Virus record (IMG/VR): IMGVR_UViG_3300021520_000002 | Location: 186,001-250,000 of that record | DNA length: 64,000 nt | Reading direction: 5' to 3' (one strand) | Shown: positions 1 through 64,000 of the stretch, one piece after another | Layout of the letters: every line of letters starts with the position of its first letter | Numbering within the stretch: the stretch's first letter is position 1 | The notes under the pieces: generated by a model | Databases searched by the model: none | Told to the model about the DNA's origin: nothing | The model's input: the letters and a program-made list of their open reading frames with translations, nothing else | Translations under genes and position numbers: made by a program

Positions 1-2013
1 TCCTTTGAGACCCATCTTCCAAGCTTTAATATAAAGACCATAAACATCTTTAACAGTTGCTGAATTGGGAAGATTAATTGTTTTACTCATTCCCATAGAT
101 ATAAATGGTTGAATAGCGGCACACATCTTAACATGACCCATATAATCAATCATTCTTGTGCAACCTCTTGGATTCATAGAGGTATCAAATATTGCCATAT
201 GTTCATCTTTAACAATTGTACTATTTTCTAAGCTTCCATCTTCTTCAATAGTTTCTAATATTAATTTTATTTTTTGTTCTGTATAACCTAAATTTTCTAA
301 GGCTACTTCAACAATTGGATTCACAAATTTCAGAACTGCATTTTCAGAACCAGAAAGAGTTTTATATCTTATTAAGCTAAACTCCGGTTCCATTCCAGTT
401 GTATATGCTTCCATTAAACTTGAAATTGTTCCAGTGGGAGCAAGAAGAGTTACAGTTGCATTTCTGAATGGAGCTTGATTATCAATTAAATTTTTAATAT
501 TAAGCCAATGTTCATTCAATAATATTTCCATAGTTTTTATTATTGTTGATTTTTTTGCACCAGCAAATTGAACATCTAAATATTTAATATGTTTATTTAA
601 AACATTATAAAATGGTTCTTTATTTTCTTCAAATTTATCAAATGGTCCAAATATAGTTGCTAATTTATTACTTGTTTGATAAGCAATAGCTGTTAATAAT
701 CCTGTTAACATTCCAGTAAGAGTTCTAGCTTCATCACTATCATAAGGTAAACCAAGATACATTAATAATGCACCAAGATTTGTAAAACCAGCTCCTAGCG
801 GACGAAATTCTCTTGTGTTTTTCTTAATTTCTTCTGTTGGATATGAAGATTTATTAATTAGAATATCTTGCGCAATTATCATAATTTCAACAACTTCTTT
901 AAATGTAGGATAATCAAATTTAAAATTATTAGTATATTTGTCATATTTAAAGAATTTTAAAAGATTGATGCTTGCTAAGTTACAACTTGAGTTGTCTATG
1001 AATGCAAACTCTCCACATGGATTGGTACTGTTTATTTTGCCGCTATTTATACATGTGTGCCATTCATTAAAAGTATCACTAAATAAAATTCCTGGATCGC
1101 CATTTTTCCAAGCATGTTCTGCTATTTTTACTAATAAATCTCTAGCTTTATACTTAGTACAGTTTTCTCCAGTCTTTACAAATTTAGTATACCAATCTCC
1201 ATCTTCTTCTGCAGCTTTCATAAAAGCTTCACTTAATCTAACACTAATATTTGTATTCTGATAAAATGCTTCATCAGACATTTCATAACCTTCTCTAGGA
1301 ATAAATCCAGCATCTCTTAAAATTCTTAATTTTTCTTCTTCATGATCTTTAATTTCAATAAAGTCTTCTATATCTGGATGGTCAATATTCATACAAACCA
1401 TTTTTGCAGAACGTCTTAATGTACCAGCACTTTTTATAGTGCCTGCATCAACATCATGACATCGTAAAAAAGAACAAGGTCCAGAAGCATGACCACCCCT
1501 AGATACTGTTTCTTTTTTACTTCTTAATGGACTCATATTCATTCCAGTTCCACTTCCATGTTTAAATATTTCTGCTTCGACTCCAGCAACTTCAAAAATA
1601 GATTTCATATTATCATCAATTTTAAGAATAAAACATGCTGATGTTTGTGGTTCATCTGAAAGTCCAACATTAAAATATACAGGACTATTAAATGCAAAAT
1701 ATTGATGTATTTGATAGTATTTCAATTTGTAATTAAAATCAGGAAAATCTGTTTTGTCCTCTTCAAAATATCTTTGATCTCTTGCCCAATTCGTAATTGT
1801 ATCAGATACTCTATCAATCATTTGTTTAAGACTTGTTTCTTTTAATTTTGCATTATTACATAAATATCTACTTGCAACAATTGCAGCATGACCATCATCG
1901 AATCCTTCAGGAAAGTCAATATCTTCATTGAATGTAATTTTTCCTTCTTTATTCTTAATTTCGATATGCTTCTTTACAAATTTAATATTTTTATACGGAT
2001 CTAGTTCTGACAC
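1..2013 (-). CDS. nrdJ: Class II (adenosylcobalamin-dependent) ribonucleotide reductase, runs off the window start
   Basis: Not in ORF track. Manual translation from GTG at 2013 (SD GGAGG): FNSPVYFN..PQTSACFI..GSGTG..AGTIKSAGTLRRSAKM..GDPG..STNPCGE..SCNLAS..LAPTGTIS. Confidence 0.93.
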   Translation of the reverse strand, partial: MSELDPYKNIKFVKKHIEIKNKEGKITFNEDIDFPEGFDDGHAAIVASRYLCNNAKLKETSLKQMIDRVSDTITNWARDQRYFEEDKTDFPDFNYKLKYYQIHQYFAFNSPVYFNVGLSDEPQTSACFILKIDDNMKSIFEVAGVEAEIFKHGSGTGMNMSPLRSKKETVSRGGHASGPCSFLRCHDVDAGTIKSAGTLRRSAKMVCMNIDHPDIEDFIEIKDHEEEKLRILRDAGFIPREGYEMSDEAFYQNTNISVRLSEAFMKAAEEDGDWYTKFVKTGENCTKYKARDLLVKIAEHAWKNGDPGILFSDTFNEWHTCINSGKINSTNPCGEFAFIDNSSCNLASINLLKFFKYDKYTNNFKFDYPTFKEVVEIMIIAQDILINKSSYPTEEIKKNTREFRPLGAGFTNLGALLMYLGLPYDSDEARTLTGMLTGLLTAIAYQTSNKLATIFGPFDKFEENKEPFYNVLNKHIKYLDVQFAGAKKSTIIKTMEILLNEHWLNIKNLIDNQAPFRNATVTLLAPTGTISSLMEAYTTGMEPEFSLIRYKTLSGSENAVLKFVNPIVEVALENLGYTEQKIKLILETIEEDGSLENSTIVKDEHMAIFDTSMNPRGCTRMIDYMGHVKMCAAIQPFISMGMSKTINLPNSATVKDVYGLYIKAWKMGLKG

Positions 2014-2261
2014 TATATTTCCTCCATTGGGTGTTTTATTTTATATCGTTTATAAAATTCTTCATTAGTCATAGCTGTATTATTTTCAATAAAAATTGTT
2101 CGTCCTTTTTTATATTCACCTCTTGAAGCTCTCCAAATTTGTTCATAATCATCTATTAATTTATCACATTCATAACAAAAAAAATCACCTTTTATATTTT
2201 CAGGTGTATATACATTAATAATTCTTTTTAGTTCTTTATTACAATGTGGACATATTTCCAT
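2013..2261 (-). CDS. Small zinc-ribbon protein
   Basis: CPHC...CYEC; resembles neighbour 2239-2505. Confidence 0.65.
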   Translation of the reverse strand: MEICPHCNKELKRIINVYTPENIKGDFFCYECDKLIDDYEQIWRASRGEYKKGRTIFIENNTAMTNEEFYKRYKIKHPMEEI

Positions 2262-2505
2262 TATTTTCCTCTGATTTATATATTATTTTTGTTGGTATTT
2301 TCATTTCAGAATTAATATCTGTTACAATCATATTAACTTTAAAATTTTGTTTATTTTTTCTAGTATAATCTGCAGCTAAATTATAAATTTTATCACCTTC
2401 AATTTTAGAATTACAAAATGGACAACTATAATCAGATTCTTTAGTAGATATTATTGTAACACAATTTATTTCTGATAATTCTTTATTACAGTTGATACAG
2501 TTCAT
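2239..2505 (-). CDS. Small zinc-ribbon protein
   Basis: CINC...CPFC; SD GGAG; follows promoter motif at 2540. Confidence 0.65.
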   Translation of the reverse strand: MNCINCNKELSEINCVTIISTKESDYSCPFCNSKIEGDKIYNLAADYTRKNKQNFKVNMIVTDINSEMKIPTKIIYKSEENNGNMSTL

Positions 2506-2564
2506 TACTTCTCCTTAGATTATATTTACTAATAGTAAAATTTCTATATAAAAGATGAAACTTT

Positions 2565-3251
2565 TTATACTCCTTCTTTAACATCACCGTTTGGTAAAAT
2601 AACTTTATCTACTTCTTTTTTAAAAGTGTTAAAATTTTTAAGTTTTTTATAAATTTTTTGTTGTTCTTTTTGTATACTTTTTTTAGTTTCAGGTAAGTAA
2701 TATTTTGCATAACCTTTTTCGCCAAATTTATTTGAAAGATGATCAAAAGATCTTTGAATAAGTTGTTCTCTATCCATATCTAAATAATTATCTTTTCCAT
2801 AAAGATATGATCTTTTAATCATTAATTTTAGAGACGGTGTTTTATCACTATCTTGAATAATCTTTCCAAGTAGTGTTCTTGGAGTGTTAGGATTAGATGC
2901 ACGATGATCTTCACATGCATCGGCAATATCTTTAATTTGTTCTTCAGTAAACCATTTCTTAAGATTTTTGTCCGCTAATACGAATTTAGCAGAATTAATA
3001 TGATGTTCTTCTCTACCTTTTGGAATACCAACATCATGGTATGCTGCCGCCGCGAAAGTCATATTAACATCAACTTTTCTTTTTACAGCTAAATCTAATG
3101 CTGTATTCATAACTAATTTAACATGATCTTGCCGATGACCAGAATCATGTTTATCATACATGGGTATAATTTTTGATTCAATATATTCTTTTAATTCTGG
3201 ATTTACCAATTCTATATTTTCTACTTCAAATAAATAAGATATGCTAATCAT
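2565..3251 (-). CDS. HD-domain phosphohydrolase
   Basis: H..H, AAAYHDVG, EDHRAS, IQDSD motifs. Confidence 0.88.
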   Translation of the reverse strand: MISISYLFEVENIELVNPELKEYIESKIIPMYDKHDSGHRQDHVKLVMNTALDLAVKRKVDVNMTFAAAAYHDVGIPKGREEHHINSAKFVLADKNLKKWFTEEQIKDIADACEDHRASNPNTPRTLLGKIIQDSDKTPSLKLMIKRSYLYGKDNYLDMDREQLIQRSFDHLSNKFGEKGYAKYYLPETKKSIQKEQQKIYKKLKNFNTFKKEVDKVILPNGDVKEGV

Positions 3252-3268
3252 AATTAAGCTCCTAAATA

Positions 3269-3559
3269 TTATTTTCTATTATACCCATATTTATCTCGAA
3301 AAAAATTAAGATTATTTATAGACTTTTTTAAATTTTCAACATCTTGTTTTGGAGATGTTACTTGTTTTGGTATTTTCTGAACTGTTTTTTCTTTTTCATT
3401 ATAAAAATATCCTTTTGCTGGAAATTCTATTCTTTGTAATAAACGTGGTTTTGTTTCATAAGGTTCTTTTTCAAAACGAATTCCATTAAATGCTGGATTC
3501 CATACCCAATCAAGACCAGTGTTAGTTTCAAATTCAAATAAATACCCAATATTAATCAT
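3269..3559 (-). CDS. Hypothetical protein with MIxIxYLFE N-terminus shared with the neighbouring HD protein
   Basis: ORF with SD GGAG; N-terminal similarity to 2565-3251. Confidence 0.65.
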   Translation of the reverse strand: MINIGYLFEFETNTGLDWVWNPAFNGIRFEKEPYETKPRLLQRIEFPAKGYFYNEKEKTVQKIPKQVTSPKQDVENLKKSINNLNFFRDKYGYNRK

Positions 3560-3585
3560 AATTAAACTCCTTAAAATAAAATAAA

Positions 3586-3834
3586 TAAAAAAGTCTTGAG
3601 ACCCCTTTTCGGGATCTCAATATCACGGTCTTTCGACCGGTAGTAAAAGGTGACTAGTTCTTTTACCATCTCTTGAACCCATACATCTGGGTTAGACCGA
3701 TTCTGGAAAGGTTAGTTAAAAGATTAGTCAAATCTTTTTACACCTTTTCTCGTCCAGCAAGAGAGCTAGTTTCGAGACTATGATACAAAGTAATATATCA
3801 CTTAGGATATATTACCTTTCATAGACCTGTCTAT
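3586..3834 (-). ncRNA. Putative structured ncRNA (about 245 nt)
   Basis: Promoter motif at 3842-3851; at least 7 hairpins (e.g. CGGTC-GAAA-GACCG); terminal hairpin TTGAGATCCC/GGGGTCTCAA plus U-tract; no ORF in track. Confidence 0.6.
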
Positions 3835-3861
3835 TATATTAATTTCTATATGAAAAAGAAG

Positions 3862-4010
3862 AAAATAAAATAATGTTACTTTCGTAACATTATTCTTCCT
3901 GTTGGTGGGTTATGACCCCACCGGGTGCGCGATATCACACCTTACTAGTAGTGAGAATGACTCACTACAGATCAAATTTCATAGGCTTATATCGAGCCTC
4001 AAAATGATCA
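3862..4010 (-). ncRNA. Putative structured ncRNA (about 145 nt)
   Basis: Promoter motif at 4021-4030; hairpins GTAGTGAG/CTCACTAC and GGTGGG/CCCACC; terminator AATAATGTTAC-GAAA-GTAACATTATT plus U-tract. Confidence 0.6.
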
Positions 4011-4058
4011 TACTATATTAATTTCTATATCAAATCTTTGAATAACAAAAAGGCGGAG

Positions 4059-4766
4059 TTATCCGCCTGTTAATTGATTTATGATAAGCTGGATTTTCTC
4101 AGGGATAGGAGCATTGAGATCAGGTTCATTAGTTGATCTGTAAATATGTCTTAACTCAATAATTTCGTTAAGGCATATTCCACAACTATGAACATGTTTT
4201 TCAATAACTGTCCTTTCCTCAAGATCAGAGTCGAAGAAGGCATATTTAGCCAACAATTCTGGTTCAATATGTTTCTGATGTTTTTCTTTCATTAACCTAT
4301 TAAACCCAAGTTGGATAAGATGTGGTAACATTTTATCGTTTGGTCCTGCATCCGGAGGAATTTCAGTAAACATCCAATGTTTAGTTGTGATTAAGTCTTT
4401 TTTCCACCATTTCAATTTGTTCTTGTCATATTCATATTTGAATAGATAGAACTTAATTTTGAAAAGATGGTCTAAATCATCAATCTTTTTTACAACATCT
4501 TCCCGATATCCAGTCTGTTTAAAAGCCGCTTTAAGGTTCCATAGGAATGTAAAATTCCATAAGAACGAGAATATTAAATCAGGAACTTCATTGTAATCGT
4601 CTTTATCTATACCATAAATAATTTGATAGTTAACTGTCGATTCAAGATCGGAAAGAGTTTTTTTACACTGGATTATCATATCAATAGCGCGTGAGACCAA
4701 ATGTCTCATATCCACAAATACATATCCACGTTTTTCTAAATCTTTTATTACCAGATTTATTATCAT
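4059..4766 (-). CDS. Protein with C-terminal anti-sigma-like zinc finger (zf-HC2/ZAS)
   Basis: HIEPELLAKY...IEKHVHSCGIC matches H..HxxxCxxC; own promoter motif at 4831. Confidence 0.6.
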   Translation of the reverse strand: MIINLVIKDLEKRGYVFVDMRHLVSRAIDMIIQCKKTLSDLESTVNYQIIYGIDKDDYNEVPDLIFSFLWNFTFLWNLKAAFKQTGYREDVVKKIDDLDHLFKIKFYLFKYEYDKNKLKWWKKDLITTKHWMFTEIPPDAGPNDKMLPHLIQLGFNRLMKEKHQKHIEPELLAKYAFFDSDLEERTVIEKHVHSCGICLNEIIELRHIYRSTNEPDLNAPIPEKIQLIINQLTGG

Positions 4767-4851
4767 ATCTCCTCCTTTAATTTTTAAAATAATATATTAG
4801 AAACTTTATTGTTCCTAATTATACTATATCATTTCTATATGAAAAAGGAGA

Positions 4852-5079
4852 AAACAAAAAGAGAATTTTTTACGTGTCTCTATTCACGGGTTAGAACCAT
4901 TTTTCAGATTTTTATTATCTTAGGTTCACCAAACCTAGGGATTTTTCTCGATTCCCAATCGGACCAATTTGAAGGGTGGTCGTAGACGCTTTATTAAGCA
5001 TCTGGGGCACATAATGTTACTCCCCGTTCCCGTCAGCACTATTTGCGGTTCATATGCTGATCTTTATTAGTCCCTTGTA
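4852..5079 (-). ncRNA. Putative structured ncRNA (about 220 nt)
   Basis: Promoter motif at 5088-5097; GC-enriched serial hairpins (TCAGCA/TGCTGA, AGATGCTT/AAGCGTCT, TAGGTT/AACCTA); U-rich end; no ORF in track. Confidence 0.55.
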
Positions 5080-5113
5080 TTATATTAATTTCTATATGAA
5101 AAACTTGAAAATA

Positions 5114-5389
5114 AAAACCTTTTTAAGGCTGGTTAGGCCTGTTGATCGACTTTTTTAAATATTCGATCAACTGTTTATATGTAGCTGCAAAAGTTGAAGG
5201 ATGATCATATACATCATCCTCTTCATGTCTATATTCTACGATATATTTTTTCGTAGGCATATAAACAATATCTTTTACAGTTATTGAATATACTCCGTGA
5301 TCTCCACGGATGATGATTGGATTATCAATAACTTTTGCTAATCTAATCAATATATCCTCCTTAAAACCTTTTTAAGGCTGGTTAGGCCT
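5114..5389. repeat. 27-bp perfect direct repeat AAAACCTTTTTAAGGCTGGTTAGGCCT at 5114-5140 and 5363-5389
   Basis: Read directly; brackets the 75-aa ORF. Confidence 0.9.
5123..5350 (-). CDS. Hypothetical protein
   Basis: TTG start with SD GGAGG. Confidence 0.65.
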   Translation of the reverse strand: MIRLAKVIDNPIIIRGDHGVYSITVKDIVYMPTKKYIVEYRHEEDDVYDHPSTFAATYKQLIEYLKKSINRPNQP

Positions 5390-5409
5390 AAGACCTCTTT
5401 TTGAGCTGG

Positions 5410-5997
5410 TCAGGCTCCTTCTAAGCCGCGGGAGACTTCTAATACACGAAGATTCCAGATGTCTCTTCTATATCCATACATAAGTGATTCTGCATCTGGT
5501 AATGACCATTCAAGAATTTCCTTTATATTAAAAGGATAACCTGAGAATGGTAATTCACCAAGATAACAATCTCTTGTATGATTATAGTATTGACAATTAT
5601 CTAGAATACATTCAGCACATTCACAATCAGTACATACTATAGAACGGAATTTAACTATTATATAGTTTAATTCCATCTCAAGCATTTTCTGAAAGGATTC
5701 TGTGTTGAAAACGTGATGTGAAGTTCTGAAACAACGTTGATCAACATAACAGTCGCGTTCCCAATACGATTCAGTCAAGTAGTATTTATGTTCCCAACAC
5801 TCTTGACTACAGTCACCCGGTTCATCAGGAATATTTCCCCATTGATCCGAACTGTGATCGTGAATCGCAAGGCAATAATCATTGCACTTGCTTTCACCAT
5901 CTTTACAGTTGTGACAAATCGTATCGTTGATAGCTTCTGATGTTTGAAGAAACGATGAGATGATATCAATAACAATCCTATCAAAGGCTGTTTCCAT
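5410..5997 (-). CDS. Cys-rich hypothetical protein, start revised to METAFD
   Basis: SD GGAGG before ATG at 5997; several CxxC clusters. Confidence 0.7.
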   Translation of the reverse strand: METAFDRIVIDIISSFLQTSEAINDTICHNCKDGESKCNDYCLAIHDHSSDQWGNIPDEPGDCSQECWEHKYYLTESYWERDCYVDQRCFRTSHHVFNTESFQKMLEMELNYIIVKFRSIVCTDCECAECILDNCQYYNHTRDCYLGELPFSGYPFNIKEILEWSLPDAESLMYGYRRDIWNLRVLEVSRGLEGA

Positions 5998-6007
5998 AAT
6001 ATCCTCC

Positions 6008-6181
6008 TTAGTTTGTTTTCTTCTTTCTTTTTCTTCTTCCCCAACAGAGTTTATCATCAGTCCAAGATAAGTTTGTATCCATATCTGATATTCTAATACA
6101 TCCACATGGAAGTTTTTCGAGTTTCCAATTAGGATGATCAAAAGATATTTGAAGCATTCTTTCTTGTAACTCTTTTTCCAT
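6008..6181 (-). CDS. 57-aa basic protein (MEKELQERM...LPCGC...GRRKRKKKTN)
   Basis: Not in ORF track; SD AAGGAG; stop abuts SD of next gene. Confidence 0.65.
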   Translation of the reverse strand: MEKELQERMLQISFDHPNWKLEKLPCGCIRISDMDTNLSWTDDKLCWGRRKRKKKTN

Positions 6182-6332
6182 GTTCTTCTCCTTTATTTTT
6201 ATTTACAGAATAAGAGATATCGATATATAATCGACACCTTATTCCCATGCTTTAACGCGAAAGGTTTTATCGCAACTCAGCTCCGCACGTTTACATGTAC
6301 GCTGAGATTCTAACGGACTACAGTACGGAATG

Positions 6333-6404
6333 TTACTTCCGTGCTGCAGGACATGTTCCAGCATTGCCACAGGCTCCGCATGGAATTCTACACTTGGTAG
6401 TCAT
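6333..6404 (-). CDS. 23-aa Cys-rich peptide MTTKCRIPCGACGNAGTCPAARK, probably leaderless
   Basis: ATG just downstream of promoter motif 6416-6425; similar to C-terminus of 63482-63694. Confidence 0.45.
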   Translation of the reverse strand: MTTKCRIPCGACGNAGTCPAARK

Positions 6405-6570
6405 GTACTATATTAATTTCTATATGATCTTTTTGAATATACAAAAATCTTGCAGATATATAGAAATAATAGCCTATACAAAAATGGGTGGAGAAAGAAC
6501 CCCTTATTAAGTCTTCCATAGGCTGGAATTGTTATTAAGGTGCCTATGTTCTTTCCCCACAAATTAGAAA

Positions 6571-7074
6571 TTAATCATTAACAAATTCAAACTTAGCACC
6601 CAAAATTTTCAATTCAGCATATATATGAGTTAGTTCTCTTTCGATACCTTGCCGATATTCATCATCATTAATATCTCTAACTCCATCTGAATGTAAATGA
6701 TTATTATTTTTAATAGATTTGAATATAATTTTATCATAAGTATGAATAAATTCTCGACCAGTTTTAAATAAGGCATCTCCTAATTCTTTAAAACCAAAAT
6801 AATAAGTATAAGCAACAGAATCAAATATTGTTCTGTCTGTAATTAAAATATCATATTTAGTAGCTAAAGCAATTTCACTTTGCAATTGATTACAGAATAT
6901 CCAAAGTTGAGTTTCTTTTGGTTTATCTTTATTAAAACCTAAAGGAGAATGTTTTGCGTTCTCCATGAAAATTCCCACCGTCTTATTTGGATTTTCTATT
7001 TTCATTTGTTTAGCTAAATCAAATACTGCTGTTGATTTTCCTGTTCCGTGAGTTCCTGTAAAGCTTATTTTCAT
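6571..7074 (-). CDS. P-loop nucleotide kinase/ATPase (AAA_28/NadR-like)
   Basis: GTHGTGKST; DRTIFD; DGVR. Confidence 0.8.
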   Translation of the reverse strand: MKISFTGTHGTGKSTAVFDLAKQMKIENPNKTVGIFMENAKHSPLGFNKDKPKETQLWIFCNQLQSEIALATKYDILITDRTIFDSVAYTYYFGFKELGDALFKTGREFIHTYDKIIFKSIKNNNHLHSDGVRDINDDEYRQGIERELTHIYAELKILGAKFEFVND

Positions 7075-7086
7075 AAATTTTCCTCT

Positions 7087-8994
7087 TTATCCTATTAATG
7101 AATTTACAATGTATCTAATTTTTCCCATTGTAGATTTTGCAGCATCAACATCATCAAAATCAGTAGATGATGCATTTAAAGCATCCATTACATCATCAAC
7201 AAATACTGATGGAGTAAAAATTGTACAATTTAAATTTGGTATTCTTCCAACTCTATTTAAAAGTTGTGATAAATTTCCAATAGGTATTTTTTCATTACCT
7301 GCTTTTTCTACAGATGGAATATACATTTCTTTTATATTAATATTTAAACCTTCGCCGATATAATCTGTAGTTAATACTATGTCAATTTTACCTTTACTAA
7401 ATAAATCTTGAATTATAACATTATCTTGACTGTCTGAAGGATTAACTATTTGACCACCTTTTCTTTCTGGACCATACATAATTCCAAGTCTAGATCCAGC
7501 AGCATTACGAATCATTGGATTTGTAATATCGGCAATTCTTGATTCTCCAACAACAATATCAACATCTTTTTGACTATAAAATGGTTTTTTATATCCAATT
7601 CCAGTTTTAGGTTGAGGACCAACTTCATGACCAAATGATCCACCAAAACAATATTTAGCTATTTCATTTATTTTATATTTACTAAAGAAAACGAAACATA
7701 TTTGACGTTCCCCAGCGGCCAAAAACTTCTTTACAAGGTTTTTGGTATAATTAAAATCAGCAAGTTGATCATAACTTCTAATTTTTATTCTAGCTGTATT
7801 ACGTGCTTCAGATACAAAAGGAACTGTAAAATGTCTTCCATATGCTACATTATAAAATTTAATAAGTCTTGCTGCTGTTTTTTCATTTTGTGTACCAGTT
7901 AAACAAACCATTTTTGCAGATTTTGCCGCTCTACTTGATAATGTATAATCTATTGCAGATGATATTTGTTTAGCTCTTTTATCTACATTTTCTATACCAT
8001 CTGCTGTTAATTCTGCTTTTTGAATTTCATCAAAGACCATCAATTTTAAATTTTTCATTCTATCAATAAATCCTGGTGATGATTCATAAACAGTTATAAT
8101 AACTGGTTTTATTGTCCCACCTTTTTGATGATTTTCTATTGTATCTCCATCAGCATATTTAATTCCAACAAGTTGAGTAGTAACAAATTCTTTAACAGCT
8201 TTTGTAACATTTTCAAAATATTCAGTACTTAAATTTGAAATATTTTCTTCAATTTGTGTAATTTGTTCTGCCGGTAAATTTTGATATAATAATGTATTAC
8301 TAAGATTTGTTAAATTATTATATATATAATTTAATCTTTCTTTCAACGATTGTTGTGTTGCCATATTCATAACAGTTTGATTAAGATTATTATTAACCAA
8401 TCTGTACATATTTTGATTTTGTTGATTTGGTAAAAATAGATTTCGATTTTGATATTGAAAATAATTTATATATTGTAATATAAAAGAAACAAAATTTGTA
8501 ATAAATTCATCTTTAACAGTTTGATCAGTTAAAGCTCTAATTGGACTAAACCACATTATTTGTGGTAAATTTTCTGGATGCTCAATAATTTTTTTAAGAT
8601 TATCTAAAGTTACTTGAGCACGATGTATATCACCTGGATCATTAGGATTTGGTGGATCTAAAGTTACATTAATTCCTAATAATTTTTCAGCCCAATAAAC
8701 TATAACAGGAAGAGTTTTTCCTCCTCCAGGTGATTCAGTCATAATAAAAACATCATGATTTGGTTGACTAAGTTCATCAACTATTTGTCTTTGCCAACCA
8801 TGTAGTTGTGAAGAATTTTTAAGTTGAACTCCAACAGTTGCAGAACTAGGTTCCCACATAGTTTGACTTTGTGGTTGTGGAATTGGTGTAGCCTGTTGTA
8901 ATGGAGCTGGTTGTTGAGCTATATTTTGAAAATATGTATTTATATTTGCTCCTGAACCTAAAGAGCCTAAACTTTCAAGTAAACTTTTCTTCAT
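7087..8994 (-). CDS. Superfamily 2 helicase-like protein
   Basis: SPGGGKT, SPIRAL, FDEIQ, LTGT, GEGLNI, QLLNRVGR. Confidence 0.8.
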   Translation of the reverse strand: MKKSLLESLGSLGSGANINTYFQNIAQQPAPLQQATPIPQPQSQTMWEPSSATVGVQLKNSSQLHGWQRQIVDELSQPNHDVFIMTESPGGGKTLPVIVYWAEKLLGINVTLDPPNPNDPGDIHRAQVTLDNLKKIIEHPENLPQIMWFSPIRALTDQTVKDEFITNFVSFILQYINYFQYQNRNLFLPNQQNQNMYRLVNNNLNQTVMNMATQQSLKERLNYIYNNLTNLSNTLLYQNLPAEQITQIEENISNLSTEYFENVTKAVKEFVTTQLVGIKYADGDTIENHQKGGTIKPVIITVYESSPGFIDRMKNLKLMVFDEIQKAELTADGIENVDKRAKQISSAIDYTLSSRAAKSAKMVCLTGTQNEKTAARLIKFYNVAYGRHFTVPFVSEARNTARIKIRSYDQLADFNYTKNLVKKFLAAGERQICFVFFSKYKINEIAKYCFGGSFGHEVGPQPKTGIGYKKPFYSQKDVDIVVGESRIADITNPMIRNAAGSRLGIMYGPERKGGQIVNPSDSQDNVIIQDLFSKGKIDIVLTTDYIGEGLNINIKEMYIPSVEKAGNEKIPIGNLSQLLNRVGRIPNLNCTIFTPSVFVDDVMDALNASSTDFDDVDAAKSTMGKIRYIVNSLIG

Positions 8995-9003
8995 AATTAA
9001 CTC

Positions 9004-9201
9004 CTATGGAAATCTATGATTTGTATGATTTGGTTTTAAATTTTTTAACTGTTCAAAATTCTTTCCATATCTTTTTGTAAAATCTCCAGGTTTATTTAAA
9101 TTAGAATCATAAAATGGAACCATACAAACAAATTTTTCAAATTGTCTTCTCGTTTCTATTTCTTTTCTGCCTTCTTCTGTTCGACCATCTATAATTTTCA
9201 T
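9004..9201 (-). CDS. Hypothetical protein
   Basis: ORF within operon. Confidence 0.55.
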   Translation of the reverse strand: MKIIDGRTEEGRKEIETRRQFEKFVCMVPFYDSNLNKPGDFTKRYGKNFEQLKNLKPNHTNHRFP

Positions 9202-9212
9202 ATACTATACCT

Positions 9213-9495
9213 TTATTGTTTTGTAGCGGCATAAATTGCTGTTGCTGCATCAAGTGTTATTTCATAAGGACATTCATTTGCTGAAGTTACTTTTGTCCAA
9301 ATTGATTCAGCATGACGTGGATGCATTTTTGTTCTTGCTTCATTTTGAGCTTCTTTTGTGAAAAGTGATAATACAGCAGCTTGATCTCCATCATGATCCG
9401 CCCCCAATCTTGGTAAATCGAATGGACTAAGTCTCATACTTACTCCAGTCTTATCAACTCTTACATCTCCAGCTAACCAATTGTCTCTACTATTT
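9213..9495 (-). CDS. rpoC: RNA polymerase beta'-like subunit (second RNAP), exon 2, with catalytic GADHDGD
   Basis: Spliced junction KRDPV|NSRDNW...SPFDLPRLGADHDGDQ aligns with NRxPTLHR...NADFDGDQ. Confidence 0.85.
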
Positions 9496-10648
9496 CATTT
9501 GTGTTAATCTAAGATCGCGACTCTTAGACTTCTTCTTTTAAAATAAATAAAAGAAGAACCCATAGTTACCTATGGGATCAGACTATATCATCATCCTATT
9601 ATTTTCCTAAAAATTGTTCAAATAATTTAATATTATTCCATTTTTCATTTATTTCATCATTTTTTGATTCATTTTCAGTTTTTGATAATGGTCTAAGATT
9701 TTTTAATGACCAACATTTTTCAAAATTTGAATCTTCAAACGATTTGATATTAAAAGCTATTATTGGAACAATATGATCAATAACCCAATAATTACCATAA
9801 TTATTCCAATTCATTTTATCATCAAACTGTTTTTCAAGATGTTTCATAAGATCAGTAAGATTATATCCAACAAATTTTAACCAACTTTTTCCTTCTTTTT
9901 TACCTTTTAATATTCCCCAAATAGCTCTACTTACAAGTTTTCTTAATCTAAAAGAAGGATCTGTTTTGTATTTATTTTTGATGTATTCTTTTTTCTTTTC
10001 CATTATTTTATCTTTATTATTTTCAAAATATTTTCTATCTTGTTCTCTTTTTTTCTCTGGATGTTCTTTATAATAAGTTTTTTGTTTAGCTAAAAGTTCG
10101 TTTTTATTTTCTTCCCAATGAGCTTTTCGTTCATCCTGATGTTCTAAACAGTAATTTTTATGATATTCAACTCTTTCATCTTTGTGTTTTTCATAATATC
10201 GGTCAGTTTGAGCTTTATGTTTATCAGGATGATTTTTTCGATATTCTTTTACATTCAGATAATCACAAGGTTTACAATAATATTTATATTTTATTGTACC
10301 GTTTTTTGTTTTATATGCTGGAAATTCAATAATATCTTTTTCTTGTCCACATTTACCTCTACAAATTCTTGTTTTCATAATTTTATTATTCCTCCTAGAA
10401 ATTATTAAATGATGATATAGTCTAATTTAATAATTTCTATATAAGAATCTTAATTACTAAATAATAGGATGCCTCGCGCTTCCGTCCGCTTGGACGTACT
10501 CCCTTTCGGGATAGTCGTTACACCTTCAGTTAATATAGTTCGCAGCTATATTAAAAGCTTGGCTCGGTATTGTCCTATTTCTAGGAGTTTCACCGAATTC
10601 ACGAGGTTATTCGAATATCATTACTGATATAAGCCGCTTAATAGATTA
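9496..10648 (-). mobile_element. Group I self-splicing intron (1153 nt) with homing endonuclease in the P8 loop
   Basis: 5' splice U.G pair in P1 (CCGU/GCGG); P10 CUAUU/AAUAG; core elements GAAUUCGGUGAAA, AAUACCGAGCCAAG, GUAACGACUA, GAUAUAGUCU; P8 CAUCCUAUU/AAUAGGAUG; omega-G at 9496; removal restores frame. Confidence 0.9.
9599..10378 (-). CDS. Intron-encoded HNH homing endonuclease
   Basis: N-terminal Cys motifs; WVIDHIVP...NLRPL...NESKND; own SD and promoter motif at 10433. Confidence 0.88.
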   Translation of the reverse strand: MKTRICRGKCGQEKDIIEFPAYKTKNGTIKYKYYCKPCDYLNVKEYRKNHPDKHKAQTDRYYEKHKDERVEYHKNYCLEHQDERKAHWEENKNELLAKQKTYYKEHPEKKREQDRKYFENNKDKIMEKKKEYIKNKYKTDPSFRLRKLVSRAIWGILKGKKEGKSWLKFVGYNLTDLMKHLEKQFDDKMNWNNYGNYWVIDHIVPIIAFNIKSFEDSNFEKCWSLKNLRPLSKTENESKNDEINEKWNNIKLFEQFLGK

Positions 10649-11664
10649 ACGGGATCACGTTTATAGATCACAACTTTTCCATCAACAATTTCTTCTGCTA
10701 CATGAATGAAATATTGTTTAAGTTGTTCTGATACTATATTTGGTTTACTTATTAAACTTGCAAATAATCTCTTAAGATCATTTACATCTGGTGGAACTTC
10801 TGATTTCAGAAATTGTTGGATTATTCCAAGAGCACTACTATCTTTTTTTAAGATATAATTAATTGCAAATGGTTCATATAATTTTAAAACTACTTGCCAA
10901 GGCAATCCAACTGTTCCAAGTTTAAGAGTGTGATCTGTTGTAATAACTAATCTTGCCGAATAATCAGTAGTTTTTCTTAATAATCCACCTCTGATTAATC
11001 CAGATTTTCCTTTCATTCTACTTTTAATCCAGTTATTTGTATCTAATAAAGTATGTTGAATTTGTTCCATAATTGGGACTTTAATATCATCTGGTAATTC
11101 TGGAGCGAAATACTTAATATTTCTTATTAGAGAGCCATAAAATTCTGACAAATCTGAAAAGTTAACAATAGTTTGTCCAGATGTTTTACTAACGGCAAGA
11201 TCTCTAATTCCAGCTGGTAAAAGTATAAATTTATCAATAAAGATTTTATTTTTATTTTCTTTAATAAACTTCACATTTTCTGGTTTATTCTTTTTATATT
11301 TATCTAAATTAATTTTATCAAAAATTGATACTAAATAACCTATACCTGAATTTCCACTTGCATCTTCAATAACTTCTCCTGTTGCTGATAAACTATATTT
11401 CCCTTTATTCTGTAAAAGTTTAGATATGTTTGTATCTAATCCAGATACAATTGAATAAGCTTCAGGATGTATTAATTTTGTTTTCAAATTAACATATGCA
11501 AAAGTTTTTCTACGTTCTGCACTTCCGAATCTTCCAAAAATCTCTTCTGAAAATAATCCATTAGGATCAGTTTTTCCAACTTTTTCATAAAGACGAACAG
11601 TTGTTACTTCTTTTAGTTTGTTTTTTGTTATGAATTCATCAATATCTAATAATTTAAGTTTCAT
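10649..11664 (-). CDS. rpoC: RNA polymerase beta'-like subunit (second RNAP), exon 1; spliced product about 432 aa
   Basis: GLFSEEIFG, LPAGIRD, KGKSGLIRGGLLRKTTDYSARLVI. Confidence 0.88.
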
Positions 11665-11685
11665 AATTAACCTCTCCCAATTTTA

Positions 11686-12330
11686 TTAATTACTAATTTG
11701 ACCTATATAATATTCTTCTAATTTTTTATAAAGTTCAGTATCGATATCATCAACATTCATATCTTTTAAAAGTAACATCATATAATCATTATCTTCTTCA
11801 CCATTCCAATTTTTGATATATGTTCCTTTTTTATATCCATGATTTTGCCGAAATCCATTAAGAATATTTTTGCCGATATACAATTTATACAATTGTTCTA
11901 AAGAGAATATTTCAACTTTATAACACAACATCATGAAATATCTAAGCATAGAAGATTGTTTTAGAGCGGCAAAAGCTAAACTTTCAATACATTCCTGAAC
12001 TGATTGTTTATTATCTTCTTGATCATTTAATACTCTAAAACTATTAATTACAAAATCAAAAACTTGTTTAAGATCTTTATTTTCTTTTAACAAATCACTC
12101 ATTATAAAATGCCAAATATCAACAAGTTCCAGTTGAAGTTGTTCTAAATTAACTTCTCCTTTTTTCCACCATTTCCAATCGGTGTGTTCAATCATTTCAG
12201 CACATTCTGTCCACACAGCACGATACCAAGGAATATCTCTTTCCTTCCAATTTTCACCATTAGTGTGAACACTAAGTTCTTCCTGCTTATCAAACATCTT
12301 TTGTAACATTTCGATTTGTGTCATTATCAT
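11686..12330 (-). CDS. dut: Dimeric (all-alpha) dUTPase
   Basis: ECAEM..WKWWK, ELVDIWHF, KNILNGFRQNHGYKKGTY.K.WNG.EDN. Confidence 0.9.
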   Translation of the reverse strand: MIMTQIEMLQKMFDKQEELSVHTNGENWKERDIPWYRAVWTECAEMIEHTDWKWWKKGEVNLEQLQLELVDIWHFIMSDLLKENKDLKQVFDFVINSFRVLNDQEDNKQSVQECIESLAFAALKQSSMLRYFMMLCYKVEIFSLEQLYKLYIGKNILNGFRQNHGYKKGTYIKNWNGEEDNDYMMLLLKDMNVDDIDTELYKKLEEYYIGQISN

Positions 12331-12472
12331 TTATCTCCTTCATTATTTGATCATGTTCTGCACACCATTCACAATACCAAGATTTTTGACTATTAAATCT
12401 AAAAACTTCTTTTTTAACACCACAACCATAACATTCAATTTCTTTATAAAATAATTTTTTAAAAAATTTCAT
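12290..12472 (-). CDS. Small zinc-binding protein, start revised to MKFFKK
   Basis: SD AGGAG; CYGC...CEWC. Confidence 0.55.
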   Translation of the reverse strand: MKFFKKLFYKEIECYGCGVKKEVFRFNSQKSWYCEWCAEHDQIMKEINDNDTNRNVTKDV

Positions 12473-12487
12473 ATTTTCTCCTAAAAA

Positions 12488-12690
12488 CAAAAAGTTGGGA
12501 CAGAGATCCGGTTTCTCTGTCCCTTTTACTACTATCGTGCTCCTATTTCTATAGGAGCTTTCATTATTTACTGGTAGAGGCGCGCCCACTATCTTTCGCC
12601 AAGTCGACGCGTTGTTTTTGCGTATCTACCAGTATTAGGCGCTCGTGGCTAGCCAGTCCGTTTAACGGGGGCTGCCGATGGCGCGGACAT
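12488..12690 (-). ncRNA. Putative GC-rich structured ncRNA (about 200 nt)
   Basis: Promoter motif at 12698; stems TACTGGTAGA/TCTACCAGTA and GCTCCTAT/ATAGGAGC; terminator GGGACAGAGA/TCTCTGTCCC plus U-tract. Confidence 0.62.
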
Positions 12691-12721
12691 TATATTAATT
12701 TCTATATGAAAAACTTAAAAA

Positions 12722-13056
12722 TAAAAAACCCCCGTAAGGGGGAAGGTCTTTACGACATTAACTGTCGCTCTTATTAGAGTTCCTCAGTCTCCAATAGTTC
12801 CCATAGAGCCCTCTCATCCTATTGCTAGGACTTCTTTCTAATTTTACGAACTTGTCCCTATGGCGATAGTTCAACCAAGTATTTTTCAGACTTCAGAGAT
12901 TTCTCTCAACCCTTCCGGTCGTCTGAATTTCCTTGGAAATTTAAATCGGAGAAAACCGGAGTCGCTAGTCGTTTGACCTCGTCCGATTTTTCTCCTGTAA
13001 TATGAAATATCGACTGAAATCTCCACCGAGGAGATTTCTAACTTCATCTTACTAAA
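12722..13056 (-). ncRNA. Putative structured ncRNA (about 330 nt)
   Basis: Promoter motif at 13063; stems GAAATCTCC/GGAGATTTC, GGAGAAAA/TTTTCTCC, TTCAGAC/GTCTGAA, CCATAGGG/CTCTATGG; terminator CCCCC-TTAC-GGGGG plus U-tract. Confidence 0.6.
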
Positions 13057-13157
13057 AATATTATTTCTATATATAAATAGAGATTATCAAATTAATGTAT
13101 TTTATAATTTAATAGAGCTTCCTCGCCATTCCACGGAAGCTCTTATAAGACTATTGG

Positions 13158-13685
13158 CTAGTTAGTCTGATTTGTTATAATTGGATTTTTTCTTTTATAA
13201 TTTTGATAATATTGTGTAATATCTATTGCAATTCCTGATCTTGTTTTTGTAAGAATTTCTTTACCTAATCTTTCAATATATAAGGTTATATAAGCATCAA
13301 ATTTATATGTTTGATTTTCTTTATCATTTTTTCCAACTAATTTATTTATATTAATATAATTATTAAATTCTTTTAGATCAACACTTAAAATTGCTTTTTC
13401 TTGTTCTCTAAATTCTAATTGTTCTTTATGTTTTTCATGTGGACAAAGTCTTCGACCAAAATCAAGATCACCTGGATATATAATATGTATAAATTTTTTA
13501 ATTTTTTGATCTAATCTAATAATATCTACATAAAAATCAACATATTGATTCATTGGAATACCAAGATTTTCATTCATAAAAATTCGAAAATATCGTGGCT
13601 GATATTCAATTTGAAATTTTGCTTGACTATTAATTAATGCAATAGTTTTTGCTTTAGAACTTCCTTTTGGTATTATTCTTTTCAT
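13158..13685 (-). CDS. Hypothetical protein
   Basis: 175-aa ORF followed by a hairpin at about 13114-13144. Confidence 0.7.
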   Translation of the reverse strand: MKRIIPKGSSKAKTIALINSQAKFQIEYQPRYFRIFMNENLGIPMNQYVDFYVDIIRLDQKIKKFIHIIYPGDLDFGRRLCPHEKHKEQLEFREQEKAILSVDLKEFNNYININKLVGKNDKENQTYKFDAYITLYIERLGKEILTKTRSGIAIDITQYYQNYKRKNPIITNQTN

Positions 13686-14053
13686 TTCTCTCCCTGTTCT
13701 TTAAAGTATCTCACATAACATTTTTCTAACTTCTGAAATCCAAATTTCTGATACAAAACTTCCAACTGTTCATAAGATAAATCTCCATAAGGATTTATAT
13801 CTAATAGAATGTTAGCTTTTATTGAATCTGCCCATTCAATCATTTCTTGTAATAATTTTTTTGCAATTCCTTGTTGACGCAATCTAACTGGAACATTCAA
13901 TCTGTTAAAATAATACCAAGTTTGATTTTTATGTTTAATTCCATGTTCTTTTAAAAGATCATTGTAAATTTGTGTTAAGTCACATACAGCTAAACAATTA
14001 TCACCTTTATGATAAAATGACTTTGATTCTGTTAACATTTTATCCTCCAACAA
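13682..14053 (-). CDS. GNAT-family acetyltransferase
   Basis: LNVPVRLRQQGIAKKLL (motif A), LYQKFGF. Confidence 0.82.
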   Translation of the reverse strand: MLEDKMLTESKSFYHKGDNCLAVCDLTQIYNDLLKEHGIKHKNQTWYYFNRLNVPVRLRQQGIAKKLLQEMIEWADSIKANILLDINPYGDLSYEQLEVLYQKFGFQKLEKCYVRYFKEQGEK

Positions 14054-14393
14054 GTTCTTTTAATTTAAAATTAATATCTTGAATTACACTATCATCAAAT
14101 TTATCTTGATCAATATTATGAATTTCTATTTCTAATTCATCTCTCCAATCTAAATTAAAATCTTGGGAAGTATCTTTTCTATATTTTTCAAGAAATTCTT
14201 TAAAAATTTTAAAAATTTGGTAATCAAGATGATTATATTTTACTAATAAGTCAAATGAATAATCTGGTTCTACTTCATCATAAAATCTTCTTAATTCTGT
14301 TTCTGTTTCAAATCCATAACTAAATATTCCAACAGGTTCATCAAATTCTAATCTTAAAGTTTCAGGATATCTAAAGTCATGATTTGTTATCAT
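14040..14393 (-). CDS. Hypothetical protein
   Basis: ORF in coupled operon. Confidence 0.65.
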   Translation of the reverse strand: MITNHDFRYPETLRLEFDEPVGIFSYGFETETELRRFYDEVEPDYSFDLLVKYNHLDYQIFKIFKEFLEKYRKDTSQDFNLDWRDELEIEIHNIDQDKFDDSVIQDINFKLKELVGG

Positions 14394-14901
14394 TTTCTTT
14401 TCCTTTTAAAATTTTATCTTTAACTAAACTCATTTTTATTTTTTGCATTAAAGCAAGTCTAAAATTTACCACATCGTCAAGATGTTTAAGAGCTTTGCCA
14501 ATATCTTCTTTATTAATAGATTTTTTAACACTTTCTATTGTTTCATCAAGAATATCTCTACAAGTTTCATCAAAAATATTTTTACTATCGTTAAGCGCTT
14601 TTATAAGTTCATTTTTATGAGACTGAAAATCATCATTTATTTCTTTTAAAAATTCTTCTGGATCACATTCAATAGCAGTATTACAACTTGGACAGAAATA
14701 ATCACTTGTAATTTCATCATCTGGTTGATCTGTTAAATATTCTAAATCTCCATCTTTATCAGCTTTAATAACTCCCCATTGTTTTACATCTCTTTCAAAT
14801 TTTAAATAATTTATCTCTTTTTTACAGTGTGGGCATTTAGACATAATGTCCCTCTTCTTCTTTAAGTATAGTATCTGGAGCATCAATAGTAATTGCATCA
14901 A
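14377..14901 (-). CDS. Zinc-ribbon protein, likely start MSKCPHC
   Basis: CPHC...CPSC. Confidence 0.6.
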   Translation of the reverse strand: MMQLLLMLQILYLKKKRDIMSKCPHCKKEINYLKFERDVKQWGVIKADKDGDLEYLTDQPDDEITSDYFCPSCNTAIECDPEEFLKEINDDFQSHKNELIKALNDSKNIFDETCRDILDETIESVKKSINKEDIGKALKHLDDVVNFRLALMQKIKMSLVKDKILKGKENDNKS

Positions 14902-15166
14902 TTTTTTCTCTGAAAATATATGATAATATATATTCAGCGCTATCTATTAATAATGGTTTGTTATAAGATGTTGTATCTCTATGTGTCATAAATTCTCCAA
15001 TTGTAATTGGTTTATGAATATTTAAATTTAATTTTTTTGCAAGTTCTAAAATATTTCGTTTACTTGTTTCAGTTGAACAAATAATTTGTCCATTAACTTT
15101 TGCTGCTCGTTTAACTAATTTTGTTGTTTTTCCTGTTTGTCTAGGTTGATATATTATGTGTGTCAT
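14837..15166 (-). CDS. Small P-loop NTPase-like protein
   Basis: PRQTGKTT Walker A; LLID. Confidence 0.65.
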   Translation of the reverse strand: MTHIIYQPRQTGKTTKLVKRAAKVNGQIICSTETSKRNILELAKKLNLNIHKPITIGEFMTHRDTTSYNKPLLIDSAEYILSYIFREKIDAITIDAPDTILKEEEGHYV

Positions 15167-15431
15167 TATTTTTCCCCATTTTGTTCTCTTGCTCTTTGTA
15201 TACTTAAATCAACAATTTTGTCTTGTAGTTTTTGTGCTGAATATTCTATTTCTGCATTAGTTTCAAGTTGTTTCACTTCTATTTCACCAGTTTTGACAAG
15301 ATCTGAGTCACTTCCGAAGAATAATGCTATGAAATGATTAGCTAACGTATCATAGGCATCTTCCATATTATTTGCTTCAAAGATAACATCAGCTACCATT
15401 CTAAATTTCATTATTCCTCCTTAAGGTAAGT

Positions 15432-15465
15432 TATCGGCAAGATCTATTTCTAAATCTTGCCGATA
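15432..15465. repeat. Palindromic repeat TATCGGCAAGAT-N-ATCTTGCCGATA, copy 1 of 6 (others 30416-30450, 36120-36153, 40075-40107, 49447-49481, 51020-51053)
   Basis: Near-identical inverted repeats in intergenic gaps; GAAA/GCAA loop on the minus strand in five copies. Confidence 0.92.
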
Positions 15466-15475
15466 TTTTTATAAA

Positions 15476-16324
15476 TTATTTCTCCTTTTTAACATCCTCG
15501 AACTCATTTCTATGACTGAAATTATTGAATACAAATACATGCATTCTTGGACTGAATAAATATCCAGTTCTTAAACAATAATCTACTGAATCATAACATG
15601 AATCTCTAAAATCCTGTATGAATGTAAATTCATCAGCATAAGTTAAATAGTCTGGAGTTAAAGGCATAATAGATATTGGTACTTGAGGATTAACATCTTC
15701 AATGAATTTAGTAATATCTTTTTCTGTATCTTTACTGTATACAAATTTATAATTTGCCGATAATGAAAATGGATAAACACTCAATAACTGATTCAATAAT
15801 ACATTTTTAAGTTTAAACATTTCTATAATATATTCAACACCTTTAACTATAATAGATGGATAGTAGTCTGGATTAAGCTTTGGTGAAATATTTAATTGAA
15901 TATTAACTGGTGGAAAATCTATAGCAAAAAATGCATCATCCAACAAAGTTCCATTAGTTTCAATTTCAGCAACTCTAATATCTAAACTTTCACGTAAAGA
16001 AACTAATAATTTCTTCAGAAATATTTTATTTAAAAATGGTTCACCACCAGTAATAAGAACTCTGCTTATATTATATTCTTTAATATGAATTGAACAAGCT
16101 TCCATAAATAATTTCATTTGGTCATCATTATCAATTTTTATCGGCAAAGAATATATAGATTCTATATTTGGAACATCATTTAATTTTAAATTATTGGTCC
16201 ATTTAGTATCACACCATTCACAATTCAAATTACAATTTCCTAATCTAATTAACAAACACGGTTCTCCTGCTGATGGTCCTTCACCTTGGACCGTTGTACA
16301 TAACTGTGTTACTATTCCACTCAT
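15476..16324 (-). CDS. queE: 7-carboxy-7-deazaguanine synthase-like radical SAM protein
   Basis: TVQGEG...IRLGNCNLNCEWCDT, ITGGEP, IETNGT, ISPKL, PRMH. Confidence 0.85.
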   Translation of the reverse strand: MSGIVTQLCTTVQGEGPSAGEPCLLIRLGNCNLNCEWCDTKWTNNLKLNDVPNIESIYSLPIKIDNDDQMKLFMEACSIHIKEYNISRVLITGGEPFLNKIFLKKLLVSLRESLDIRVAEIETNGTLLDDAFFAIDFPPVNIQLNISPKLNPDYYPSIIVKGVEYIIEMFKLKNVLLNQLLSVYPFSLSANYKFVYSKDTEKDITKFIEDVNPQVPISIMPLTPDYLTYADEFTFIQDFRDSCYDSVDYCLRTGYLFSPRMHVFVFNNFSHRNEFEDVKKEK

Positions 16325-16728
16325 ACATTCTCCTTATTCATTATAGTTTTATCAGTTTCAATTGTGAAATCTAATTTTTCTTTTTCTTCTGGAACTGTTA
16401 AAGCAAATCCAAGAATAGTAAAATTATTACCATCATCATCTCTTCTAAACACTCCCAATCTTTTACCAAACACAACATCAGTCATTGATGCCATTAAACT
16501 AATAATAGTAAATCCTTCTTGATCTGTATCATATCTAGCAATTCCAATTTCTGGATATATAACTTCAAGATCTCTTAATTTATCTACATTTTCATTTACT
16601 GGAAATATCAAATTAAAAGTTTCATATTTTACTTCATAAGGTAAACACTGCCACATATGATTAATAATGATTAATAATTTCTTTTCTTGTTCATTCAACT
16701 CCCAACATGGGATAGTTCTCATTCTCAT
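16321..16728 (-). CDS. Hypothetical protein
   Basis: ORF. Confidence 0.6.
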   Translation of the reverse strand: MRMRTIPCWELNEQEKKLLIIINHMWQCLPYEVKYETFNLIFPVNENVDKLRDLEVIYPEIGIARYDTDQEGFTIISLMASMTDVVFGKRLGVFRRDDDGNNFTILGFALTVPEEKEKLDFTIETDKTIMNKENV

Positions 16729-17646
16729 TTATTCTCCTTTCCAACTTTCATTATTTAACTTAGTGAATAAAGAAATTAGAAAATTTATTCCATCTTCAGA
16801 TTTTATTCCTAAATTTTTAAAATCTTCTTTAGTTTTATTCTCAAGAAACTCTAATAAATATTTAATTTCTTGTCTATTTAATTCGATAATAAATTTAGTT
16901 TCAACTTTCATTTCCACAGTTATTTCTCCTTTATCTTGTAAATGTTAAAATTTCATTATTACAACCACTCAAATGTAAATGAAATAGTTGTTTAAATCCA
17001 GAGAATATTAATCGTTTACAACAATCTTCCTAAAGAATCGTTTATTGATTTTATATTTGGTTCATCAATTTTCATCTAATGATAAAGATCCATAAATTGT
17101 TATATCATCTGCTCTAATATGAATTTCATCTATTTCTTGTTCACAACTTGGACATTTCATTTTTATTCCCTCTTTTCTATTTCTATTTTTGATGCTAAGT
17201 TAGGATGATTTCCTTCTTCATTATAAATAGCATTTTCAGTTAAAGATCTCATTGCCATTTTCCAACCAACATAAGTTTTATCATTTTCGAAATAATTATT
17301 TTCTTCATCTTCAAAAACTCCTGTAACTGTAAATGCTCTTACATCATGTTCTGGAATATGATCTTCACAAAACACTTCAATTTCATCTCTTTGTGTATCA
17401 TAATCACCAAGATGAACTGGTAACTTTGCATCACATTCTTTACATTTATGATAATAACAGTCACACATTGATTTCCTCCTTTACTTATAGTATTCATCAG
17501 ATATTAAAAGTTGAATTTCTATTATATCATCTTCAGTAAAATCAGGATAAGCAAGTTTAAAATCTTCTGTATCCCATTCACTTCTATCATCAATTAAATT
17601 ATTTTTAATAATTTCATTAAAAAGCTCTTTTACTTTATCTGACATT

Positions 17647-18195
17647 TTAACTTCCATTTCTACCAGTTTCATAAACAACTGGTTCTGATTTACTTTTTAA
17701 TTCTTGTTTAATAAGTTGTTCTTTTTTATTAATATATGTAGACCACCAATTTTTTATTGTTTTATATTTATTACCATGAATACTTTCATCTCTGTTATCT
17801 TTAAGTCGATCATCTAATTGTATTTCTGTTTCTGGATTTAAATGAATAGTGTGACACACATCTTCATAAAATCCACCCCATAATAATCTTACTTGTTCAT
17901 CAGGATGTTTATATCCTATAATTTCAGCTGAGTGTATTAAATGAGTTACAAAATGTAATGGATAACTATCAATATCTTCATAAAAATTCTGCATATCATT
18001 AGTTAAATTATTTACATTCATATAAGAACTTCCTTCTCCACCTGCATCATGAAGAATGGTTTTTCTTAATTCTCTTACTATTCCTTTTGTTGGATCGTTT
18101 TTTCGAGTACCATCACAACCACGAATAGCTGTAATAACTACAGTTTGTTGCATCCAAGACAAGTTAAATAACCAGTCTTGTAAAACTGATTTCAT
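17647..18195 (-). CDS. Hypothetical phage protein
   Basis: 182-aa ORF with SD. Confidence 0.7.
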   Translation of the reverse strand: MKSVLQDWLFNLSWMQQTVVITAIRGCDGTRKNDPTKGIVRELRKTILHDAGGEGSSYMNVNNLTNDMQNFYEDIDSYPLHFVTHLIHSAEIIGYKHPDEQVRLLWGGFYEDVCHTIHLNPETEIQLDDRLKDNRDESIHGNKYKTIKNWWSTYINKKEQLIKQELKSKSEPVVYETGRNGS

Positions 18196-18205
18196 TTTTA
18201 GCTCC

Positions 18206-19723
18206 TTAAACTGGTCTATGTTTTAACATTTTCTGAAGACATGTATCACATCTTCCACAAGTTTCTGTTCTCGAATAATCATCAAAATAATCAAGAATCT
18301 TTAACATTCTACAACTTTTATCATCTGAAATGAAATCAACCATTTCATAGAGAGTTGCAATTCTAGCTGATCTTTTTTGTTCAAGAGAAGTGGAATCAAA
18401 ACTTAGATAAAAATTTAAATCTTTGTTAATTAAATATTTGCCATTGGCAAGGGTTTCAATAAATTTGTTTCCCCTGAGTTGAGCCACACATCCATTAACA
18501 TAAAATTCTTTCATAAAATAACCACAATCTTTACCCATTTCTTTTTGAGTTTTTGAAATTATATTATTTTCATCGGCAGTTTCTTTACACCAGTTCCAGA
18601 AATTTAAAATATCTTGAATAGGTGGATAGGACATATTGATTAAGAATTTTTGTAAATTGGTATCTTTTTCAGCGTCAGTAAAAATTATACATTCTGCACC
18701 TTTTCCATCTCTAGAAGCTCTACCAATTTCTTGATAATAATTCTCAAGACTACTTGGAAGTCCAGCATGCATAACAAATCTAACATCTGATTTATCAATA
18801 CCCATACCAAAAGCAATAGTAGCTACAATTATTCCACCAGTTGCGAACCAGTTATTTTGAATGGTATCTCTTTCAGTACTTGTTAAACCAGCATGATAAA
18901 ATACTGATTGTATTTTATCTTTTTGTAACTCTTTACATATACTTTCAGCTAATTTTTTAGTTGGAGTATATATAATTCCAGTTGTTATTCCTGATTGTTT
19001 TAGTATTGAAACTTTTCTTTTAATATGGTCCATTTTTGAATCACTTGTACATCTTTTAACAGTTATTTTAAGATCAGGTCGATAAAATCCTTTAACAAAT
19101 TTTGTAGCATTTGTAATGTTTAATTGTGTACAAATATCGGCTTGAACTCTTTTTGTAGCTGTTGCAGTTAATGCTATAACTTGATTGGGGTTTAGAAATT
19201 TAATAGCGTCTTTTAATAATCTATATGAAGGTCTAAAATCATGACCTTGTGTACTAATACAATGTGATTCGTCAACGGCAAATAAACTAATTTTATTATA
19301 TGTTTTCAATTCATCAATAAAAATTTTATCACCAAATCTTTCTGGTGCTACGTATAAAAGTTTTAATTGTTGATTCATTAATTTAAAACTAATATTATCT
19401 TTTTCTTTATCAGTCATACTTGAATTATAGAAATCTGCCGATATTCCTTTTGATTTTAAAGCATCAACTTGATCTTTCATTAAACTAATCAATGGAGATA
19501 TAACTATTGTTAGACCATCCATTAAAAGTGAAGGAAGTTGATACATTAAGCTCTTGCCGCTAGCAGTTGGAAATACAGCTAAAATTCCTTTATGATTTTC
19601 TCTATCAAATGTTGCATTTATAACTTCTTCCTGTCCGGATCTGAAACTATTAAATCCAAAGTAATCTTGTAGAATTTTATGTTTTTCCATTGTTCTCCTT
19701 TTTAAATTATTATATACTCCCAT
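18206..19723 (-). CDS. recQ: RecQ-family DNA helicase
   Basis: PTASGKS, SPLISLMKDQ, DESHCIS.QGHDFRP, ATIAFGMGIDK, YQEIGRASRDG, RQC Cys motif. Confidence 0.95.
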   Translation of the reverse strand: MGVYNNLKRRTMEKHKILQDYFGFNSFRSGQEEVINATFDRENHKGILAVFPTASGKSLMYQLPSLLMDGLTIVISPLISLMKDQVDALKSKGISADFYNSSMTDKEKDNISFKLMNQQLKLLYVAPERFGDKIFIDELKTYNKISLFAVDESHCISTQGHDFRPSYRLLKDAIKFLNPNQVIALTATATKRVQADICTQLNITNATKFVKGFYRPDLKITVKRCTSDSKMDHIKRKVSILKQSGITTGIIYTPTKKLAESICKELQKDKIQSVFYHAGLTSTERDTIQNNWFATGGIIVATIAFGMGIDKSDVRFVMHAGLPSSLENYYQEIGRASRDGKGAECIIFTDAEKDTNLQKFLINMSYPPIQDILNFWNWCKETADENNIISKTQKEMGKDCGYFMKEFYVNGCVAQLRGNKFIETLANGKYLINKDLNFYLSFDSTSLEQKRSARIATLYEMVDFISDDKSCRMLKILDYFDDYSRTETCGRCDTCLQKMLKHRPV

Positions 19724-20498
19724 TTATAATCAAAATAATCTTGATAACAAAATGGACTAGCAACTAGTTGAGGTGTTCCTTTTCTTTGTACATATTGTAA
19801 CCATAATTTAACTTTTCTTCCATTTCTTTCAAATATTGTAATAGGATACCAAGCAAACCACTTATGCCAGTGAGTATAATATTCTTTTTTTGATTTATGA
19901 GTTTTTCCAGCTTTCCATATCATTTAATTTCTCCATTATCATCACACATTAATGTAACTGATAGTTCCTTTAAAATTTTCCATTTTTGTCCATATGTATC
20001 ACCATTTTTAATCTTTTTAAAAGCTTCTTCTGCTGTTTCAACAGCTTCTAAACGCCATCCTTCTGATCCATAATCAATAGCTAAATATATTTGATTTTTC
20101 ATATTTTATCCAAATTACTATTTTTAATTGATTCAAGAATTTTTTTATGGGTCATTATAACAAAACTTTTATCTCGAAGTGAGATACCCACCCTTTTAAA
20201 ATGTTTTTTAATATCTTCTTTATTTGACATAGTTGGAGATTGTTTACATCTAATAATACAACACCCACCATTAGTAATAAAATCACCTATTTCCATTTGA
20301 TCATAAACTTTATTAAATGTTCCACATATTACTTTGTTCATTTGTCCTCCAATTTAATCCACGCATCATGTAGTTTTTCAATAAGCCATTTCATATCTTT
20401 TATAATCTCATTTTCTTTTTCTTTTGGAATATGATTTAATTGATATGATATTTTTTCTAACTTTTCAACATCCTCAAAAGGTATTTTCATTTTTTCTC

Positions 20499-20630
20499 CT
20501 ATTCTTCCCAACAACCTTCACAATCACAACCTTCTATATTACAACCTTGCCAACCATGATCATCAGGATCATGATCACAACTACATCCAAAAAAACCTAT
20601 CTGTTCATCTTCATATTCTTCTTCATACAT
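20499..20630 (-). CDS. 43-aa acidic Cys/His-rich metal-binding microprotein
   Basis: Not in ORF track: MYEEEYEDEQIGFFGCSCDHDPDDHGWQGCNIEGCDCEGCWEE; SD AAGGAG; first gene after promoter motif 20687. Confidence 0.7.
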   Translation of the reverse strand: MYEEEYEDEQIGFFGCSCDHDPDDHGWQGCNIEGCDCEGCWEE

Positions 20631-20892
20631 TTTTAACTCCTTCAAAATAAGAAATAGAGAAGGAAATATTTATCCTTCTCTATATTATTTCTATATGAAA
20701 CTAATTAATCTACAATTTCAGAAGCTCTCTTTCGAGCATCTTTAATTACATCATAATGTTCATAAATTATATCAAATGTTTTAAACATATCATCAATTGT
20801 AATATTTTTTACTTTCTCTCCCTCAATCCTTTCCTCTTTATCAATATCCATTAATACTTTATGTCTAGCTTCATTCATAGGACAAGAATCTC

Positions 20893-21351
20893 TCATGATT
20901 TTATCCTCTCATTATATACTACTTGTGATAATAGTTTTAAATCTTTATAAGCTAATTCAAATTCATCACAAATAATTTTAGATCTAATTTTATTATCGGC
21001 AACTTCTTCTTCAGTAAATGTATGATCATCTTTAAATTTTTCTGGAAATTTTTGTTCTAATAGAAAATATGGAAAATGTATCCAATCATTTTTAATTTTT
21101 CTAAAACACCATTGTTGAATTGGATCACAAACAAATACATGAAATAAATCTGCAGTTGTACCATAATAATCATATAAATTAGTTACTTCTCCATCTATTT
21201 TGATTTTGATTTTTGGAAGAGGAATTGGTGGTATAAAATGACAAATCCAGGATATACAAGATTCGATTATAAATATATACCAAGGTGCCTCTTCTAATAT
21301 AACACTGCCGGTAAACCAAAAATTATTAATTCCTATTCCCCATCTAGTCAT
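20893..21351 (-). CDS. Hypothetical protein
   Basis: ORF. Confidence 0.6.
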   Translation of the reverse strand: MTRWGIGINNFWFTGSVILEEAPWYIFIIESCISWICHFIPPIPLPKIKIKIDGEVTNLYDYYGTTADLFHVFVCDPIQQWCFRKIKNDWIHFPYFLLEQKFPEKFKDDHTFTEEEVADNKIRSKIICDEFELAYKDLKLLSQVVYNERIKS

Positions 21352-21354
21352 AAT

Positions 21355-21816
21355 TTACTCCTCATTCTTTTCTAATTCTTCAAAATGTTTTAACATCTTT
21401 TCTTCACTAGGATTAAATCCTCTTGCACAATCTTCTAAACATTCTAATCCGTAAGTTAATTTGTATATTTCTATAAGATATTTTTTAATTTCTAAAAAAC
21501 CATATTCTTTAGCGATTTCAATTGGTAATAATAAATAATCTGAGTACCAATTTTCTTCTGATTTAAATTCTCCAACTACTCTTTTTACATCTTCTAGTGT
21601 GCCACCAGTAATAATAGCACAAATTGAATTTGTGATATAATCATTTTTTATTTGATTTACATAGTTTATTCCTATTATAGGTGTTATGAATATATCTGCA
21701 TTCATCTTTTTTTCTTTAATATCTTGTTCTGAATTATTTCTTTCATCACAGATAACGATAAAATTATTATCATCTATTTGTTCAATTTCTTTTTCTGATA
21801 AATTATTAATATTCAT
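21355..21816 (-). CDS. Hypothetical protein
   Basis: ORF. Confidence 0.6.
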   Translation of the reverse strand: MNINNLSEKEIEQIDDNNFIVICDERNNSEQDIKEKKMNADIFITPIIGINYVNQIKNDYITNSICAIITGGTLEDVKRVVGEFKSEENWYSDYLLLPIEIAKEYGFLEIKKYLIEIYKLTYGLECLEDCARGFNPSEEKMLKHFEELEKNEE

Positions 21817-21988
21817 AGATTTTTATCCACAATTTTAAACCATTTTTCTTTTATTTCTTCTTGAATATCTTCATCAATATTTTCCCATTCATTTCCTAGA
21901 CCTTTACGATCACAAATATCTTCAATAATATCATTTACTATATTTTTTATTGTTTCTTCAGTTACCATTTATTCCTCCTTTGTAAAAA

Positions 21989-22062
21989 TGGGAATGGATG
22001 GAATTGAACCAACAGTCTCTGGATTATCGATCCAGTGCTTCAGCCATTTAAGCTACATTCCC
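21989..22062 (-). tRNA. tRNA-Ile(GAT), no encoded CCA, atypical C33
   Basis: Acceptor GGGAATG/CATTCCC-A; anticodon arm CTGGA-TCGATAA-TCCAG; TTCAA T-loop. Confidence 0.8.
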
Positions 22063-22071
22063 AATGTTTAA

Positions 22072-23382
22072 TTACTCCTGTAAATCGAAAGGGAAACCTA
22101 TTAAGGATATAAACTTCTCAACTAATTTTTCTAGTTCAGCTTCATGTCTTCCATTGTTCCACCATTGATTAAATGCGAAACAATATTGAAAGTTGATGAG
22201 ATTCTTTTTAGTTCTATTACCAAATATTAAAGGAAATTTAATTTCTAACTTTTTTAATATCGGCATGATCTTATTTTTGAAACTATTAAAATTATTAGTT
22301 TCAATAAACATATCTAATATATTATTTTTTTCAATTTCTTCATCAATAATTTTATCTATTGTTGTTTGTGTAATAACATTTAATAAACTCGCCATTCTAG
22401 TTTCTTCTACGTTCTTACCATTCTTAACATGATTTAAATCTCTAATAACTGTTTCTAAAACTTTTTCATCCTCAATAACTATATGCATAAAATCAATTAC
22501 ATTGTGAGCATAATCACAAATATATCCATTATCTATAGGAATAAACATAATTTGTTCTTTTAATTTATACAAACCACTAAGTGAATAATTTACAGTATCA
22601 TAAGTAATTTGAGCTTTACACATTCTATCTTTTAAATAAATTCTATTAAACAGTTTATGCATAAAGGACATAATTATACGATCATGAAGACCATATACAC
22701 CTAAGATGTGTATAATACTTTTATAATCTAAATTTTTATCATAGATTGTTTTAAGAATTTTATAAGCCATAGCTATGAAAGGACTGAATTTAATTCCTGT
22801 TATTCCTCTAAGAGAAACAAGTCCACCCACAGCAAAGTTCTTTAAATTCATATTATCGGCAAGATTTTCTTCATAAACTCTTTTCCAAATATTATATTGT
22901 TTTAAGAGTTTAAACTGCCAAACGAAAATGAATTTATTCCACAGTTCAGGATTTTTATTTAAAACTTTTACTGATTCTGAAATTGATCTTGAATTTGATT
23001 CATAGATTGTTTTAATGTTATTGTTTTCTGGATACTTTAGAAATATTGGTATATCTAAACTAAAGATATAATCACAATTATCTGGAGCATCTTTTTCTAA
23101 AAACATATTATAACATTCTGTAAATTTTGCAACATCTCTTGGAGATACATCTCCTGCTATAATTGAATATCCACCACTATCTACAAAGAATTTACGACCA
23201 CCATCCAGAACTTGCCGATATAATTTAATTTCTTCGGTAACTCTATGAAGAGTATCAAATCCAAAATTACCCTGTCTCAATCCTTTAATTAAACTGAATA
23301 AATAATTGTTTACATGTTGATCAATTAATTTCAATTGATTTGGTTCTATTATATCTCCTGTTGTGTGTATGTATTCAAACAT
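22072..23382 (-). CDS. TGT-fold guanine transglycosylase-like protein (DpdA-like candidate)
   Basis: FFVDSGGYS, SLDIP, AVGGLV, IHILG, TYDT motifs; QueE and FolE2 in the same window. Confidence 0.65.
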   Translation of the reverse strand: MFEYIHTTGDIIEPNQLKLIDQHVNNYLFSLIKGLRQGNFGFDTLHRVTEEIKLYRQVLDGGRKFFVDSGGYSIIAGDVSPRDVAKFTECYNMFLEKDAPDNCDYIFSLDIPIFLKYPENNNIKTIYESNSRSISESVKVLNKNPELWNKFIFVWQFKLLKQYNIWKRVYEENLADNMNLKNFAVGGLVSLRGITGIKFSPFIAMAYKILKTIYDKNLDYKSIIHILGVYGLHDRIIMSFMHKLFNRIYLKDRMCKAQITYDTVNYSLSGLYKLKEQIMFIPIDNGYICDYAHNVIDFMHIVIEDEKVLETVIRDLNHVKNGKNVEETRMASLLNVITQTTIDKIIDEEIEKNNILDMFIETNNFNSFKNKIMPILKKLEIKFPLIFGNRTKKNLINFQYCFAFNQWWNNGRHEAELEKLVEKFISLIGFPFDLQE

Positions 23383-23384
23383 TT

Positions 23385-23630
23385 TTAACTCTCCACTATT
23401 TTCTTTTTCAGAATTTTAAAACTCACATAATCTGGAACAATTAAATTATTTGCTGCTCCCGATAATACATTTCTAATTGCTCTTTGAATCAATTCAATAT
23501 TTTGGGGTGTCATTTCTGTCATCTCTCTATGAATTTGACAAATTAATGCATCTCCTTCTTCAATCAATATATTATCTTCTGAAATTATATCACCAAAAAT
23601 ATCAGTTAGTTGTAGTAGAATTGTTTTCAT
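23385..23630 (-). CDS. Hypothetical protein, paralog of 24908-25129
   Basis: LLQ..D....EGD.L.C...LIVPD...KILK shared. Confidence 0.65.
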   Translation of the reverse strand: MKTILLQLTDIFGDIISEDNILIEEGDALICQIHREMTEMTPQNIELIQRAIRNVLSGAANNLIVPDYVSFKILKKKIVES

Positions 23631-24216
23631 TTTTTACTCCTTCTTAGTTACTATAACATTCTTGTGCTGCAATAAAATTTGTATCTTCATTTGTTTTTTT
23701 AACATGGATATGATGACAATCATCATTTTTTTCAAGTGACCACATTTGATCAATCCAAATCACCATTTTATCTTTATCTTCTTCTATAGCATCTATATCA
23801 TGAAATAATATATATGGATTATTATGATTTATTTTTACATAATCTTTTGTTTCTACATAAATTCCAAATCCAAAATCTTCTGCAATTTTATAATCAACTT
23901 TATTATTATCCATAGGTTTTCCTATTAACACTCTAATTAAACTCTTATCTGCTGCGACTATAAAAATTGGATATAAAAGTGGTTCATCTTTTTCATAAAT
24001 TACTTGATCATTAAATAGAAAAGTATACATTTTATTTATCCTTCTCTAAAATATTGCAAATTGGACATTTATGTAAACTATTTTCTAGAATTTCACCACA
24101 ACAAATACAACTATATAAAGCTACTGGAATTTTATTTTGCAACATATTATTTCTAAAATATTGTTGTATGTCTTTTTCTGTTTTTAAATTATTTAATTTT
24201 TTCCATTCTTCTATTT

Positions 24217-24906
24217 TCATTTTCTCTTCTCCAAAATATTAGTTGCTTCAAAATCAGAAGTTATTAATAATGTTACAAGCATACATTGTTTAACTGCATC
24301 ATCAAAACTTTTACCATATCCTGGATCATAATTTCCCATATGCCACCTTATTGCAAGAGCACATGAATTAGTAATTTCAATAAATTTTGATATTATATAT
24401 AAAGATTTTTCACCATGACCAAGAGGAAAATTATCTTCAATTTTATAATCAACTCGATTTAGATCTGGTTTAACTTTAGTTTCACCTTTATAAAATTTAA
24501 TTAAATCGCTTGTCAAACTTTTTGATAATAATTTTTTATTTATCATATCATCATATATTTTCCAGTCAGCTTTACTTATATCTCTTAAGTATGGAAGTTG
24601 TGCTGGAGTTATCGGTTCAACATCAATTTTATAAATATCAATTTTACAAAAATCGTGAGCTAATGCTGTTACTATTATTGTTTCTTCTGAATAGTCTGGT
24701 TTATATTGTTCACATTTTGTTTTTAAACAATTATAAACATTTAAGCTGTGTTCAGCAAGACCTCCAGGATAATTTAAATGATTTTTCTTACTTGCTGGAG
24801 CTATAAAGAAATCTGTTGTTTCTAACCATCGAATCATATCTTCGACACCTTGCCGATCAACCTTTTTCCATAATTTAATTATTTGTTGTTTTATTAAATC
24901 ATTCAT
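24217..24906 (-). CDS. HD-domain hydrolase
   Basis: APAS..H...GGLAEHS, AHDFCK, GHGEKS, AIRWHMG. Confidence 0.88.
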   Translation of the reverse strand: MNDLIKQQIIKLWKKVDRQGVEDMIRWLETTDFFIAPASKKNHLNYPGGLAEHSLNVYNCLKTKCEQYKPDYSEETIIVTALAHDFCKIDIYKIDVEPITPAQLPYLRDISKADWKIYDDMINKKLLSKSLTSDLIKFYKGETKVKPDLNRVDYKIEDNFPLGHGEKSLYIISKFIEITNSCALAIRWHMGNYDPGYGKSFDDAVKQCMLVTLLITSDFEATNILEKRK

Positions 24907-24907
24907 T

Positions 24908-25129
24908 TTACGCCTCTCTTTTGAGAATTTTAAGATCTATAAAATCTGGAAGAATAAGTTTTTTAGAATTTGAATCAGATAGTGTTTTACTTATATATCC
25001 AGCTATATTATTAAAGATTTTCATATTTACTGTTTTAGTTAATTTACAAACTAATATGTCTCCCTGAGCTAATTTAATATTATTTTCTAATACTATTTCA
25101 TGATTTATATCTTCTATTTGTAATAGCAT
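24908..25129 (-). CDS. Hypothetical protein, paralog of 23385-23630
   Basis: Shared pattern as above. Confidence 0.65.
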   Translation of the reverse strand: MLLQIEDINHEIVLENNIKLAQGDILVCKLTKTVNMKIFNNIAGYISKTLSDSNSKKLILPDFIDLKILKREA

Positions 25130-25781
25130 TTATTGCGCCTCTTTTTTTATAATTTTTAATTTATTATCAATCATTATAAATTTATATTGATTATATTTTT
25201 CAACAAATTTATATATTTTTTCAATAGTTTTATTTCTTTTTGGTTTTCCAAAATATTTCATAAACTCTTTTTCAGTTGTTATTAACATTTTTATAATCCT
25301 TTCTTAAATTAAGAATTCTATTAAATCTAACATTTCAACTTTAAGTGGTTCATCATTATCAAGAATCTGAATTTTAAGTTTACCTTTACAGCCGAGATCA
25401 TTATATAATTTTTCAGCTTTATCGGCAATTTCTTTATATTCTGGTTTGATACCAGTATATTGTTTAATTCTAACTCGAGCCGCATATATAAGTGAACATT
25501 CATATTTACCAGTATTTGGATTTATGATTGGAAATTTCAATCTTTCGGGTATTAAAAATGCTTTCTCTCCAAAGTTATTAAATAGAGCTTGTCTATCTTT
25601 TTTGCTTGAAATTTTTACTTTAACTTTATTTGGTATTATATTTTTTAACACTTCAGAAATTAATTTATCTCTTTTTTCATCATCTATTATTTGATCTGAT
25701 TCTACCATTATCATATTTTTCTCCAAAATTAGAAAAGATAGCTCATATTATTAGTATGAGCTATCTTCGTTTTTATTTTTA

Positions 25782-26465
25782 TTAAAATGGTGGTATTTCG
25801 TCAGCAAATCCATTTTCAAAAGCACCAGCAAAGTTGTTAACAACATTACTTGGTGTATTACCGGTTGGTGGAGTTCCAGGAGGATTTCCTGGAGGAGTTC
25901 CAAATGCTGTGTTAGTTGTTGTTCCATATGCAGCACCTTGTACTCTTTCCATTTCCAAGTCCATAGCTTTATCTGCCATTTTATTACAGATTCTAGCAAG
26001 AGCAACAGCTATATGTGGATTCATTCCAAATCCAAGAGGTTGATTTGATCCAGTTTTAAAATACATAACTACATTTACATTTCCTTTCTGATCAGCAGCT
26101 CTTTGAACTCCTAATGATTTTCCACCAGCTCCTGCTCCACCAAAAGCTGATTTACTAGCATCAGAATATGCTGAATATTTTCCAATATTTGCTTCAGCAT
26201 TATTTGCACTTGATATAAGTCCACTTGCTAATCCATAAATCTGATGAATTTCTTGTTTCATAGTAATTTTATTCTGAAAATTAAATGTTCTACCACCTTC
26301 AGCAGTTTGTGCTCCAGGAGCTAGAGTTATAAAGAAGAAATGTTGTTTCTTATAAGAATCGTCTGCAGTTGCTTGTTTTACCAATGAAATCTGTAAAAGA
26401 TGATTTCCAGGTAAACTATATGAAAATATTGAAGTTAAATTTGATTGTCCTTGCTGTTGAGCCAT
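25782..26465 (-). CDS. Probable single-stranded DNA-binding protein
   Basis: G/P/N-rich linker and acidic-aromatic tail ADEIPPF. Confidence 0.55.
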   Translation of the reverse strand: MAQQQGQSNLTSIFSYSLPGNHLLQISLVKQATADDSYKKQHFFFITLAPGAQTAEGGRTFNFQNKITMKQEIHQIYGLASGLISSANNAEANIGKYSAYSDASKSAFGGAGAGGKSLGVQRAADQKGNVNVVMYFKTGSNQPLGFGMNPHIAVALARICNKMADKAMDLEMERVQGAAYGTTTNTAFGTPPGNPPGTPPTGNTPSNVVNNFAGAFENGFADEIPPF

Positions 26466-26484
26466 TATATCTCCTTATTTTTTA

Positions 26485-27195
26485 TTAACTAACTTCTATT
26501 AAAATATCTGGTGGAATAGTTTCTAGAATTTGAATTATTGCTTCTCTTTCAGTTTGTCCTTCTGTTTTTAATTCTGCAAAATTTAAATTTAGTGGACCAA
26601 AAGGTGTTGATAAATTTTCAAATTTTGATCTCATTGATGAAACCCATAATTTTGTAAAAGCTAAACATAAAGGTTTAAAACATCTCTGATACAAATCAGG
26701 TCTAATAGTATTTAAAACTGTATGTGGAACTTGATACAAAACAACACTTGCCATAGTTTCTAAATCGAATAGAATAGTATCTGGTGGAACGAATTCCCAT
26801 GTATTTCTTGTTTGCATGGAACGAACAGCATCAATATATGAATTTGCAATAACTAAATCCATAGCTGCTTGAGCATTAATTAATGCTCCACCATACATAT
26901 CAACAATAGATATATCTTTTGTTGGATATGCCGCTAAAACATCTACTATATAAGTTCCTGGTTCAACTGGAATTCTATACCGATATATCGGCGATCCAGC
27001 TGGACCAGAAACTCTATTAGCATCTGTAAGATAAGCATATTTTGTGAATGGTGCATATTGTGAAAATAGAGTTAATACTTGATTTCTTAAATATCCTATT
27101 AACTCATCATCTGGTATTTCTAAAAGATTTACTGGTACACCTAATAATAATTTTGAATATTCTAATACATCATTCCAATTCTGACCTTGATTCAT
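26485..27195 (-). CDS. Probable virion neck/head-completion protein
   Basis: LLGVPVNLLEIPDDEL...RSKFENLSTPFG.LNLN resembles myovirus neck proteins. Confidence 0.5.
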   Translation of the reverse strand: MNQGQNWNDVLEYSKLLLGVPVNLLEIPDDELIGYLRNQVLTLFSQYAPFTKYAYLTDANRVSGPAGSPIYRYRIPVEPGTYIVDVLAAYPTKDISIVDMYGGALINAQAAMDLVIANSYIDAVRSMQTRNTWEFVPPDTILFDLETMASVVLYQVPHTVLNTIRPDLYQRCFKPLCLAFTKLWVSSMRSKFENLSTPFGPLNLNFAELKTEGQTEREAIIQILETIPPDILIEVS

Positions 27196-27215
27196 AATAA
27201 TTACCTCTCATAAAA

Positions 27216-27611
27216 TTATTCTTTCATAATATTTTCAAATATTTCGTTTGAAATATCGGCTAAAGCTCCTGTTTTTATAGTTGATGAAGATCTTACTAAA
27301 TCAGGATTTGTTAAATTTTTTACTAAAATTGTTTTACACTGACTAAAAAATACATTATTATGTTCTCTTATTGCATTTGGAGTTACTTTGTCATCTCTTT
27401 TTACAAGAATCAATTGAATATCATAATCAAAACCTTCAACCATTCTCTGTAGTGGTTTCATTCCAAAATCTTTGCCGTTCATAAAACCTTCGAATTGTGG
27501 TTCACTTTGAACCCCCAATGTTAAAGCACAAATGTTTCTTTTCTTAAAAGTATCATTGATTAATTGTTTGAAAAACTGCCTAAAATTTTCGTTAATTTCC
27601 TCAATCTTCAT
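27216..27611 (-). CDS. Hypothetical protein, possible HTH
   Basis: ORF. Confidence 0.55.
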   Translation of the reverse strand: MKIEEINENFRQFFKQLINDTFKKRNICALTLGVQSEPQFEGFMNGKDFGMKPLQRMVEGFDYDIQLILVKRDDKVTPNAIREHNNVFFSQCKTILVKNLTNPDLVRSSSTIKTGALADISNEIFENIMKE

Positions 27612-27968
27612 TTATTCTCCTTTTATTTTATTATTCACCACTGAAGAATTCATCAAAAACAATCCATTCAGTACCTTCCTTATTACCAATCGATATAATA
27701 TATCTATTATAATATCCAATTTGTATATTCTTATTAATAATTTTATCAAGACTTTTTGCTTTAGTTAAACTAAATAATAAAATTAAAAATTTTGATAATC
27801 TAGTTTCAGTTTGTGTAAAATCTAAGAATATATTACCTTCATTTTCATTTTTAAATTGCACTTTAATTGATATAATAATAGATGTTTTTATTTTAGATTT
27901 ATTTATACCTAATGTAATTGCTTTTATTTTTGCTTTTCTTTTACTTATTTCATCCATTAATTCTCCAT

Positions 27969-28928
27969 TTAAAAATATGCATGTTTTGGTATTCTTTTTA
28001 TTTGTTCTTCAAAAGATATCATTTTAAAATTTCTTTCGAGTTTTTTAAAATTATCTTTAATAACATCCGGCATATTATTCAATTCTATTCTTAATGCATC
28101 AAGAGTATATGGAATAGAATAATCAACAATTAAATCAAATGCATGTTTTGGTCCTATTCCTTTTTTAATTCCTGTAATTTCATCTGCTTTATCTCCTGCT
28201 ATTGCAAGAATCATGGGAATATATTTTGCCGATAATATACCTCTTTTTAAAGTCTTATGTATATATTCTATTGCATTATCTCTATCGTAATTATTAAACT
28301 GAATTTGGAATCTTCCTTCTTGAGTAGGAACAAAAGAAGTTATACATTGAATAGTATTTACAAATTCACAACACTGTAATAGATCTTTATCTACTGAAAT
28401 GATAATGTTTAAAATATCACTATCAAAACTATCATAGAAATTATTAACAATACAATAGTAAGGTATAAAATCTGCTTCATACTCTTTAAGATAATATACT
28501 TTTGAAAGATCTTTTTTATTAAATTTTTCTTCAATTTCTTTAAAATAATGTTTCTTTATTTGTTTAAATAATTCAACATTATCTTGATCAACAATAAGAT
28601 CAATTTTTGAACCTTGTTTATAAGTGCTATCAATTGCTGTTTGTTGACGACAAACCCCATCATCATAGAATAGAATAAAAAATGGATCATATATCTTAAA
28701 TTGTAAATACAAAGTATTTAAAAACTCTCGAAGTTCTTCTATTAAAATTCCACTTATTTTTCCTTCAGTTGCATATCTGCCGATTTCAACTAAAACTACT
28801 TGTTTATTATAGAATCCCTTCGCAATACTTTGTAAATCAATAAAGAAATTGATTCTTTTCTTTTTAAAACTATGTAGAATTTGATGAATCATTTGATATT
28901 TTAAAGCGTATTTAATATAATATTTCAC
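27969..28928 (-). CDS. 5'-3' exonuclease / flap endonuclease (T4 RNase H-like)
   Basis: YEADF, SVDKDLLQ, AGDKADEITGIKKGIGPK. Confidence 0.85.
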   Translation of the reverse strand: MKYYIKYALKYQMIHQILHSFKKKRINFFIDLQSIAKGFYNKQVVLVEIGRYATEGKISGILIEELREFLNTLYLQFKIYDPFFILFYDDGVCRQQTAIDSTYKQGSKIDLIVDQDNVELFKQIKKHYFKEIEEKFNKKDLSKVYYLKEYEADFIPYYCIVNNFYDSFDSDILNIIISVDKDLLQCCEFVNTIQCITSFVPTQEGRFQIQFNNYDRDNAIEYIHKTLKRGILSAKYIPMILAIAGDKADEITGIKKGIGPKHAFDLIVDYSIPYTLDALRIELNNMPDVIKDNFKKLERNFKMISFEEQIKRIPKHAYF

Positions 28929-29044
28929 ACCATTTTCTCCATTCTTTTATTTATCTAAAGAGTAACATTTCTATATAAAAATAGAAAATTATCCTTCTAC
29001 TTTATATTATTTCTATATAAACTATTTGAATATAAAAATGGAGC

Positions 29045-30424
29045 TTATTCCCAACCTTCTGTTATATTTCCTAATCCTGATGATTCTTCACTTGTAACTG
29101 ATGGTTTAGTATCATCATCCATTAACTTTATCATAGTATATTTCATCATATGATAACAATATGTCGCTTTTTCTTTTTCTTGAGTTCTATGAAAAATATT
29201 AATAATACTTATAGGTGTATATAAAAATGCTTCTCGATTATCTGATTCCATATCATAGATTTTACCAAATTGCATCCAGTCTGGTAAGCAATTGTCAGTT
29301 TGATAAAAACAGAAATATTCAAATCTATAAAACATTAATTCTTGTGCTACTAGAATTCTTTTTGCAGCATTTGTAGCATTATCTGGAGTATGTATAACTT
29401 TTGCTCTAACAGATTTATTTTTTTGTTTGTTTTGTACAGTTTGATATTTTGGAACTTTATCTTTTCTACCATAAATTTGTGCAAGTTCAGTAGTGCTTAA
29501 TGAAGTTTGTGGAGTTGTTGCATTATTACTTTGATCAGATACAAATGATATATCTTTATTTATAAAAGTAGATGTTGAATTTGGAACATCTAAAGATCTA
29601 AATTGGTCTGTAAATTCTATTTTTCCAAATCTTCTAGTTAAAAAAGCATAATCTGGATATTCACCCATTGACATTGGTTTAAAATGATTTTTAATATTAT
29701 AGAAATTTAAGAAATGGGCAGTAATAGCTTCACTAGAATCTGGTGTTAAATAAAAGTCATCAAAAAAATAAGCATTATATGAATCAAATGGTTTAAATGT
29801 ATTGATTATATATTTTGGTACATTAAGAGTATCAATTGTTGGAGGAACAAATATTTGTTCATATGAAAAATTATTCAATTTTTCAGAGGTACCAACATGA
29901 TTAAATTTAAATTGTCCATAAGTATCTTTAAGATAACTTTCATATTGTTTAATTGCTTTATAAGCAGTTACGTCTTCCATAATTTTATTAAATCCAGTAG
30001 CTGTACTTAATGAATAAAGAATAGGATTAGCTAAAACAATTTTCACAACAGTTTCTGGTTTAAGAAATTGAAAGTATTCTCTTTCTAAAGGAAGAATAGA
30101 TAACATAACAAGTTGTTTACTATAAATAACATTTATTTTATTGTTATTGTTTTCATCAATTGTATATATCTCCATTTTCCAAACATTATACATATTTTGA
30201 GATATATTTTCCATTTGTTCTCTTACAATTAAATATGGAAGATTTATTTGTATAACACAAAAAGATGCTTGTTTTATTATTGGTGCTCTTACGAATGCTA
30301 CATAATGAACATCTGAATATACATAATCATTTGATGGATTTATTAGATTTATTTCATATTTAAATTTAGTACCTTTTGTTGTTGATGCCATAATATACCT
30401 CTTTAAATAAAAATTTATCGGCAA
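29045..30424 (-). CDS. Large hypothetical protein, possibly virion/baseplate
   Basis: 459-aa ORF, no recognised motif. Confidence 0.6.
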   Translation of the reverse strand: MPINFYLKRYIMASTTKGTKFKYEINLINPSNDYVYSDVHYVAFVRAPIIKQASFCVIQINLPYLIVREQMENISQNMYNVWKMEIYTIDENNNNKINVIYSKQLVMLSILPLEREYFQFLKPETVVKIVLANPILYSLSTATGFNKIMEDVTAYKAIKQYESYLKDTYGQFKFNHVGTSEKLNNFSYEQIFVPPTIDTLNVPKYIINTFKPFDSYNAYFFDDFYLTPDSSEAITAHFLNFYNIKNHFKPMSMGEYPDYAFLTRRFGKIEFTDQFRSLDVPNSTSTFINKDISFVSDQSNNATTPQTSLSTTELAQIYGRKDKVPKYQTVQNKQKNKSVRAKVIHTPDNATNAAKRILVAQELMFYRFEYFCFYQTDNCLPDWMQFGKIYDMESDNREAFLYTPISIINIFHRTQEKEKATYCYHMMKYTMIKLMDDDTKPSVTSEESSGLGNITEGWE

Positions 30425-30654
30425 GATTCTATTTCTAGATCTTGCCGATATTTATTAATTTTTCATATCTGATAATAATTTTTCAGCTTCTTTTTCGTTC
30501 ACTTTTACAAGTTGTAATTTATATCCTGCTTGAAGAACATATTTTTCAATATCATCAAAAAGATATTTATTATTACTATCTTCAACTGTTTCTGTCCAAA
30601 AATCATCTCCAAACTTTTCTATAGCTTTATAAACTATATTTCTTTCTTTTTTTG

Positions 30655-32532
30655 TCATGTTTTAGTCACCATTAAATTTAATTGTAGTTCTGTAATTATT
30701 GGTATATTTCTTTGTTGAGCTTTTTTATATTTGCTTGAGTCACTTGGACTATTACAAACTAAATAACTACAACTTGAAATACTGGAAATTGAACCTCCAT
30801 TAGATTCAATCCATTTTTCTATTTGATCTCTTGGTCTACTTAAAGCACCAGTAATGCAAAATGATTTTCCAGTTAATTTACCAGTTTTTGGTTTTACTGA
30901 TATTATATGATTATCCATAAATTGACTAAGAAATAATTTATTCTGACTTAATCCTCTTATGATTGATTTTACTTTCTTTTCTCCTAATCCTTTAATATTA
31001 ATTAAAGTAACTATTACATTTGCTAATTTTTTATCATCATATAATGAGTCTAATAAATCTAAAAATGAAATATTTTCTAATATCAATTTTGATGAACTTG
31101 TACCAAGGTTTTCAACTCCAAGAGCAGCAAGTAATTTTTGTGGAGTTATATTTGTAATGACTTCTTTCAATCTATTTAAGAAATCATCGGCAGATTTTTC
31201 AGCCCAACCATCAATTTTTAAAATATCTTCTTTTTTCAAATTTAAAACTTCTGTAACACTGTTACAATTTAAAGATGTCAACATCTTTTCACTGAAATTT
31301 TCTAAACCTAATTCTTCAAAGAAGTGAGCTATTTTCTTTTGAACTTGAGCTGGACAATTAATATTATCACATATTAAATGTACTTTTGTTGAATCCCATC
31401 TAAGAATATTATTACATGATGGACAAGTCGTTGGAAGTTCTATAAGTTTAGCTGGAGTAATTACATTTTCAATATAAGGAATTACATCTCCAGATCTAAC
31501 AATTTTAATAATAGCTCCTGTATCAATATTATTATCCATAATATTTTTTGCATTAAATCCAGCAGTTTTACTAATTGTTGCTCCACCTAATGTTACTGGT
31601 TTAATATAAACTAAAGGAACAACATCTCCAGTTCTGGAAGTATTCCATTCAATATGATCAACTTCAGTTTCTGCCGATTGTTTATTAAACTTAAAGGCAA
31701 TCTTCTTTTCCGGTATCTTAATATTTTCTACTTCTGAATTATTAACTGTTATGACAATTCCATCTTTATCATATTGAGTTTTTTCTTCAATCATTCGTTT
31801 TGCAACTGATGTAATATCTTCTTTTTTTTGAACAAATTCATTTTTAACACAATTTGTAAAATCTTCTAAAATTCCAATTCTTACATGTTCACGATTTGAG
31901 CGTGGACCATCTGGATCTGCCCAAGTATGAAAAATCACATATAGTTTATCAAGATTTTTTCCATCATCTCGATTGATTATTCCAGCTGCAGCATTTCTTT
32001 TAGTTTTATATGGTGTTCCATCATCTTTTTTAACATCTTCTGGTTCACAATTTAAAAGAATTTCTCCTTTAAAATGTACAGTTCTATAACTTGTTGGTCC
32101 AGAAGCTTTAAGTCTATTTGGAATAAATTTAAGAGCTTTAGCTGTAATATTTTCACCAATATAATGATCACCTCTTAACCAAGCATTTATTAATTTATCG
32201 TTAGTGTATTCACACTCAATAGCAAGTCCATCTAATTTATGAGATAATACAAATCCAAATCCATTATCATGTTTATCTAACCAAGCTTGGATATCATCTT
32301 CAAATTTATTACTTAAAGAACCCAATATAAACGGTAAGGTTTCTTTATTACGTTTTGGTTTATTACCAATTTTCTGAAGTAATTTACTTTCAGGTTTATG
32401 TTGAACTAGTAAACGTTTATAATGATCATATTCATCATCTGGAACAAGTGGTTCACCTTTTTCATAAGCAGCTAACCAAAGTTCTAAATGTTTTTCTAAT
32501 TCTTCAACAGAGTTTATTTGTATATTACTCAT
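30655..32532 (-). CDS. ligA: NAD-dependent DNA ligase
   Basis: KLDG, RGD, GEI, RNAAAG, DGIV, AFKF, RSGDVIP, Zn finger, HhH, BRCT (CITGAL). Confidence 0.96.
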   Translation of the reverse strand: MSNIQINSVEELEKHLELWLAAYEKGEPLVPDDEYDHYKRLLVQHKPESKLLQKIGNKPKRNKETLPFILGSLSNKFEDDIQAWLDKHDNGFGFVLSHKLDGLAIECEYTNDKLINAWLRGDHYIGENITAKALKFIPNRLKASGPTSYRTVHFKGEILLNCEPEDVKKDDGTPYKTKRNAAAGIINRDDGKNLDKLYVIFHTWADPDGPRSNREHVRIGILEDFTNCVKNEFVQKKEDITSVAKRMIEEKTQYDKDGIVITVNNSEVENIKIPEKKIAFKFNKQSAETEVDHIEWNTSRTGDVVPLVYIKPVTLGGATISKTAGFNAKNIMDNNIDTGAIIKIVRSGDVIPYIENVITPAKLIELPTTCPSCNNILRWDSTKVHLICDNINCPAQVQKKIAHFFEELGLENFSEKMLTSLNCNSVTEVLNLKKEDILKIDGWAEKSADDFLNRLKEVITNITPQKLLAALGVENLGTSSSKLILENISFLDLLDSLYDDKKLANVIVTLINIKGLGEKKVKSIIRGLSQNKLFLSQFMDNHIISVKPKTGKLTGKSFCITGALSRPRDQIEKWIESNGGSISSISSCSYLVCNSPSDSSKYKKAQQRNIPIITELQLNLMVTKT

Positions 32533-33621
32533 TCTAACCTCTTTATCTCTTCTCTTGCTTTTTCAACCCATTTTTTACATTCTTCAGTAAACTTGTCTTC
32601 ATCTTCTTCATCATTATTAACATTTGGATAGTCAATTATTATTTTTTGTGCGATGCTATGTCCAACTTCAAATATATTTAAATTTAAAACATCATCGAAT
32701 AAATAATTAGTTATACCTTTAATAGAATTGTCAACTTCATTATCTTCAATTTCATCTTCAATAGCTATAAAAAGTTTCATTTTAAAAAGTTTCATTTTTC
32801 CTCATATTTTAAACTTAATTGTTGTTTTTCAAAATTTATTGTTGTCTTAATCATACCTATTAATCTTCTAGAAGTTTCTTTTATATATGCTCCATCAACA
32901 AAAATTATTTCACTGGTTCCATTTCTAGTTACAGAAACTTCAAGATTACAATTTTCAAAAAGTTCAATAATTTCTCCTTCAACTTCATAAACTTTATAAT
33001 GACCCATCGATTCATTTCCTACTAACCAAGAAATAAGTGGCACATAAATATCCCATTTATTTTTGAGACAAAATAAACCTTTTTGATCAAAGTCACCATA
33101 GTTTCCTTCAACTCTATAAAACATTTTATATCTCCTTTTCTCCTCTGATAAAAAGGGACAAAGAACCAAATTCTCTATCCCTTTCAGATTTAACTATTAT
33201 TATTTCTATCAATAACAAATATATATGGTGTACACATACTTTCATCCCAGTTAAGTTGTATACCTTTAACATCTTCTGGATCAAAATTTTCTTCTTTTAA
33301 ACATTCATTAATATTAATTTCTAAATCATTACCAATGTTTGGTGTTCTTTTTGGGAGTAAAATTTTTATTTTTGACATTATTAACTTTCTTCTGTTCCAC
33401 ACATTGTTTTAACAGCAGCTTTCAAAAGAGTAGAAGCTGTTTTAACACCGGAATCAAATCCAGCTGAAAACACCATATCTATCAATTTTGTAAATTTTTC
33501 AGTATTTATAGTGCTTTCATTTCCTGGATCTTCATTACAAATAGTTTCAACTTCTTTTAAATATTTTTCTTGTTCATGTTCTTTAAACTTTTTTATTTCT
33601 GATTCTTTTAACGTAATCATT

Positions 33622-34032
33622 TTATTTCTCCTTTTTTTCTCTTTTTGGAACTAAAACTCTTGTTCTATTTTCTAAATATAAATCACATGGATCAATATAA
33701 AATTTGCCGATTAAATAATCTGCATAATTAACAGTTTTTCTTTGTTCATAAATTTTAACACCATCAACTATAGTTCTCCATTCAAAGTAATCAACAACAT
33801 CAATATATTTTAATTGTAATTTCCACATTTTATGGTCTGGTATATGAATTTTATCAAATTTTATTCTAAATCTTTCAAATTCGATATATGGTCCTCTATC
33901 ACCAATCACTATTCTTTCATAACCAACAGCAATTGAATCTGTACCATTTTTTGTATAGAAACTAATAGGAGATGAACTATTTATTGGAATTATAATTCTT
34001 TTTTTATATTCTTCTATTTTATTGTTGTTCAT
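33622..34032 (-). CDS. Hypothetical phage protein
   Basis: GYERIVIGDRGPYIEF...Q..TV.YADY..GKFY. Confidence 0.65.
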   Translation of the reverse strand: MNNNKIEEYKKRIIIPINSSSPISFYTKNGTDSIAVGYERIVIGDRGPYIEFERFRIKFDKIHIPDHKMWKLQLKYIDVVDYFEWRTIVDGVKIYEQRKTVNYADYLIGKFYIDPCDLYLENRTRVLVPKREKKEK

Positions 34033-34422
34033 ATAACTCTCTTTTAATTCTACGAAATATCATAGTTACATAATCAATTTTCTTTCCTTGCTTCCATAAT
34101 CTAGTTTGTCCAGCAGCAAGAACTCCACATTCATATCTATCATAATGATATACTTCTCCTGTTGGATTACGACCTTCAATTAAAATACAATATAAAATTC
34201 TATTTGTTTTTCTATTTCTTTTTTCAAATATATAAACATCAGACCATGAAATATTATAGAAATGTGATAACTTATGTAAATTGTTAAGAGTTTTTTGATT
34301 TGCATAATAATATTCATAATCAAGAAATGGTAACTTAAAACAGTATCCAGATCTTTTTAGTCTACCATATTTATATTCAACATATTCGAATAATTTATCT
34401 TGGTATATTGATTTAGTACTCA

Positions 34423-35592
34423 TTATACTCCTATAAATTGTCCGAAATGATCAACTTTTGTAGTAGGTACAACAAATACTGTTTCACCTGGATTCTGATT
34501 ACTAATTGATATCGGACAGATTCTCTGAAAATGGGTTTCATGTAAATTAGCTATAATACTTGGAGCATTTTCACTTCCAGGATTCATCATATTAACTTTA
34601 TGTTGAAGCATTCCTGAATACGCATTTACACTATCATAAATAAATTTATTGTGTAAGTTTGTTTGAAAATGTTTTGTTATTTCCATAAGATCCATTGCTA
34701 TCTCATCAACTTTATATCCTTTAGCTGTCATTATTGCATAATGACCAATACGCTTAAATAATGGTTGTAATAAAGCTTCTAAAAATATTAATCTTTTATA
34801 TTTTAAATCAATAAATGTTTCTTCAGTAGTTACAGAACATAATTCTGCCGCTATCTCTAAAACTTTTACTATTGTTAATTCTTCTTCTTTAACATTATAA
34901 CAATTTTGATAAAGTAGTTTTGTATATCCATCAAAGAATAATTTTTTCATATGATTTAAAATATCATTTCTAATTGGTTCACAACCAAACATTTTATGAA
35001 AATAATTTAACACATCTTGTTCTGTTGTTGTTGTATTATTAATTGGAATATTTAATCTAGTAGATAAGATTTGTTTTATTTGTAATAAATTCAAATCAGA
35101 ATCTGGAAGAATAACATTCAAAAAATGTGCTGCTGGAATATTTATGCCGATAAATGTAACAAGTTTATCATACATTGATATTGAATTGAATAAACTTGTA
35201 AGTTTAATTGATTTCTTTTTAATTACTATGGGTTTATCAATAATATATAATGTTGGTACATAATAGTTTCCATTTAATATAAAGAAACAGTCATTTAATA
35301 AAGTTGGTAAAATTAATCTAAACATTATTTTAACATCATTGGTATCTTTAACTTTTGTATAAACAACAACTTTAGTATAATGACTATCATTAATTCCCAT
35401 ATACTCTGGTATTTTCATTATGTTTATCATATGTAGTTGTAAGTAATTATTATTTTGAGCGGACAAATATTCAATACAAAGATTTATAAAATATTTAATC
35501 ATAGCATCATCATATTGAATTCTCCTAAAATCTCCAATTACAATTTCAAGAGGATTACTTTGTAATTCTTGTTTTTCAGGTAATAGATTCAT
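34423..35592 (-). CDS. rpoB: RNA polymerase beta subunit, N-terminal part
   Basis: LPTL...FFILNG; LHETHFQRICPIS...NPG matches HxTHYGRxCPxET. Confidence 0.72.
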   Translation of the reverse strand: MNLLPEKQELQSNPLEIVIGDFRRIQYDDAMIKYFINLCIEYLSAQNNNYLQLHMINIMKIPEYMGINDSHYTKVVVYTKVKDTNDVKIMFRLILPTLLNDCFFILNGNYYVPTLYIIDKPIVIKKKSIKLTSLFNSISMYDKLVTFIGINIPAAHFLNVILPDSDLNLLQIKQILSTRLNIPINNTTTTEQDVLNYFHKMFGCEPIRNDILNHMKKLFFDGYTKLLYQNCYNVKEEELTIVKVLEIAAELCSVTTEETFIDLKYKRLIFLEALLQPLFKRIGHYAIMTAKGYKVDEIAMDLMEITKHFQTNLHNKFIYDSVNAYSGMLQHKVNMMNPGSENAPSIIANLHETHFQRICPISISNQNPGETVFVVPTTKVDHFGQFIGV

Positions 35593-36156
35593 TTTCCTCC
35601 TTTACAGATGAACTGTATAAGTTTCCATTGGAAACTCAACTTCAACTAAATATTTGTGTTTTAAACAATATATTCTAGGTCTACCTCTTCCACTCCAATA
35701 CATATATACTTTATGTATAGCTCCACATGTTGGACAAATACATTCAACCAAGGGTTCATGCACTTTACAATGTTTTATTACTCTTGGTGGATTATTTAAA
35801 TGGCGCATATTCTAGTCTCATTTTTAATTTTTTCCAATATAATTAAATCACTAGGTTCAAAATTAAATTCTTTTTGAATGTGTCCACCTTTAAAATGTCT
35901 TGGTTCATCAAATTTAACCATTATTCCAAGATATCTTCCAGAATTTTTAATTATAATTCCTGTTTCTGTTCCATCGAAAAAATTCATATCTTGACCTAAA
36001 GTAATTATTTGAACCTTTGTTCCAACTGGAAACATTTTAAAAGTATTATTATTTGTATTGTGTATTTCTTTCTGTTTTCTTATCATGTCAGCAACACTCG
36101 GCATAGTTACTCCTTATGATATCGGCAAGATCTATTGCTAAATCTTGCCGATATTA

Positions 36157-38127
36157 TTATTCTTTCAGAAATTGTAATTGAACATCTACCACTTCTTTTG
36201 TTCTACTTTTAACGGCGCGATCTTCTGGAAGATGATATTCTCCAGATGTTATGAGTTGTTTTATCAAATCTGGTTTACCTTCTTTCCAATCACTCTTAAC
36301 GGATAAAAATTCTTTAATTGCCTGATCTGTGCCGTTAGTTATCATACTTTCAATTTCCATTTGACCAATTTTAGAACCACCACCCTTTGATCTACCTTTT
36401 AATGGTTGTTGGGTAATAGCTTTAACAGTTCCAAGATCTCTTGCATTCATAATTTTTGAAGCTATTTTATATAATTTTTGAATATACATTGGAGCACAAA
36501 ATATATTCTTTAAAGTAAAATCTTCATTTAATAATCCAATATCTAATTTAAGATTCTGTTTCATATATTTAATAAGTTGTTTCTTTAATAAAACATTTTC
36601 TCTATAAGGTATTGATGTTTTTAATAAATCTTTTATATTTATCTCTGCAAAACATGGGGCTTCAACAAATAAATTAGATTCAGTAACATTATTAATAAAA
36701 TTATGTTTAAATATATCATCAGTTTCAAGATTCTTTATAATATCATTTTCAATTTTATTATAATAATCTTTATCTATATGTCTAATAACTGAATCATTTA
36801 ACCACTTAATTAATTCAGTTGTTTTTTCCGGAGTTTCTCTAATATGTTTATCACAATACATTACAGATTTACCAACAATTCCTTCTAGAATTTGACCTAG
36901 ATTCATTCTTGAGAAAACTGCAAAAGGATTGAAAATTAAATCCAATGGAATGTTTGAATCAACGGCAATAGGTCTTAAATCATCAGGAAGAATTAAACTA
37001 ACTACACCTTTGTTTGCATATCTATTTGCTAATTTATCACCATAATAAGTTGATTCTTGTTTTGAAATTTCTATTTCCATAATATAACAAACTTCATCTA
37101 ATTTGATATTTCCTCTTGAACCTTTCTTTTGAGAAAATCTATAATACTTATCCAATATATGTGTTGCATAATCACCTACTGTTTTTCTAGCAAGATCTTG
37201 CACAACATCTACTATGAATAAAGCATATTTTTTATAAAGACCTTTTATTATATTATGAAGATTAGTATCTATAAGATTTATTTCTCTATCTGGTTTTAAT
37301 CTATGTATTCTTATTCCAGTTACTGTACCATTTTCAACTTTAGATTTTATCTTATTGGTTGAAAATTTAGTACCTTCAAGACTATTTAATGTTAATAAAT
37401 GTGAAATAGACATCGTTTTAAGTGCTTGTTGAACTTTATTTTTGGTTGCCTGAGCATTACCAATATAACTATCTGCTCCTTTAGGTATTAATAAACTACA
37501 AACTGCATCGTCTTTAATTTTTTGGCCGATATTTGGAAAATACGTAAAAGAATTTGGAATATGATCATACATTGTTTTCATTAATGTATATTCATAGATT
37601 GGAATATAAATTTTATCAGTAAATACTGCTTTAGCTTTATCGGCAAAAGATTCAGAAATAACTATTGAATCTTCATGGTTAAAACCAAAAAATAACATAA
37701 ATCCTGTAAATGTATTATAACCATATGAAGGTACACCATTTTTAAAACAATCATATGAAGCTATAATATCTCCTTTCTTAAATTTATCTCCTTCATCCAA
37801 ACTATATCTTAATGTTGTTCCATAAATACTATACACTCTTTTAACTGCTGGAGTATGTATTTCTTCAAGTCTATCTAAATTATCATATTTAACAATTAAT
37901 AAATCATTATTATTGTTTTTATATTTTACTGAACCATCATCTTTAGCAATATTAATTCCTAAAATAGAATTATCTCTAACATGTCTGTAATCAGAACCCA
38001 CAACATATGGAATATCTGTATTAGGACTTGTTAAAGCTTGTTGTACCTGTTTAGATATCATACTTGCTCTTGTTGCGTCTGTTGAAGATAAAAATGGTAT
38101 ACTATTTAGATTAATACTTGTGATCAT
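36157..38127 (-). CDS. rpoB: RNA polymerase beta subunit, C-terminal part
   Basis: IPFLSSTDATRASM, GFNHEDS, GDKLANRYANKGVVS, NPFAVFSRMNLGQ, QQPLKGRSKGGGSKIGQME. Confidence 0.93.
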   Translation of the reverse strand: MITSINLNSIPFLSSTDATRASMISKQVQQALTSPNTDIPYVVGSDYRHVRDNSILGINIAKDDGSVKYKNNNNDLLIVKYDNLDRLEEIHTPAVKRVYSIYGTTLRYSLDEGDKFKKGDIIASYDCFKNGVPSYGYNTFTGFMLFFGFNHEDSIVISESFADKAKAVFTDKIYIPIYEYTLMKTMYDHIPNSFTYFPNIGQKIKDDAVCSLLIPKGADSYIGNAQATKNKVQQALKTMSISHLLTLNSLEGTKFSTNKIKSKVENGTVTGIRIHRLKPDREINLIDTNLHNIIKGLYKKYALFIVDVVQDLARKTVGDYATHILDKYYRFSQKKGSRGNIKLDEVCYIMEIEISKQESTYYGDKLANRYANKGVVSLILPDDLRPIAVDSNIPLDLIFNPFAVFSRMNLGQILEGIVGKSVMYCDKHIRETPEKTTELIKWLNDSVIRHIDKDYYNKIENDIIKNLETDDIFKHNFINNVTESNLFVEAPCFAEINIKDLLKTSIPYRENVLLKKQLIKYMKQNLKLDIGLLNEDFTLKNIFCAPMYIQKLYKIASKIMNARDLGTVKAITQQPLKGRSKGGGSKIGQMEIESMITNGTDQAIKEFLSVKSDWKEGKPDLIKQLITSGEYHLPEDRAVKSRTKEVVDVQLQFLKE

Positions 38128-38206
38128 ATTTTACGCCTCCTCTTATATTTTGAATAAAAAATTTTATTACCATATTATTTCTATATGAATAAGTTAAAAA
38201 TTCAAT

Positions 38207-38647
38207 TCAATTTATAAGAGATTTTTTAATTTCTGGAATCTGAAAAGCATCTCCTGGAATCTGAAAAACAAATTCAGCATTTGATTTTTCTTTTGGTTGC
38301 CAAAACAATACAATCTTTTTCTCTTTTTCTTCTTCCACCCAAAATGAAAACTGATTAACATATTTAGCTGGTGACATCATAACCATCATAGGCATTACAG
38401 TATTGAATGTGTTACTTATAAATTCAAATAATTTTTCATGAATAGACATAATACATTCAGCTGAGAATGTAATATCATCTAAATCAAGTTCATGGATTTT
38501 ATCAACATCAGCATGAATAATCTTACTTAGATGATTTTTGGTTTCTTCTACCTTTTTTTCATAATCTAAATTATAACTAAACATATTAGTTTTCCCCAAT
38601 AGTTTTTTAGTTCTATTTTTTACTCGATTTTTTAAAGATTGTATCAT
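38207..38647 (-). CDS. Hypothetical protein
   Basis: ORF. Confidence 0.6.
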   Translation of the reverse strand: MIQSLKNRVKNRTKKLLGKTNMFSYNLDYEKKVEETKNHLSKIIHADVDKIHELDLDDITFSAECIMSIHEKLFEFISNTFNTVMPMMVMMSPAKYVNQFSFWVEEEKEKKIVLFWQPKEKSNAEFVFQIPGDAFQIPEIKKSLIN

Positions 38648-39078
38648 CCCACCTCCCTGTTTGGTTCTTCATCAGGTTTTTCAAATGGATAAACAATCCA
38701 TCTATCATTAGGACATTCTTCAACATAATATGTTGGTTTTACAATAGATCTTGGTTTATAATGAATTGTTGCAACATCAAATTGTTGTATAAAAGAATCA
38801 AGAGTGACACCAGTGTCCGATAAATCATCTACTATTAATATATCATTAATTATTTCTCTATCATTTGTTCTTAAATATACAGTATATCTGACTGCAAAAT
38901 CATGTTTATCTAAAATTTCAAGTTCTAAATAATGACTTAAATAAACTCCAACAATTAAGCCACCTCTTGGAATTGCATAAATATATTCATATTTACCTTT
39001 TGGAATTTTATTAGCTAATATTATAATACTATCATGAAACTCTTGTGGTGTTACAAAGTATTTGTTCCATTCACTCAT
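38644..39078 (-). CDS. Type I purine phosphoribosyltransferase
   Basis: IPRGGL, ILIVDDLSDTGVTL, WIVYPFE. Confidence 0.9.
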   Translation of the reverse strand: MSEWNKYFVTPQEFHDSIIILANKIPKGKYEYIYAIPRGGLIVGVYLSHYLELEILDKHDFAVRYTVYLRTNDREIINDILIVDDLSDTGVTLDSFIQQFDVATIHYKPRSIVKPTYYVEECPNDRWIVYPFEKPDEEPNREVG

Positions 39079-40111
39079 TTATTTCTCCATTATTTAATTT
39101 TTTGTTCAAAAAACATTTCAAGAATAGTAAGAGTTAATACCATTAGGTCATTTTCATTAGCTATTATTGGAAATAAAGATTCTTCCTTATAAGCTGTGAT
39201 TGGTGATATTTTGAATATTTTTTGATGAATCATTTAGTATCTCCTTCCCAGTTCAAAGCATCATATTTGCCGATAAACACATTCCATGTAATTTTTAATG
39301 TTCTCCACCAATGATTTAATCCATAATATGGTAAAGGCCTTGCTGGTATCCATCTTCCATCTTTAACTTCTTGATCTGTAGACCATTGTTTTATTTCAAC
39401 TGCGGAATATGTATTTGGGTGTCTCATTCTTGTTCTCCTTAATATTTCTCTTTATAAACTATAAACATTAAAATATAATCTTCTTGATTTAAAAATTTAA
39501 CATCTATAACATCTAATTTTTTTAACCATGGATTAATATCTAATTCTTGACCATTAATTTCAAGTCTAACTGTTTTTAGTTGTACTATCATTTTTTTCCC
39601 ATCTTTTTAAACAGTCTATTACAGTAAGTTCTGGGACAATAACGTTTGAATATGATCCATTTGTAGCACTAACTGCAACTCTAATTGTTGCCCATTTAGC
39701 TATTCCTTTTGGTAATTTCCAAGCAATCCATTTTTGAATTTTATCTTTCATATTATTTCTCCTTTTTTAACTTCTATTGACATAAGACCAGCTTCTTGTA
39801 ATATCTTTTTGCATTTTGGAATTACCATAATTTTTTGAAGAGCATTTGCAATATTTTCAAGATTTGTTTTATTATCTAAATTAAAAGTCATTGTACTTCC
39901 ATCTTTAGCATAAAAAATTATATTACGTGGAATAGCACCACCTATTCTAAGAATTTCACAGCATGATTCTTTTTTTGCTAAATCAATACCGATAGGTGTA
40001 TATTTTTCAATCATTTCATCAAAGCCATCTTTTTCAGTTTCTTTTTCCATATTTTTTCCTTTAAATAAAAATTTTATCGGCAAGATCTATTTCTAGATCC
40101 TGCCGATTTTC

Positions 40112-40978
40112 TTAGTCCAGAAAGGCAACAGCTCTGGAAGCTTTCGCTTCCTGTTCTCTGTTCAAACGAACAGAGTACCATCCTTTCAAATTGATTGTCT
40201 TATGATCACTATGGCGAATATAGCCACGAACATAAACCTGTGCATCCCGAGTCATCTGTCTCCATCCTAGTTTATCCTTATCTGAACTATATTGATCATG
40301 AAACTCTTTCAGAGTAAGACCATTAGGAGCATAACTTCTATGAACCATCACAGTTGTTCCACCAGTGCGATACAACTCCTCACAGATATGAGGTTTTGCA
40401 CCTCTTCTTCCGTTGGTAATCGGCTCATTTTTGTGAATAAGTTTCGGATTTGGATCAATATTAGCCTTGGTGAAAAACCATTCACCCTGTCTAATATAGA
40501 CCTCATTTTTGCGCCGAGTTCCAGCATGTTCCAGATGTTTTTTCTTCAGAGTTCCTTTCTGAGCATTAACTACAGACTCAGGTTTAAGTGCTTCCATAGC
40601 ATCAAGAACATTTTTCGCTCCAGCTGCTTCCGGTACAGCACAAGTAAACCACTGTCTCTCATCATGTCCGCAGAGAAATTTGGAAACGGTTTCTTTTCCA
40701 ACTTTTCCTTGTTTCAGCATAAGGAGCAAATGACGTTCTGCCACTTTTGCATCGATCACAGCTACTTCGAAAGGAGTATTAGTTTGACGTTCGGAAATAG
40801 CAAAAAATTCTCCTTTTCGATCTTTTAACACATCAATACTGATTGCGAGATTTGGAGGCATTCCATCACGAAAACGTGTTGTTTCTACAAATTTAACTCT
40901 CGCGCCGATCTCTTCGAATTTTGTCTTTATTAATTCTACGTTCATTATTCCTCCTAAAAGAAATTGTAGATTTTTCAT
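40112..40978 (-). CDS. Hypothetical protein, likely start MNVELIK
   Basis: FLCGHDERQWF, RQGEWFF, HSDHKTI; higher GC than flanks; own promoter motif at 40993. Confidence 0.75.
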   Translation of the reverse strand: MKNLQFLLGGIMNVELIKTKFEEIGARVKFVETTRFRDGMPPNLAISIDVLKDRKGEFFAISERQTNTPFEVAVIDAKVAERHLLLMLKQGKVGKETVSKFLCGHDERQWFTCAVPEAAGAKNVLDAMEALKPESVVNAQKGTLKKKHLEHAGTRRKNEVYIRQGEWFFTKANIDPNPKLIHKNEPITNGRRGAKPHICEELYRTGGTTVMVHRSYAPNGLTLKEFHDQYSSDKDKLGWRQMTRDAQVYVRGYIRHSDHKTINLKGWYSVRLNREQEAKASRAVAFLD

Positions 40979-41893
40979 TCTACATAAGTATTATTTCTAT
41001 ATAAAGAGTTTGAATATGAAATTATTTTTTTGGGGTTTTTATTAATTTAGTTAAATATGTATCTTGACAGTCATCACATCTAATATAAGGTTTTTCAATT
41101 TCTTTTCCACAACGACATTTATTAGTTTGTGATTCTTTTTGATCTCCAAAAACTGTGTCATAATTTACATTATTATCCATTTAAATGATCTCCCTTAATG
41201 GTTGGAAAACTTTTATCAATCTATAAAAATCACTTTTTCTAATTCTTACTTTTTTACCTTCTGTAGAAAATATTATATAATCTTCATCAAGATCTTCATA
41301 AATTTCCATCACTCCATAATCATATTCTTCAAATTGACTTTCTATTTGTTTTTCTATATCTATGGTAATTTTTATCATATTTCTCCTTTTTCTTTTTCAT
41401 TATATTTACAACATGTAGAATCTTCACCTGATTGATAATGTCCATCAAATATACATTTTTCATTATCATCTAATTTACAAAGAACTTTTCCACATTTTTC
41501 ACATATCATTTTTCTCTGACAGATATTACAATCTTTATTCATGTTATTACCTTCCTTATTGATAGGAATGTAAACCTTTTCCAAGTTTAGAAAGTAGTCG
41601 ATTTTTTGGATCGACATGTTTGTTTTGATTATTAAACATCTGTGGTTCTTTAAATATAATTGGAAAAGGTTTCAGAACTTCTTGTTTAACTAATTTTTGT
41701 TCTTCTATATATGTTTTAAAAGTCATTGGTTTAATTTTAATTGCTGGGGTAACATGGTTAGTTGACTCTTCATAATAAAAACAATCATCAGACGGTGAAT
41801 GTGCTGTTGATGTTATTGGTGTTTGATCTGCTAAAGTTGTCCAAGTACCAGTGCTATTATATCTATTATAATAAGATACCATATTTAACCTCT

Positions 41894-42667
41894 TTATTTT
41901 TCATCAAAACATTCCAATCTTTTTAAAGCTGAATCACTACAAGAATTTAAAGATTTAACAATATCAAAATATTGAGAATATATATGAAGACCATCTGAAT
42001 ATGCTATCATTTCTCCATCTTGTAATCTTATATCAGATCCTTCATCTTCTAATCCAGAATTGACCATTGCTAAAACATATTCTTTTACTCTTTGAAATCC
42101 CCAAAGATTCTCTGGCATACCACAAACAAGATCCCAAGAACGAAAGAAAACTGATGATCTTAATATTCCATCAACAGCTTTAAAAGACATAACTCTCAAA
42201 CAAGGTGGATCACTCATTTTTGTACAAGTATTATCACCAACATTAATAGTAGCTTGATTTGTTTTTCCTTTAGAAATTATTAGATTTTGTATAATATCTT
42301 CAACTTGTGGTTTAATCCATGTTGAATATTTATAAATTTCATTTGGTTCTAATTTATCATCCATTAGATATTTTGCAAAATAAGCATCAACAGCCTCTAA
42401 ATCAGTTGGTCTGAAAGGAGAAGTTTCAGATGTGAATGGTTCCCAAATTGAAGGTGTTTTAATTTTTATCAAAACATATGGTAATTGTAATCTAAATTGT
42501 CCTATATAACTCCCAAATTCATCAACTTTTGAAGCGTTTCCAACTTTATATTTTATACTGTTTTTACTTTCAAGACACAACCACATTACACTTCTCCAAG
42601 CTTGAGCAATAGTAAATTCTTCTACATAATTAGTTTCCCAATTAATCATTCTTTTCTCCATTTTCAT
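41894..42667 (-). CDS. thyA: Thymidylate synthase (ThyA fold, divergent)
   Basis: DPPCLR, FRSWDL..G.PEN, GLHIY. Confidence 0.8.
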   Translation of the reverse strand: MKMEKRMINWETNYVEEFTIAQAWRSVMWLCLESKNSIKYKVGNASKVDEFGSYIGQFRLQLPYVLIKIKTPSIWEPFTSETSPFRPTDLEAVDAYFAKYLMDDKLEPNEIYKYSTWIKPQVEDIIQNLIISKGKTNQATINVGDNTCTKMSDPPCLRVMSFKAVDGILRSSVFFRSWDLVCGMPENLWGFQRVKEYVLAMVNSGLEDEGSDIRLQDGEMIAYSDGLHIYSQYFDIVKSLNSCSDSALKRLECFDEK

Positions 42668-43035
42668 ATTTTTTTATAACTTCAGAAAATATAACTAATC
42701 CTTTTTGATTTCTTATTTCAACTCTTATATTTTTATCATTTATATGACATCTTGACCATCCACCATTTGGAGAAACTACTGATTTAAATAATATCCCTTC
42801 AGTTTCAATATCTATAAAATTTATTTCAAAATTTCCAGTTTTTTTCGTTGCTTTAAATCCTCGTCTAAGATTCATTTTTATAATTGGAAATTCTTCTTTT
42901 GTCAATTCAACTATAAAATTATTAACTGTTTTGCTCATTTCTACTCCTTTGATTAATTAAAGGACATAGGTAGTCCTGCCTTGGCGTCTTTACCCTACAC
43001 AGAATGCACTGTGATAAGACCTATGTCCTGATTCA

Positions 43036-43959
43036 TTATTTTTCCTTTTTAAAAGGTATTTTAGTAGATATAAATCCAGCTGCACCAGCGTGCCCACCAC
43101 CACCATACTTCTTGGCTATTTCACTTACATCAACACCATTTTGACCTGAATATAAACTCACTGACCAGTTCTTGCCGTCATATATAAATGGTAATAATAT
43201 ATCATATTTATCTGTTCCACCAATTGATTTAAAATAATCTGAATTGCATTTTCCTAAGTTAACAGCAAAACATTTATAACCTTCAAATTCAACTTCAAAT
43301 CCATAAGATTTAAGAAAATCTTTAGACCAACCATCTCTATAAGCAATACAAATTTTTCCTTCAACAATAATTTTATTTATTGTTGATGCTTCATTATTTA
43401 CTAAATCTATCCAAAAATTAGATTCAGGATTTGTATCATAAATTTCACAACCAATTACAAAAGGTTTAGTTTGTGGTAATTTTAAAGTCCATGTATCCCA
43501 ATCACTAATTAATCTAGTAAATTTTGGAACTTGTTCATACATTTTAGTATTAAAAGATTTAACTTCACCTTTACCTTGTTTAGTCATAATATTAAGATAT
43601 ATATAAGTTAAAGCACATCCAGCCATATTAATATAATTTGGATCTTTTTTAATTTCATCGGCACTTTTTGTTTCATATCTAATACCAGTAATTTCATTTC
43701 TAAAATTTTTATATTTATCAATAGAACTCTTATGATGATCTATCCAAACAACATTTGGAGTTATTTCAAGAAGATCTATCATTTCTTCTGGAGAAATTGA
43801 AAAATCGACGATATATACAGTTTCATTAGGTAAGATCTTGCCGATTGGAAATGGTTTATTATAATTAATTTCAAAAAACTCTTTTTTTAGTTCTGGTATA
43901 AATGTACACCAAAAAGCGGAACAACGTCCATCTAAATCATTATGATAAAATACTTTCAT
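43036..43959 (-). CDS. DHH/DHHA1 phosphoesterase
   Basis: YHNDLDG, IVDFS, IDHH, GGGGHAGAAGF. Confidence 0.92.
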   Translation of the reverse strand: MKVFYHNDLDGRCSAFWCTFIPELKKEFFEINYNKPFPIGKILPNETVYIVDFSISPEEMIDLLEITPNVVWIDHHKSSIDKYKNFRNEITGIRYETKSADEIKKDPNYINMAGCALTYIYLNIMTKQGKGEVKSFNTKMYEQVPKFTRLISDWDTWTLKLPQTKPFVIGCEIYDTNPESNFWIDLVNNEASTINKIIVEGKICIAYRDGWSKDFLKSYGFEVEFEGYKCFAVNLGKCNSDYFKSIGGTDKYDILLPFIYDGKNWSVSLYSGQNGVDVSEIAKKYGGGGHAGAAGFISTKIPFKKEK

Positions 43960-45410
43960 TTGTTCTCCTTCACATCTGTTGTTTTTGACTGTTCTGGGAC
44001 TATTTTAATTCCTAAATAATCACTCCTGCTAGCTCCATATTTATGAAAACCTGAAAATATAGCATCACAACTTTCATTTTTTCCAAATTGTTGTAACCAT
44101 TGTGTTTCAAATTCTGTTTCTGGAACAATAAGTAACCCACTACCTCCATGATACATTTCAACTTTCATTTTATCTCCTTCTTATTATTTATCAACAATAT
44201 TATATTTTATAAACTTTCCATCTTTAAATTCAAAACATAATGTTTTACGTGGAGAATCACTTATTTCATTTAGATTGATAAAATTATAATCACTATATGG
44301 TTGATTACTATTTTCTACATATTCTATACCAATAGAGTTAAGACATTCTTTAAATTTATCAATATCTCTTAAGTTTTTTGATGCTTTTTTCTCTTTCGAA
44401 TAAAACAACTTCATATGATAAAAAAACCAGAGTAAACCATAAATAATACTCGAAGCTAATGCTGCTGGTAATAAAATATAAAATAAAAAATCTTTCATAT
44501 TCCGTCTCCTTCAATACATTTAACCCTTATCCCTCCGTTTCCCAATCTATTGGTTCTATATTTGCTCCTTGACTTTGCATCCAAGGTACTAATTTTTGTT
44601 TAAAACATTTGGGGCATATGTCAATAGTATATTCTTTTTGTCTTACAGTCACTTTTATCTCTGTTTCATCTACTTCATAAACTCCGGCATACCAACTATA
44701 GCCTTTAGATTCAAAACCACAAATATCACAACTTCTTTTATCTTCAATAACCTTTGTTTGACTTGGTACTTGAATACTTTTAAATATTTTCATTTTCCCT
44801 CCTAAGCCAATTCATGTCTTTTTGTACCTTCTTGTTTTAACTTACAATACATTTCCCATTTAGAATAATAAGACCATCTAAATAAGTAAGTAAAGATTTT
44901 TTGAATCCAACTTAATTTTATTTTGGTATAATAGTCCCATTCTTTTTTAGTTGGTACGTAATCTCCATATACTATCATTTAGTTTCCCTCCCTACACCCA
45001 GAAAACATATTTTTAAAAATAATAACACGTTTTGTTTTAAAGTTAGTCTTGGTTCTTTCCATTCGAACCATCTACAATCATAATTTTTATTAAGTTCATG
45101 TGGTGAAAAGAAATGATGTTTAAGTTCTTTAGCATAATAAGTTCTAACTTCTTTTTTGTTATCTGGGTGACCACACTCTATAAGACTTATACAATGTTTA
45201 CAGTCACTACAATAAATTTCAGTTACCATTTATTTTTCTCCTTATATATTAATAATTGTTCGAAAAAATATTATTATAATTGAGATAACAAAAATTCCAA
45301 AACAACTAAGAGTTAATATTCCACCTATTATAGATTCTATTTTATATTTTTTATCATACCAATAACATAAGAAAAATAATAATCCTGATATTACTGTTAC
45401 CCACTCCATT

Positions 45411-45671
45411 TTAAACTTCCCTCCATACACCATTTTCAAGATATCCATGCCAACCCACAATATCTTTATTAGAATAGCAAAGTATAGATGGGCTTGCTGT
45501 AATTGTTCCATCTTCATGTTCAGTTATGTTATGAATGGTTGTTCTTAATCTTCCCCAGGTTCCATTTGGACAACGTAACCACCATGTCCCATCATTTGCT
45601 TTAGCATAGTCACCAGGTTCAAGATCATGTATTTTAATATTCTCATCTGGATAAACTCTTCTACCTACCAT
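45411..45671 (-). CDS. Small metal-binding protein (DUF6527-like)
   Basis: CPNG...TASPSI...WHGYLENGVW. Confidence 0.55.
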   Translation of the reverse strand: MVGRRVYPDENIKIHDLEPGDYAKANDGTWWLRCPNGTWGRLRTTIHNITEHEDGTITASPSILCYSNKDIVGWHGYLENGVWREV

Positions 45672-46053
45672 TTTATTTCTCCATAAACTTTCTTAAATTC
45701 TTCAACCATTACTTCTTTATCTACTGGACATGTACAATTTGTAATATGTTCGGTATAAGCTATAAGATTAATTATAGTATCATTATACATCCATTTTGTT
45801 CCATTAGCTTGTTGTATCATATGGAATAAGAACTCTTTCATTTTTCTCCTTTTTTACATTCATCACATCTTAATACACCACCATCAGATTTATCAATTTT
45901 AAGTTTTTTATTAAAATAATAACAATTTCTATATTCATCATTATATCCCGAGCAACCACTTCCGAATCCTTCATTACCACAATATTCATCATCAACAGTT
46001 ATTTCAACTTCTATTAGCTTTTTAAGTTTCATACTTATACTCCTTTTTAAAAA

Positions 46054-46128
46054 TGGTGCCCAAGGTGAGAATTGAACTCACGACCTAGTGTTTTAGAGGC
46101 ACTCGCTCTACAACTGAGCTACTTAGGC
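46054..46128 (-). tRNA. Amber suppressor tRNA (anticodon CTA) with encoded CCA
   Basis: Acceptor GCCTAAG/CTTGGGC-A-CCA; D arm GCTC/GAGC; anticodon arm AGTGC-CTCTAAA-ACACT; T arm GTGAG-TTCAATT-CTCAC. Confidence 0.85.
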
Positions 46129-46141
46129 ACCGATTTTATTT

Positions 46142-46435
46142 TTAAAGTAACCTTAATTTAGAAAATATTTTTTCATTATCAACAGTAGTTGCTAATGATG
46201 TGATTTGATTTCCTATATCAGGTTCTTTAAATATACTATATTCAATACTTTTCATATCCAGCTTAAATATCCATTTTTCTAATTCTTCTTCATCATTAAC
46301 ACCAAGATAAACTAATGTACCATTATCCCAAGATGTTTTATTATGAAGAAGATATTCAGCAACAGCATGACCAGATTGAACAGCTTGTTGGGCTATCGAT
46401 AAATCACGCCGCGTTAGCACATAAAGCTTCTTCAT
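46142..46435 (-). CDS. Peptidyl-tRNA hydrolase, Pth2-like, start revised to MKKLYV
   Basis: LYVLTRRDLS..QQAVQSGHA...F.EPDIGNQITSLA...FSKLRLL. Confidence 0.8.
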   Translation of the reverse strand: MKKLYVLTRRDLSIAQQAVQSGHAVAEYLLHNKTSWDNGTLVYLGVNDEEELEKWIFKLDMKSIEYSIFKEPDIGNQITSLATTVDNEKIFSKLRLL

Positions 46436-46712
46436 ATCTTCTGGTCCATTCTTCTTTAATTTTTGTAATGTATTTTTCATTAGCTGGATGATTTTCAGAT
46501 GGTGTTTCAATCTGTTCTCTTGTTTTTCCTCTCAGTTCACATCTTGCAATGTGCCGATGACGAAATTCGTATTGAAGATTATTAAGTTTATATTGTACTT
46601 CCCAACCTTTATTATTTGTTCTATAAGCTTCACTTCTTTCAATTTTTACATTATGAATATCTAAAGCTTTTTGTTTCATTTCTTCTTTAATTTCTTGATA
46701 TACTAGATTCAT
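46404..46712 (-). CDS. Hypothetical phage protein (FRHRHIARCELRGK..EQIE)
   Basis: SD AGGAG sits inside a predicted hairpin; overlaps Pth2 start. Confidence 0.75.
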   Translation of the reverse strand: MNLVYQEIKEEMKQKALDIHNVKIERSEAYRTNNKGWEVQYKLNNLQYEFRHRHIARCELRGKTREQIETPSENHPANEKYITKIKEEWTRRYEEALCANAA

Positions 46713-46736
46713 GATTATTCTCCTTTTGATTTTTGA

Positions 46737-46802
46737 TTAAGAGTTCTACAATTTAATCTAAATCAAGGGAGGACTTCTATTACTATTTTTAACCTAGGTC
46801 AT
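46737..46802 (-). promoter_or_regulatory. Amber-containing leader ORF / translational attenuator: M T * V K N S N R S P P L I * I K L * N S TAA
   Basis: SD AAGGAGGTGA; ATG overlaps upstream TGA; 3 in-frame TAG; CTCCCTTGATTTAGATTAA pairs with TTAATCAAAAATCAAAAGGAG, which contains the downstream SD. Confidence 0.65.
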
Positions 46803-47134
46803 AATCTATCACCTCCTTTTTGCTTACTAATTATTATCGGAATTTTATATTTCATAGCTATTTCTTTTAATTGTTTATATCGTTCATGAGCTTTTTCTAA
46901 ATTTTCTTTAGTAGAACTTTCAATTACTAATAAAGAATCATAATCTAAAAATTTAATATTATTTTCTTTTAAATACATTTCTACTATTTGATCTTCTGTT
47001 ATAACTCCATAACTTATCATTAAATCAACATCACATTCTCCAATATTGCTAAACCAATCTTTTGCTTTTTTAATAAGATCATTAATACTTTCTTGAAGAT
47101 CTTTAAATGATATTTCTTTCATTATTCTATCCAT
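46799..47134 (-). CDS. Hypothetical protein
   Basis: ORF; its last codons provide the SD of the leader ORF. Confidence 0.6.
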   Translation of the reverse strand: MDRIMKEISFKDLQESINDLIKKAKDWFSNIGECDVDLMISYGVITEDQIVEMYLKENNIKFLDYDSLLVIESSTKENLEKAHERYKQLKEIAMKYKIPIIISKQKGGDRL

Positions 47135-47432
47135 TCTCCAATTATATCTGCCGGTTGAAGACCATAATGTGGTGGAGCATTAATAGCAAAAGATGATAAT
47201 GCTATTCCAAGAGGATTATGAACTATCGGCACAGATTCTATATTTTTTTCTCCAGGTCTATGTACAAAATAAATTGAATCCTTAAAATCATCTTGACAAA
47301 TCCAAACACAAATAACTTTCCATCCACCTCTAGTTCTATAATATTTACCTATTTCAAAATTATGTTGATTATTGGTAATATTTATATTGTCTAAATCATA
47401 TCCGTCATCTGTTTTCATTTATCCACTCCTCA

Positions 47433-48224
47433 TTAATAATTAGCTATTATAGCTTTTGCTGAATGTGCATGAATAGATTCATCATTAACAACTTCAACTT
47501 TAAACTTTAAAATATCTTTAACTTGTGATAGTTTATTATAACATTCACGAGCTATATCTTCAACAAATTTAGAATTTTCATACATCTTTTCTGTAACTTC
47601 TTTTTCATCAGGACGTTTTAATACTGAATAAATTTCACAAGATGATGATTCTTCGGCAATTTTAACTAAATCTTCAATCCAAATAAATGCATCTTCTTTA
47701 GCTTCACAAATAATTTTTATTCTACTTTTTTGATTATGTGCTGATATCTTACTAATTTCTTTACTACATGGACAACTTGAAGTAGCAATAGTTTCAACAC
47801 TTAATCTGAACATATGACCTTTTGCTGTTTTAATTATATTAAACCAAATTTCATATGGTAATATTCCAGGTTCAAAACTTATTGGTGCGTGCTTAGTTAG
47901 AAAATAAGGAAAATAATAACCAAGATCACACAAATCTGCTTCTGTGGATCTTCTTATATTTTCTGCAATTTTAATCATTAATTTACTACTTAATTGTTCT
48001 TTTGCAAATTTCATTAAACCAATAGGTATTCTACTCATAGATATACCTTTAATATCTGGTGCAAGATCAACAAAACAACTAATATTAGCTACACTATGTT
48101 GAACTCCCCCATCTTTTTGTGATATGAATATCGGCAATTTAAAATCAGTTATACCCACTCTATTAATTGAAATTTTATGAATAGGTTCTTGTTCATTCTG
48201 AATATCTGGTAATTTTTTGTTCAC
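47433..48224 (-). CDS. folE2: GTP cyclohydrolase IB
   Basis: LPDIQN, RVGI, KGISMSR, SCPCSKEIS..SAHNQKS, LKRPDEK, FVEDIAR, ESIHAH. Confidence 0.93.
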   Translation of the reverse strand: MNKKLPDIQNEQEPIHKISINRVGITDFKLPIFISQKDGGVQHSVANISCFVDLAPDIKGISMSRIPIGLMKFAKEQLSSKLMIKIAENIRRSTEADLCDLGYYFPYFLTKHAPISFEPGILPYEIWFNIIKTAKGHMFRLSVETIATSSCPCSKEISKISAHNQKSRIKIICEAKEDAFIWIEDLVKIAEESSSCEIYSVLKRPDEKEVTEKMYENSKFVEDIARECYNKLSQVKDILKFKVEVVNDESIHAHSAKAIIANY

Positions 48225-48601
48225 TCTATTTCTCCTTAATATTTATATTTAAGCCAGAACTTATTAAATGAAAATTTTGAATAACATTATTTTTATCAAC
48301 TCTTCCTATGCCTTTTAATGAAAGTGAAAATATATTTTCTTTAAACCCATTTTCTAATAAAGCAAAAATAGTGTTATTTATAGATTCATTAATAATTTCA
48401 ACTTCTGCTGTTTCTTTATCTTGATTAATTTTTGCAATTCCAATCATATTTTTAAATTTTACTGCAAAAGGGTTTTCTTCAAAATTATTACTACTCTCTT
48501 GAGTTATAAATATTTCTTTTCCAATATATTCTTCTAAAATATCTTCTTGATATTTTCTTCCATTTGAATTAAGATTATCAAAACTAAGTTTTAATTTCAC
48601 T

Positions 48602-49129
48602 TTATTTCTCCTCTTTTAATCTAATATGTTCATCCATAATTTTTTCAGAATAAATTCTTCCATTATAACTTGTTTTCTCTCCTAAAGCTTTAACTAAAAA
48701 ATCTTCTACATATTTTTGAATACCTGGTTTGCTACTTTCTCTGTTACCGGCAACATTTAACACTTCAATTTTGTTCCATTCAATCCATCTTTTAAAAGCT
48801 TCTTCTATTGGATTGATTATATATGGTTTTCCTAATTTCTTACATGTTCCTAAAGTTAATTTAGCTCCAGGACTATTTACATCTCCAAACCAAAGAGTAC
48901 CTTGAGAATTTTTTACATTTTCAATAGTTCTTGGTTTATACTGCCAATCAGAATGTTCTACTAATCCAAAATCTTTAAGTGTTTGATTAGGTCCTATATC
49001 TGTTCTATATCCTTTTGGTGCGGTTCCCCCAGTTTCAATTCCCAGTTTTTTACCAGCAAGAAGACCTCCAAAATCACCACCAGTTTGACCACCTGAGATT
49101 ATTTTTCTAATCATTTTTTCTCCATTCAA
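48602..49129 (-). CDS. SLOG-fold protein (molybdenum-carrier-like)
   Basis: IISGGQTGGD, GGTAPKG, RT..NV, LNVAGNRES. Confidence 0.8.
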   Translation of the reverse strand: MNGEKMIRKIISGGQTGGDFGGLLAGKKLGIETGGTAPKGYRTDIGPNQTLKDFGLVEHSDWQYKPRTIENVKNSQGTLWFGDVNSPGAKLTLGTCKKLGKPYIINPIEEAFKRWIEWNKIEVLNVAGNRESSKPGIQKYVEDFLVKALGEKTSYNGRIYSEKIMDEHIRLKEEK

Positions 49130-50695
49130 ATTGTAAAATTGTTAAATGTAATAAAGTTTCTAGTTTTAATTCAGTTTTAGTATTAAATTCTTTACTCTCT
49201 TTAATTTTTCTTACTAGAGCATTATGAGCATTAATATATTCTTCAATTGGTCCAAAATTTGTAATAAAATTTAAAGTTAAAATATCATCATTTTTAAGAT
49301 GTGCATCTTTATAATTTGAATTGCTTATATTTTTCATTATTAATATTTTATTTTCTTCTATTTCAATATAATCTTCTTTTATAATTTCTTTTAAAGAATT
49401 TAACGTTTGTACTTTCACAGTATCTTTTTCTCCTAAAAAAATATTTTATCGGCAAGATTCTATTATTAGATCTTGCCGATATTTATCAAATATATAATTT
49501 CTATATATAAATTGACATTTTATAATTTGACTTTTTTGATTGGTTCACATGTTATAGGATCTAATCTAAAGATAACTACATCTCCATAAATTTTTGCATA
49601 TGCAACTTCCAATTCTCCAATTTTATTTTTTGTAAGATATGGTGGAGCAGAGATAAGACTACTACTTGGACTAAAATTCCAAACGATTACTTTAATCCAA
49701 CCTTCTTTAGCATTAGATTCAACATCTCTATATGAATAATGTTCATTACAAATTGTTTTATAAAAACATGTTATATCACTAGCTTGAATATTAGTATAAT
49801 CTAATAACTCATATTCATCTTTATGTTCTAACATATATTTTTCTGTTTCTTTTAATATTATTTCTCCATTAACTATCATTAGTTTCCTCCTATTTATTAA
49901 TTGTCCTGAATATAACAGAACTTCTATCTTGTAATTCGTTATCTTGGTTGTCTAATAAAATTTTAAAATTCCAATCTAAAACATTTTTATCTTCTTCAAG
50001 AATTTTAATTGTTTCTGTTAATTTTTTTATTAATTCTTTAGTTTCATTTAAATTATCTAATGTGATATAACATTCTTGATATTTGGGGATAAGTTCTATT
50101 CTCATTTCTTTCTTGGACCTATTGCTGAATCAAGTAATTTAATACTTGTTTTTATTGTTTTTTGAGTAAAGAATCCTGCTGGTAAATTTACTCCAATAAC
50201 TTCAATTAGACATATTGGACAAACTTCAACATTAGTTTCTTTTTTTGTTTTTTCATCAATTAATTTAATATGTAAAGCTGTATAATTTTCAACATCAGTG
50301 TATATCATTCCATCAGCAATTATTTTTTGTCTTGTTCTTTCTAATTCAAATCCACCACAGTATGAACAATTATATTTTACTTTTTTTGTTTTTTTCATTC
50401 TTCTTCTCCTTTCACTTCAAAAAACATATTCATTTCAAAAGGTGCTTCACAACCAAGATATAAATATTTACCAAATTCAGACATTATAGACCATAGTTGA
50501 TGTTTTGAATATCCATTTTCATCTGTTTTTGGTAATTTAAATTCAAATGTAGGTTTTCCTCCAGATTGTATAATTAATAATTGTAATTCATCATAATTTT
50601 TTTTTAGAATTTCTTTTCCACGGTCAGTTAATTTTATCAAAACATAATCATTAACATTAAAAGGTATTTTTTTCATTTGATCTCCTAAAATTAAG

Positions 50696-50842
50696 TAGAG
50701 GGTGTACGATACTTTTACTGGCACCCTCTAAACCAGCTCTCAAAGGAGTCCATGATTATGTGGGAGAAAAAGCCACACCCATCACCACCCACATAATCAA
50801 CCACAGTAATCGCTGATGGCATGCACCAAAAATGGTGAGGGG
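50696..50842 (-). other. GC-rich structured intergenic RNA element
   Basis: Stems TGATTATGTGGG/CCCACATAATCA, TAGAGGGTG/CACCCTCTA, CACCA/TGGTG. Confidence 0.45.
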
Positions 50843-51059
50843 TTATATTCTATTTTTTTCCATATCTATTATAAGAGTTGTTAATCTTATTTTTTCTTCA
50901 GTTAAAAATTTTAAATTATTAGTTAAATAATTTTTATTATGATACTCTAATAAAGCAATTGCTTTAAGTACTTCTGCAATTTCTTGTATGCTTTTATATT
51001 CCATTATTCTTCTCCTTTTTATCGGCAAGATCTATTGCTAAATCTTGCCGATATTTATT

Positions 51060-53048
51060 TTACACTTGACCTAGCCAAATCTTTTCATAAATTGTTAATA
51101 TTGGACTATCTATTACTTCTTCCATATCAAGTTCTATTTTCTCAACTGAATTTTTATTTGGTTGATATAAAAGACCTAATAATGGACTTATATAACTTGC
51201 TAATTGTTTATCACCAAGTTTGAATGTTGGAGTTTGACTTTGATTATATCTCCAAAATACTTTATTATCATAATCTACTAGGAACATATTTGCAAATAAC
51301 ATTTCAATAAATGAACTGTAAACTGTTCCTACACTTAACATTAAAGTCATAAAATCTTGATAATATTCTTTTGGTGTTTTTGTTAATTTACTTTGTTGTT
51401 TTAACACATTTTTAACTTGATTCATAACAGATATAACATCTTCATTTTTTACTACTTTAGAATCAGCTCTGAATGAAAGTTGATTAGTTTTATAATCAAT
51501 ATTCATTAATCCAGGTATATCAGATAAAATTTTATCTGTTAGAATATCTGGAAATTCATTAGTGTCAAAAGTTAGAATTGTTTGCTCATTAATTCTTTCA
51601 ACATTAATCAAATGATCTCTAAAAAATTCTAAAACTTCTTTATTTTTTGGTAAATTTGCACCACCTGATACATGAAAAGTTCGAAGGATTAATTGTGTTA
51701 TCCTTTCGACCACACTTTGACCTGCAGTGATACCAACATACTTTGTTGGAAATTCTCTTGCACCAAAACATTTTCTACAAATTTTAAAATTTGGTTCTTC
51801 ACAAGTTATTAAAGAACGAATATAGATTTTATTATTTATAAATTTTATAGCTTCTGAAAGAGTTAAAACTTTCCATTCAAGTTCAGTACTTTGTGGATCT
51901 CTATAATATTTTCCAACTAAAGTTTGTGCATGTTTCTGTGAAGTTACAATAATATCTAAATAATTTTCAGTTCCACAATCATCTGATTCTAGTTCCATGA
52001 CCGAAAGTCCCATAACTATTGTTCTTTCAAGATACCCAGAATCTGGCGTCCATTTAGCCTTGTCCTGGATACTTTTTCTTGTTCCTGGAGCGACTATAAA
52101 AAATTCTTCTTCTGTTAAACCTTCTAAAAGAGAGGTTTTAATTGGAATTGGAGTAATATTATTTTCCGCGTCAGCGCTATATCCGATCGAGATACAAGAT
52201 CTTGCCAATTGTAATTTAGAAAATCTTGAACCTGATTTAAATAACTTATATAAATTTGATTCTTTATCAAAATGTTTTAAACATCTTTCAACAAGAGATT
52301 CATTTATATAATAACCTAACATTATATTATCATTAGGTATTTGTTTAAGCAATCTAGTTGTTTCATCATCTTTAAGATCAACCATTTCTAAAACATCTAA
52401 ACTTGGTGAATGCTTTGTAACTGATATGAAGAAGAATAGTTTCTTTTCAAGATCAGTTAATCGATCATAATATTTTTTATTATCTTTTTCATTTTCAAGA
52501 ATTAAACGACTAATCTCATTAGAATAATCTTTTTTAACACTTTTATTAATTATTATATTATTAAAACCACACCATTTATTGAATAAACACATTCCATATG
52601 GTACTAGTTTATTTTTAAATTTAACGGCAGAATATAATTGATCATTCCATAATTCTATAGTTTCTGGAAGATCATTAAGATCATCTATTTCTAATATAAT
52701 TTTGGTTTTATCAAATTCTGTTCTTGTTAATACAAATGCAGCATACAAAGCTTCATATCTCACTGTTGATAAAAAATTGGAATTTTGATCATAATGAATT
52801 GTATTCATCCAAAATGCTTTCTGTTCCAGTTCTTTTAATGCATCAATATCATGAACAATATATATCGCACATGTGTCTCCATCAAAATCTGCATTTAAAG
52901 CTTCAAGCATAAGCGGACTGATTTGAATTGAATCATTATCTCCATCCTCAATCGCTTCGATTAAAACTCCAACACAACTATGACGCCATAATGAAGGTTG
53001 TCTATTAATAAATGCTATCCTTTTTAATTTATTTAAAGATTTGTTCAA
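51060..53048 (-). CDS. rpoC: RNA polymerase beta' subunit, catalytic middle/C-terminal part
   Basis: NRQPSL, NADFDGD, KSGSR, SLLEGL, RKSIQDKA..TPDSGYLER, DDCGT, C..CFG, VGITAGQS, TQLILRTFH. Confidence 0.95.
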   Translation of the reverse strand: MNKSLNKLKRIAFINRQPSLWRHSCVGVLIEAIEDGDNDSIQISPLMLEALNADFDGDTCAIYIVHDIDALKELEQKAFWMNTIHYDQNSNFLSTVRYEALYAAFVLTRTEFDKTKIILEIDDLNDLPETIELWNDQLYSAVKFKNKLVPYGMCLFNKWCGFNNIIINKSVKKDYSNEISRLILENEKDNKKYYDRLTDLEKKLFFFISVTKHSPSLDVLEMVDLKDDETTRLLKQIPNDNIMLGYYINESLVERCLKHFDKESNLYKLFKSGSRFSKLQLARSCISIGYSADAENNITPIPIKTSLLEGLTEEEFFIVAPGTRKSIQDKAKWTPDSGYLERTIVMGLSVMELESDDCGTENYLDIIVTSQKHAQTLVGKYYRDPQSTELEWKVLTLSEAIKFINNKIYIRSLITCEEPNFKICRKCFGAREFPTKYVGITAGQSVVERITQLILRTFHVSGGANLPKNKEVLEFFRDHLINVERINEQTILTFDTNEFPDILTDKILSDIPGLMNIDYKTNQLSFRADSKVVKNEDVISVMNQVKNVLKQQSKLTKTPKEYYQDFMTLMLSVGTVYSSFIEMLFANMFLVDYDNKVFWRYNQSQTPTFKLGDKQLASYISPLLGLLYQPNKNSVEKIELDMEEVIDSPILTIYEKIWLGQV

Positions 53049-54183
53049 GCGGCCTCCTTGATTTTCTCCTTCTAAAATTCAATTGTGACTTTGATGTTTT
53101 TTGGAAATGGTTTTGGAAGTTTATCTTTTAATAAATAAACTGTTCCTATCCAAGGTCTTTCTCCATCATCCTCTTCCTTATATCTGACTGTACCTTTTGT
53201 TTCTTTTTCTATTTCAAAATCTAACTCTATTTTTTTATCATCAAAAGATTTACTCATTTTCCTTTTTCTCCTTCTTTGTTATTTTCCTAAGAATTTTTAC
53301 AACTTCATCAATTATCTTACTCCATATTATTTGTATTAAAAGAAATAAGAGTAGAGCTTGTAAAAATCCCCCATACCATATAATACTAAAATTTGATGGA
53401 AAATATAATTCACAAAAGATTCTCATAATTGATAATAATGATATTGATATTAAAAATATTAGTATATATCTCATCTTTATCCCTTCTTTGTTAAAGTTAT
53501 TTCAACATTACAACTATATTCCATATCATAATCATCAAAATTAATATTTAATGTTTCTGCTAATTTTTTACCTTTTTCAAGAATTGCTTCTTCTAAAGGT
53601 TCAACATCAAAAAATTCAACATCTACAACATCTTCAATAGCATAAGTTTCAATTATTATTTTATCCATTTCTTATTTCAGCTATCATTTCATTAAATTTA
53701 ATTCTTGCCGATTTATATTCATTTACAATTTCATCATAATTTATATCATCAAAATTTCCGAAAGTTCTGTTTAATATACTTCTATATTCATTAATTACAT
53801 TTGACATTTTATCAATATCATAATTAAGAGGAATTTCTTTTTCTACTTCTTCCATTCTTTTTTCAAATTCTTCATGTGATTTCATTTCTTACTCCTTAAC
53901 AACTAACTCTATAATTGTGATTTCTACTTCATAATCTTTTCCATCAATATATGTTAAATCGTGATCATCTTTTGGAGTTGTACATATTTTTAGAAACTCT
54001 TCCATATATTCTTTAGCTTTATCTTCAGATGTGAATATGAATTTACTTTTAATAACTGTCTTCTGTTCAAAACAAGCTAATTGTCCACGAATACTGAGTT
54101 GATATAATTTAAGATCTTTAATATTATAAGTTGTTGTTTCAGAATATTTAAATAAACTATCAGGTTTTATATTTGTTTTCTTC

Positions 54184-55374
54184 TTACTCATCTTCTTCCT
54201 CAATATTAATTTTTTTCATTCTAACTATTGTTGTTGCTAACAATTTTTCTTGTGGAACATCTTCAGCTGTGAAGTATTCAACAAATTCATCAAATAATTG
54301 TTTATTATCTTTATATTCTTGAGTAACAACAGTATGATATATTTGAAGATAAGTATATTCTGGATGTTTTTCTTGAATATAATTAGCAAAATAAGGTAAC
54401 CACAATTTATATAAAATTTCTTTACTTACTTTAATTTTATATGGTGGTAAGCTTGGATTGATTGTAATTACAGATCTTGCCGAAAACTCAATAGTTTTAC
54501 CAAGAACAGATGATCTTATAAGACCCCATTTTCCAGATATATTTTCAAATACTTTTTCATATACCTTATCAACATAATATTGATATTTAGCGGTCATTCT
54601 ATCATATTCCTGAATCATTTGTTCTACAATTTCATCATCTAATTGTTCTTTCATACTTTTGTTAATTCTTAATAACCAATCTTCTTCTTTATCATCTTTA
54701 ACACTTCTTGTTGAAGCATTAGATTTATTTAATTGAACTAAACTAATATAAGGTTTATTCACTTCTGTATATCTAAAACTTTCAGGTTTATTTGGATCTC
54801 TTATTACCGGCCGAACTTCAGGAGGTAATACTTTTATTGTATCCATTATATAACCTTTATCAAATAATTCTTGAGCTACAGCAATATGCATATAGTCCGC
54901 TAAATATTTTAAACAAAGAATAAAACTATATATTCCTGTTATTCTTAATGGTATAATATACCATCCATTTATTTTATTAATTGAATCAACAATTTTTAAT
55001 TTAGTTGTGTCACCAGATAATGCAAGAAATCTTGATGTTGCAGCTGTTGCATCTGCTCTTCTTGGATTTAATAAATGTTTATGTGTTCCAACTATTTTCT
55101 TAAAATACTTTGTTCTTTTTGTTGGTTTAATAACCGGAAAAATTAAATTTATTTTACCGAAAGTTGATAATCTTGATTCATTACTAATACACATTACTCC
55201 ACATTTATCACAAATATTTCCTTGATCAAGAACTTTTACTGATAATTTACCACATTTACATGTAAAATCTTTTATTGGTCCAAATATACTTTCACTAAAA
55301 AGTCCATCTTCATCAAACTTATTCTGTTTGTTAAAGATCTTGGGACTTGTTACTTCGCCTCGGTACTGTCCCAA
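54184..55374 (-). CDS. rpoC: RNA polymerase beta' subunit, N-terminal part
   Basis: GLFSESIFGPIKDFTCKCG...CDKCG, VLPPEVRP, GKWGLIR..VLGKTIEFSARSVI. Confidence 0.92.
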   Translation of the reverse strand: MGQYRGEVTSPKIFNKQNKFDEDGLFSESIFGPIKDFTCKCGKLSVKVLDQGNICDKCGVMCISNESRLSTFGKINLIFPVIKPTKRTKYFKKIVGTHKHLLNPRRADATAATSRFLALSGDTTKLKIVDSINKINGWYIIPLRITGIYSFILCLKYLADYMHIAVAQELFDKGYIMDTIKVLPPEVRPVIRDPNKPESFRYTEVNKPYISLVQLNKSNASTRSVKDDKEEDWLLRINKSMKEQLDDEIVEQMIQEYDRMTAKYQYYVDKVYEKVFENISGKWGLIRSSVLGKTIEFSARSVITINPSLPPYKIKVSKEILYKLWLPYFANYIQEKHPEYTYLQIYHTVVTQEYKDNKQLFDEFVEYFTAEDVPQEKLLATTIVRMKKINIEEEDE

Positions 55375-55389
55375 TATACGCCTCCTTTT

Positions 55390-55848
55390 TTATTTTTTTC
55401 TGGCATCGTCGAGGATACGTTCAACTTCATCTGTTACTAGATTTTTCTTTGTATTTATTTTTCCCAATTTTTCAGCTTCTCTTTGAGCTTCTATATTTGC
55501 ATCTCTCAAATCTCTTTTATTTTTACAAACTTCTTCATGTTGTTCACTAAATGGAACTTTTGCTCTAATTGGCATATTTAATAAATGATAATCATCAGTT
55601 TTTAAACTTTTATCAAATGTTGGAGATATTCTAAATTTAAATCTGATAACATCTTGACTTGTTTTACTTGATTTTGTTTTATAACAAACAAATTTACCAA
55701 GTTGTCTTATAGCACAAGCTCCATCGGTTATAGTTTTATTAACAACTTCATCAAAAATTTCATCTGCTATTTGTTTTATAGGAGCATTTGGAAATCTTCT
55801 TTTCAGTTTATTTTCAATATCATCTGGAAGACTATATTTCGACATCAA
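55390..55848 (-). CDS. HU/IHF-like DNA-binding protein
   Basis: IFDEVVNKTITDG..AIRQLGKF...KFRISPTF pattern. Confidence 0.5.
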   Translation of the reverse strand: MMSKYSLPDDIENKLKRRFPNAPIKQIADEIFDEVVNKTITDGACAIRQLGKFVCYKTKSSKTSQDVIRFKFRISPTFDKSLKTDDYHLLNMPIRAKVPFSEQHEEVCKNKRDLRDANIEAQREAEKLGKINTKKNLVTDEVERILDDARKK

Positions 55849-56263
55849 TTCCCTCCCAAGTTTTGTTTTATAAAGTCATTATACAAAGACGTTGATCATT
55901 TTTAATAATTGTATTATGTTGTAAAGGTACAACACAAGCATATTTTTCTTTAATAAATCTTACATCAATTTTATCTGCCATATCACTAGGAATTTTAATA
56001 CTTTTATAATCATCAGAATTAACTTCTGTTCCAACTGGAACATAATAAGTTCTACCCTGCATCATTTGAAGTTTACCATTGATAATAGAAACTTTATTTA
56101 CTTCTCCTGTTGAATTATGAGTATATGCAACTACTGGAACATTTTCAATTTCTGTTTTTACAACAATTATTTTAGGTAAATTTTTTCTTTCTTCTTCTTT
56201 AAGTAATTCTTGTATTGATTCGTCCTGATCAAATTCTGTTGCTAAATTCATTACATCCTCCAA

Positions 56264-56650
56264 TTATATTTTAATTTTCAAACATGCCCTAGCTAGAGCT
56301 ATAATATGTTTACAACCTGATGGTATATTAAATTCGTTTTTTTCTTTTGGTCTCTTGATAATTGATCTTAAGAAAGCTATAGCATTTATTAAACTACCAG
56401 CTTTAAATACAGCATTAGCAAATTCAAATTTAAAGCTTTCACAATTACATGTAACTTTTACAGAAGATTTAAGATTTATTTTATTATCATAAATTTCTAT
56501 AATTTGTTCATATTTATCAGTTCTACTTTTTACTTCAATACCATATTCTGTTTTCTTCGGAATAATAGATAATAATCTTATTTTATCAACAAGTTTTTCT
56601 CTATCTTTAAAGGCTGTTGGAAATCTAATAAAATCATTAAGTGTAAGCAA
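56264..56650 (-). CDS. SWIM zinc-finger protein
   Basis: VTCNCESF...GCKHII. Confidence 0.7.
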   Translation of the reverse strand: MLTLNDFIRFPTAFKDREKLVDKIRLLSIIPKKTEYGIEVKSRTDKYEQIIEIYDNKINLKSSVKVTCNCESFKFEFANAVFKAGSLINAIAFLRSIIKRPKEKNEFNIPSGCKHIIALARACLKIKI

Positions 56651-56659
56651 TATAACCTC

Positions 56660-56965
56660 CTATCCATTCGACATTACTGATCCTGCTGCTGTTATAATAC
56701 TACCATTTATACATCCAGCAACAGTATCACCAAGTCGAGCTACACCAAGATTATTTGCCATTACAGTTGGACTTGCAGATACTATAGTAGTAGAATGTCC
56801 ACAGAAACCTATACCAATATCACCCATTCTAGCTTGTCCCATATTTTCAGTCATTACATTTGGACTTGCTGTAATTATTATTCCAGATGAACTTATACAT
56901 GGTGGTTTAGCATGACAACAACAAACACCTATAAACATATCATTCATTCTTGCATTTCCTGGCAT
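56660..56965 (-). CDS. PAAR-repeat tail spike tip protein
   Basis: NARMND, QARMGD, VARLGD repeats with Cys/His. Confidence 0.88.
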   Translation of the reverse strand: MPGNARMNDMFIGVCCCHAKPPCISSSGIIITASPNVMTENMGQARMGDIGIGFCGHSTTIVSASPTVMANNLGVARLGDTVAGCINGSIITAAGSVMSNG

Positions 56966-56974
56966 AATTTCCTC

Positions 56975-58120
56975 CTAACCAATTAAGTACCAATATATTT
57001 TCCAACCATTTTCAACGAAAATCCAATCATAGGTCCATTTATCTCCAGTTTGTGTCCAATATCTTGTCCAATCGGCACCAACTCCTGGCTCTGTTGCTGA
57101 TGAAGATCTATGTTTAAGAATACAAGTATAAATATGATCACCATTGTAAAGAACTCTATCAATTTTATAAGATTTATTAGTAATCCAATTATCATATAAA
57201 GTTACACCTGGTTCTGTTTGAGATGATGCTGTATGATTTCTTAAACATCTATAAACTAAATTATTACTTGCATAAATTATATTATCAGTAATGTAAGCTG
57301 TTCCAGAAGTCCAATTACCATATAAATCAACACCTGGTTCATTTCTATTTGATGATGTATGATCTAATAAACACCCATAAACATGAGTAGACAAATATAA
57401 TGCTTGTCCTTGACCATAAGCTGTAGCTAATATCCAATCACCATCATATAAACCAACATAAGTCCAACCAAATTCTCTTAATATTTCTAATAAATACATA
57501 ACAAATAATTGTTGATTTCTAGCATCAAATCCTGGAACTGGAGTTACTCTTGGGTGTGCGTTTGTCATATAAATTGATCTAAGACCAAGACCAGAACCAA
57601 GACTATATCTAAATTCTTCCAAATTTGCCGTATCAGATGCATCTCCACCATCTATAAGAGCTTTTAAATCTATATATCCATCTGCTATTTCTATTTCACC
57701 AGTTGTTGGATCTGGTGGAGGATCTGGATCTGGTGGTATTGTAGGTTCTGGTGGTGGAGTTGCCGATAAATCAAATAAAGATTCATAAAATGGAACACCA
57801 ACAGTTAATATATCAGACCAATTTTCATATAAGCTTCTTATATCTTCACCAGCAATAAGTTCTGGAATTGGTGGAGCTTGAACTGGTAAATTCATACTGA
57901 ATTTAATAGCTATATACCCATATAAAGGTAATAGAAAATCAGTCATTGAAGCTTTAACAGCACCAATCTTATAACTATCATAAGAAGTTTGTAAATCTGT
58001 TAAAAATCCATTCATAATAGATAATAATTCTGGTTTATTTGTATAACTAGTTTCATTTATTCTTGTTGTCCAATGACTTTGAGCTAAAGGTATCCATGTT
58101 GCGATCTGACGTAATAACAT
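56975..58120 (-). CDS. Virion protein with C-terminal CBM5/12-like repeats
   Basis: Three W...Y......Y.C...H.S....EPGV repeats; Pro-rich linker; next to PAAR. Confidence 0.7.
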   Translation of the reverse strand: MLLRQIATWIPLAQSHWTTRINETSYTNKPELLSIMNGFLTDLQTSYDSYKIGAVKASMTDFLLPLYGYIAIKFSMNLPVQAPPIPELIAGEDIRSLYENWSDILTVGVPFYESLFDLSATPPPEPTIPPDPDPPPDPTTGEIEIADGYIDLKALIDGGDASDTANLEEFRYSLGSGLGLRSIYMTNAHPRVTPVPGFDARNQQLFVMYLLEILREFGWTYVGLYDGDWILATAYGQGQALYLSTHVYGCLLDHTSSNRNEPGVDLYGNWTSGTAYITDNIIYASNNLVYRCLRNHTASSQTEPGVTLYDNWITNKSYKIDRVLYNGDHIYTCILKHRSSSATEPGVGADWTRYWTQTGDKWTYDWIFVENGWKIYWYLIG

Positions 58121-58149
58121 TTTTCCTCCGAAAAATATTTGATATTAAA

Positions 58150-58920
58150 TTTATTATTTCTATAAATAAATAGAAATTTTATTTTAAAAAGAAAAGATCA
58201 AGAAAAGTTCAGGAGTCTACCATTTAAGATAGACTCCTGATTTGTACATCAACCATTTTCCATTTTTTGTATAAAATTTTATTTTTAAATAATATTTCAA
58301 ATTAAAATCTTTTTAATTAGTTCAATGAACTGGGTACCATGTTACAGAATAACTACTTTCCATTTAGCCCTTCCTCCTTTTTTGAGTTTTGCTACATTCA
58401 ATTATTTCTATATTAAATAACTGAATATACAAATTAATTTCTATATGAAATGATTAAATATTAACTTTATTTGAACTGAATAATTTCAACTTTTTAAATA
58501 TAAAGTTTAAATTAATCTGAACAATATGTATATAGAATTGAATAAGAAAAAATAATGTTCATCTTTAATATAGAAATAATACTCAAAAAGAAAAAGTGGG
58601 AAGGGATAAAAAAAGTAATGGTTATAAAGAGTAAGTCAATAATGTTGTTCATGTCTATCAACATTAACTATACTCTTCCATATAAAACTTCGATTGTTAT
58701 TATCTGTAGATTCGACTGCCATGCTATCCTTTCTTTAAGAAACAGATTCAGAAAAGAACCAAAGAATTTCAGTAATTTCTATTTGAAGATACAGATAAAA
58801 GATTCAACTTCAAAATCATTTGGTTAGGAATTTCAAAAACTATTCCTTAATTTATTTACGGCCGGCGCGCGAGCTAAAAATAGTAAAAATAATTTTTCTA
58901 TTTTCCTATAGAAATAATAA
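58150..58920. promoter_or_regulatory. Divergent promoter region; ATATAGAAAT motif on minus strand at 58156, 58404, 58437 and on plus strand at 58568, 58907
   Basis: Motif orientation flips where gene orientation flips. Confidence 0.7.
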
Positions 58921-59035
58921 TTTTGTAAAAAGTGAAATGTTGACATCGATGTGCCTATCAATGTCAGCGGCTAACTCTTATCGTCTTTAAATAAAAAAGA
59001 TCATTAGACGATTGATCTAAAAAACAGGAGGTAGT

Positions 59036-59881
59036 ATGGTGTATAAAGAACGCTTTATAGCTGTTGTTAAGGTTAATGGTTCTATCTTACGGGAAAGAGG
59101 AGAATCAAGAGATGAAGTTTATATCCCATTTGGTAGTGAATATTCTCTACTTCTTAAAAATAAGGAAAGTAGAAAAGCACAAGTTCAAGTTCAGATTGAT
59201 GGGGTGGATGTTCTTGGTGGAAATTCATTAGTTTTAGAACCATTCCAAGAAATGGAACTTGAAAGATTTCTTGATAGTTGTAATATGAGTCAAGGAAATA
59301 AATTCAAATTTATTCAGAAGACTCAACAAATAGTTGAACATCGTGGAGATAAAATTGATGATGGATTCATAACAGTTATATTTCAGTTTGAAGCTGAAAA
59401 ACCTGAAAAGAAAATTGTTGAAGAACATCATCATCATACTTATCATGATCATTATCCGTGGAGAGTATATCCAACATATTATAGTAGTAATCCAGTTTTC
59501 ACATCTGGATTAACTAGAGGCAGTTGTACTGGTGAAAATCTTGGTGGAGTTTTTTCTTCCAATATTTCATCTAATATTTCTGATTCAATACAAGTTAATT
59601 CTTGTAATTTTGCCGATATTAAACAAGCACCAATAATTGATCAAGATGAAGGAATAACTGTTAAAGGGAGTATTTCTAATCAACAATTTAGATATGCTTA
59701 TATCGGCAGATTGGAAGAAAATTCTCATACAATTAACATTAGATTGAAAGGAACAAAATCTAATGGTGTTGTTGTTGATCAACCAATAACAGTTAAAACT
59801 AAGTTAGAATGTAAAACTTGCGGAAAGAAGTCTAATTCTAATGAAAAGTTTTGTTCCAATTGTGGAACATTTTTAAATTAA
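59036..59881 (+). CDS. Hypothetical phage protein with C-terminal zinc ribbon
   Basis: SD AGGAGG; His-rich segment; CKTCG...CSNCG. Confidence 0.8.
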   Translation: MVYKERFIAVVKVNGSILRERGESRDEVYIPFGSEYSLLLKNKESRKAQVQVQIDGVDVLGGNSLVLEPFQEMELERFLDSCNMSQGNKFKFIQKTQQIVEHRGDKIDDGFITVIFQFEAEKPEKKIVEEHHHHTYHDHYPWRVYPTYYSSNPVFTSGLTRGSCTGENLGGVFSSNISSNISDSIQVNSCNFADIKQAPIIDQDEGITVKGSISNQQFRYAYIGRLEENSHTINIRLKGTKSNGVVVDQPITVKTKLECKTCGKKSNSNEKFCSNCGTFLN

Positions 59882-59956
59882 AATAGAGTAAGCTGATAAT
59901 TGATGGGCACATTTTTCTAATTGTATATAGAAATGGTAGTTTTGGAGGCGGAAAAA

Positions 59957-61651
59957 ATGGATATAGAAATAAATAATATGCATGTTTTTGTTAGTAACTA
60001 TTCTTTTACCGGAGTAGTTAAAACATCACTTGTAAAGGATTTTCATTTATTAAAACTTAAAATTGAATTTTTTAAAATTTTAAGTAATGATAGTAAAATA
60101 ATTTCAATGATATCAAAGACTTGTCAAGAAGATCCAAGAAACGGTAACTCTTTAGGACTTGTAAGTACAAAAGTTGATTATGAAAAAGTTTTGAATTTTT
60201 ATGATGCGGAAGAATTTAGAAATTATTTGCATTTTATAACGGCAAGACCATTCTTAGATGATAAAGTTAATGGTCAGTTATGGACAATTGAATTTAAATT
60301 TCAGAATGATGTACATTATTATAAGGTGTTATTAAGTACAAATGAAGTGTTAAGATTATATAATGTTGTTAATTCTTATTATTCTCTTTATTTTGCTTTA
60401 GATTTTATTGTAAAAGAACATTCAAATCTAGCTCCAGTAGAAAAAGTTGAAGAGAAAAAAATAACAGAATATATTCCAAGCAGAAAAGAAGTTGTTGAAG
60501 AAAAATTTGAAGTTAAGGAGAGAAATGGAACAGATGATATTTTTGAATTATGTTTAACAAATTCAATTAAGTCAAGCTTGATTCATTATACAACCAATTA
60601 TTTTAAATTCTTTTCATCAGAACATTGTAAGATTGTTACTAATGATCAGAAGACACAAATTAAAGTAGTTTGTCCGATATTAATTCCTGGAAAGTTTAAT
60701 ATTGATGAGAACTATTTTAAATCTTTAATTGTGACATCATCATTACATTTGGATAGTATAACTTTTACAATTAAGAAGATTTTATCTTTGCTATTACAGA
60801 GTTATGATAAATATAATAATCCTCTACATTTAATGATGATTAGTTATTTATTATTTGTATATATGTTAAGATATATTTATGATGTGAACAGAGATATATT
60901 TAGAGATTATTTTACTAAATTTATTTGTGTTCCAGAGATGCAGAGACATTTAATTATGAATTTAATTCGTAATAATTTTTCGGATTATCACAATAAAATC
61001 TTCTTTGATTTTATAGCTGTTAATCCTCAGGATATTATGAATGAACAGACAAATAAAGAAATAAACACATTTTCTGAAACTTATAAACATCTTCTTCCGA
61101 TTTCACAAGAAGAATTTGCCGATAAAGTATTCAATAGTCTTAATGGTCAAAATAAAAAATTTCCTGTTGACTTTAAAATAGCCAACAAGAAAATGATAGA
61201 CATTAAAAATCTATTTGAAGAGAAACCAAAACAAACATTACAATCAAAATTGTTTGATTATGAAGGAACATTAGATACAACAGCTGGAATATTTAATGAA
61301 TATACTTTTTTAAATTATACAAAGAATAATGGAAGTAAAATTATAAGTAAAACATATAAACATCTTTTAGATTATATTCAGAATCCATCTTCTCTTCTAT
61401 TAATGAATGAAAAAGATGTGCCAAAAGATGTTCTTAATTTATTTGATTTACTTTCAAAATCAGTTCTAAATACAGAGAAATTAGCTAAGGATAATATATC
61501 AACATTAAATTATTATAATATATTAGTTGAATCTTTGCCGAATGCAAATTTATTTAAACATACAACTTTATTATATGTTGTATATCAAATCATGGTACCT
61601 TATTATTATGATGTCTATGGTACAACACAATTTTATGATAATTTTTTATAG
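59957..61651 (+). CDS. Large hypothetical protein, start revised to MDIEIN
   Basis: SD GGAGG after promoter motif at 59925. Confidence 0.75.
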   Translation: MDIEINNMHVFVSNYSFTGVVKTSLVKDFHLLKLKIEFFKILSNDSKIISMISKTCQEDPRNGNSLGLVSTKVDYEKVLNFYDAEEFRNYLHFITARPFLDDKVNGQLWTIEFKFQNDVHYYKVLLSTNEVLRLYNVVNSYYSLYFALDFIVKEHSNLAPVEKVEEKKITEYIPSRKEVVEEKFEVKERNGTDDIFELCLTNSIKSSLIHYTTNYFKFFSSEHCKIVTNDQKTQIKVVCPILIPGKFNIDENYFKSLIVTSSLHLDSITFTIKKILSLLLQSYDKYNNPLHLMMISYLLFVYMLRYIYDVNRDIFRDYFTKFICVPEMQRHLIMNLIRNNFSDYHNKIFFDFIAVNPQDIMNEQTNKEINTFSETYKHLLPISQEEFADKVFNSLNGQNKKFPVDFKIANKKMIDIKNLFEEKPKQTLQSKLFDYEGTLDTTAGIFNEYTFLNYTKNNGSKIISKTYKHLLDYIQNPSSLLLMNEKDVPKDVLNLFDLLSKSVLNTEKLAKDNISTLNYYNILVESLPNANLFKHTTLLYVVYQIMVPYYYDVYGTTQFYDNFL

Positions 61652-61662
61652 GAGATGTAATT

Positions 61663-62247
61663 ATGATTATAGATGATATGACTATTTATAATAGTGTAGT
61701 AGATAGAGATAGAATGAGATCTTTAGCTGAAAAATTAGAAAAAGTTAAAGATCTTGCCGGTGGAGTATGTGAAGTTGGAGTGTATAGAGGTGGAACGGCA
61801 AGATTATTATGTTTAAACACTAATGAAAAAGTATTTCTTATAGATACTTTTGAGGGATTACCACAGGAATGTGAATTTGATAATCATCACAGAAAAGGTG
61901 AATTTAATAACACATCGATTGAACATATTAAAAATATTTTATCTGATTTATCTAATTATGAAATAATTAAACAAGAATTTCCTAAAGGTGACACATCTAA
62001 ACTTGATAATTTAAAATTTAAATTTGTTCATCTCGATGTTGATTTATATGAATCTGTAAAAAATTGTTTAGAATATTTTTATCCTAAAATGGTTGATGGT
62101 GGATATATAATTTTTGATGATTATGGTTGGTTTCTTTGTCTTGGAGCAAAGAAGGCTGTTGATGAATTTTTTGTTGAATTAAAAGAAAAACCAGTTCAAG
62201 GAGCTAATTGTCAATACTATATTATAAAAGAAGGTGAAAAATGTTAA
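61663..62247 (+). CDS. TylF/MycF-family O-methyltransferase
   Basis: EVGVYRGG, DTFEGLP, VHLDVDLYES, GGYIIFDDY. Confidence 0.9.
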   Translation: MIIDDMTIYNSVVDRDRMRSLAEKLEKVKDLAGGVCEVGVYRGGTARLLCLNTNEKVFLIDTFEGLPQECEFDNHHRKGEFNNTSIEHIKNILSDLSNYEIIKQEFPKGDTSKLDNLKFKFVHLDVDLYESVKNCLEYFYPKMVDGGYIIFDDYGWFLCLGAKKAVDEFFVELKEKPVQGANCQYYIIKEGEKC

Positions 62248-62610
62248 AAGAGATAAAAGAAAATCGAAAATATTTTATTATAAATTTAGATGAAAGTTAT
62301 GCGCCAAAAATATTTCAAGTTTTGAAAGAAGAAGAAATGAAAGCTGGTAGATGGCCAGAAGGTGATATTACATTTGAACAATGGATTTTTGATACTTATG
62401 GTCAAGAAGGACTAGATTATTTAAAGTTTAATAAAGTTTGATATTCAATGAATTTATATAGAAATTAAATGGTATAGAAAGATAAAAAATATAAAGGATT
62501 TTTCGTGACGTATTTTTTGGTCATGTTTTTTCTTTCTGGACAAAAGATTTTGTGAAGTGTTGTAAGATATTTTACAAAGTCTTTTGTTTGTATTCTTTTT
62601 TGGGGGTTTT

Positions 62611-62928
62611 ATGAAAGAATTAAATGATGATAATTTTGCTGAAGAAGTATATACAACTAAAAAACCAATATTAATTGAGTTTATGGCTCAATGGTGTGTA
62701 GTATGTAGAGAATTTGATAAGAAATTGGAACAACTAAAAAAAATTTATGGTGATAAAGTTGTGTTTGCAAAAGTTGATATAGATGAGAGTTTTAGATTAT
62801 CATCTGGATTTAATATTGATAAATTACCAACATTTATTTTATACTATAAAAGAGAACCTATGAACTTTATTATTGGAGCGGCAAATTTGTCAGAATTTAA
62901 AACTGCTATTGATGAAGTTATAAACTAG
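62611..62928 (+). CDS. Thioredoxin (WCVVC)
   Basis: FMAQWCVVC, AKVDID, LPTF. Confidence 0.88.
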   Translation: MKELNDDNFAEEVYTTKKPILIEFMAQWCVVCREFDKKLEQLKKIYGDKVVFAKVDIDESFRLSSGFNIDKLPTFILYYKREPMNFIIGAANLSEFKTAIDEVIN

Positions 62929-62959
62929 CTAATACCTCTTTCCATTTTTTCTCCTTCCT

Positions 62960-62990
62960 TAGGGGTGATAGCTTTTCCACTATCACCCTA
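62960..62990. terminator. Hairpin between convergent transcription units
   Basis: TAGGGGTGATAG/CTATCACCCTA. Confidence 0.5.
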
Positions 62991-62992
62991 CT

Positions 62993-63169
62993 TTAAACAA
63001 ATAAAAAACTGGCATTACGTTCTCGATATGAGTCGCGTAATGCCAATTTGTTTTGTTTTCTGTTGTAGCCCTTCTTCCCCTTTTTAGAGGTTTGAGGTCC
63101 ACCATGTGAAGAGATATAAAGGACTTCCTCAACAATTCGCCGATGTTTCAGTTTCTTTTCTTTTTTCAT
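62993..63169 (-). CDS. ArfA/BrfA-like alternative ribosome-rescue factor candidate (58 aa)
   Basis: Not in ORF track. SD GGAGG; MKKEKKLKHRRIVEEVLYISSHGGPQTSKKGKKGYNRKQNKLALRDSYRERNASFLFV; terminator before the stop codon. Confidence 0.6.
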   Translation of the reverse strand: MKKEKKLKHRRIVEEVLYISSHGGPQTSKKGKKGYNRKQNKLALRDSYRERNASFLFV

Positions 63170-63344
63170 AATTATCCTCCATTATCATTTTACTTACAAT
63201 TGCACATTTATGTTTTTGAACTAAACGAAATTCTTTATGAACTTCTTTGTGTATTTTAGTAGTTTTCTTTTTTTGAGAAAAACTAACATAAATAACTTTT
63301 GGTTTAGGAGTCCAATCTATTATTTCTTCCTCTTCTTCAATCAT
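63129..63344 (-). CDS. Hypothetical protein
   Basis: G-rich SD; follows promoter motif at 63379. Confidence 0.5.
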   Translation of the reverse strand: MIEEEEEIIDWTPKPKVIYVSFSQKKKTTKIHKEVHKEFRLVQKHKCAIVSKMIMEDNYEKRKETETSANC

Positions 63345-63481
63345 GTATCCCCCTTTTTTATAGTTTTATAAATATATTATTTCTATATTAAAATGAAGAA
63401 AAAACAAAAGGGTCAAGATTTCATGAGCGCGCCCCTTTGCGATACTTCAATCCATATAACCTCCTTGGCCACTAGGCCATT

Positions 63482-63694
63482 TTACATAGCTCTTACACAG
63501 GTTCCAGCCATTCCACAAACGGAACAGCTTATACCAAGTGAACATCTCGTTTTCTTTTTCGGACGAGTCTTGTGCAGAACGTCGTTGAAATATTTTCGAG
63601 ATTTATGTTCAGTTTCAGCCGCTTTGTGTATTTCTACACTTAAAAAAGCGTTCTGAAGCTTACGAGCCAAAGTTGAATCTTGTAAAATTTGCAT
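63482..63694 (-). CDS. Small protein with C-terminal CxxCGxAGTC motif
   Basis: SD AGGAGG; promoter motif at 63727. Confidence 0.65.
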   Translation of the reverse strand: MQILQDSTLARKLQNAFLSVEIHKAAETEHKSRKYFNDVLHKTRPKKKTRCSLGISCSVCGMAGTCVRAM

Positions 63695-63756
63695 GTTCTC
63701 CTCCTAGAGTTTTTTGTTACTTTATTATTTCTATATGAAATCTTTAAAAATAAAAA

Positions 63757-63898
63757 CAAACAAAATTTTCATATGATACGAATATCACATGAAAATCTTG
63801 CCGGTAGAACAATTTCTTAAACCAGCAAGTGGTTCAGAACAGGAACATCTACAGCCTACTGTAGCGTCCTTCAACTAAAGGTTACCCTTTAATCTATA
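63757..63898 (-). ncRNA. Putative structured ncRNA (about 140 nt); 3' end of a related unit at 63945-64000
   Basis: Promoter motif at 63906; hairpins TAAAGG/CCTTTA, CTACAG/CTGTAG, AACCA/TGGTT; terminator TTTTCATGTGATA/TATCATATGAAAA plus U-tract. Confidence 0.58.
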
Positions 63899-64000
63899 CT
63901 TATTAATTTCTATATGAAAAGCTTGAATATCAAAAAAAGAAAATAAACAAAGAACTTATGTGATATAAATATCACATAAATCCTTCGCCAGTCGGAGCAA

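What the first reader, a model, noticed from the sequence alone, without database searches (positions are those of the whole stretch)
2540..63915. Phage-specific promoter motif ATATAGAAAT(T/A)AT, about 25 copies
Seen: minus-strand copies at 2540, 3842, 4021, 4831, 5088, 6416, 10433, 12698, 13063, 20687, 28967, 29009, 38177, 40993, 49497, 58156 (variant), 58404, 58437, 63379, 63727, 63906; plus-strand copies at 6458, 58568, 58907 (variant), 59925, 62456. All are intergenic, nearly all point into the downstream gene or RNA, and several have a TTCAA element a few bases upstream. Inference: promoter of one phage RNAP; it is not a sigma70 consensus and does not match the phiKZ or AR9 promoters I recall.
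Basis: partly seen in the sequence, partly recalled or inferred. Interest (0 to 1): 0.62.

Follow-up and report, generated by a model that had tools for sequence, protein, structure and literature searches.

The report
Early promoter of a jumbo phage
The repeated ATATAGAAAT word is real and is most likely the early-gene promoter of an uncultured 286-kb phage that carries its own two bacterial-type RNA polymerases; this kind of signal is known from giant phages such as AR9 and phiKZ, but this sequence and phage group are new.

Summary
The window has 26 exact ATATAGAAAT copies against 1.65 expected.

The window is bases 186001-250000 of a 285.6-kb IMG/VR phage record (GC 29%). A 40-nt weight matrix finds 57 strong sites in the whole genome. 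Of these, 55 are intergenic and 54 point into the next gene. 53 lie in the minus-strand replication, nucleotide and RNAP block, and only 4 lie in the structural block.

The motif is about 40 bp long: TTnAATaTT(C/T)AA, a short gap, then TTT(C/T)ATATAGAAAT(A/T)ATA. Many copies sit just after a terminator hairpin. Sigma-70-like sites are not enriched, and no sigma gene was found.

The phage encodes two multisubunit RNAP sets. One resembles the AR9 non-virion enzyme. The other resembles virion-type beta subunits.

The same motif, upstream half included, is kept in relatives whose RNAP beta is only 46-81% identical. At about 35% identity the core drifts to TATAGATAT.

Best reading: early promoters read by the injected virion RNAP, as in AR9 and phiKZ. 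This is a new member of a known kind. The transcription start and the polymerase are inferred, because no RNA data could be obtained.

The parts
2540..2549 (-). promoter copy (core 10-mer; the full motif runs about 21 nt upstream and 12 nt downstream). It is 34 nt before the 88-aa ORF 2239-2505, which leads into the ribonucleotide reductase operon.
   Evidence: (22.3 bits)
3842..3851 (-). promoter copy, followed by an ORF-less structured unit of about 250 nt that ends at terminator 3596-3620
   Evidence: 33.3 bits; z -7.3
4021..4030 (-). promoter copy directly after terminator 4051-4068, followed by an ORF-less unit of about 150 nt
   Evidence: 28.6 bits; z -5.3
4831..4840 (-). promoter copy, 64 nt before gene 4059-4766 (235 aa)
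   Evidence: (36.8 bits)
5088..5097 (-). promoter copy, followed by an ORF-less unit of about 215 nt
   Evidence: (35.5 bits)
6416..6425 (-). promoter copy, followed by a structured stretch of about 200 nt up to hairpin 6215-6239; the next gene starts at 6181
   Evidence: (28.6 bits)
6458..6467 (+). doubtful copy. The core is exact, but the upstream half of the motif is missing (below 14 bits). It lies back to back with 6416(-) and points antisense into gene 6571-7074(-).
10433..10442 (-). promoter copy, 54 nt before an HNH/endonuclease VII-like gene (9599-10378). Both lie inside a 1.15-kb insertion that splits the set-A beta' gene.
   Evidence: (29.4 bits)
12698..12707 (-). promoter copy after terminator 12724-12751, followed by an ORF-less unit of about 200 nt that ends at terminator 12497-12523
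   Evidence: 34.5 bits; z -5.7
13063..13072 (-). promoter copy, followed by an ORF-less unit of about 330 nt that ends at terminator 12724-12751
   Evidence: 30.5 bits; z -4.8
20687..20696 (-). promoter copy before a cluster of small ORFs
   Evidence: 27.2 bits
28967..28976 (-). weaker promoter copy, in tandem with 29009; 38 nt before the exonuclease-like gene 27969-28928
   Evidence: (16.7 bits)
29009..29018 (-). promoter copy, 80 nt before gene 27969-28928
   Evidence: 32.5 bits
38177..38186 (-). promoter copy, 49 nt before the set-B RNAP beta C-terminal gene
   Evidence: (33.4 bits)
40993..41002 (-). promoter copy before gene 40112-40978
   Evidence: 30.0 bits
49497..49506 (-). promoter copy, 78 nt before ORF 49107-49418. 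The conserved hairpin 49450-49478 lies in the leader. The same arrangement occurs in relative L022.
   Evidence: (21.6 bits)
58156..58165 (-). variant copy (TTATAGAAAT), 35 nt before gene 56975-58120, at the head of the operon that holds the set-B beta' genes
   Evidence: (16.1 bits)
58404..58413 (-). promoter copy in the divergent control region 58121-59035
   Evidence: (26.0 bits)
58437..58446 (-). promoter copy, in tandem with 58404
   Evidence: (29.0 bits)
58568..58577 (+). weak plus-strand copy in the divergent region
   Evidence: (14.2 bits)
58906..58915 (+). variant copy (CTATAGAAAT), 120 nt before gene 59036-59881
   Evidence: (24.2 bits)
59925..59934 (+). core-only copy (below 14 bits), 22 nt before gene 59957-61651; a possible weak promoter
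62456..62465 (+). promoter copy with an upstream TATTCAA, before ORF 62584-62928
   Evidence: 26.8 bits
63379..63388 (-). promoter copy, 34 nt before ORF 63129-63344
   Evidence: 30.5 bits
63727..63736 (-). promoter copy, 32 nt before ORF 63482-63694
   Evidence: 39.7 bits
63906..63915 (-). promoter copy, followed by an ORF-less unit of about 150 nt
   Evidence: 35.0 bits; z -7.7
   Evidence: 17.9 bits
36157..38127 (-). RNAP set B, beta C-terminal half (656 aa); nearest characterised relative is AR9 g089, a non-virion RNAP subunit
34423..35592 (-). RNAP set B, probable beta N-terminal half (389 aa)
   Evidence: PDB 7S00 chain c, E 1.2e-4; a gene of this size follows the beta-C gene in L022-L025
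54184..55374 (-). RNAP set B, beta' N-terminal part (396 aa)
51060..53048 (-). RNAP set B, beta' C-terminal part (662 aa), carrying NADFDGD
10621..11664 (-). RNAP set A (virion-type), beta' N-terminal exon 1. Exon 2, which carries GADHDGD, lies at about 9213-9494. The rest of set A lies just outside the window, at G000 177910-184858.

Best explanation
The motif is the promoter of the phage's early (non-structural) transcription units. It is a one-directional element of about 40 bp: TTnAATaTT(C/T)AA, 3-4 nt, then TTT(C/T)ATATAGAAAT(A/T)ATA.

A phage-encoded multisubunit RNA polymerase recognises it. The most likely reader is the virion-type enzyme (set A: a 1548-aa beta plus split beta' pieces), which would enter the cell with the DNA. 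Transcription would start at a purine 6-9 nt after the last T of the core, that is +15 to +18 counted from the first T of TATAGAAAT. That places the core around -10 and the two upstream blocks around -20 and -30.

From these promoters the phage would express replication and nucleotide-metabolism genes, many small ORFs, about ten ORF-less structured RNAs, an intron-borne homing endonuclease, and the genes of the second polymerase (set B, non-virion type). Set B would then transcribe the structural genes from other, unrecognised promoters.

Shown here: the motif, its placement and orientation, its conservation, and the two polymerase sets. Inferred: which enzyme reads the motif, the start site, and the timing.
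For: 1. Enrichment: 26 exact 10-mers against 1.65 expected in the window. The genome has 84 exact 9-mers, and 66 of them fall in the 8% of DNA that is intergenic. The 40-nt matrix gives 65 sites at 14 bits or more and 0 in shuffled genomes.

2. Flanks that were not used to pick the sites still add about 12 bits. The same upstream block (TT at -20/-19, A-16, T-15, T-12) recurs in genome G001, whose beta is 48% identical.

3. Of 57 sites at 20 bits or more, 55 are intergenic and 54 are followed by a co-directional gene. The median distance from the core end to the start codon is 65 nt, and 36 of 54 are within 130 nt.

4. 39% of sites have a strong hairpin just upstream, against 7% of control positions. 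Terminator-like sites are enriched (16 against 3.6).

5. Density is 3.4 sites per 10 kb in the minus-strand block 107-264.5 kb, which holds RNR, helicases, ligase, exonuclease and RNAP genes. It is 0.37 per 10 kb in the block with tail fibre, baseplate and virion protein genes.

6. A copy sits 49 nt before the set-B beta gene and another heads the operon with the set-B beta' genes. Set B therefore cannot be the only reader.

7. Set B is nearest to the AR9 non-virion RNAP (g089; PDB 7S00). The set-A beta is nearest to the large beta-type subunits of phiR1-37, Staphylococcus jumbo phages and SPN3US gp241.

8. The motif is conserved at non-orthologous intergenic places in relatives with 81, 59, 48 and 46% beta identity. 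G001 has 74 copies against 6 for the reversed control. BLAST of a 2.9-kb stretch against G001 finds only the promoters. At about 35% identity the core becomes TATAGATAT or TATAGTTAT.

9. Literature: every RNAP-encoding jumbo phage has its own AT-rich conserved motif of about 10 nt near -10 of its early genes, attributed to the virion RNAP (PMC7598289). The AR9 early consensus is AAATATATATTAT-(6N)-G, and one such promoter lies inside an intron (PMC5312081). phiKZ and 201phi2-1 early promoters are conserved at -10, -20 and -30 (PMC11512511).

10. A purine occupies +18 in 79% of G000 sites and 88% of G001 sites, and +15 in 83-95% of G000 sites.
Against: - There are no RNA data.
- No virion proteome exists, so calling set A 'virion' rests only on weak homology (21-28% identity).
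- The set-A genes lie in the same minus-strand block, 3.7 kb downstream of a motif copy. A strong hairpin lies between, but their 'late' status is not shown.
- The RNAPs here are closer to bacterial RNAP than to the AR9 enzyme, so analogy with AR9 and phiKZ could mislead.
- A divergent sigma-like factor would escape the Pfam scans.
- The host is unknown.
Confidence: 0.65

Rival explanations
1. The motif is a promoter, but the non-virion polymerase (set B), perhaps with a fifth specificity subunit, reads it as a middle or 'continuous' class. The truly early genes would use another signal that was not detected.
For: The motif covers almost the whole non-structural half of the genome (53 sites). 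That is more than the 41 early promoters reported for AR9 (PMC5312081). In 201phi2-1 not all nvRNAP genes have early promoters (PMC11512511). Set-B subunits are strongly bacterial-like.
Against: Copies directly precede the set-B beta gene and head the set-B beta' operon, which creates a bootstrapping problem. In AR9 and phiKZ the nvRNAP promoters are short and weakly conserved, whereas long AT-rich motifs belong to the vRNAP (PMC7598289). No second over-represented motif was seen in intergenic DNA.
Confidence: 0.15
2. The host RNA polymerase reads the motif, either with a host alternative sigma factor or after modification by an injected phage factor.
For: The element is bipartite, with blocks about 20 bp apart, as in sigma-dependent promoters. 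The CATATAG part faintly recalls the -10 elements of sporulation sigma factors (my own recollection, not tested). The host is unknown.
Against: - There is no -35/-10 pair at 16-18 nt.
- Sigma-70-like sites are not enriched.
- No sigma domain is encoded.
- In bacterial genomes the 18-mer occurs as single chance hits, while multi-copy contigs are phage contigs binned into unrelated MAGs.
- The motif tracks phage RNAP divergence.
- The phage carries two complete RNAP sets. In AR9 and phiKZ, two such sets make the host enzyme dispensable (PMC7598289).
Confidence: 0.1
3. The motif is not a promoter. It would be an operator for a phage regulator, or the conserved end of a small mobile repeat.
For: The core has partial dyad symmetry (ATATA-GAAAT-TATAT in some copies). 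Copies are scattered and are the only DNA conserved between distant genomes.
Against: Orientation follows the downstream gene strictly (54 of 57). Sites lie between terminator and RBS and in front of ORF-less units that end in terminators. The flanks beyond about 40 bp are unrelated. The motif as a whole is asymmetric.
Confidence: 0.03

Closest known systems
Early (virion-RNAP) promoters of Bacillus phage AR9/PBS1: AAATATATATTAT-(6N)-G(+1)
   Same: Both are conserved AT-rich elements of about 13 nt with a T-rich region upstream. Both occur in tens of copies, lie in front of early genes including non-virion RNAP genes, and have one copy inside an intron driving an intron-borne gene. In both cases the phage has two split multisubunit RNAPs (PMC5312081). 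In an ungapped comparison made by eye, ATATAGAAATAAT and the AR9 13-mer agree at 9 of 13 positions.
   Different: The sequences differ: here there is an invariant G in the middle and a conserved second block about 15-20 nt upstream. RNAP subunits are only about 23% identical and are closer to bacterial RNAP than to AR9's. The start site and timing are not measured here. It is unknown whether the DNA contains uracil.
Early promoters of phiKZ and 201phi2-1 (Chimalliviridae)
   Same: These are AT-rich, highly conserved, and conserved at about -10, -20 and -30. Those phages also have sequence-conserved terminator hairpins (PMC11512511, PMC7598289). Here there are three conserved blocks and a 26-copy conserved hairpin.
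   Different: This is a different phage lineage. Nucleus formation was not examined.
Bacterial sigma-70 (sigma-A) promoters
   Same: Both are bipartite, AT-rich, upstream of genes and follow terminators.
   Different: There is no TTGACA/TATAAT pair at 16-18 nt. The most conserved base is a G inside TATAGAAAT. The sigma-70 scan gives 93 sites against 85+-9 expected. No sigma gene was found.
T7-type promoters of single-subunit phage RNAPs
   Same: Both are long, nearly invariant, phage-specific promoter words repeated through the genome.
   Different: No T7-like RNAP domain was found (the control genomes cannot validate this negative). The polymerases present are multisubunit.

Membership tests
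[quoted passage not shown] | The genome encodes two sets of beta/beta'-like RNAP subunits, split into several polypeptides. | tested here: met
   Set B has four pieces, at window 54184-55374, 51060-53048, 36157-38127 and 34423-35592. Set A comprises G000 177910-182556, G000 183080-184858 and window 10621-11664 plus exon 2.
[quoted passage not shown] | An over-represented, highly conserved AT-rich motif of about 10-13 nt, intergenic and co-directional with the downstream genes. | tested here: met
[quoted passage not shown] | The motif stands before non-structural genes, including non-virion RNAP genes, and is rare before virion genes. | tested here: met
   53 sites lie in the non-structural block and 4 in the structural block. 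Copies precede the set-B beta gene and the set-B beta' operon.
[quoted passage not shown] | The transcription start lies at a fixed distance (about 6 nt) downstream of the motif. | not testable with these tools
The only indirect evidence is purine enrichment at +15 and +18.
[quoted passage not shown] | Early transcription is independent of host RNAP and of new protein synthesis, and the RNAP subunits are present in the virion. | not testable with these tools
   This needs infection experiments and virion proteomics. The phage is known only from a metagenome.
AR9 early promoter consensus | The sequence AAATATATATTAT-(6N)-G. | tested here: not met
   The consensus here is (C/T)ATATAGAAAT(A/T)ATA, against PMC5312081 and the AR9 P087 sequence. 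The architecture is similar but the word is different.
Sigma-70-type promoter | -35 TTGACA-like and -10 TATAAT-like hexamers 16-18 nt apart. | tested here: not met
   The logo shows no conserved hexamer 16-18 nt from TTCAA or from TAGAAA. The scan shows no enrichment.

The most novel reading that the evidence does not exclude
The motif would define the early regulon of a large, uncultured jumbo-phage clade whose polymerases are closer to bacterial RNAP than those of AR9 or phiKZ. An injected, sigma-less multisubunit RNAP would read a 40-bp three-block promoter that has stayed fixed while the enzyme diverged to 46% identity. Among its first products would be about ten structured RNAs that belong to no known family. 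These could be a new class of early phage non-coding RNAs, for example takeover or anti-defence RNAs.
Probability: 0.25. Interest if true: 0.6.

Novelty: new member of a known kind. Interest (0 to 1): 0.42.

Why it matters
The motif gives a ready map of about 57 transcription units (25 in this window). It separates early from late modules in a phage clade known only from metagenomes.

It flags ORF-less early RNAs and an intron-borne endonuclease as independently transcribed.

It offers a defined DNA target for studying how a sigma-less, bacterial-like phage RNAP recognises promoters. No virion RNAP of a jumbo phage had been purified as of the 2020 review (PMC7598289), so an invariant promoter conserved across the clade would be a useful substrate.

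It also serves as a signature for picking out relatives, including phage contigs mis-binned into bacterial MAGs.

Tried and rejected
1. Reading the motif as a sigma-70 promoter. I tried TTCAAA as the -35, and TAGAAA as the -35 with a downstream TATAAT. No conserved partner hexamer exists at 16-18 nt.

2. The idea that the promoter core is re-used in the loops of the 26-copy conserved hairpin. TAGAAAT is in 20 hairpin loops against 1.7 for control permutations. However, the loops read CUA-GAAA-UAG or UUA-GCAA-UA, which are GNRA tetraloops closing a 13-16-bp stem. Selection at the RNA level therefore explains the resemblance, and I treat the likeness to the core as probably coincidental.

3. TAG recoding, suggested by the CTA-anticodon tRNA. 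Coding density hardly changes when TAG is read as sense.

4. Rfam families for the ORF-less units: none, even at E <= 1.

5. Similarity among the ORF-less units: only the promoter itself matches.

6. The search for related loci with the single beta protein found nothing. Relatives came from the word search and the contig look-ups.

7. The megablast against known phages gave no match.

8. The look-up of sequencing runs: the first call was one base too long. Later searches that included that stretch went only to phage and MAG records.

9. The records behind L023, L024, L079 and L080 are not held for whole-record scans.

10. The T7-like RNAP search was negative, but the controls cannot validate it.

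11. A literature search for the word TATAGAAAT found no phage promoter.

Full report
**Observation.** The word is in the sequence as described. Exact ATATAGAAAT occurs 26 times in the 64-kb window. Dinucleotide-preserving shuffles give 1.65 on average and never more than 6. The 13-mer ATATAGAAATWAT occurs 12 times against 0.15 expected. Neither has the flanking parts of the motif, and both are in or beside coding sequence.

**Context.** The window is bases 186001-250000 of a 285,572-bp IMG/VR virus record, estimated 95% complete. GC content is 29% and the standard genetic code fits. It has no near relative among sequenced phages.
- Genes run on the plus strand from 0 to about 107 kb. This block holds tail fibre, baseplate and virion protein genes.
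- Genes run on the minus strand from 107 to about 264 kb. This block holds ribonucleotide reductase, helicases, NAD ligase, exonuclease, endonuclease, a DHH phosphoesterase, many small ORFs and the RNA polymerase genes.

**Anatomy.** I aligned the 66 intergenic copies of the 9-mer TATAGAAAT. Conservation extends well beyond the seed. With the first T of TATAGAAAT as position 0:
- TT at -20/-19, A at -16, T at -15, TT at -13/-12, C/T at -11 and AA at -10/-9.
- TTT(C/T)A at -5..-1.
- (A/T)ATA at +9..+12.

These flanks add about 12 bits that played no part in picking the sites. A 40-nt weight matrix finds 65 sites at 14 bits or more in the genome and none in five Markov-shuffled genomes.

**Placement.** Of the 57 sites at 20 bits or more, 55 are intergenic and 54 are followed by a gene on the same strand.
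- 53 lie in the minus-strand block (3.4 per 10 kb) and 4 in the structural block (0.37 per 10 kb).
- The median distance from the end of the core to the start codon is 65 nt, and 36 of 54 are within 130 nt.
- 39% have a strong hairpin ending 11-42 nt upstream, against 7% of control positions.
- Hairpin-plus-T-run terminators are enriched in window 1-14000 (16 against 3.6), and several sit directly before a motif copy, for example 4051-4068 before 4021 and 12724-12751 before 12698.
- Eighteen sites have no gene start or further motif copy within about 110 nt downstream. About ten of these head units of 120-380 nt that have no convincing ORF, higher GC than the genome and low folding energies (z -4 to -8). 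Several of them end in terminators.

All of this is what a promoter should look like.

**Not a host-type promoter.**
- No conserved hexamer lies 16-18 nt from either TTCAA or TAGAAA.
- Sigma-70-like sites are not enriched (93 against 85+-9).
- No Sigma70_r2, r4 or r4_2 domain is encoded.
- No T7-like RNAP was found, though that negative is not validated.
- In bacterial genomes the 18-mer TTTCATATAGAAATAATA occurs as scattered single hits. Contigs with several hits are phage contigs binned into unrelated MAGs.

**Polymerases.** The genome has two multisubunit RNAP sets.
- Set B has four pieces in the window: beta' N (54184-55374), beta' C with NADFDGD (51060-53048), beta C (36157-38127) and a probable beta N (34423-35592). 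Its best characterised relatives are AR9 g089, annotated as a non-virion RNAP subunit, and the AR9 nvRNAP chains of PDB 7S00.
- Set A has a 1548-aa beta (G000 177910-182556), a beta' C piece (G000 183080-184858) and a beta' N piece (window 10621-11664 plus an exon carrying GADHDGD at about 9213-9494). Its beta is nearest to the large beta-type subunits of phiR1-37, Staphylococcus jumbo phages and SPN3US gp241. From my own knowledge, gp241 is a virion RNAP subunit; I did not confirm this from a paper.
- Both sets are more similar to bacterial RNAP than to AR9's.

**Which enzyme.** A motif copy stands 49 nt before the set-B beta gene, and another heads the operon that holds the set-B beta' genes. 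The set-A genes have no copy directly upstream. The nearest is 3.7 kb away, beyond a strong hairpin.

The literature describes the same pattern. Every RNAP-encoding jumbo phage has its own conserved AT-rich motif near -10 of early genes, attributed to the injected virion RNAP (PMC7598289). The AR9 consensus is AAATATATATTAT-(6N)-G, with 41 mapped early promoters, one of them inside an intron (PMC5312081). phiKZ and 201phi2-1 early promoters are conserved at -10, -20 and -30 (PMC11512511).

I therefore assign the motif to the virion-type enzyme. This is an inference by analogy, supported by the bootstrapping argument.

**Comparative evidence.** The beta protein has hundreds of metagenomic relatives.
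- In contigs whose beta is 81, 59, 48 and 46% identical, the same extended motif occurs only on the gene strand. The nine sites checked against the called genes in L022-L024 are all intergenic.
- The complete 314.8-kb relative G001 has 74 ATATAGAAAT copies against 6 for the reversed control. It has the same upstream block.
- BLAST of window 3560-6450 against G001 returns only the promoters.
- In two relatives at about 35% identity the core reads TATAGATAT or TATAGTTAT.

The word thus follows the phage lineage and its polymerase rather than any one locus.

**Start site.** No RNA data could be obtained. Position +18 is a purine in 79% of G000 sites and 88% of G001 sites, with C almost absent. 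Position +15 is a purine in 83-95% of G000 sites. If the 13-mer ATATAGAAATWAT is aligned with the AR9 13-mer, the AR9 rule (6 nt, then the start) lands on +18. I predict a start at +15 to +18. That puts the three conserved blocks near -10, -20 and -30.

**Verdict.** It is a new member of a known kind: the early promoter class of jumbo phages with their own multisubunit RNAPs. The word itself is new. No paper in the library reports it as a phage promoter. It is conserved across an uncultured clade.

**Seen in passing.**
- A 26-copy conserved RNA hairpin with GNRA loops lies 7-51 nt after stop codons, mostly 7-14 nt.
- A 1.15-kb intron-like insertion carrying a promoter and an HNH endonuclease splits the set-A beta' gene. 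It is absent from the continuous gene of relative G004.
- An amber-suppressor-type tRNA is present.
- About ten promoter-driven RNAs have no known family.

Noticed in passing
window 15435-15462, 30419-30447, 36123-36150, 40078-40105, 49450-49478, 51023-51050; 26 copies in G000: One sequence-conserved perfect hairpin, ATCGGCAAGATCT-loop-AGATCTTGCCGAT. All copies are intergenic and lie 7-51 nt after a stop codon, mostly 7-14 nt; two follow the set-B beta and beta' genes. In transcript sense the loops read CUA-GAAA-UAG or UUA-GCAA-UA, so the RNA would be a 13-16-bp stem capped by a GNRA tetraloop, without a clear U-tract. It is probably a phage-specific terminator or a 3'-end stabiliser, like the sequence-conserved terminators of phiKZ and 201phi2-1 (PMC11512511). 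It is present in relatives L022 and L023 but not in G001.
   Followed up: partly
window 3596-3841, about 3868-4020, about 4870-5087, 6215-6415, 12497-12697, 12724-13062, about 63760-63905; also G000 250102, 263540 and others: Units with a promoter, no convincing ORF, and in several cases a terminator (120-380 nt). GC is 0.31-0.44 against 0.29 for the genome, and folding z-scores are -4 to -8. There is no Rfam match at E <= 1, and the units resemble each other only in the promoter. These are candidate early non-coding RNAs of unknown family.
   Followed up: partly
window about 9495-10647 (-): A 1.15-kb insertion splits the set-A beta' N-terminal gene. Exon 1 ends near 10648. Exon 2 starts near 9491-9494 and carries GADHDGD. 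In relative G004 the two parts form one continuous frame.

The insertion holds a conserved RNA-like element of about 150-240 nt, a promoter copy (10433), an HNH/endonuclease VII-like gene (9599-10378) and a terminator (9559-9576). It is probably a self-splicing intron with a homing endonuclease, although Rfam intron models did not match.

A second copy of the element lies at G000 89097-89270. Relatives carry several copies, some inside their beta genes.
   Followed up: partly
window 46054-46128 (-): A tRNA with anticodon CTA (reads TAG; ARAGORN labels it Pyl). Reading TAG as sense hardly changes the coding density, so the genome does not appear to be recoded. The role of the tRNA is unknown.
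   Followed up: partly
window 51060-55374 (-): The two set-B beta' pieces are separated by five small ORFs (53072-54203). The relative L024 has only one ORF there. Set-B and set-A subunits score better against bacterial RNAP structures (E 1e-27 to 1e-42) than against AR9 nvRNAP (1e-12 to 1e-20).
   Followed up: no
window 6458-6467 (+): An exact core copy lies back to back with the 6416(-) promoter. It lacks the upstream block and points antisense into gene 6571-7074(-). It could be an antisense promoter or a chance or decayed copy.
   Followed up: no
L023 8111 (+), before gene 8153-9343: In a relative with 59% beta identity, a motif copy stands directly before a TnpB/OrfB_IS605-type gene inserted next to the RNAP beta gene.
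   Followed up: no
L085 and others (CAZRCF010000001.1, 256.7 kb); L100, L122, L131, L153; L116, L117, L128: Contigs carrying several copies of the 18-mer, and a beta protein 54-58% identical, are filed in MAGs labelled Lentimicrobiaceae, Nitrospiraceae and Patescibacteria. These are most likely phage contigs mis-binned into bacterial genomes, and they give no consistent host.
   Followed up: partly

What the first reader, a model, noticed from the sequence alone, without database searches (positions are those of the whole stretch)
2919..61540. Strong over-representation of TGCCGA/TCGGCA (core TTGCCGAT) across the window
Seen: by manual count about 50 copies on both strands (12 in palindromes), mostly inside CDSs, e.g. 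near 2919, 3129, 6649, 7528, 10953, 11870, 15754, 19435, 22855, 24850, 28226, 33704, 37638, 43838, 48130, 53704, 59610, 61116. A rough mononucleotide expectation at an assumed 27% GC is about 6, and CG looks scarce elsewhere. Established analogy: DNA-uptake sequences, HIP1 and Chi are enriched words, and uptake sequences often pair into intergenic hairpins. Inference: a selected genome-marking site for protein binding, packaging, recombination or base modification.
Basis: partly seen in the sequence, partly recalled or inferred. Interest (0 to 1): 0.7.

Follow-up and report, generated by a model that had tools for sequence, protein, structure and literature searches.

The report
Hyper-abundant TTGCCGNT word in jumbo phage
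An uncultivated freshwater jumbo phage and its relatives carry the 8-base word TTGCCGNT about 50 times more often than chance, on both strands and in every reading frame. This resembles bacterial DNA-uptake or Chi sequences, so the DNA itself is under selection, though the factor that reads the word is still unknown.

Summary
TGCCGA/TCGGCA occurs 53 times in the window against 4.0±1.9 expected. The full word is TTGCCGNT: 47 copies in the window against 1.5, and 240 in the 285.6-kb phage genome against about 4, the most over-represented 8-mer.

It is not a codon artefact. It lies in all six frames, sense 96 and antisense 89. It survives synonymous-codon and codon-pair nulls. It holds 16-23% of all GCC, CCG, GGC, TCG and CGG codons.

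There are two settings.
- 28 inverted pairs form conserved 14-16-bp stem-loops 5-16 nt after stop codons; six are in the window.
- 184 single copies lie almost entirely inside genes.

Relatives down to about 58% RNA-polymerase-beta identity share both word and hairpin. A 45% relative lacks the word. Positions of single copies turn over while density is kept.

Best reading: a clade-specific recognition word read on duplex DNA regardless of orientation, a USS/DUS-like self-mark, reused in pairs as terminator-like hairpins.

These readings were tested and are disfavoured:
- Chi-like polarity
- sigma-28 promoter
- known methyltransferases
- decayed hairpins
- a motif shared with the bacterial genomes sampled

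The reader protein and the function remain inferred.

The parts
2919..61541 (.). Span of all 53 TGCCGA/TCGGCA hexamers. It includes 17 near-cognate copies lacking the full 8-mer, e.g. TTGCCGAA at 10953, 11845, 54477 and 61535, and CTGCCGAT at 12672.
15433..15464 (-). Hairpin 1: ATCGGCAAGATTTA-GAAA-TAGATCTTGCCGAT on the sense (-) strand. It lies 12 nt after the stop of the radical-SAM ORF 15476-16324, and a ribosome-binding site follows.
30417..30449 (-). Hairpin 2: two inverted TTGCCGAT arms with a GAAA loop on the sense strand, 6 nt after an upstream stop.
36121..36152 (-). Hairpin 3: inverted arms with a GCAA loop, 5 nt after the stop of the RNA polymerase beta-like gene 36157-38127.
40076..40107 (-). 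Hairpin 4: arms TTGCCGAT and CTGCCGAT, forming a G-U pair on the sense strand, with a GAAA loop. It lies 5 nt after the stop of ORF 40112-40978. It is the only window hairpin flagged terminator-like by the consensus scan.
49448..49480 (-). Hairpin 5: inverted arms. Here an AT-rich promoter-like box at 49494 lies upstream, so the hairpin sits in a 5' leader.
51021..51052 (-). Hairpin 6: inverted arms with a GCAA loop, 8 nt after the stop of the RNA polymerase beta'-like gene 51060-53048.
1037..1044 (+). Single TTGCCGCT, antisense in the ribonucleotide reductase gene.
2919..2926 (-). Single TTGCCGAT, sense in ORF 2565-3251 (reads I-A-D).
3129..3136 (+). Single TTGCCGAT, antisense in ORF 2565-3251.
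6649..6656 (+). Single TTGCCGAT, antisense in ORF 6571-7074.
7528..7535 (-). Single TTGCCGAT, sense in helicase-like ORF 7087-8994.
7923..7930 (+). Single TTGCCGCT, antisense in ORF 7087-8994.
11191..11198 (-). Single TTGCCGTT, sense in RNA polymerase beta'-fragment ORF 10621-11664.
11870..11877 (+). Single TTGCCGAT, antisense in ORF 11686-12330. A direct near-copy TTGCCGAA lies 25 nt upstream at 11845.
11965..11972 (-). Single TTGCCGCT, sense in ORF 11686-12330.
15754..15761 (+). Single TTGCCGAT, antisense in radical-SAM ORF 15476-16324.
16140..16147 (-). Single TTGCCGAT, sense in ORF 15476-16324 (reads L-P-I).
19274..19281 (-). Single TTGCCGTT, sense in RecQ-like ORF 18206-19723.
19554..19561 (+). 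Single TTGCCGCT, antisense in ORF 18206-19723.
20995..21002 (-). Single TTGCCGAT, sense in ORF 20893-21351.
22855..22862 (-). Single TTGCCGAT, sense in ORF 22072-23382.
23212..23219 (+). Single TTGCCGAT, antisense in ORF 22072-23382.
24850..24857 (+). Single TTGCCGAT, antisense in ORF 24217-24906.
25421..25428 (-). Single TTGCCGAT, sense in ORF 25304-25726.
27472..27479 (+). Single TTGCCGTT, antisense in ORF 27216-27611.
28226..28233 (+). Single TTGCCGAT, antisense in 5'-3' exonuclease-like ORF 27969-28928.
33704..33711 (+). Single TTGCCGAT, antisense in ORF 33622-34032.
36961..36968 (-). Single TTGCCGTT, sense in RNA polymerase beta-like gene 36157-38127.
37639..37646 (-). Single TTGCCGAT, sense in RNA polymerase beta-like gene 36157-38127.
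39267..39274 (+). Single TTGCCGAT, antisense in small ORF 39230-39427.
43838..43845 (+). Single TTGCCGAT, antisense in DHH-phosphoesterase-like ORF 43036-43959.
48130..48137 (-). Single TTGCCGAT, sense in ORF 47433-48224.
48746..48753 (-). Single TTGCCGGT, sense in ORF 48602-49129.
53705..53712 (+). Single TTGCCGAT, antisense in small ORF 53661-53885.
57760..57767 (+). Single TTGCCGAT, antisense in ORF 56975-58120.
59610..59617 (+). Single TTGCCGAT, sense in ORF 59036-59881 (+).
60238..60245 (-). Single TTGCCGTT, antisense in ORF 59921-61651 (+).
61116..61123 (+). Single TTGCCGAT, sense in ORF 59921-61651 (+).
61754..61761 (+). Single TTGCCGGT, sense in ORF 61663-62247 (+).
61794..61801 (-). 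Single TTGCCGTT, antisense in ORF 61663-62247 (+).
62877..62884 (-). Single TTGCCGCT, antisense in ORF 62584-62928 (+).
63798..63805 (+). Single TTGCCGGT, outside any called gene.

Best explanation
TTGCCGNT is a recognition word specific to this clade of freshwater jumbo phages. Selection on the DNA itself keeps it at about one copy per 1.2 kb.

I infer that a sequence-specific protein, most likely phage-encoded, reads it on duplex DNA regardless of orientation. The density, about 50 times above background, then marks the phage chromosome as 'self'. That mark could serve selective binding, packaging, compartmentalisation or protection. This is the logic of bacterial DNA-uptake sequences applied to a virus.

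Inside genes the word is fitted into whatever frame tolerates it. In intergenic spacers two inverted copies form the base of a conserved 14-16-bp stem-loop just after stop codons. That stem-loop additionally works in the transcript as a terminator or 3'-end hairpin.

Shown: the enrichment, its DNA-level nature, orientation and frame independence, clade-wide conservation with positional turnover, and the base-paired hairpins.

Inferred: that a protein reads the word, that the protein is phage-encoded, and what the mark is used for.
For: - Enrichment. The window has 53 hexamers against 4 expected and 47 8-mers against 1.5. The genome has 240 against about 4, and TTGCCGAT is its top 8-mer.
- DNA-level selection. 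The word lies in all six frames, with 96 sense and 89 antisense copies spread evenly along genes. It survives synonymous and codon-pair nulls. It holds 16-23% of all GCC, CCG, GGC, TCG and CGG codons and 8% of all CpGs.
- Protein-like specificity. Positions 1-6 and 8 are fixed and position 7 is free. Changes in the core fall to expectation, with no depletion.
- Selection on density. About 47% of single sites are kept in the 79%-identical relative against a 25% baseline. Only 7 of 98 are kept in 67-70%-identical relatives against an 11% baseline. Yet those relatives are equally enriched: TTGCCG occurs 221 times against 30 in a 256.7-kb relative.
- Distribution. Conserved segments hold more sites than accessory segments, 0.89 against 0.46 per kb. 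Spacing is slightly more even than random, CV 0.85, p about 0.015.
- Clade specificity. The word is present in relatives with about 58% RNA-polymerase-beta identity and absent in a 45% relative. Flank preference drifts between lineages.
- Not shared with the bacteria sampled. Co-binned bacterial contigs show only about 2-fold, codon-type excess. In 401 bacterial genomes the word-to-control ratio is 1-4.
- Hairpins. There are 28 in the genome, 24 of them 5-16 nt after a stop. The sense strand folds better, loops are GNRA, G-U wobbles occur, and there are compensatory changes including at N7.
Against: - No reader protein was identified.
- No Pfam match was found in the genome for Sigma70 r2 or r4, ParB_N, HU, PDDEXK_1 or RNase III.
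- There are no binding, modification or transcript-end data. The only runs holding the phage are kept as assembled DNA contigs.
- A self-marking word of this kind has, to my knowledge, no described phage precedent.
- The host is unknown, so a host-determined signal is not excluded.
- A weak excess on the + strand (108:76 among single copies) might hint at a polar process, although a codon-aware null already predicts about 52%.
Confidence: 0.4

Rival explanations
1. Chi-like signal. A translocating helicase-nuclease reads the word on one strand. This could be host RecBCD/AddAB or a phage enzyme. Reading the word switches the enzyme from degradation to recombination, which protects linear or concatemeric phage DNA.
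For: The word has 7-8 specified bases with a free position and a density of one per 1-2 kb. It lies inside genes in all frames, with turnover of positions. Phages that accumulated host Chi are documented, and in phage MD8 Chi is the commonest octamer (PMC12315714).
Against: - Documented Chi-rich phages are strongly polar (20:3 and 32:0) and clustered near one end.
- Here orientation is 136:104 overall. Both orientations are enriched 7-16 fold over a codon-aware null that already predicts 52% forward, and sites are spread evenly.
- No PDDEXK_1 nuclease domain is found in the phage.
- The word is not enriched in 401 sampled bacterial genomes or in co-binned bacterial contigs.
- Flank preferences drift with phage lineage.
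Confidence: 0.15
2. Replication priming signal. The word is the template site at which the phage primase, or a prim-pol enzyme, starts lagging-strand fragments. It therefore has to occur often on both strands.
For: - Both strands carry it, at one per 2.1-2.7 kb per strand, close to Okazaki-fragment size (own knowledge).
- Spacing is slightly regular.
- Selection acts on density rather than position.
- The specificity is clade-specific and drifting, as expected for a phage enzyme.
Against: Known primases read about 3 bases, so they need no enrichment (own knowledge). The only primase-like hit is a sub-threshold DnaG zinc-ribbon match (16.8 bits) that hmmscan did not confirm. This reading gives no reason for inverted pairs in RNA-type hairpins.
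Confidence: 0.12
3. Target of a sequence-specific base modification or nick that marks phage DNA.
For: The word is asymmetric and fixed-length with one free base, like Type IIG/III sites. It also holds a large share of the few CpGs.
Against: No match was found to N6_N4_Mtase, C5 DNA_methylase, N6_Mtase, MethyltransfD12 or TGT/DpdA in a genome estimated 95% complete. Modification sites are usually not enriched. Transition variants of the CpG are not depleted. No read-level data are available.
Confidence: 0.08
4. By-product of the hairpins. Single copies are decayed, captured or gene-converted arms of a conserved, perhaps mobile, terminator hairpin, with no function of their own.
For: Single copies resemble hairpin arms, and in relatives the resemblance extends inward (GATCTTGCCG). 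The hairpins are highly uniform.
Against: - In this genome single copies share only TTGCCGNT(A), not the inner AGATC arm.
- 84 copies have C, G or T at position 7, whereas 55 of 56 arms have A.
- Single copies sit inside conserved genes in all frames, where insertion is impossible.
- They are not in local structures.
- Only 8 of 184 lie outside called genes.
Confidence: 0.08
5. Coding artefact: favoured codon pairs or a recurrent peptide such as x-Ala-Asp or Ile-Gly-Lys.
For: A codon-pair Markov model reproduces most of the hexamer count (80 against 55, 64 against 55). A low-GC bacterium shows about 2-fold excess of TGCCGA from codon effects.
Against: - Six frames give at least six different peptides.
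- The word uses the rarest codons.
- The 8-mers and 9-mers exceed even the self-trained codon-pair model by z 5-9, and the synonymous shuffle by 7-20 fold.
- About a quarter of copies are intergenic hairpin arms.
Confidence: 0.02
6. Sigma-28 (FliA/SigD) type promoter -10 element, GCCGATAA.
For: TTGCCGATA contains the published FliA -10 consensus (PMC4203485, found).
Against: - No TAAA -35 lies at 14-16 nt, either in the hairpins (read directly from the sequences) or at single sites (no information upstream of -6).
- Copies are equally sense and antisense, and single copies are almost never intergenic.
- Position 7 is free, which breaks the CGA core.
- The phage has no sigma-70 family domains.
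- The phage has its own AT-rich promoter-like box.
Confidence: 0.02

Closest known systems
DNA uptake sequences (USS of Pasteurellaceae, DUS of Neisseriaceae)
   Same: A short asymmetric word at about one per kb on both strands. Most copies lie inside genes in whichever frame tolerates them. Intergenic copies pair in inverted orientation into terminator-like hairpins. The word is lineage-specific, with 'dialects' in the flanks. Features of USS/DUS are from own knowledge and PMC2817400 and PMC1939737 as listed.
   Different: The carrier is a virulent-type jumbo phage, not a competent bacterium. No uptake machinery is involved, and the word is not enriched in the bacterial genomes sampled. The inner stem and loop of the hairpins are also conserved.
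Chi sites, including Chi-rich lambdoid and Pseudomonas phages (PMC12315714)
   Same: An octamer-scale word accumulated far above chance in a phage genome. It can be the commonest octamer, and density rather than position matters.
   Different: Chi in phages is 87-100% in one orientation, clustered near one end, and identical to the host's Chi. Here the orientation ratio is 57:43, the spread is even, and no match was found in the bacterial genomes sampled.
Conserved-sequence stem-loop terminators of giant phages with their own RNA polymerases (phiKZ, 201phi2-1; PMC11512511)
   Same: Many terminators of one phage share a sequence motif that folds into a stem-loop, in phages that encode multisubunit RNA polymerases. 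The 28 hairpins here sit right after stop codons and look like RNA structures.
   Different: No transcript 3' ends are available here. Only some hairpins are followed by a T-run. About 25 other, unique-sequence hairpins also exist. No dispersed intragenic half-motif has been reported for phiKZ-type terminators, to my knowledge.
HIP1 (GCGATCGC) of cyanobacteria
   Same: A hyper-abundant octamer inside genes with quasi-regular spacing and long-unknown function (PMC5861425 and PMC4390886, listed).
   Different: HIP1 is a palindrome tied to orphan methyltransferases. This word is asymmetric and no methyltransferase was found.
Stoperators of cluster A mycobacteriophages (own knowledge)
   Same: An asymmetric protein-binding word dispersed over a whole phage genome.
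   Different: Stoperators number about 25-35, lie mostly between genes, are oriented with transcription, and bind the repressor of a temperate phage. Here there are 240 copies, single copies are intragenic, and there is no orientation rule.

Membership tests
DNA uptake sequence (USS/DUS) | Short word hyper-abundant on both strands, roughly one per kb | tested here: met
   240 copies in 285.6 kb, 136 forward and 104 reverse
DNA uptake sequence (USS/DUS) | Copies inside genes in several frames, plus inverted intergenic pairs forming terminator-like hairpins | tested here: met
   All six frames; 28 inverted pairs, 27 intergenic
DNA uptake sequence (USS/DUS) | Carried by a naturally competent bacterium and read by its uptake receptor | tested here: not met
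   The carrier is a virus record. It is recurrent in freshwater metagenomes. No excess was found in co-binned or sampled bacterial genomes.
Chi | Strong orientation polarity relative to DNA ends or replication | tested here: not met
   57% forward against 52% expected from a codon-aware null. Both orientations are enriched 7-16 fold. Chi-rich phages show 87-100% polarity.
Chi | Same word enriched in the host chromosome and recognised by RecBCD/AddAB | tested here: inconclusive
   The host is unknown. 401 genomes of one phylum and one co-binned MAG were negative. Enzyme recognition is not testable here.
Sigma-28 / SigD promoter | -10 GCCGATAA with -35 TAAA 14-16 nt upstream, oriented toward a gene | tested here: not met
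   No upstream information at single sites. No TAAA at that spacing in the hairpins (sequence). Sense and antisense copies are about equal. Position 7 is free.
HIP1-type palindrome linked to methyltransferases | Palindromic word with a cognate orphan DNA methyltransferase | tested here: not met
   The word is asymmetric. Four methyltransferase families are absent.
Giant-phage conserved-motif terminators | Stable stem-loop with shared sequence immediately downstream of genes | tested here: met
   24 of 28 lie 5-16 nt after a stop. Folding energies are -18 to -25 kcal/mol. Covariation is present.
Giant-phage conserved-motif terminators | Transcript 3' ends map to the stem-loop | not testable with these tools
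   No RNA run holds the phage
Intrinsic (bacterial-type) terminator | GC-rich stem followed directly by a U-tract | tested here: inconclusive
   One of three window hairpins in the scanned 20 kb is flagged. Tails are T-rich in some hairpins and absent in others.

The most novel reading that the evidence does not exclude
A clade of jumbo phages has evolved its own USS-like self-recognition code. A phage protein reads TTGCCGNT wherever it occurs. It uses the roughly 50-fold density difference to tell phage DNA from host DNA, for packaging, compartment entry or retention, protection from a phage nuclease, or replication priming. The same word doubles as the stem of sequence-specific terminators.
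Probability: 0.3. Interest if true: 0.85.

Novelty: new variant of a known kind. Interest (0 to 1): 0.66.

Why it matters
Hyper-abundant genomic words such as USS/DUS, Chi, KOPS and HIP1 have each revealed a DNA-handling machine. To my knowledge, none intrinsic to a virus and independent of orientation has been described.

Here the word is clean: seven fixed bases, about 50-fold excess, and clade-specific. Those properties give a direct handle for pull-down or DAP-seq to find the reader protein in phages that cannot yet be cultured.

If it is a self-mark, it would show how a giant phage tells its own chromosome from the host's without base modification. It also gives a simple sequence signature for recognising members of this clade in metagenomes, including contigs mis-binned into bacterial MAGs.

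Tried and rejected
1. Codon or peptide artefact. Rejected by synonymous shuffling, codon permutation and a codon-pair Markov model, and by the frame and rare-codon tables.
2. VSP-like repair drive. Transition neighbours of the CpG are not depleted.
3. Decayed or gene-converted hairpin arms. Rejected by the single-copy logo, position-7 variants and intragenic positions.
4. Hidden hairpins at single sites. Local folds are no more stable than controls.
5. Sigma-28 promoter. It fails on -35, orientation and position 7, and the phage has no sigma domains.
6. Early promoter. A separate AT-rich box fills that role.
7. Absolute strand polarity. Raw counts favour the + strand in both arms of two genomes. 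A codon-aware null explains most of it, so I do not claim it.
8. Enzyme candidates. These Pfam families had no hit in the genome: N6_N4_Mtase, DNA_methylase, N6_Mtase, MethyltransfD12, TGT, Ribonuclease_3, PDDEXK_1, ParB_N, Bac_DNA_binding. A DnaG zinc-ribbon hit was sub-threshold and unconfirmed.
9. Motif shared with bacteria.
   - The hairpin pattern hits bacterial assemblies only by chance, in an unrelated high-GC repeat, or on phage-like contigs inside MAG bins.
   - 401 genomes of one phylum have a word-to-control ratio of 1-4.
   - Twelve bacterial contigs of the MAG that holds a related 256.7-kb phage contig show only codon-type 2-fold excess.
10. Known RNA family. Rfam finds only two tRNAs in the window.
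11. Close relatives in GenBank phages. There are none by megablast. The nearest RNA-polymerase-beta matches are about 23% identical, in AR9, PBS1, S6 and phiR1-37.
12. TAG recoding, despite a CUA-anticodon tRNA. Reading TAG through barely raises coding density.
13. Flank conservation at single sites. It does not differ from random aligned positions.

Full report
**What the window is.** The 64-kb window is positions 186,001-250,000 of a single 285,572-bp virus record with 29.4% GC. CheckV estimates the record at 95% complete. The same sequence recurs in freshwater and lake metagenomes from several studies.

The window encodes these products:
- ribonucleotide reductase
- two helicases, one RecQ-like
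- an NAD-dependent ligase
- a 5'-3' exonuclease-like protein
- several fragments of multisubunit RNA polymerase beta and beta'

The nearest named phages by RNA polymerase beta are AR9, PBS1, S6 and phiR1-37, at only about 23% identity. No close GenBank phage exists by megablast. This is therefore an uncultivated jumbo phage that carries its own RNA polymerases. Genes lie in two convergent arms, + from about 264 kb through 0 to 107 kb and - from 107 to 264 kb. Almost all of the window is in the - arm.

**The observation.** TGCCGA occurs 53 times on both strands of the window. Dinucleotide-preserving shuffles give 4.0 ± 1.9. CpG is scarce, at observed/expected 0.48 in the window. In the genome 2,505 CpGs are observed against about 6,177 expected from the base counts, a ratio of about 0.41.

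In the whole genome TGCCGA occurs 201 times against 15-19 expected. TTGCCGAT occurs 156 times against about 2 and is the most over-represented 8-mer under order-1 and order-2 Markov models. The other strongly enriched words (TCTGGAAC, ACAAGTGG, GGAACATC) are confined to a few repetitive coding regions at 0-40 kb and 260-285 kb. They are tandem coding repeats, not dispersed words.

**The true word.** I counted all single-base variants.
- Position 7 is free: TTGCCG followed by A, C, G or T and then T occurs 156, 39, 25 and 20 times. Each is 16-100 times its expectation.
- Position 1 is soft.
- Any change at G3, C4, C5 or G6 returns counts to expectation.

The word is therefore TTGCCGNT. It occurs 240 times in the genome against about 4 expected, and 47 times in the window against 1.47 ± 1.27. 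The transition neighbours of the CpG are not depleted, which argues against a repair-driven (VSP-like) origin.

**It is not a coding artefact.**
- *Frames and orientation.* Of the TTGCCGAT copies inside genes, 55 are sense and 49 antisense. They lie in all six frames and read as x-Ala-Asp, Leu-Pro-Ile, Ile-Gly-Lys, x-Ser-Ala, x-Arg-Gln or x-Cys-Arg.
- *Synonymous shuffling within genes.* 56 observed against 7.8 for sense copies, and 49 against 2.5 for antisense copies.
- *Codon-order permutation.* Expected counts fall to 1.75 and 0.88.
- *Codon-pair Markov chain.* The model is trained on the real genes, so it already contains the motif's codon pairs. It still falls short for the 8-mer (27 ± 5.7 and 21 ± 4.7) and the 9-mer (11 and 9, against 37 and 34 observed).
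- *TTGCCGNT by arm.* The excess over synonymous shuffles is 7-9 fold in sense and about 16 fold in antisense, in both arms.
- *Rare codons.* The word contains 23% of all GCC, 17% of CCG, 17% of GGC, 17% of TCG and 23% of CGG codons of the genome.

For comparison, a low-GC bacterial genome shows only about a 2-fold excess of TGCCGA, alongside many similar codon-derived words.

**Two settings.**

*Hairpins.* Twenty-eight inverted pairs, 27 of them intergenic, form palindromes of the type TATCGGCAAGATyTA-GAAA-TAGATCTTGCCGATA.
- Twenty-four begin 5-16 nt after the stop codon of the upstream gene, and a ribosome-binding site follows.
- On the transcribed strand they fold at -18 to -25 kcal/mol.
- In about 13 of the 28, the sense strand is 1.8-5 kcal/mol more stable than the antisense strand. 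This is due to G-U wobbles and GNRA loops (GAAA, GCAA). The reverse holds in 3-4.
- Across 68 hairpins from this genome and its relatives, stem pairs covary. Position 7 pairs as T-A, C-G or G-C with 94% Watson-Crick pairing. Inner stems switch GATCT/AGATC to GACCT/AGGTC or GAGCT/AGCTC.

These are base-paired elements that most likely act in RNA, at 3' ends of transcription units. Only some are followed by a T-run. One, at window 49448-49480, lies downstream of a promoter-like box, hence in a leader. About 25 other intergenic hairpins of unique sequence also exist, so the motif hairpins are a special class with conserved sequence. Conserved-motif stem-loop terminators are documented in phiKZ and 201phi2-1, giant phages with their own RNA polymerases (PMC11512511).

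*Single copies.* There are 184 single TTGCCGNT copies.
- 176 lie fully inside called genes. Several of the other eight are degenerate hairpins.
- They are spread evenly along genes.
- They are not embedded in unusually stable local folds.
- Their flanks are as conserved as random aligned positions.
- In this genome they share only T-TGCCG-N-T-(A) with the hairpin arms, not the inner AGATC.

**Relatives.**
- The hairpin pattern retrieved five IMG/VR contigs, G001-G005.
- A genome-contig scan found phage-like contigs hidden in four MAG bins. These include a 256.7-kb contig, G006:C1, with 30.9% GC and 22 hairpins.
- G002 is collinear with 21-114 kb of this genome at about 79% nucleotide identity. 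The others are 67-70% identical where alignable.
- RNA polymerase beta of G006 and G003 is 58% identical to this phage's.
- In G001-G003, G006 and L175, a TTGCCG-centred word is at or near the top of the over-represented 6- or 8-mers. Examples are TCTTGCCG 113 against 2 in G006, 37 against 0.3 in G002 and 30 against 0.9 in G001, and TTGCCG 21 against 2.5 in L175.
- In the fragments G004 and G005 other words rank highest, although TTGCCGAT is present in both (3 and 7 copies) while the reversed control word is absent.
- The emphasis shifts between lineages. It is TTGCCGAT-A here, G-N-TCTTGCCG-N-T in G006 and G001, and TTGCCGTT in L175.
- A more distant relative, L177 (45% RNA-polymerase-beta identity, 25% GC), has no excess: 3 copies in 22 kb.

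**Turnover.** Hairpin arms are positionally conserved: 15 of 16 in G002. Single copies are kept at 47% in G002 against a 25% baseline. In the four more distant relatives only 7 of 98 are kept, against an 11% baseline. Selection therefore maintains the number of copies rather than particular positions.

Density is higher in segments conserved with G002 (0.89 per kb) than in unaligned segments (0.46 per kb). Spacing is slightly more even than random, with CV 0.85 against 0.99 ± 0.07.

**Orientation.** Overall there are 136 forward and 104 reverse copies. Among single copies the split is 108 to 76. Raw counts favour the + strand in both arms of this genome and of G006. However, the two arms differ in coding make-up, and a synonymous-shuffle null already predicts about 52% forward. 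Both orientations are enriched 7-16 fold. I therefore treat polarity as unproven.

This matters for the Chi comparison. Phages known to have accumulated Chi carry it 20:3 or 32:0 in one orientation, clustered at one end (PMC12315714). That pattern is not seen here.

**Other readings tested.**
- *Sigma-28 promoter.* The word contains the -10 consensus GCCGATAA (lead). There is no TAAA at 14-16 nt, orientation is random, position 7 is free, and the genome has no sigma-70 family domains.
- *The phage's own promoter.* It has a very conserved AT-rich promoter-like box, TTT(C/T)ATATAGAAAT(A/T)AT, with about 55 intergenic copies co-oriented with genes. This recalls the AT-rich early promoters of AR9 and phiKZ (PMC5312081). 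TTGCCGNT is therefore not that promoter.
- *Candidate enzymes.* No Pfam match was found for four DNA methyltransferase families, TGT/DpdA, RNase III, RecB-type nuclease, ParB or HU.
- *A word shared with bacteria.* In the one MAG bin checked contig by contig (G007), the word sits almost only on the hairpin-bearing, phage-like contigs. Bacterial contigs of the MAG holding G006:C1 show only codon-type excess. In 401 genomes of one bacterial phylum the word-to-control ratio is 1-4. The host remains unknown. The strong Shine-Dalgarno sites visible downstream of the hairpins argue, from own knowledge, against a Bacteroidota host despite the binning.

**Interpretation.** The evidence shows a DNA-level word that is independent of orientation and frame, maintained by density, and specific to the clade. 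Its specificity profile is that of a protein-DNA contact: fixed core, one free base, drifting flanks.

Its anatomy is closest to bacterial uptake sequences: single copies inside genes plus inverted pairs as terminator-like hairpins. But it sits in a virus. I therefore rank first an orientation-independent protein recognition site that marks phage DNA, at confidence 0.4. The rivals and their confidences are:
- a Chi-like signal, 0.15
- a priming signal, 0.12
- a modification or nick target, 0.08
- a by-product of the hairpins, 0.08
- codon artefact and sigma-28 promoter, about 0.02 each

The reader protein and the purpose of the mark are inference. No binding, modification or transcript data exist for this phage.

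**Novelty.** The class of genomic word is known: USS/DUS, Chi and HIP1. Conserved-motif terminators are known in giant phages. The new combination is a hyper-abundant asymmetric word that is intrinsic to a phage, non-polar, and doubles as hairpin stems across a clade of uncultivated jumbo phages. I did not find this described, in two literature searches or in my own knowledge. I rate it a new variant of a known kind.

Noticed in passing
window 3839, 4828, 5085, 6413, 10430, 12695, 13060, 20684, 29006, 38174, 40990, 49494, 58153, 58401, 58434, 63376, 63724, 63903 (- strand); 6457, 58567, 58905 (+ strand): A highly conserved AT-rich box, TTT(C/T)ATATAGAAAT(A/T)AT, has about 55 intergenic copies in the genome. 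Nearly all are co-oriented with the downstream gene, and they often lie just after a hairpin. It looks like the early promoter of a virion RNA polymerase (compare AR9 AAATATATATTAT-N6-G).
   Followed up: partly
window 46054-46128 (-) and 21988-22063 (-): A tRNA with anticodon CUA (amber suppressor; ARAGORN calls it Pyl) and a tRNA-Ile(GAU). Reading TAG through barely raises coding density, and TAG ends 47 of 413 called genes. There is therefore no sign of genome-wide recoding.
   Followed up: yes
window 3560-6007: A 2.4-kb stretch where my codon-scored gene caller accepted no gene. The mechanical ORF list does hold two ORFs there (4059-4766 and 5410-6141, - strand). The stretch carries three of the promoter-like boxes in tandem (3839, 4828, 5085), with a fourth just beyond it at 6413. 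It may hold short early genes or non-coding RNAs.
   Followed up: no
window 12331-13157, especially 12640-12700: A gene-free gap with a GC-rich segment (…GGCTGCCGATGGCGCGGAC…) directly downstream of a promoter-like box at 12695 on the - strand. It may be a small structured RNA. Rfam found nothing at gathering threshold.
   Followed up: no
window 10621-11664, 36157-38127, 51060-53048, 54184-55374: Several separate genes for fragments of RNA polymerase beta and beta' (split multisubunit polymerase, possibly two sets), as in AR9- and phiKZ-type jumbo phages.
   Followed up: partly
L022 (G003:C1) 9172-10884 and 11996-12199: In relative G003 the RNA polymerase beta gene is interrupted by about 1.1 kb between residues 575 and 589. 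The insert could be an intron, an intein or a homing-endonuclease insertion.
   Followed up: no
genome 0-40 kb and 260-285 kb (outside the window): The words TCTGGAAC, ACAAGTGG and GGAACATC (140-180 copies each) come from long tandem Gly-Thr-Ser-type coding repeats in a few large, GC-richer genes, probably fibre or collagen-like proteins. My simple gene caller mis-framed at least one of them.
   Followed up: partly
L035, L038, L040, L042, L044, L049, L082, L085, L086 (one high-GC groundwater Gammaproteobacteria MAG): An unrelated 34-nt palindromic repeat, (A/C)(A/C)GGTCGGCAAGAAGCGTGGTTCTTGCCGACC(T/G)T, occurs on many contigs of one 67%-GC MAG. It is a REP-like element that happens to share the CGGCAAGA stem.
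   Followed up: no
G006-G009 (MAG bins labelled Lentimicrobiaceae, Bacteroidetes, Nitrospiraceae and one untitled): Contigs of this phage clade, including a near-complete 256.7-kb genome, are binned inside bacterial MAGs in public assemblies. The hairpin pattern is a quick way to flag them.
   Followed up: partly
window 11845-11877: A direct repeat of the word 25 nt apart (TTTTGCCGAA…TTTTGCCGATA) inside ORF 11686-12330. It is one of only four close non-palindromic pairs in the genome.
   Followed up: no

What the first reader, a model, noticed from the sequence alone, without database searches (positions are those of the whole stretch)
3586..5100. Cluster of separately promoted, ORF-less structured RNA genes
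Seen: three units (4010-3862, 3834-3586, 5079-4852). Each begins just after ATATAGAAATTAATAT, is GC-richer than its flanks and packed with hairpins, and ends in a U-tract (after a clear terminator hairpin in the first two) that abuts the next promoter or gene. The units are not copies of each other, although AGTAACATT recurs in two of them and in the 6200-6408 leader. None resembles tRNA, tmRNA or RNase P by eye. Inference: a repertoire of phage small RNAs arranged like gene cassettes, possibly decoys or antitoxin/anti-defence RNAs.
Basis: partly seen in the sequence, partly recalled or inferred. Interest (0 to 1): 0.78.

Follow-up and report, generated by a model that had tools for sequence, protein, structure and literature searches.

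The report
Promoter-to-terminator RNA cassettes in jumbo phage
An uncultivated freshwater giant phage carries, in a fast-changing part of its genome, several short units with their own phage promoter and terminator that hold hairpin-rich RNA but no gene; they look real, similar small RNAs are already known from other giant phages, and their function is unknown.

Summary
The window lies in a 285.6-kb, 29% GC, phiKZ-like jumbo phage from lake metagenomes.

- **Promoter.** The 16-mer is the long form of a genome-wide phage promoter with core TATAGAAAT. It occurs 64 times on the gene strand against 9 expected, usually about 42 nt before a ribosome-binding site and start codon.
- **Units A and B.** A (4012-3862) and B (3834-3586) have no credible ORF and fold far better than shuffles (z about -7). 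Both end in strong hairpin-plus-U terminators.
- **Unit C.** C (5079-4852) also lacks an ORF but is weakly structured (z about -1.8). Its "U-tract" is mostly the T-rich upstream part of the next promoter.
- **Known RNA families.** No Rfam family matches any of the units.
- **Setting.** The units sit in a variable region between two conserved genes whose content differs in every relative found. The promoter-terminator modules are the only shared DNA, as with T4 PeSL cassettes.
- **Wider class.** The genome holds at least 14 such units. Two outside the finding show compensatory base changes.
- **Limits.** A, B and C have no homologue anywhere I could search, so they have no covariation evidence. 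No transcripts were seen either.

B is best read as a terminator-ended leader of a two-gene operon, and A as a stand-alone RNA of about 150 nt. The decoy or anti-defence idea is untested. These are new RNAs of a known kind, of moderate interest.

The parts
4015..4030 (-). Phage promoter of unit A (16-mer; core TATAGAAAT at 4029-4021)
   Evidence: Exact motif; member of the genome-wide promoter family
3862..4012 (-). Unit A: ORF-less RNA of about 150 nt with five hairpins
   Evidence: MFE -56.2 kcal/mol, z -7.5; no ORF; no Rfam hit; a covariance model of A finds nothing else in the genome or in relatives
3904..3922 (-). Hairpin 4 of unit A: 6-bp stem ending in three G-C pairs, 7-nt loop GUCAUAA; resembles an initiator-tRNA anticodon stem-loop
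   Evidence: Loop census; 12 of 13 identical to E. coli metZ; unique in the genome; two of the region's three population SNPs fall here
3867..3896 (-). Terminator of unit A (13-bp stem, GAAA loop), followed by a U-run that merges into promoter B; its 3' arm carries AGUAACAUU
3836..3851 (-). Phage promoter of unit B
3586..3834 (-). Unit B: ORF-less RNA of about 250 nt with seven hairpins; leader of the 96-aa/HD operon
   Evidence: MFE -86 kcal/mol, z -6.5 to -7.1; no promoter lies between its terminator and the gene
3596..3620 (-). Terminator of unit B (10-bp stem, U6 after 3 nt), 25 nt before the ribosome-binding site of the 96-aa gene
3269..3559 (-). 96-aa ORFan gene, reachable only by read-through of B's terminator; followed by the HD-domain gene at 2565-3251
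5082..5097 (-). Phage promoter of unit C
4852..5079 (-). Unit C: ORF-less, weakly structured stretch of about 230 nt; AGUAACAUU lies in a 14-nt hairpin loop
   Evidence: z -1.8; no clear terminator
4823..4845 (-). Second, variant promoter (TATAGAAATGATATAGTATAAT) directly before the 235-aa gene
4059..4766 (-). 235-aa ORFan between units C and A, with a C-terminal HxxxCxxC motif; its terminator is at 4051-4068
6200..6425 (-). Promoter plus a 209-nt structured leader (unit D) of the 57-aa and 195-aa genes; AGUAACAUU overlaps a 6-nt hairpin loop
   Evidence: z -3.7
12490..12707 (-). Unit E: promoter (exact 16-mer), a 200-nt GC-rich (0.50) structured RNA and a terminator directly before a 60-aa gene. 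The whole cassette is absent from the closest relative
   Evidence: z -5.6
12715..13071 (-). Unit F: promoter, a 330-nt structured RNA and a terminator; conserved leader of the dUTPase / RNA polymerase beta' operon
   Evidence: Orthologues in L068/L069/L070/L073 with 12 compensatory pairs and a 42-nt core about 95% identical
63742..63915 (-). Promoter plus a 152-nt ORF-less RNA. Its tandem paralogue starts at window 63929 and runs past the window's end (genome 249929-250091)
   Evidence: 13 compensatory pairs between the two copies; z -6.5 and -6.7

Best explanation
Units A, B and C are short transcription units without ORFs in a phiKZ-like jumbo phage.

**How they are built.** Each starts at a copy of the phage's own promoter, core TATAGAAAT. 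This is most likely the early class read by the virion RNA polymerase (inferred). Each unit runs through hairpin-rich, GC-enriched RNA. A and B end at an intrinsic terminator whose U-run merges into the T-rich upstream part of the next promoter.

**How the three differ.**
- A is a stand-alone structured RNA of about 150 nt.
- B is a 250-nt leader ending in a terminator. The 96-aa gene and the HD-domain gene behind it have no promoter of their own, so they can only be expressed by read-through. B would dampen or gate that operon and release a small RNA by premature termination.
- C is a long, weakly structured upstream transcript or leader in front of the second promoter of the 235-aa gene.

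**Where they sit.** The units are cargo of composite promoter-terminator modules in a hyperplastic region between an AAA_28 ATPase gene and the ribonucleotide reductase gene. Recombination between the 40-80-nt conserved modules probably swaps cassettes in and out (inferred).

**Shown:** the motif, the lack of ORFs, the predicted structure, the terminators, the cassette layout and the region's variability.
**Inferred:** the promoter class, the transcript ends, attenuation, and any action in trans, which remains unknown.
For: **Phage type.** Four split RNA polymerase beta/beta' genes lie in the window. The record is a 285.6-kb virus.

**Promoter.**
- TATAGAAAT occurs 64 times on the minus strand against 9.3 expected, with a conserved T-rich upstream element.
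- 34 of the 64 sites lie within 70 nt of a ribosome-binding site plus start codon, median 42 nt.
- The same motif drives tRNA genes.
- Relatives use the same motif.
- In RNA-polymerase-encoding jumbo phages, the motif that can be found bioinformatically is an AT-rich ~10-mer centred near -10 of early genes read by the virion polymerase (PMC7598289).

**Structure and lack of ORFs.**

**Terminators.**

**Read-through dependence.** No promoter lies between B's terminator and the 96-aa/HD genes, nor between the terminators of E and F and the dUTPase/beta' operon.

**The class is real and under selection.**
- Unit F is conserved at the same position in the closest relative, with 12 compensatory pairs and a near-invariant 42-nt core. 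The neighbouring dUTPase gene is only 66% identical in DNA.
- A tandem pair of units shows 13 compensatory pairs.

**Hyperplastic region.** Four lineages hold four different contents between the same two genes, and only the promoter modules match. In L035 an ORF-less unit lies between two copies of an 80-nt promoter module.

**Precedent.** Phage 201phi2-1 has 11 small RNAs, 8 of them made by premature termination in 5' UTRs (PMC11512511).
Against: - There is no transcript evidence. One metatranscriptome from a sample that holds the phage showed no coverage.
- A, B and C have no homologue in the phage collection, in IMG/VR, in the relatives fetched, or in their own genome. Population copies are nearly clonal. 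There is therefore no covariation for these three.
- No alternative antiterminator pairing longer than 4-5 bp was found for B, E or F. A regulated switch is thus unsupported, and the terminators may simply be leaky.
- The promoter class is inferred, not measured.
- C is barely more structured than chance.
Confidence: 0.6

Rival explanations
1. Trans-acting early small RNAs that work as decoys or anti-defence or host-takeover factors. Abundant, stable hairpin RNAs made at injection would bind or distract a host factor. One concrete version is that hairpin 4 of A imitates the initiator-tRNA anticodon stem-loop. It could then be bound or cut in place of that tRNA, for example by a tRNA-cutting toxin, or it could bind the 30S P site.
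For: - The units lie among fast-turning-over ORFan genes behind likely early promoters, which is the usual setting for host-takeover and counter-defence genes.
- Hairpin 4 of A matches E. coli tRNA-fMet at 12 of 13 positions, including the three G-C pairs and the CAU loop. It is unique in the genome.
- Two of the region's three population SNPs hit this hairpin.
- AGUAACAUU is displayed in hairpin loops of C and D, and its complement forms the 5' arm of A's terminator.
Against: - Only one of 57 hairpin loops looks like an anticodon loop, so mimicry is not a theme. The match was noticed after the fact.
- The SNP variant weakens the three G-C pairs rather than keeping them.
- There are no ToxI-like repeats, no Rfam match, no neighbouring toxin or defence-related protein family, and no long complementarity to other phage transcripts.
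- The host is unknown, so no target can be checked.
Confidence: 0.17
2. Functionless filler. The units would be cassettes that lost their gene, or scraps left by recombination between promoter-terminator modules. They would be transcribed only because a promoter happens to stand in front of them.
For: - A, B and C are found in no relative, and the whole 4.5-kb region is dispensable in three related lineages.
- C is barely structured.
- A relative carries a promoter-driven unit made of a group-I-intron fragment, which shows that scraps can end up behind promoters.
Against: - A and B have z about -7, are 8-9 points richer in GC than the genome, and hold five to seven near-perfect hairpins with GNRA loops. 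Decayed coding DNA in a 29% GC genome would not look like that.
- Sister units F and the 63742-63904 pair keep their helices through compensatory changes.
- The units have no similarity to any other part of the genome.
Confidence: 0.13
3. Hidden microprotein genes, or DNA-level elements such as transcription-primed replication origins.
For: - Short ORFs exist: 31-34 aa with GTG starts in C, and 43 aa in the 6200-6408 leader with a GGAG 4 nt upstream.
- Tandem promoters followed by structured DNA recall the origins of T4 and T7 (from general knowledge).
Against: - No ORF has ATG plus a properly spaced Shine-Dalgarno motif, whereas real genes here have strong ones.
- The candidate starts lie inside stable stems.
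- At least 14 units are scattered over 110 kb, too many for origins.
Confidence: 0.05

Closest known systems
Small RNAs of phiKZ-like jumbo phages mapped by ONT-cappable-seq (201phi2-1: 11 sRNAs, 3 intergenic and 8 from premature termination in 5' UTRs; PMC11512511)
   Same: The phage type is the same (split multisubunit RNA polymerases). The anatomy is the same: a phage promoter followed within about 250 nt by a terminator, with no coding sequence, either intergenic (like A) or in a 5' UTR (like B, E and F). One such RNA is conserved by position across genera, as unit F is here. Function is unknown there too.
   Different: Those RNAs were seen as transcripts, whereas these are only predicted. 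There is no sequence similarity. Here the units come in tandem runs, are longer and richer in hairpins, and lie in a variable cassette region.
PeSL (promoter-early stem-loop) cassettes of T4-like phages (PMC2839356, PMC4122927)
   Same: Both are composite conserved modules of promoter plus terminator stem-loop. They flank small ORFan genes in hyperplastic regions. Related phages differ by insertion, deletion or replacement of what lies between the modules. In both, the modules are the only shared DNA.
   Different: PeSL promoters are sigma-70-like and read by the host polymerase. Here the motif is phage-specific, and sigma-70-like sites are not enriched. PeSL cargo is protein-coding, whereas here several cassettes carry only structured RNA. 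Mini-circle intermediates could not be tested.
Early promoters of virion RNA polymerases in jumbo phages (PMC7598289)
   Same: Both are highly conserved AT-rich motifs of about 10 nt. They can be found bioinformatically upstream of many operons for replication and transcription genes, and they differ from phage to phage.
   Different: The class assignment here rests on analogy only. No start sites or timing data exist for this phage.
Processive antitermination or attenuator leader RNAs (for example HK022 put RNA, or terminator-containing 5' leaders; from general knowledge)
   Same: Both are structured RNA near a promoter, lying upstream of terminators that must be passed to express essential downstream genes. 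This is the layout of B, E and F.
   Different: There is no sequence or structural similarity and no Rfam hit. No alternative antiterminator fold was found. A is followed by a promoter, not a gene.
Phage RNA decoys such as pseudo-ToxI antitoxin mimics and RNA anti-CRISPRs (from general knowledge)
   Same: Both are small phage-encoded non-coding RNAs with their own promoter, in accessory regions.
   Different: Those decoys mimic a repeat unit of a host system. Here there are no repeats, and the host and its systems are unknown. The only mimic-like feature is one hairpin of A.

Membership tests
Jumbo-phage early (virion RNA polymerase) promoter | Phage encodes split multisubunit RNA polymerase subunits | tested here: met
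   PHROG RNA polymerase beta-subunit hits for four window ORFs. A beta'-like catalytic region is seen in alignment A3.
Jumbo-phage early (virion RNA polymerase) promoter | Conserved AT-rich ~10-nt motif, over-represented and lying upstream of many operons | tested here: met
   TATAGAAAT occurs 64 times against 9.3 expected on the gene strand. 34 sites lie within 70 nt of a ribosome-binding site plus start codon.
Jumbo-phage early (virion RNA polymerase) promoter | Transcription starts about 10 nt downstream, early in infection and independent of the host polymerase | not testable with these tools
   The phage is uncultivated, and the RNA run showed no coverage.
Phage sRNA / 5'UTR-derived sRNA (as in 201phi2-1) | Promoter followed by a terminator within about 250 nt, with no coding sequence between | tested here: met
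   Met for A and B. C lacks a clear terminator.
Phage sRNA / 5'UTR-derived sRNA (as in 201phi2-1) | A discrete, enriched transcript is observed | tested here: inconclusive
   One 67-Mb metatranscriptome (X12) was laid on 1800-7300 and showed no coverage of the units. RNA runs from samples holding the phage held none of the sampled words.
PeSL-type regulatory cassette | Conserved composite of promoter and terminator stem-loop between small genes | tested here: met
   Promoter modules of 41-55 nt are repeated. Terminator hairpins stand 12-20 nt upstream of the motif at 4051-4068, 3867-3896 and elsewhere.
PeSL-type regulatory cassette | Located in a hyperplastic region whose content differs among close relatives | tested here: met
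   The window, L035, L047 and L012 each hold a different insert between the AAA_28 and ribonucleotide reductase genes.
PeSL-type regulatory cassette | Sigma-70-like early promoter read by the host polymerase | tested here: not met
   The conserved core is TATAGAAAT. Sigma-70-like sites number 18 against 16.4 in shuffles.
PeSL-type regulatory cassette | Mini-circle recombination intermediates | not testable with these tools
   Contig data only; the sole joint was at the promoter repeat.
Any Rfam family (tRNA, tmRNA, RNase P, 6S, riboswitches, ribozymes, group I intron) | Covariance-model match | tested here: not met
   There was no hit at gathering score or at E up to 10 within 3300-6600. As a positive control, the same search finds tRNAs and a group I intron in a relative.
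Type III antitoxin RNA (ToxI-like) | Tandem direct repeats of about 36 nt next to a toxin endoribonuclease gene | tested here: not met
   The units hold no internal direct repeats. The neighbouring proteins have no Pfam family.
RNA anti-CRISPR / solitary repeat unit | Hairpin matching the CRISPR repeat of the host | not testable with these tools
   The host is unknown.
Initiator tRNA (mimic, not member) | Full cloverleaf recognised by tRNA models | tested here: not met
   ARAGORN and Rfam find no tRNA in the units.
Initiator tRNA (mimic, not member) | Anticodon stem-loop with three G-C pairs next to a 7-nt loop NUCAUAA | tested here: met
   Hairpin 4 of A matches E. coli metZ at 12 of 13 positions. 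It is the only such loop among 57 hairpins.

The most novel reading that the evidence does not exclude
The phage keeps a fast-evolving set of RNA-only cassettes, exchanged by recombination at promoter-terminator modules. They would be expressed at the moment of DNA injection as decoys against host RNA-directed or translation-directed defences. Hairpin 4 of unit A would be a mimic of the initiator-tRNA anticodon arm. That would be an integron-like system whose cargo is RNA rather than protein.
Probability: 0.1. Interest if true: 0.8.

Novelty: new variant of a known kind. Interest (0 to 1): 0.5.

Why it matters
Small RNAs of giant phages have only recently been seen in transcript maps, and none has a known function. 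This genome adds three things.

- **Cassettes can carry RNA alone.** Such RNAs can be cargo of the same promoter-terminator cassettes that shuffle orphan genes. The accessory gene pool of phages would then include RNA-only modules that protein-based annotation misses.
- **Two families are ready for study.** Unit F, the leader of the phage RNA polymerase beta' operon, and the 63742-63904 tandem pair both show compensatory changes. They could be tested as regulators of the phage's own transcription machinery.
- **The promoter makes more findable.** The consensus allows such units to be found by sequence alone in related uncultivated phages.

For units A-C themselves the value is lower. They are lineage-specific, and their function cannot be read from sequence.

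Tried and rejected
**Searches for homologues of A, B and C**
- blastn of 3300-6600 against 50,697 phage records gave no match.
- An IMG/VR scan for the 18-mer promoter gave six chance hits in unrelated AT-rich contigs.
- Neighbouring proteins gave nothing. The 235-aa and 96-aa proteins are ORFans. The 635-aa helicase query found no related contig in IMG/VR.
- Relatives found through the RNA polymerase beta' and ribonucleotide reductase genes lack units A-D by blastn.
- A covariance model of A found nothing in its own genome or in 355 kb of relatives.
- The exact 19-mer of A's hairpin 4 is absent from IMG/VR.

**Population variation for covariation**
- Contigs from other samples and four runs are nearly identical. 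Three SNPs fall in or beside the units, too few to use.

**Transcript evidence**
- No listed RNA run held the stretch, and the one that was laid showed nothing.

**Other readings of the units**
- Group I intron or intron debris: the phage has introns, but the units share nothing with them.
- A changed genetic code that could hide ORFs: the genome uses TAA, TAG and TGA as stops, and recoding adds no ORF to the units.
- A tRNA-mimicry theme: only one anticodon-like loop was found.
- Riboswitch-like alternative folds: none beyond 4-5 bp.

**Side leads that failed**
- A Csx3-like reading of a 98-aa cassette protein in L035 was my own recollection, and Pfam gave no support.
- An IMG/VR scan for the conserved 16-mer of unit F gave chance hits only.
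Full report
**Context.** The window is bases 186001-250000 of a 285,572-base IMG/VR virus record with 29.4% GC. Several lake and freshwater metagenomes hold it. Four window ORFs match phage RNA polymerase beta-subunit families. One of them aligns with a beta'-type catalytic region. It is therefore a phiKZ-like jumbo phage with its own split multisubunit RNA polymerases.

**The motif is a promoter family.**
- ATATAGAAATTAATAT occurs exactly five times in the window, all on the minus strand. There are 12 sites with up to two mismatches, against 1.7 expected.
- The 18-mer form occurs nowhere else in the genome.
- Its core, TATAGAAAT, is genome-wide: 64 sites on the minus strand against 9.3 expected, and 20 on the plus strand against 7.4.
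- The core has a conserved T-rich upstream element and an AATA-type downstream element.
- 34 of the 64 minus-strand sites stand within 70 nt of a Shine-Dalgarno motif plus start codon of an ORF of at least 40 aa, median distance 42 nt.
- The motif also precedes tRNA genes, and related phages use it.
- The literature describes exactly this for RNA-polymerase-encoding jumbo phages. The one motif that can be found bioinformatically is a phage-specific AT-rich ~10-mer centred near -10 of early genes, read by the virion polymerase (PMC7598289).
- I therefore read it as the phage's early promoter. This is an inference, because no start sites are known. Sigma-70-like sites are not enriched in the region.

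**The three units.**
- Unit A (4012-3862) folds into five hairpins with MFE -56.2 kcal/mol and z -7.5. The last hairpin has a 13-bp stem and a GAAA loop, followed by a U-run that continues into the upstream element of promoter B.
- Unit B (3834-3586) has seven hairpins and z -6.5 to -7.1. It ends in a 10-bp GC-rich terminator at 3620-3596.
- Unit C (5079-4852) has z only -1.7 to -1.8, has no clear terminator, and is followed by a second, variant promoter for the 235-aa gene.
- Their GC content is 0.37-0.39 against 0.294 for the genome. Background 150-nt windows have mean z -0.69, sd 1.58.
- No ORF exceeds 34 aa, and none has ATG with a Shine-Dalgarno motif, under the standard code or with TAG or TGA as sense. 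The genome itself uses all three stop codons.
- Rfam gives nothing at gathering score or at E up to 10.
- The units share only their promoter modules and the 9-mer AGTAACATT. That 9-mer is present in A, C and the 6200-6408 leader, and a comparable sharing arose in 4 of 2000 shuffles.
- In C and in the leader the 9-mer lies in or overlaps a hairpin loop. In A it is the 3' arm of the terminator.

**B is a leader as well as a possible small RNA.** B's terminator is followed after 25 nt by the ribosome-binding site of a 96-aa ORFan, and then by an HD-domain gene. No promoter lies in between. Both genes therefore depend on read-through. The same layout recurs at 12490-13071. There, units F and E, each with promoter and terminator, precede a 60-aa gene, the dUTPase gene and the RNA polymerase beta' gene. 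I found no alternative antiterminator pairing longer than 4-5 bp. Regulated switching is thus not supported, and leaky termination or a protein factor remain possible.

**The class is wider than the finding.** A scan of promoter sites with long gene-less downstream stretches found at least 14 such units in the genome, often in tandem before a gene. Most have z between -3.5 and -7.5.

Two of them give the comparative evidence that A-C lack.
- The tandem pair at window 63742-63904 and genome 249929-250091 are paralogues with 13 compensatory pairs over four helices. A covariance model built from them finds a weak third copy at E 0.003.
- Unit F has orthologues in the closest relative lineage (L068, L069, L070, L073), at the same place upstream of the dUTPase/beta' operon. 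These show 12 compensatory pairs and a 42-nt core that is about 95% identical. The adjacent dUTPase gene is only 66% identical in DNA.

Structured RNAs behind this promoter are therefore under selection in this phage group.

**Cassette setting.**
- Relatives were reached through the RNA polymerase beta' and ribonucleotide reductase genes.
- Between the conserved AAA_28 ATPase gene and the reductase gene, each lineage holds something different:
  - L012 has about 200 nt with one promoter.
  - L047 has a NUDIX gene plus a structured leader.
  - L035 has a promoter-driven unit with a group-I-intron fragment, a 98-aa gene and a structured leader.
  - The window has 4.5 kb holding units D, C, A and B together with ORFans.
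- Only the promoter and terminator modules match. For example, window 3870-3832 and L035 7642-7680 are 97% identical over 39 nt, with unrelated cargo on either side.
- In L035 an ORF-less unit lies between two copies of an 80-nt promoter module.
- Unit E with its 60-aa gene is absent from the L035 lineage, which marks it as an inserted cassette.
- This is the logic of the PeSL cassettes of T4-like phages (PMC2839356). Here it works with a phage-specific promoter, and in several cassettes the cargo is RNA only.

**Limits for A, B and C.**
- No homologue was found by blastn against the phage collection.
- IMG/VR pattern scans gave nothing, and searches with neighbouring proteins gave nothing.
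- There was no blastn match in any relative.
- A covariance model of A found nothing.
- Contigs of the same phage from other samples are nearly identical.
- One contig (L013) differs at three positions in 1072 nt. Two of them fall in hairpin 4 of A. One changes a G-C pair to G-U, and the other breaks the loop-closing pair.
- The single metatranscriptome that could be laid showed no coverage.
- For A-C, therefore, neither covariation nor transcription is shown.

**A lead, not a finding.** Hairpin 4 of A has a stem ending in three G-C pairs and the loop GUCAUAA. It matches the anticodon stem-loop of E. coli initiator tRNA at 12 of 13 positions. It is unique in the genome. It is the only anticodon-like loop among 57 hairpins, and I noticed it after the fact. 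That three G-C pairs mark initiator tRNAs is established knowledge. It gives a testable form to the decoy idea, but it does not support that idea by itself.

**Comparison with known systems.** In anatomy, the nearest described things are the small RNAs of phiKZ-like phages defined by a start site followed closely by a terminator. In 201phi2-1 there are 11, of which 8 arise by premature termination in 5' UTRs, and one is conserved by position across genera (PMC11512511). A fits the intergenic type. B, E and F fit the 5' UTR type. The cassette setting matches PeSLs, apart from the promoter type and the RNA cargo. Membership in any Rfam family, in ToxI-like antitoxins and in tRNAs was tested and not met.

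**Verdict.** A and B are convincing structured RNA units without ORFs, and C is a weak one. They belong to a genome-wide class of promoter-to-terminator RNA units in a jumbo phage. Two members of that class show structural conservation. The anti-defence reading is possible but unsupported. These are new RNAs and a new arrangement of a known kind, of moderate interest.

Noticed in passing
window 9492-10644 (minus strand): The RNA polymerase beta'-like gene is split by a group I intron of about 1.15 kb. The intron carries a 259-aa ORF (9599-10378) with its own TATAGAAAT promoter. Exon 1 ends at about 10645 and exon 2 starts at about 9491, just before the catalytic motif. The gene is uninterrupted in L035. 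L012 has a different, ORF-less intron at another site (Rfam RF00028, 85 bits). Another copy of the intron family lies at genome 89097-90199.
   Followed up: partly
window 12715-13071 (minus strand): Unit F is a 330-nt structured RNA with promoter and terminator, upstream of the dUTPase / RNA polymerase beta' operon. It is conserved in the L035-type phage, with 12 compensatory pairs and a near-invariant 42-nt core. It is a candidate leader regulating the non-virion polymerase operon.
   Followed up: yes
window 12490-12707 (minus strand): Unit E has the exact 16-mer promoter, a 200-nt RNA with 50% GC (z -5.6) and a terminator directly before a 60-aa zinc-ribbon-like gene. The whole cassette is missing in the closest relative.
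   Followed up: partly
window 63742-64000 and genome 249929-250091 (minus strand): Two tandem 152-nt ORF-less units are paralogues with 13 compensatory pairs. A covariance model finds a weak third copy at genome 263405-263531.
   Followed up: yes
window 46054-46128 (minus strand): There is a tRNA with anticodon CTA, an amber suppressor that ARAGORN labels Pyl. Yet TAG ends 28 of 202 long ORFs, and reading TAG as sense adds little ORF length.
   Followed up: partly
window 4059-4766 (minus strand): The 235-aa ORFan between units C and A has a C-terminal HxxxCxxC motif. ESM Atlas neighbours include zf-HC2 anti-sigma-factor clusters (score 0.92). This is a lead only; Pfam finds nothing.
   Followed up: partly
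window 3559, window 3251 and L047 553: Three unrelated cassette proteins start with nearly the same peptide, MI(S/N)I.YLFE. They are the 96-aa ORFan, the HD-domain protein and a NUDIX protein of a relative. Either the recombination boundary lies inside the first codons, or they share an N-terminal signal.
   Followed up: no
window 5114-5140 and 5363-5389: An exact 27-nt repeat, a terminator-like module, follows the 75-aa and 195-aa genes. A similar sequence follows a cassette gene in L035 (6329-6382).
   Followed up: no
L035 8141-8262, L047 1115-1232, L025 847-975: A conserved structured leader lies behind the phage promoter, upstream of the ribonucleotide reductase gene. It has a closing stem, a conserved hairpin and a C-rich-loop hairpin, with 9 compensatory pairs. 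It has no Rfam match and is absent from the window phage.
   Followed up: partly
L035 7311-7640: A promoter-driven ORF-less unit with a terminator contains a fragment similar to the core of the phage's group I introns. It gets no Rfam group I hit at E up to 1.
   Followed up: partly
L068 4636-4701: The L068-type copy of unit F carries a tRNA-like insertion of about 70 nt (Rfam tRNA 18 bits; no ARAGORN call). The L069-type copy and the window copy lack it.
   Followed up: partly
L030 9374-9600: A promoter is followed by an RNA that begins and ends like a tRNA (acceptor and T-arm) but has an insert of about 110 nt. ARAGORN does not call it.
   Followed up: no
window 3907, 3917 and 3551 compared with L013: The only three differences in 1072 nt between two population copies cluster here. 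Two are in hairpin 4 of unit A, and one changes codon 3 of the 96-aa gene.
   Followed up: partly

What the first reader, a model, noticed from the sequence alone, without database searches (positions are those of the whole stretch)
9580..10423. 15-nt antisense copy of the intron catalytic core in the endonuclease leader
Seen: 10409-10423 and 9580-9594 are a perfect 15-bp inverted repeat. On the RNA, AGACUAUAUCAUCAU sits between the internal promoter (10433) and the HNH SD and is complementary to AUGAUGAUAUAGUCU, the P8-3'/J8-7/P7 strand. Inference: a competing helix that could block P7 and splicing, coupling RNAP maturation to endonuclease expression or translation.
Basis: partly seen in the sequence, partly recalled or inferred. 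Interest (0 to 1): 0.6.

Follow-up and report, generated by a model that had tools for sequence, protein, structure and literature searches.

The report
Anti-ribozyme leader of intron endonuclease gene
A jumbo-phage self-splicing intron carries, just upstream of its homing-endonuclease gene, a conserved short sequence antisense to the ribozyme's catalytic core; it is part of a portable promoter/hairpin cassette that probably keeps "splice the RNA" and "translate the endonuclease" apart.

Summary
Window 10409-10423 and 9580-9594 are an exact 15-bp inverted repeat. On the minus-strand RNA the leader copy is antisense to the last 3 nt of P8-3', all of J8/7 and all of P7-3' of a group I intron (10648-9496) that splits an RNA polymerase beta'-like gene.

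For this specific target the match is far beyond chance: about 8.5e-6 such matches are expected. It is conserved. Six intron lineages, at three insertion sites and with at least two endonuclease families, keep a 10-15-nt complement, and a seventh keeps the leader element but its J8/7 was not recovered. One clean compensatory change (A-U to U-A) occurs, and one lineage carries an uncompensated mismatch. ORF-less, endonuclease-deleted and other-leader relatives lack the element.

The element sits in the 14-nt loop of a perfect 15-bp hairpin. The 5' arm of that hairpin is a copy of the phage's own promoter consensus (65 copies in the genome), and its 3' arm abuts the Shine-Dalgarno sequence.

My reading is a T4 I-TevI-like "promoter-in-hairpin" cassette with an added anti-core. 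The roughly 20-bp alternative helix excludes P7 and P8. It is predicted to form with near certainty in promoter-initiated endonuclease mRNA and to be roughly iso-energetic with the native fold in pre-mRNA.

The function is inferred, not shown. I rate this a new variant of a known kind, with interest about 0.6.

The parts
9496..10648 (-). Group I intron (IA-type, with P7.1/P7.2), 1153 nt, in an RNA polymerase beta'-like gene. Exon 1 ends at U10649, omega-G is 9496, and exon 2 starts at 9495.
   Evidence: Rfam RF00028 scores 57 bits against a gathering score of 50. There is a U.G pair at the 5' splice site. The joined exons read ..KRDPVNSRDNW.., matching the intron-less homolog L096 ..KRDPVENRDSW... 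Exon 1 hits Pfam Rpb1 domain 2.
10511..10518 (-). P7 5' strand, the native partner of 9580-9586.
   Evidence: Rfam alignment; duplex energy -5.9 kcal/mol.
10459..10471 (-). P8 5' strand.
   Evidence: A 13-bp perfect complement of 9592-9604. P8 differs in sequence and length but stays paired in relatives, e.g. 18 bp in L100.
10443..10457 (-). Upstream occluder segments, predicted to pair with the 3' half of the SD (10448-10443 with 10393-10388) and with the start-codon region (10457-10452 with 10382-10377) in read-through RNA.
   Evidence: Leader MFE. An equivalent SD-pairing segment is predicted in all 4 site-1 lineages.
10425..10444 (-). Internal promoter, a copy of the phage promoter consensus (core ATATAGAAAT at 10433-10442).
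   Evidence: The genome has 65 exact cores against 7 expected, with a shared flanking consensus. 39 of 65 are followed by an SD plus start codon within 60 nt.
10396..10439 (-). Perfect 15-bp hairpin (arms 10439-10425 and 10410-10396) with a 14-nt loop (10424-10411). The 5' arm is the promoter's downstream half and the 3' arm abuts the SD.
   Evidence: the repeat finder I15; -10.3 kcal/mol. The top of the stem covaries across lineages: AAAU/AUUU, AGGU/ACCU, AGGG/CCCU.
10409..10423 (-). Anti-core 15-mer (the alternative-helix strand extends over 10426-10407), antisense to P8-3' end/J8-7/P7-3'.
   Evidence: It is conserved in relatives.
10391..10395 (-). Shine-Dalgarno GGAGG of the endonuclease ORF.
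   Evidence: Read from the sequence.
9599..10378 (-). Homing-endonuclease ORF (259 aa, His-Me/HNH, 'endonuclease VII-like'). Its stop codon (9601-9599) lies inside the P8 3' strand.
   Evidence: the ORF listing; PHROG phrog_1035 at 1e-10; no Pfam hit; tblastn hits are annotated HNH/endonuclease VII.
9592..9604 (-). P8 3' strand.
9580..9594 (-). Target of the anti-core: the last 3 nt of P8-3' (9594-9592), J8/7 (9591-9586) and P7-3' (9585-9580). The alternative helix extends over 9596-9577.
   Evidence: Rfam alignment to the conserved core element. The same strand is near-invariant in 76 related introns.
9559..9576 (-). P9 hairpin.
   Evidence: Rfam alignment.

Best explanation
The 15-mer is the 'anti-core' of a portable expression cassette that precedes homing-endonuclease ORFs inserted in the P8 loop of this phage intron family. 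The cassette runs: phage promoter; a stem whose 5' arm is the promoter itself; the anti-core (complement of the P8-3' end, J8/7 and P7-3'); the 3' arm; the SD.

Two RNA species result.

(1) Read-through pre-mRNA from the upstream gene promoter contains everything. The local hairpin forms first and, together with two short upstream segments, closes the SD and AUG. About 800 nt later P8 and P7 form and the intron splices. This is the T4 I-TevI logic of no ribosomes in the core before splicing.

(2) RNA started at the internal promoter lacks P7-5', P8-5', the occluders and probably most of the hairpin's 5' arm. Its first 15-20 nt pair with the now orphan J8/7-P7 strand that begins right after the stop codon. 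This gives a roughly 20-bp helix that closes the ORF into a panhandle and leaves the SD open.

So the helix is a true alternative to P7/P8. Its most likely role is to define the endonuclease-mRNA fold: to neutralise or occupy the half-ribozyme, protect the 5' end and open the SD. It may also capture pre-mRNA or excised-intron molecules that switch out of the catalytic fold. A simple brake on polymerase maturation is less likely.

Shown here: the complementarity, its conservation, the covariation, the promoter motif, and the hairpin with its covariation. Inferred: the transcription start site, which RNA forms the helix in vivo, and the benefit.
For: The complement is exact and non-random.

The same position in the leader holds 15, 15, 14 and 13(+G.U) nt complements in four lineages of the same intron whose endonucleases are only 53-85% identical. 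None of 200 simulations per lineage reached the observed length. Where J8/7 differs (U to A at the position of window 9590), the leader differs in a complementary way (A to U at the position of 10413).

The same cassette precedes different endonucleases (Pfam HNH_3) in a second intron of the polymerase gene (L120, L097) and in an intron of another gene (L125). The complements there are 10+3, 11 and 13+2 G.U nt, and the 9-nt spacing from the promoter core is constant. Alternative-helix energy is similar across lineages, at -26 to -34 kcal/mol in 5 of 6.

The element is absent (maximum 6-10 nt, which is chance level) from 4 introns with related endonucleases but other leaders, from 76 other introns of the same core family, from the ORF-less intron at the same site (L122) and from an endonuclease-deleted remnant (L124).

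Promoter: 65 copies against 7 expected. In two genes the SD starts within or 2 nt after the 20-mer, so transcription must start inside or at the end of the motif.

Folding: in promoter-initiated RNA the alternative helix has P of about 1.0 for any start from 10437 to 10420. In pre-mRNA the constrained ensembles are -143.4 (native) against -144.6 (alternative), before adding P7 (-5.9) and tertiary energy.

The T4 precedent for a promoter inside an SD-occluding hairpin, and for translation interfering with splicing, is reviewed in PMC2988022 and PMC3073962.
Against: The transcription start, the existence of the two RNA species and splicing itself are all inferred.

If transcription starts at the G of TATA|G (10437), 13 of the 15 nt of the 5' arm are in the mRNA. 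The simple picture of a missing arm then weakens, although the alternative helix still wins in the fold.

The gene's own promoter (window 12709) is of the same class as the internal one, so there is no obvious early/late separation as in T4.

One lineage (L120, site 2) has an uncompensated A x A mismatch.

Covariation rests on few independent events. For the central pair, a rough estimate of my own arithmetic (1/14 x 1/3, no tool run) gives p of about 0.02-0.05.

I cannot name a proven benefit of a 5'/3' panhandle for the endonuclease mRNA.
Confidence: 0.45

Rival explanations
1. Cis-acting splicing brake or switch in the pre-mRNA. The loop-displayed anti-core captures J8/7-P7-3' as it emerges and blocks P7. 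It then unzips the hairpin and frees the SD, so a fraction of pre-mRNA or excised intron becomes endonuclease mRNA at the expense of, or after, splicing.
For: The anti-core is displayed in a 14-nt loop, the classical presentation for fast antisense pairing. Loop-only pairing is worth up to -18.8 kcal/mol against -5.9 for P7. The native and alternative ensembles are within about 1 kcal/mol in the window's intron in a nested model. In the alternative fold the SD is unpaired, while in the native leader fold it is paired. Conservation and covariation fit this reading as well as they fit the best explanation.
Against: The host gene is an essential polymerase subunit, so a constitutive competitor of P7 should be costly. 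In L100 and L113 the native set is 7-12 kcal/mol more stable than the alternative helix, so an equilibrium switch is not conserved. In L097 site 2 the 3' part of the anti-core is masked in a stem with a promoter-derived J8/7 mimic, which suggests it is kept silent in read-through RNA. An internal promoter makes translation from pre-mRNA unnecessary.
Confidence: 0.25
2. Processing site. The conserved helix of about 20-21 bp (or the 15+5-bp leader stem) is a substrate for a double-strand-specific RNase (RNase III class). Cleavage would cut the endonuclease mRNA free of exon 2 and downstream genes.
For: Helix length (20-21 bp) and energy (-26 to -30 kcal/mol) are kept in four lineages even though the sequences at its inner end differ. 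The helix brackets the ORF exactly, from 3 nt before the SD region to just after the stop.
Against: There is no direct evidence. L097 site 2 has only an 11-15-bp helix (-15.6 kcal/mol). The host is unknown, so its RNases are unknown too.
Confidence: 0.08
3. No RNA function. The complement arose once, for example by a small inverted duplication when the cassette was built. It persists because each copy is constrained separately, the core strand by catalysis and the leader copy as initially transcribed or promoter-proximal sequence.
For: The invariant part of the leader element (AGACUAUAUC) faces the most invariant part of the core. It keeps a constant 9-nt spacing from the promoter core. One lineage tolerates a mismatch.
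Against: None of the other 64 promoters in the genome carries this downstream sequence. The A-U to U-A compensatory change, the G.U-compatible changes, and the extra compensatory pairs at the 5' end in L125 all point to selection on pairing. The element is found only where a ribozyme core lies downstream.
Confidence: 0.1
4. DNA-level element: an operator or recognition site bound by the endonuclease or a phage protein (as with the I-TevI autorepression operator), or terminal inverted repeats of a mobile ORF cassette.
For: In T4, I-TevI binds an operator overlapping its own late promoter (PMC2988022). Here the repeat flanks the ORF and overlaps the promoter region.
Against: The T4 operator mimics the homing site. 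Here the leader shows no similarity to the exon junction: the best match is 12/20, below the typical shuffle value of 13. The same element precedes at least two unrelated endonuclease families, so it is not an enzyme-specific operator. The right-hand 'repeat' is simply the universal intron core, present in ORF-less introns too.
Confidence: 0.07

Closest known systems
Phage T4 intron endonuclease leaders (I-TevI, I-TevII, I-TevIII): a middle or late promoter inside the intron plus an RBS-sequestering hairpin that only forms on read-through transcripts (Gott et al. 1988; Gibb & Edgell 2010; reviewed in PMC2988022 and PMC3073962)
   Same: Both have an internal phage promoter overlapping the 5' side of a stem-loop that adjoins or occludes the SD. 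In both the ORF sits in a peripheral loop with its 3' end reaching a core helix (here the stop codon lies in P8-3'). The rationale is the same: ribosomes in the core would hurt splicing.
   Different: No complement to the catalytic core is mentioned for the T4 hairpins in the reviews read. Here the hairpin loop is a 13-15-nt antisense of J8/7-P7-3', and the resulting helix excludes P7 and P8. The internal promoter is of the same class as the host gene's promoter, so temporal separation is not evident. The I-TevI-type homing-site operator was tested and is absent.
DiGIR1 lariat-capping ribozyme on/off switch in the Didymium twin-ribozyme intron (Nielsen et al. 2009, cited in PMC4167309; details from my own knowledge)
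   Same: A ribozyme core strand can pair alternatively with the leader of the downstream endonuclease mRNA. Ribozyme activity and folding of the endonuclease mRNA 5' end are therefore mutually exclusive.
   Different: It is a eukaryotic nuclear rDNA intron with a separate branching ribozyme, and its purpose is 5' capping and release of the mRNA. It has no promoter, no SD, a different core element, and no sequence relationship to this case.
Allosteric group I intron controlled by a c-di-GMP riboswitch in Clostridioides (mentioned in PMC3073962)
   Same: Alternative base-pairing next to a group I core decides the splicing outcome and whether a ribosome-binding site is usable.
   Different: It is ligand-controlled, acts on splice-site choice, and involves no endonuclease gene or internal promoter.
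Kinetic traps and alternative helices of group I ribozymes (Tetrahymena Alt-P3, td exon-intron mispairing; my own knowledge)
   Same: A non-native helix competes with a core helix.
   Different: Those are accidental misfolds. This helix is conserved, covaries and travels with a gene cassette.

Membership tests
Group I self-splicing intron (IA-type phage intron) | Conserved core secondary structure (P3-P9, R/S elements) | tested here: met
   RF00028 scores 57 bits (gathering 50) for the 5' part and 26 bits for the 3' part, with the ORF looped out of P8. The core motif is shared with 79 viral contigs.
Group I self-splicing intron (IA-type phage intron) | U.G at the 5' splice site, terminal G, and exon joining that restores the host reading frame | tested here: met
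   U10649.G lies in P1, omega-G is 9496, and the joined frame matches the intron-less homologs L096 and P0122.
Group I self-splicing intron (IA-type phage intron) | Self-splicing activity | not testable with these tools
HNH / His-Me finger homing endonuclease | Profile match to an HNH-type nuclease family | tested here: inconclusive
   No Pfam hit at E <= 0.01. PHROG 'endonuclease VII' hits at 1e-10. tblastn relatives are annotated HNH/endonuclease VII. A ..DH..P..N..N-type motif is visible near the C-terminus.
T4-type promoter-in-hairpin translational control of intron endonucleases | Functional promoter inside the intron, upstream of the ORF | tested here: inconclusive
   There is a perfect copy of a 65-member genome-wide promoter-like motif. 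Promoter activity and the start site are not measured.
T4-type promoter-in-hairpin translational control of intron endonucleases | SD/AUG sequestered by a structure that needs sequence upstream of the internal start site | tested here: met
   This rests on prediction only. Leader MFEs pair the SD with the segment just 5' of or overlapping the promoter in all 4 site-1 lineages, and the stem covaries.
I-TevI-type autorepression operator | Sequence at the promoter resembling the endonuclease's homing site | tested here: not met
   The best match is 12/20 to the exon junction on either strand; shuffles typically give 13.
Cis antisense / alternative-helix switch against a ribozyme core | Complementarity beyond chance that is mutually exclusive with a catalytic helix | tested here: met
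   The 15-nt exact match has an expectation of 8.5e-6 and uses the same nucleotides as P7-3', J8/7 and the end of P8-3'.
Cis antisense / alternative-helix switch against a ribozyme core | Conservation with compensatory change in relatives | tested here: met
   Six lineages keep the complement and one has no recovered J8/7. There is one A-U to U-A double change, G.U-compatible single changes, and extra compensatory pairs in L125. There is one counter-example with an A x A mismatch.
Cis antisense / alternative-helix switch against a ribozyme core | Measurable effect on splicing or translation | not testable with these tools
   This needs bench work.

The most novel reading that the evidence does not exclude
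Homing-endonuclease cassettes of this phage group carry a mobile 'anti-ribozyme'. It is an antisense to the near-universal J8/7-P7 strand that works in any intron of the family the cassette invades. It makes the catalytic fold and endonuclease translation mutually exclusive, acting as a built-in RNA switch that settles the ribosome-versus-ribozyme conflict and could also silence the ribozyme in cis or in trans once the endonuclease promoter fires.
Probability: 0.3. Interest if true: 0.75.

Novelty: new variant of a known kind. Interest (0 to 1): 0.62.

Why it matters
How a protein gene can live inside a ribozyme without ribosomes wrecking the fold is a long-standing question for mobile introns. 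T4 gave one answer: a late promoter plus an RBS-hiding hairpin.

Here the same scheme carries an extra, conserved element aimed directly at the catalytic core. It travels with different endonuclease genes between introns. If the anti-core acts as proposed, it is a natural, compact, sequence-programmable off-switch for a group I ribozyme. It would also be direct evidence that endonuclease cassettes co-evolve with the RNA they invade.

The case is also directly testable. Natural variant pairs (A-U versus U-A at 10413/9590) supply ready-made mutant and compensatory constructs that the ribozyme is known to tolerate.

Tried and rejected
- Rfam at gathering and at E <= 0.1 over the whole window misses the intron because of the looped-out ORF. 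It is found only when the 1.5-kb region is searched alone.
- Metagenome pattern scan for the leader re-found only the window's own genome and the L097 contig. The same pattern found nothing in viral contigs.
- The genome-contig scan gave 5 chance matches that are not introns. A looser viral scan gave 64 loci, none intronic except L125.
- The search for related loci with the L120 endonuclease found nothing.
- Two contig look-ups returned no DNA.
- The tail of the L123 lineage (loop variant ..AUGUCACC) could not be recovered, so its predicted covarying J8/7 is untested.
- The test for a T7-like single-subunit RNA polymerase in the genome is uninformative, because the control genomes did not ring either.
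- The I-TevI-type homing-site operator was tested and rejected.
- Chance is rejected for this specific target. However, a 15-nt inverted repeat as such is unremarkable in this AT-rich DNA.
- I did not use the count of structure pairs, because the structure string for a 1.2-kb alignment would have been a long typed text. Pair tables were made in scripts instead.
- Nielsen et al. 2009 is not held in the library.
Full report
SETTING. The window is bases 186,001-250,000 of a 285,572-bp IMG/VR phage record (29% GC, estimated 95% complete). All genes at the finding are on the minus strand.

An ORF at 11664-10621 encodes the N-terminal part of an RNA polymerase beta'-like protein (Pfam Rpb1 domain 2). 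It is interrupted by a group I intron. Rfam RF00028 scores 57 bits (gathering score 50) when the region is searched alone, and the 3' core is found as a second hit. The two hits are separated by a 259-codon ORF looped out of P8.

The splice sites follow from the U.G pair in P1, the terminal G, and comparison with intron-less homologs. Exon 1 ends at 10649, the intron is 10648-9496, and exon 2 starts at 9495. The joined protein reads ..KRDPVNSRDNW.. against ..KRDPVENRDSW.. in L096. The closest homolog without the intron is 88% identical. The intron lies about 30 codons before the catalytic ..DHDGD.. motif.

THE OBSERVATION. Positions 9580-9594 and 10409-10423 are exact reverse complements. On the RNA, 9594-9580 comprises the last three bases of the P8 3' strand, the six bases of J8/7 and the six bases of P7-3'. 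P8 is a 13-bp long-range helix, 10471-10459 with 9604-9592. The leader copy is antisense to that strand. The pairing extends to 18 bp with one G.U and to about 20 bp in duplex folding (-25.9 to -26.6 kcal/mol).

A perfect 15-nt inverted repeat within 1.5 kb is not unusual in this AT-rich DNA: 1.3 are expected per window. A complement of this particular 24-nt core strand inside the 854-nt loop is unusual: 8.5e-6 are expected for 15 nt and 1.7e-4 for 13 nt.

(a) The 15-mer lies almost entirely in the 14-nt loop (10424-10411) of a perfect 15-bp hairpin, 10439-10425 with 10410-10396 (I15; -10.3 kcal/mol). The 3' arm of that hairpin ends one base before the SD GGAGG (10395-10391).

(b) The 5' arm is part of a 20-nt motif (10444-10425) that is a promoter consensus of this phage.
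- The 10-nt core ATATAGAAAT occurs 65 times in the genome against 7 expected, with shared upstream and downstream flanks.
- 39 of the 65 copies are followed within 60 nt by an SD and a start codon.
- In two genes the SD starts inside the motif or 2 nt after it, so transcription must start within or at the end of the motif.
- The polymerase gene itself lies downstream of such a promoter at window 12709.

(c) In the predicted leader fold, two short segments upstream of the promoter pair with the 3' half of the SD and with the start-codon region (10448-10443 with 10393-10388; 10457-10452 with 10382-10377). An equivalent SD-pairing segment is predicted in every relative of the same intron.

(d) The stop codon of the endonuclease ORF (9601-9599) lies inside the P8 3' strand.

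This is the design described for the T4 intron endonucleases: a promoter inside the intron, an RBS-hiding structure that needs sequence upstream of that promoter, and an ORF whose end reaches the core. In T4, premature translation reduces splicing (PMC2988022 and PMC3073962).

RELATIVES. The core motif is shared by 79 viral contigs. Nearly all have a short P8 hairpin and the same J8/7-P7 strand. The 9594-9580 copy is therefore the ancestral, catalytically constrained one, and the leader copy is derived. None of 76 usable introns has a complement of 11 nt or more to its own J8/7-P7 strand within 2.5 kb.

Protein searches with the endonuclease and with exon 1 gave orthologous introns at the same site in related phages:
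- L097: endonuclease 85% identical, leader identical.
- L100 and L113: endonucleases 53-54% identical.
- L123: a different ORF; the contig ends before the 3' core.
- L122: an ORF-less intron with a short P8.
- L124: a remnant in which promoter, hairpin, anti-core, SD and most of the ORF are deleted, but an 18-bp P8 remains.

The longest leader complement to J8/7-P7 is 15, 15, 14 and 13 nt (plus a G.U) in WIN, L097, L100 and L113. None of 200 simulations reached the observed length in any of them. It is 6-7 nt (chance level) in four introns that carry related endonucleases in P8 but have a different leader: the paralog in the same genome, L114, L115 and L033.

Where J8/7 reads ..GAAGAU.. instead of ..GAUGAU.., the leader reads ..AUCUUC.. 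instead of ..AUCAUC... This is an A-U to U-A compensatory change at the pair 10413/9590. The hairpin stem also covaries, with AAAU/AUUU, AGGU/ACCU and AGGG/CCCU at its top.

THE CASSETTE IS PORTABLE. The same unit precedes endonucleases of a different family (Pfam HNH_3). The unit is the promoter core, a 9-nt spacer, AGACUAUAUC.., the 3' arm and the SD. It occurs in a second intron that splits GD|HDGD 100 nt downstream in L120 and L097, and in an intron of another gene on the contig that also holds L096 (L125).
- L125 pairs 13 Watson-Crick plus two G.U, and has extra compensatory pairs at the 5' end. Its alternative helix is -34.3 kcal/mol.
- L097 site 2 keeps 11 nt. There the 3' part of the anti-core is itself the 3' arm of a 9-bp stem with promoter-derived sequence that mimics J8/7.
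- L120 site 2 has the window-type loop facing the other J8/7 type, giving 10 bp, an A x A mismatch, then 3 bp (-26.4 kcal/mol with flanking pairs). This is an uncompensated counter-example.

In summary, the element occurs only where an endonuclease ORF with this promoter sits upstream of a ribozyme core. None of the other 64 promoters in the genome has it.

ENERGETICS. For the window's intron the native set (hairpin -10.3, P8 -13.9 to -14.9, P7 -5.9) sums to about -30 to -31 kcal/mol. The alternative helix is -26 to -28.

In a nested model of the pre-mRNA with the ORF interior removed, the constrained ensembles are -143.4 (native, without P7, which is a pseudoknot partner) and -144.6 (alternative). 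The two folds are therefore close in the window's intron. In L100 and L113 the native set is 7-12 kcal/mol better, while the alternative helix keeps the same strength.

In an RNA that starts anywhere from 10437 to 10420, the alternative helix has a pairing probability of about 1 and the SD is unpaired.

INTERPRETATION. Selection on the leader-core complementarity is well supported, and so is the hairpin.

Which RNA uses the helix is inferred. I favour the promoter-initiated endonuclease mRNA (confidence about 0.45). That RNA lacks P7-5', P8-5' and the SD occluders. Its 5' end can pair only with the orphan core strand that starts right after the stop codon, which closes the ORF in a roughly 20-bp panhandle and leaves the SD open. 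In read-through RNA the hairpin and the native core are favoured and the SD is closed. Three observations fit this: the constant 9-nt spacing of the anti-core from the promoter core, the masking of the anti-core in L097 site 2, and the non-conserved energy balance in pre-mRNA.

The antisense is loop-displayed, and the two folds are near iso-energetic in the window's own intron.

The minor rivals are:
- An RNase III-type processing site.
- A relic kept by two independent constraints.
- A DNA-level site. An I-TevI-like homing-site operator was tested and not found.

NOVELTY. The promoter-in-hairpin control is known from T4. A ribozyme strand pairing alternatively with an endonuclease mRNA leader is known from the eukaryotic DiGIR1 switch. 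I found no description of a conserved antisense to J8/7-P7 built into a phage endonuclease leader and travelling with the cassette in the papers searched, but that search was limited. I rate it a new variant of a known kind.

LIMITS. The evidence is computational only, and no transcript data could be obtained. The start site is uncertain. Covariation rests on few independent events, and one lineage is mismatched. One informative lineage (L123) lacks its 3' half.

Noticed in passing
Window minus strand at about 2551, 3853, 4032, 5099, 6427, 10444, 12709, 29020, 49508, 58415, 58448, 63738, 63917, and genome-wide: A phage promoter-like consensus (T-rich upstream block, then T[CT]ATATAGAAAT[AT]AT..) has 65 exact cores against 7 expected. 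Most sit in intergenic DNA ahead of an SD plus start codon. The core resembles the ..TATAGAAG.. initiation region of SP6-type promoters. No T7-like polymerase gene was detected, but that test was uninformative.
   Followed up: partly
Window minus strand at about 12690-12480, 6407-6200, 5079-4860, 4012-3870, 3833-3600: The strongest promoter sub-class (TCATATAGAAATTAATATA[AG]) is followed by 150-250 nt of GC-richer (33-44%) non-coding sequence before the next gene or promoter. These are candidate structured leaders or small RNAs. None has an Rfam match.
   Followed up: no
G000:C1 about 89,070-90,260 (+), which is L002 about 1470-2660: A paralogous group I intron in the same genome has a core 79% identical and a related endonuclease in P8. 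P8 covaries, but the leader is different: it has a short upstream ORF-like AUGGAGGACAG.. element shared with L033, L114 and L115. It has no anti-core.
   Followed up: partly
L122, L124, L096, L100, L113, L123 (same site of the polymerase gene): A full homing-endonuclease life-cycle series is visible at one insertion site. It runs from the intron-less allele, through the ORF-less intron and the endonuclease-bearing intron, to a remnant with the cassette and most of the ORF deleted.
   Followed up: partly
L120 3594-4660 and L097 about 3490-4560: A second group I intron splits the catalytic GD|HDGD motif 100 nt downstream of the first site. It leaves a 100-nt exon between two introns (L120 3494-3593). 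This intron carries an HNH_3-family endonuclease behind the same leader cassette.
   Followed up: partly
L096 4086-4328: A related phage has an ORF-less group I intron (RF00028, 85 bits) near the 5' end of the same polymerase gene and none at the window's site.
   Followed up: no
L107, leader region (equivalent to window about 10519-10517): One otherwise identical metagenomic copy has AAC changed to TTT immediately 5' of P7 (J6/7 and the bulged C). This is either a natural variant that should impair P7 or an assembly error.
   Followed up: no
Window 9599-9604: The endonuclease ORF ends inside the P8 3' strand ('core creep'). In L100 the stop lies 3 nt before P8. A terminating ribosome would cover J8/7 in either case.
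   Followed up: no
Window 46057-46128 and 21989-22062 (minus strand): Two tRNA genes (Rfam 66 and 65 bits).
   Followed up: no
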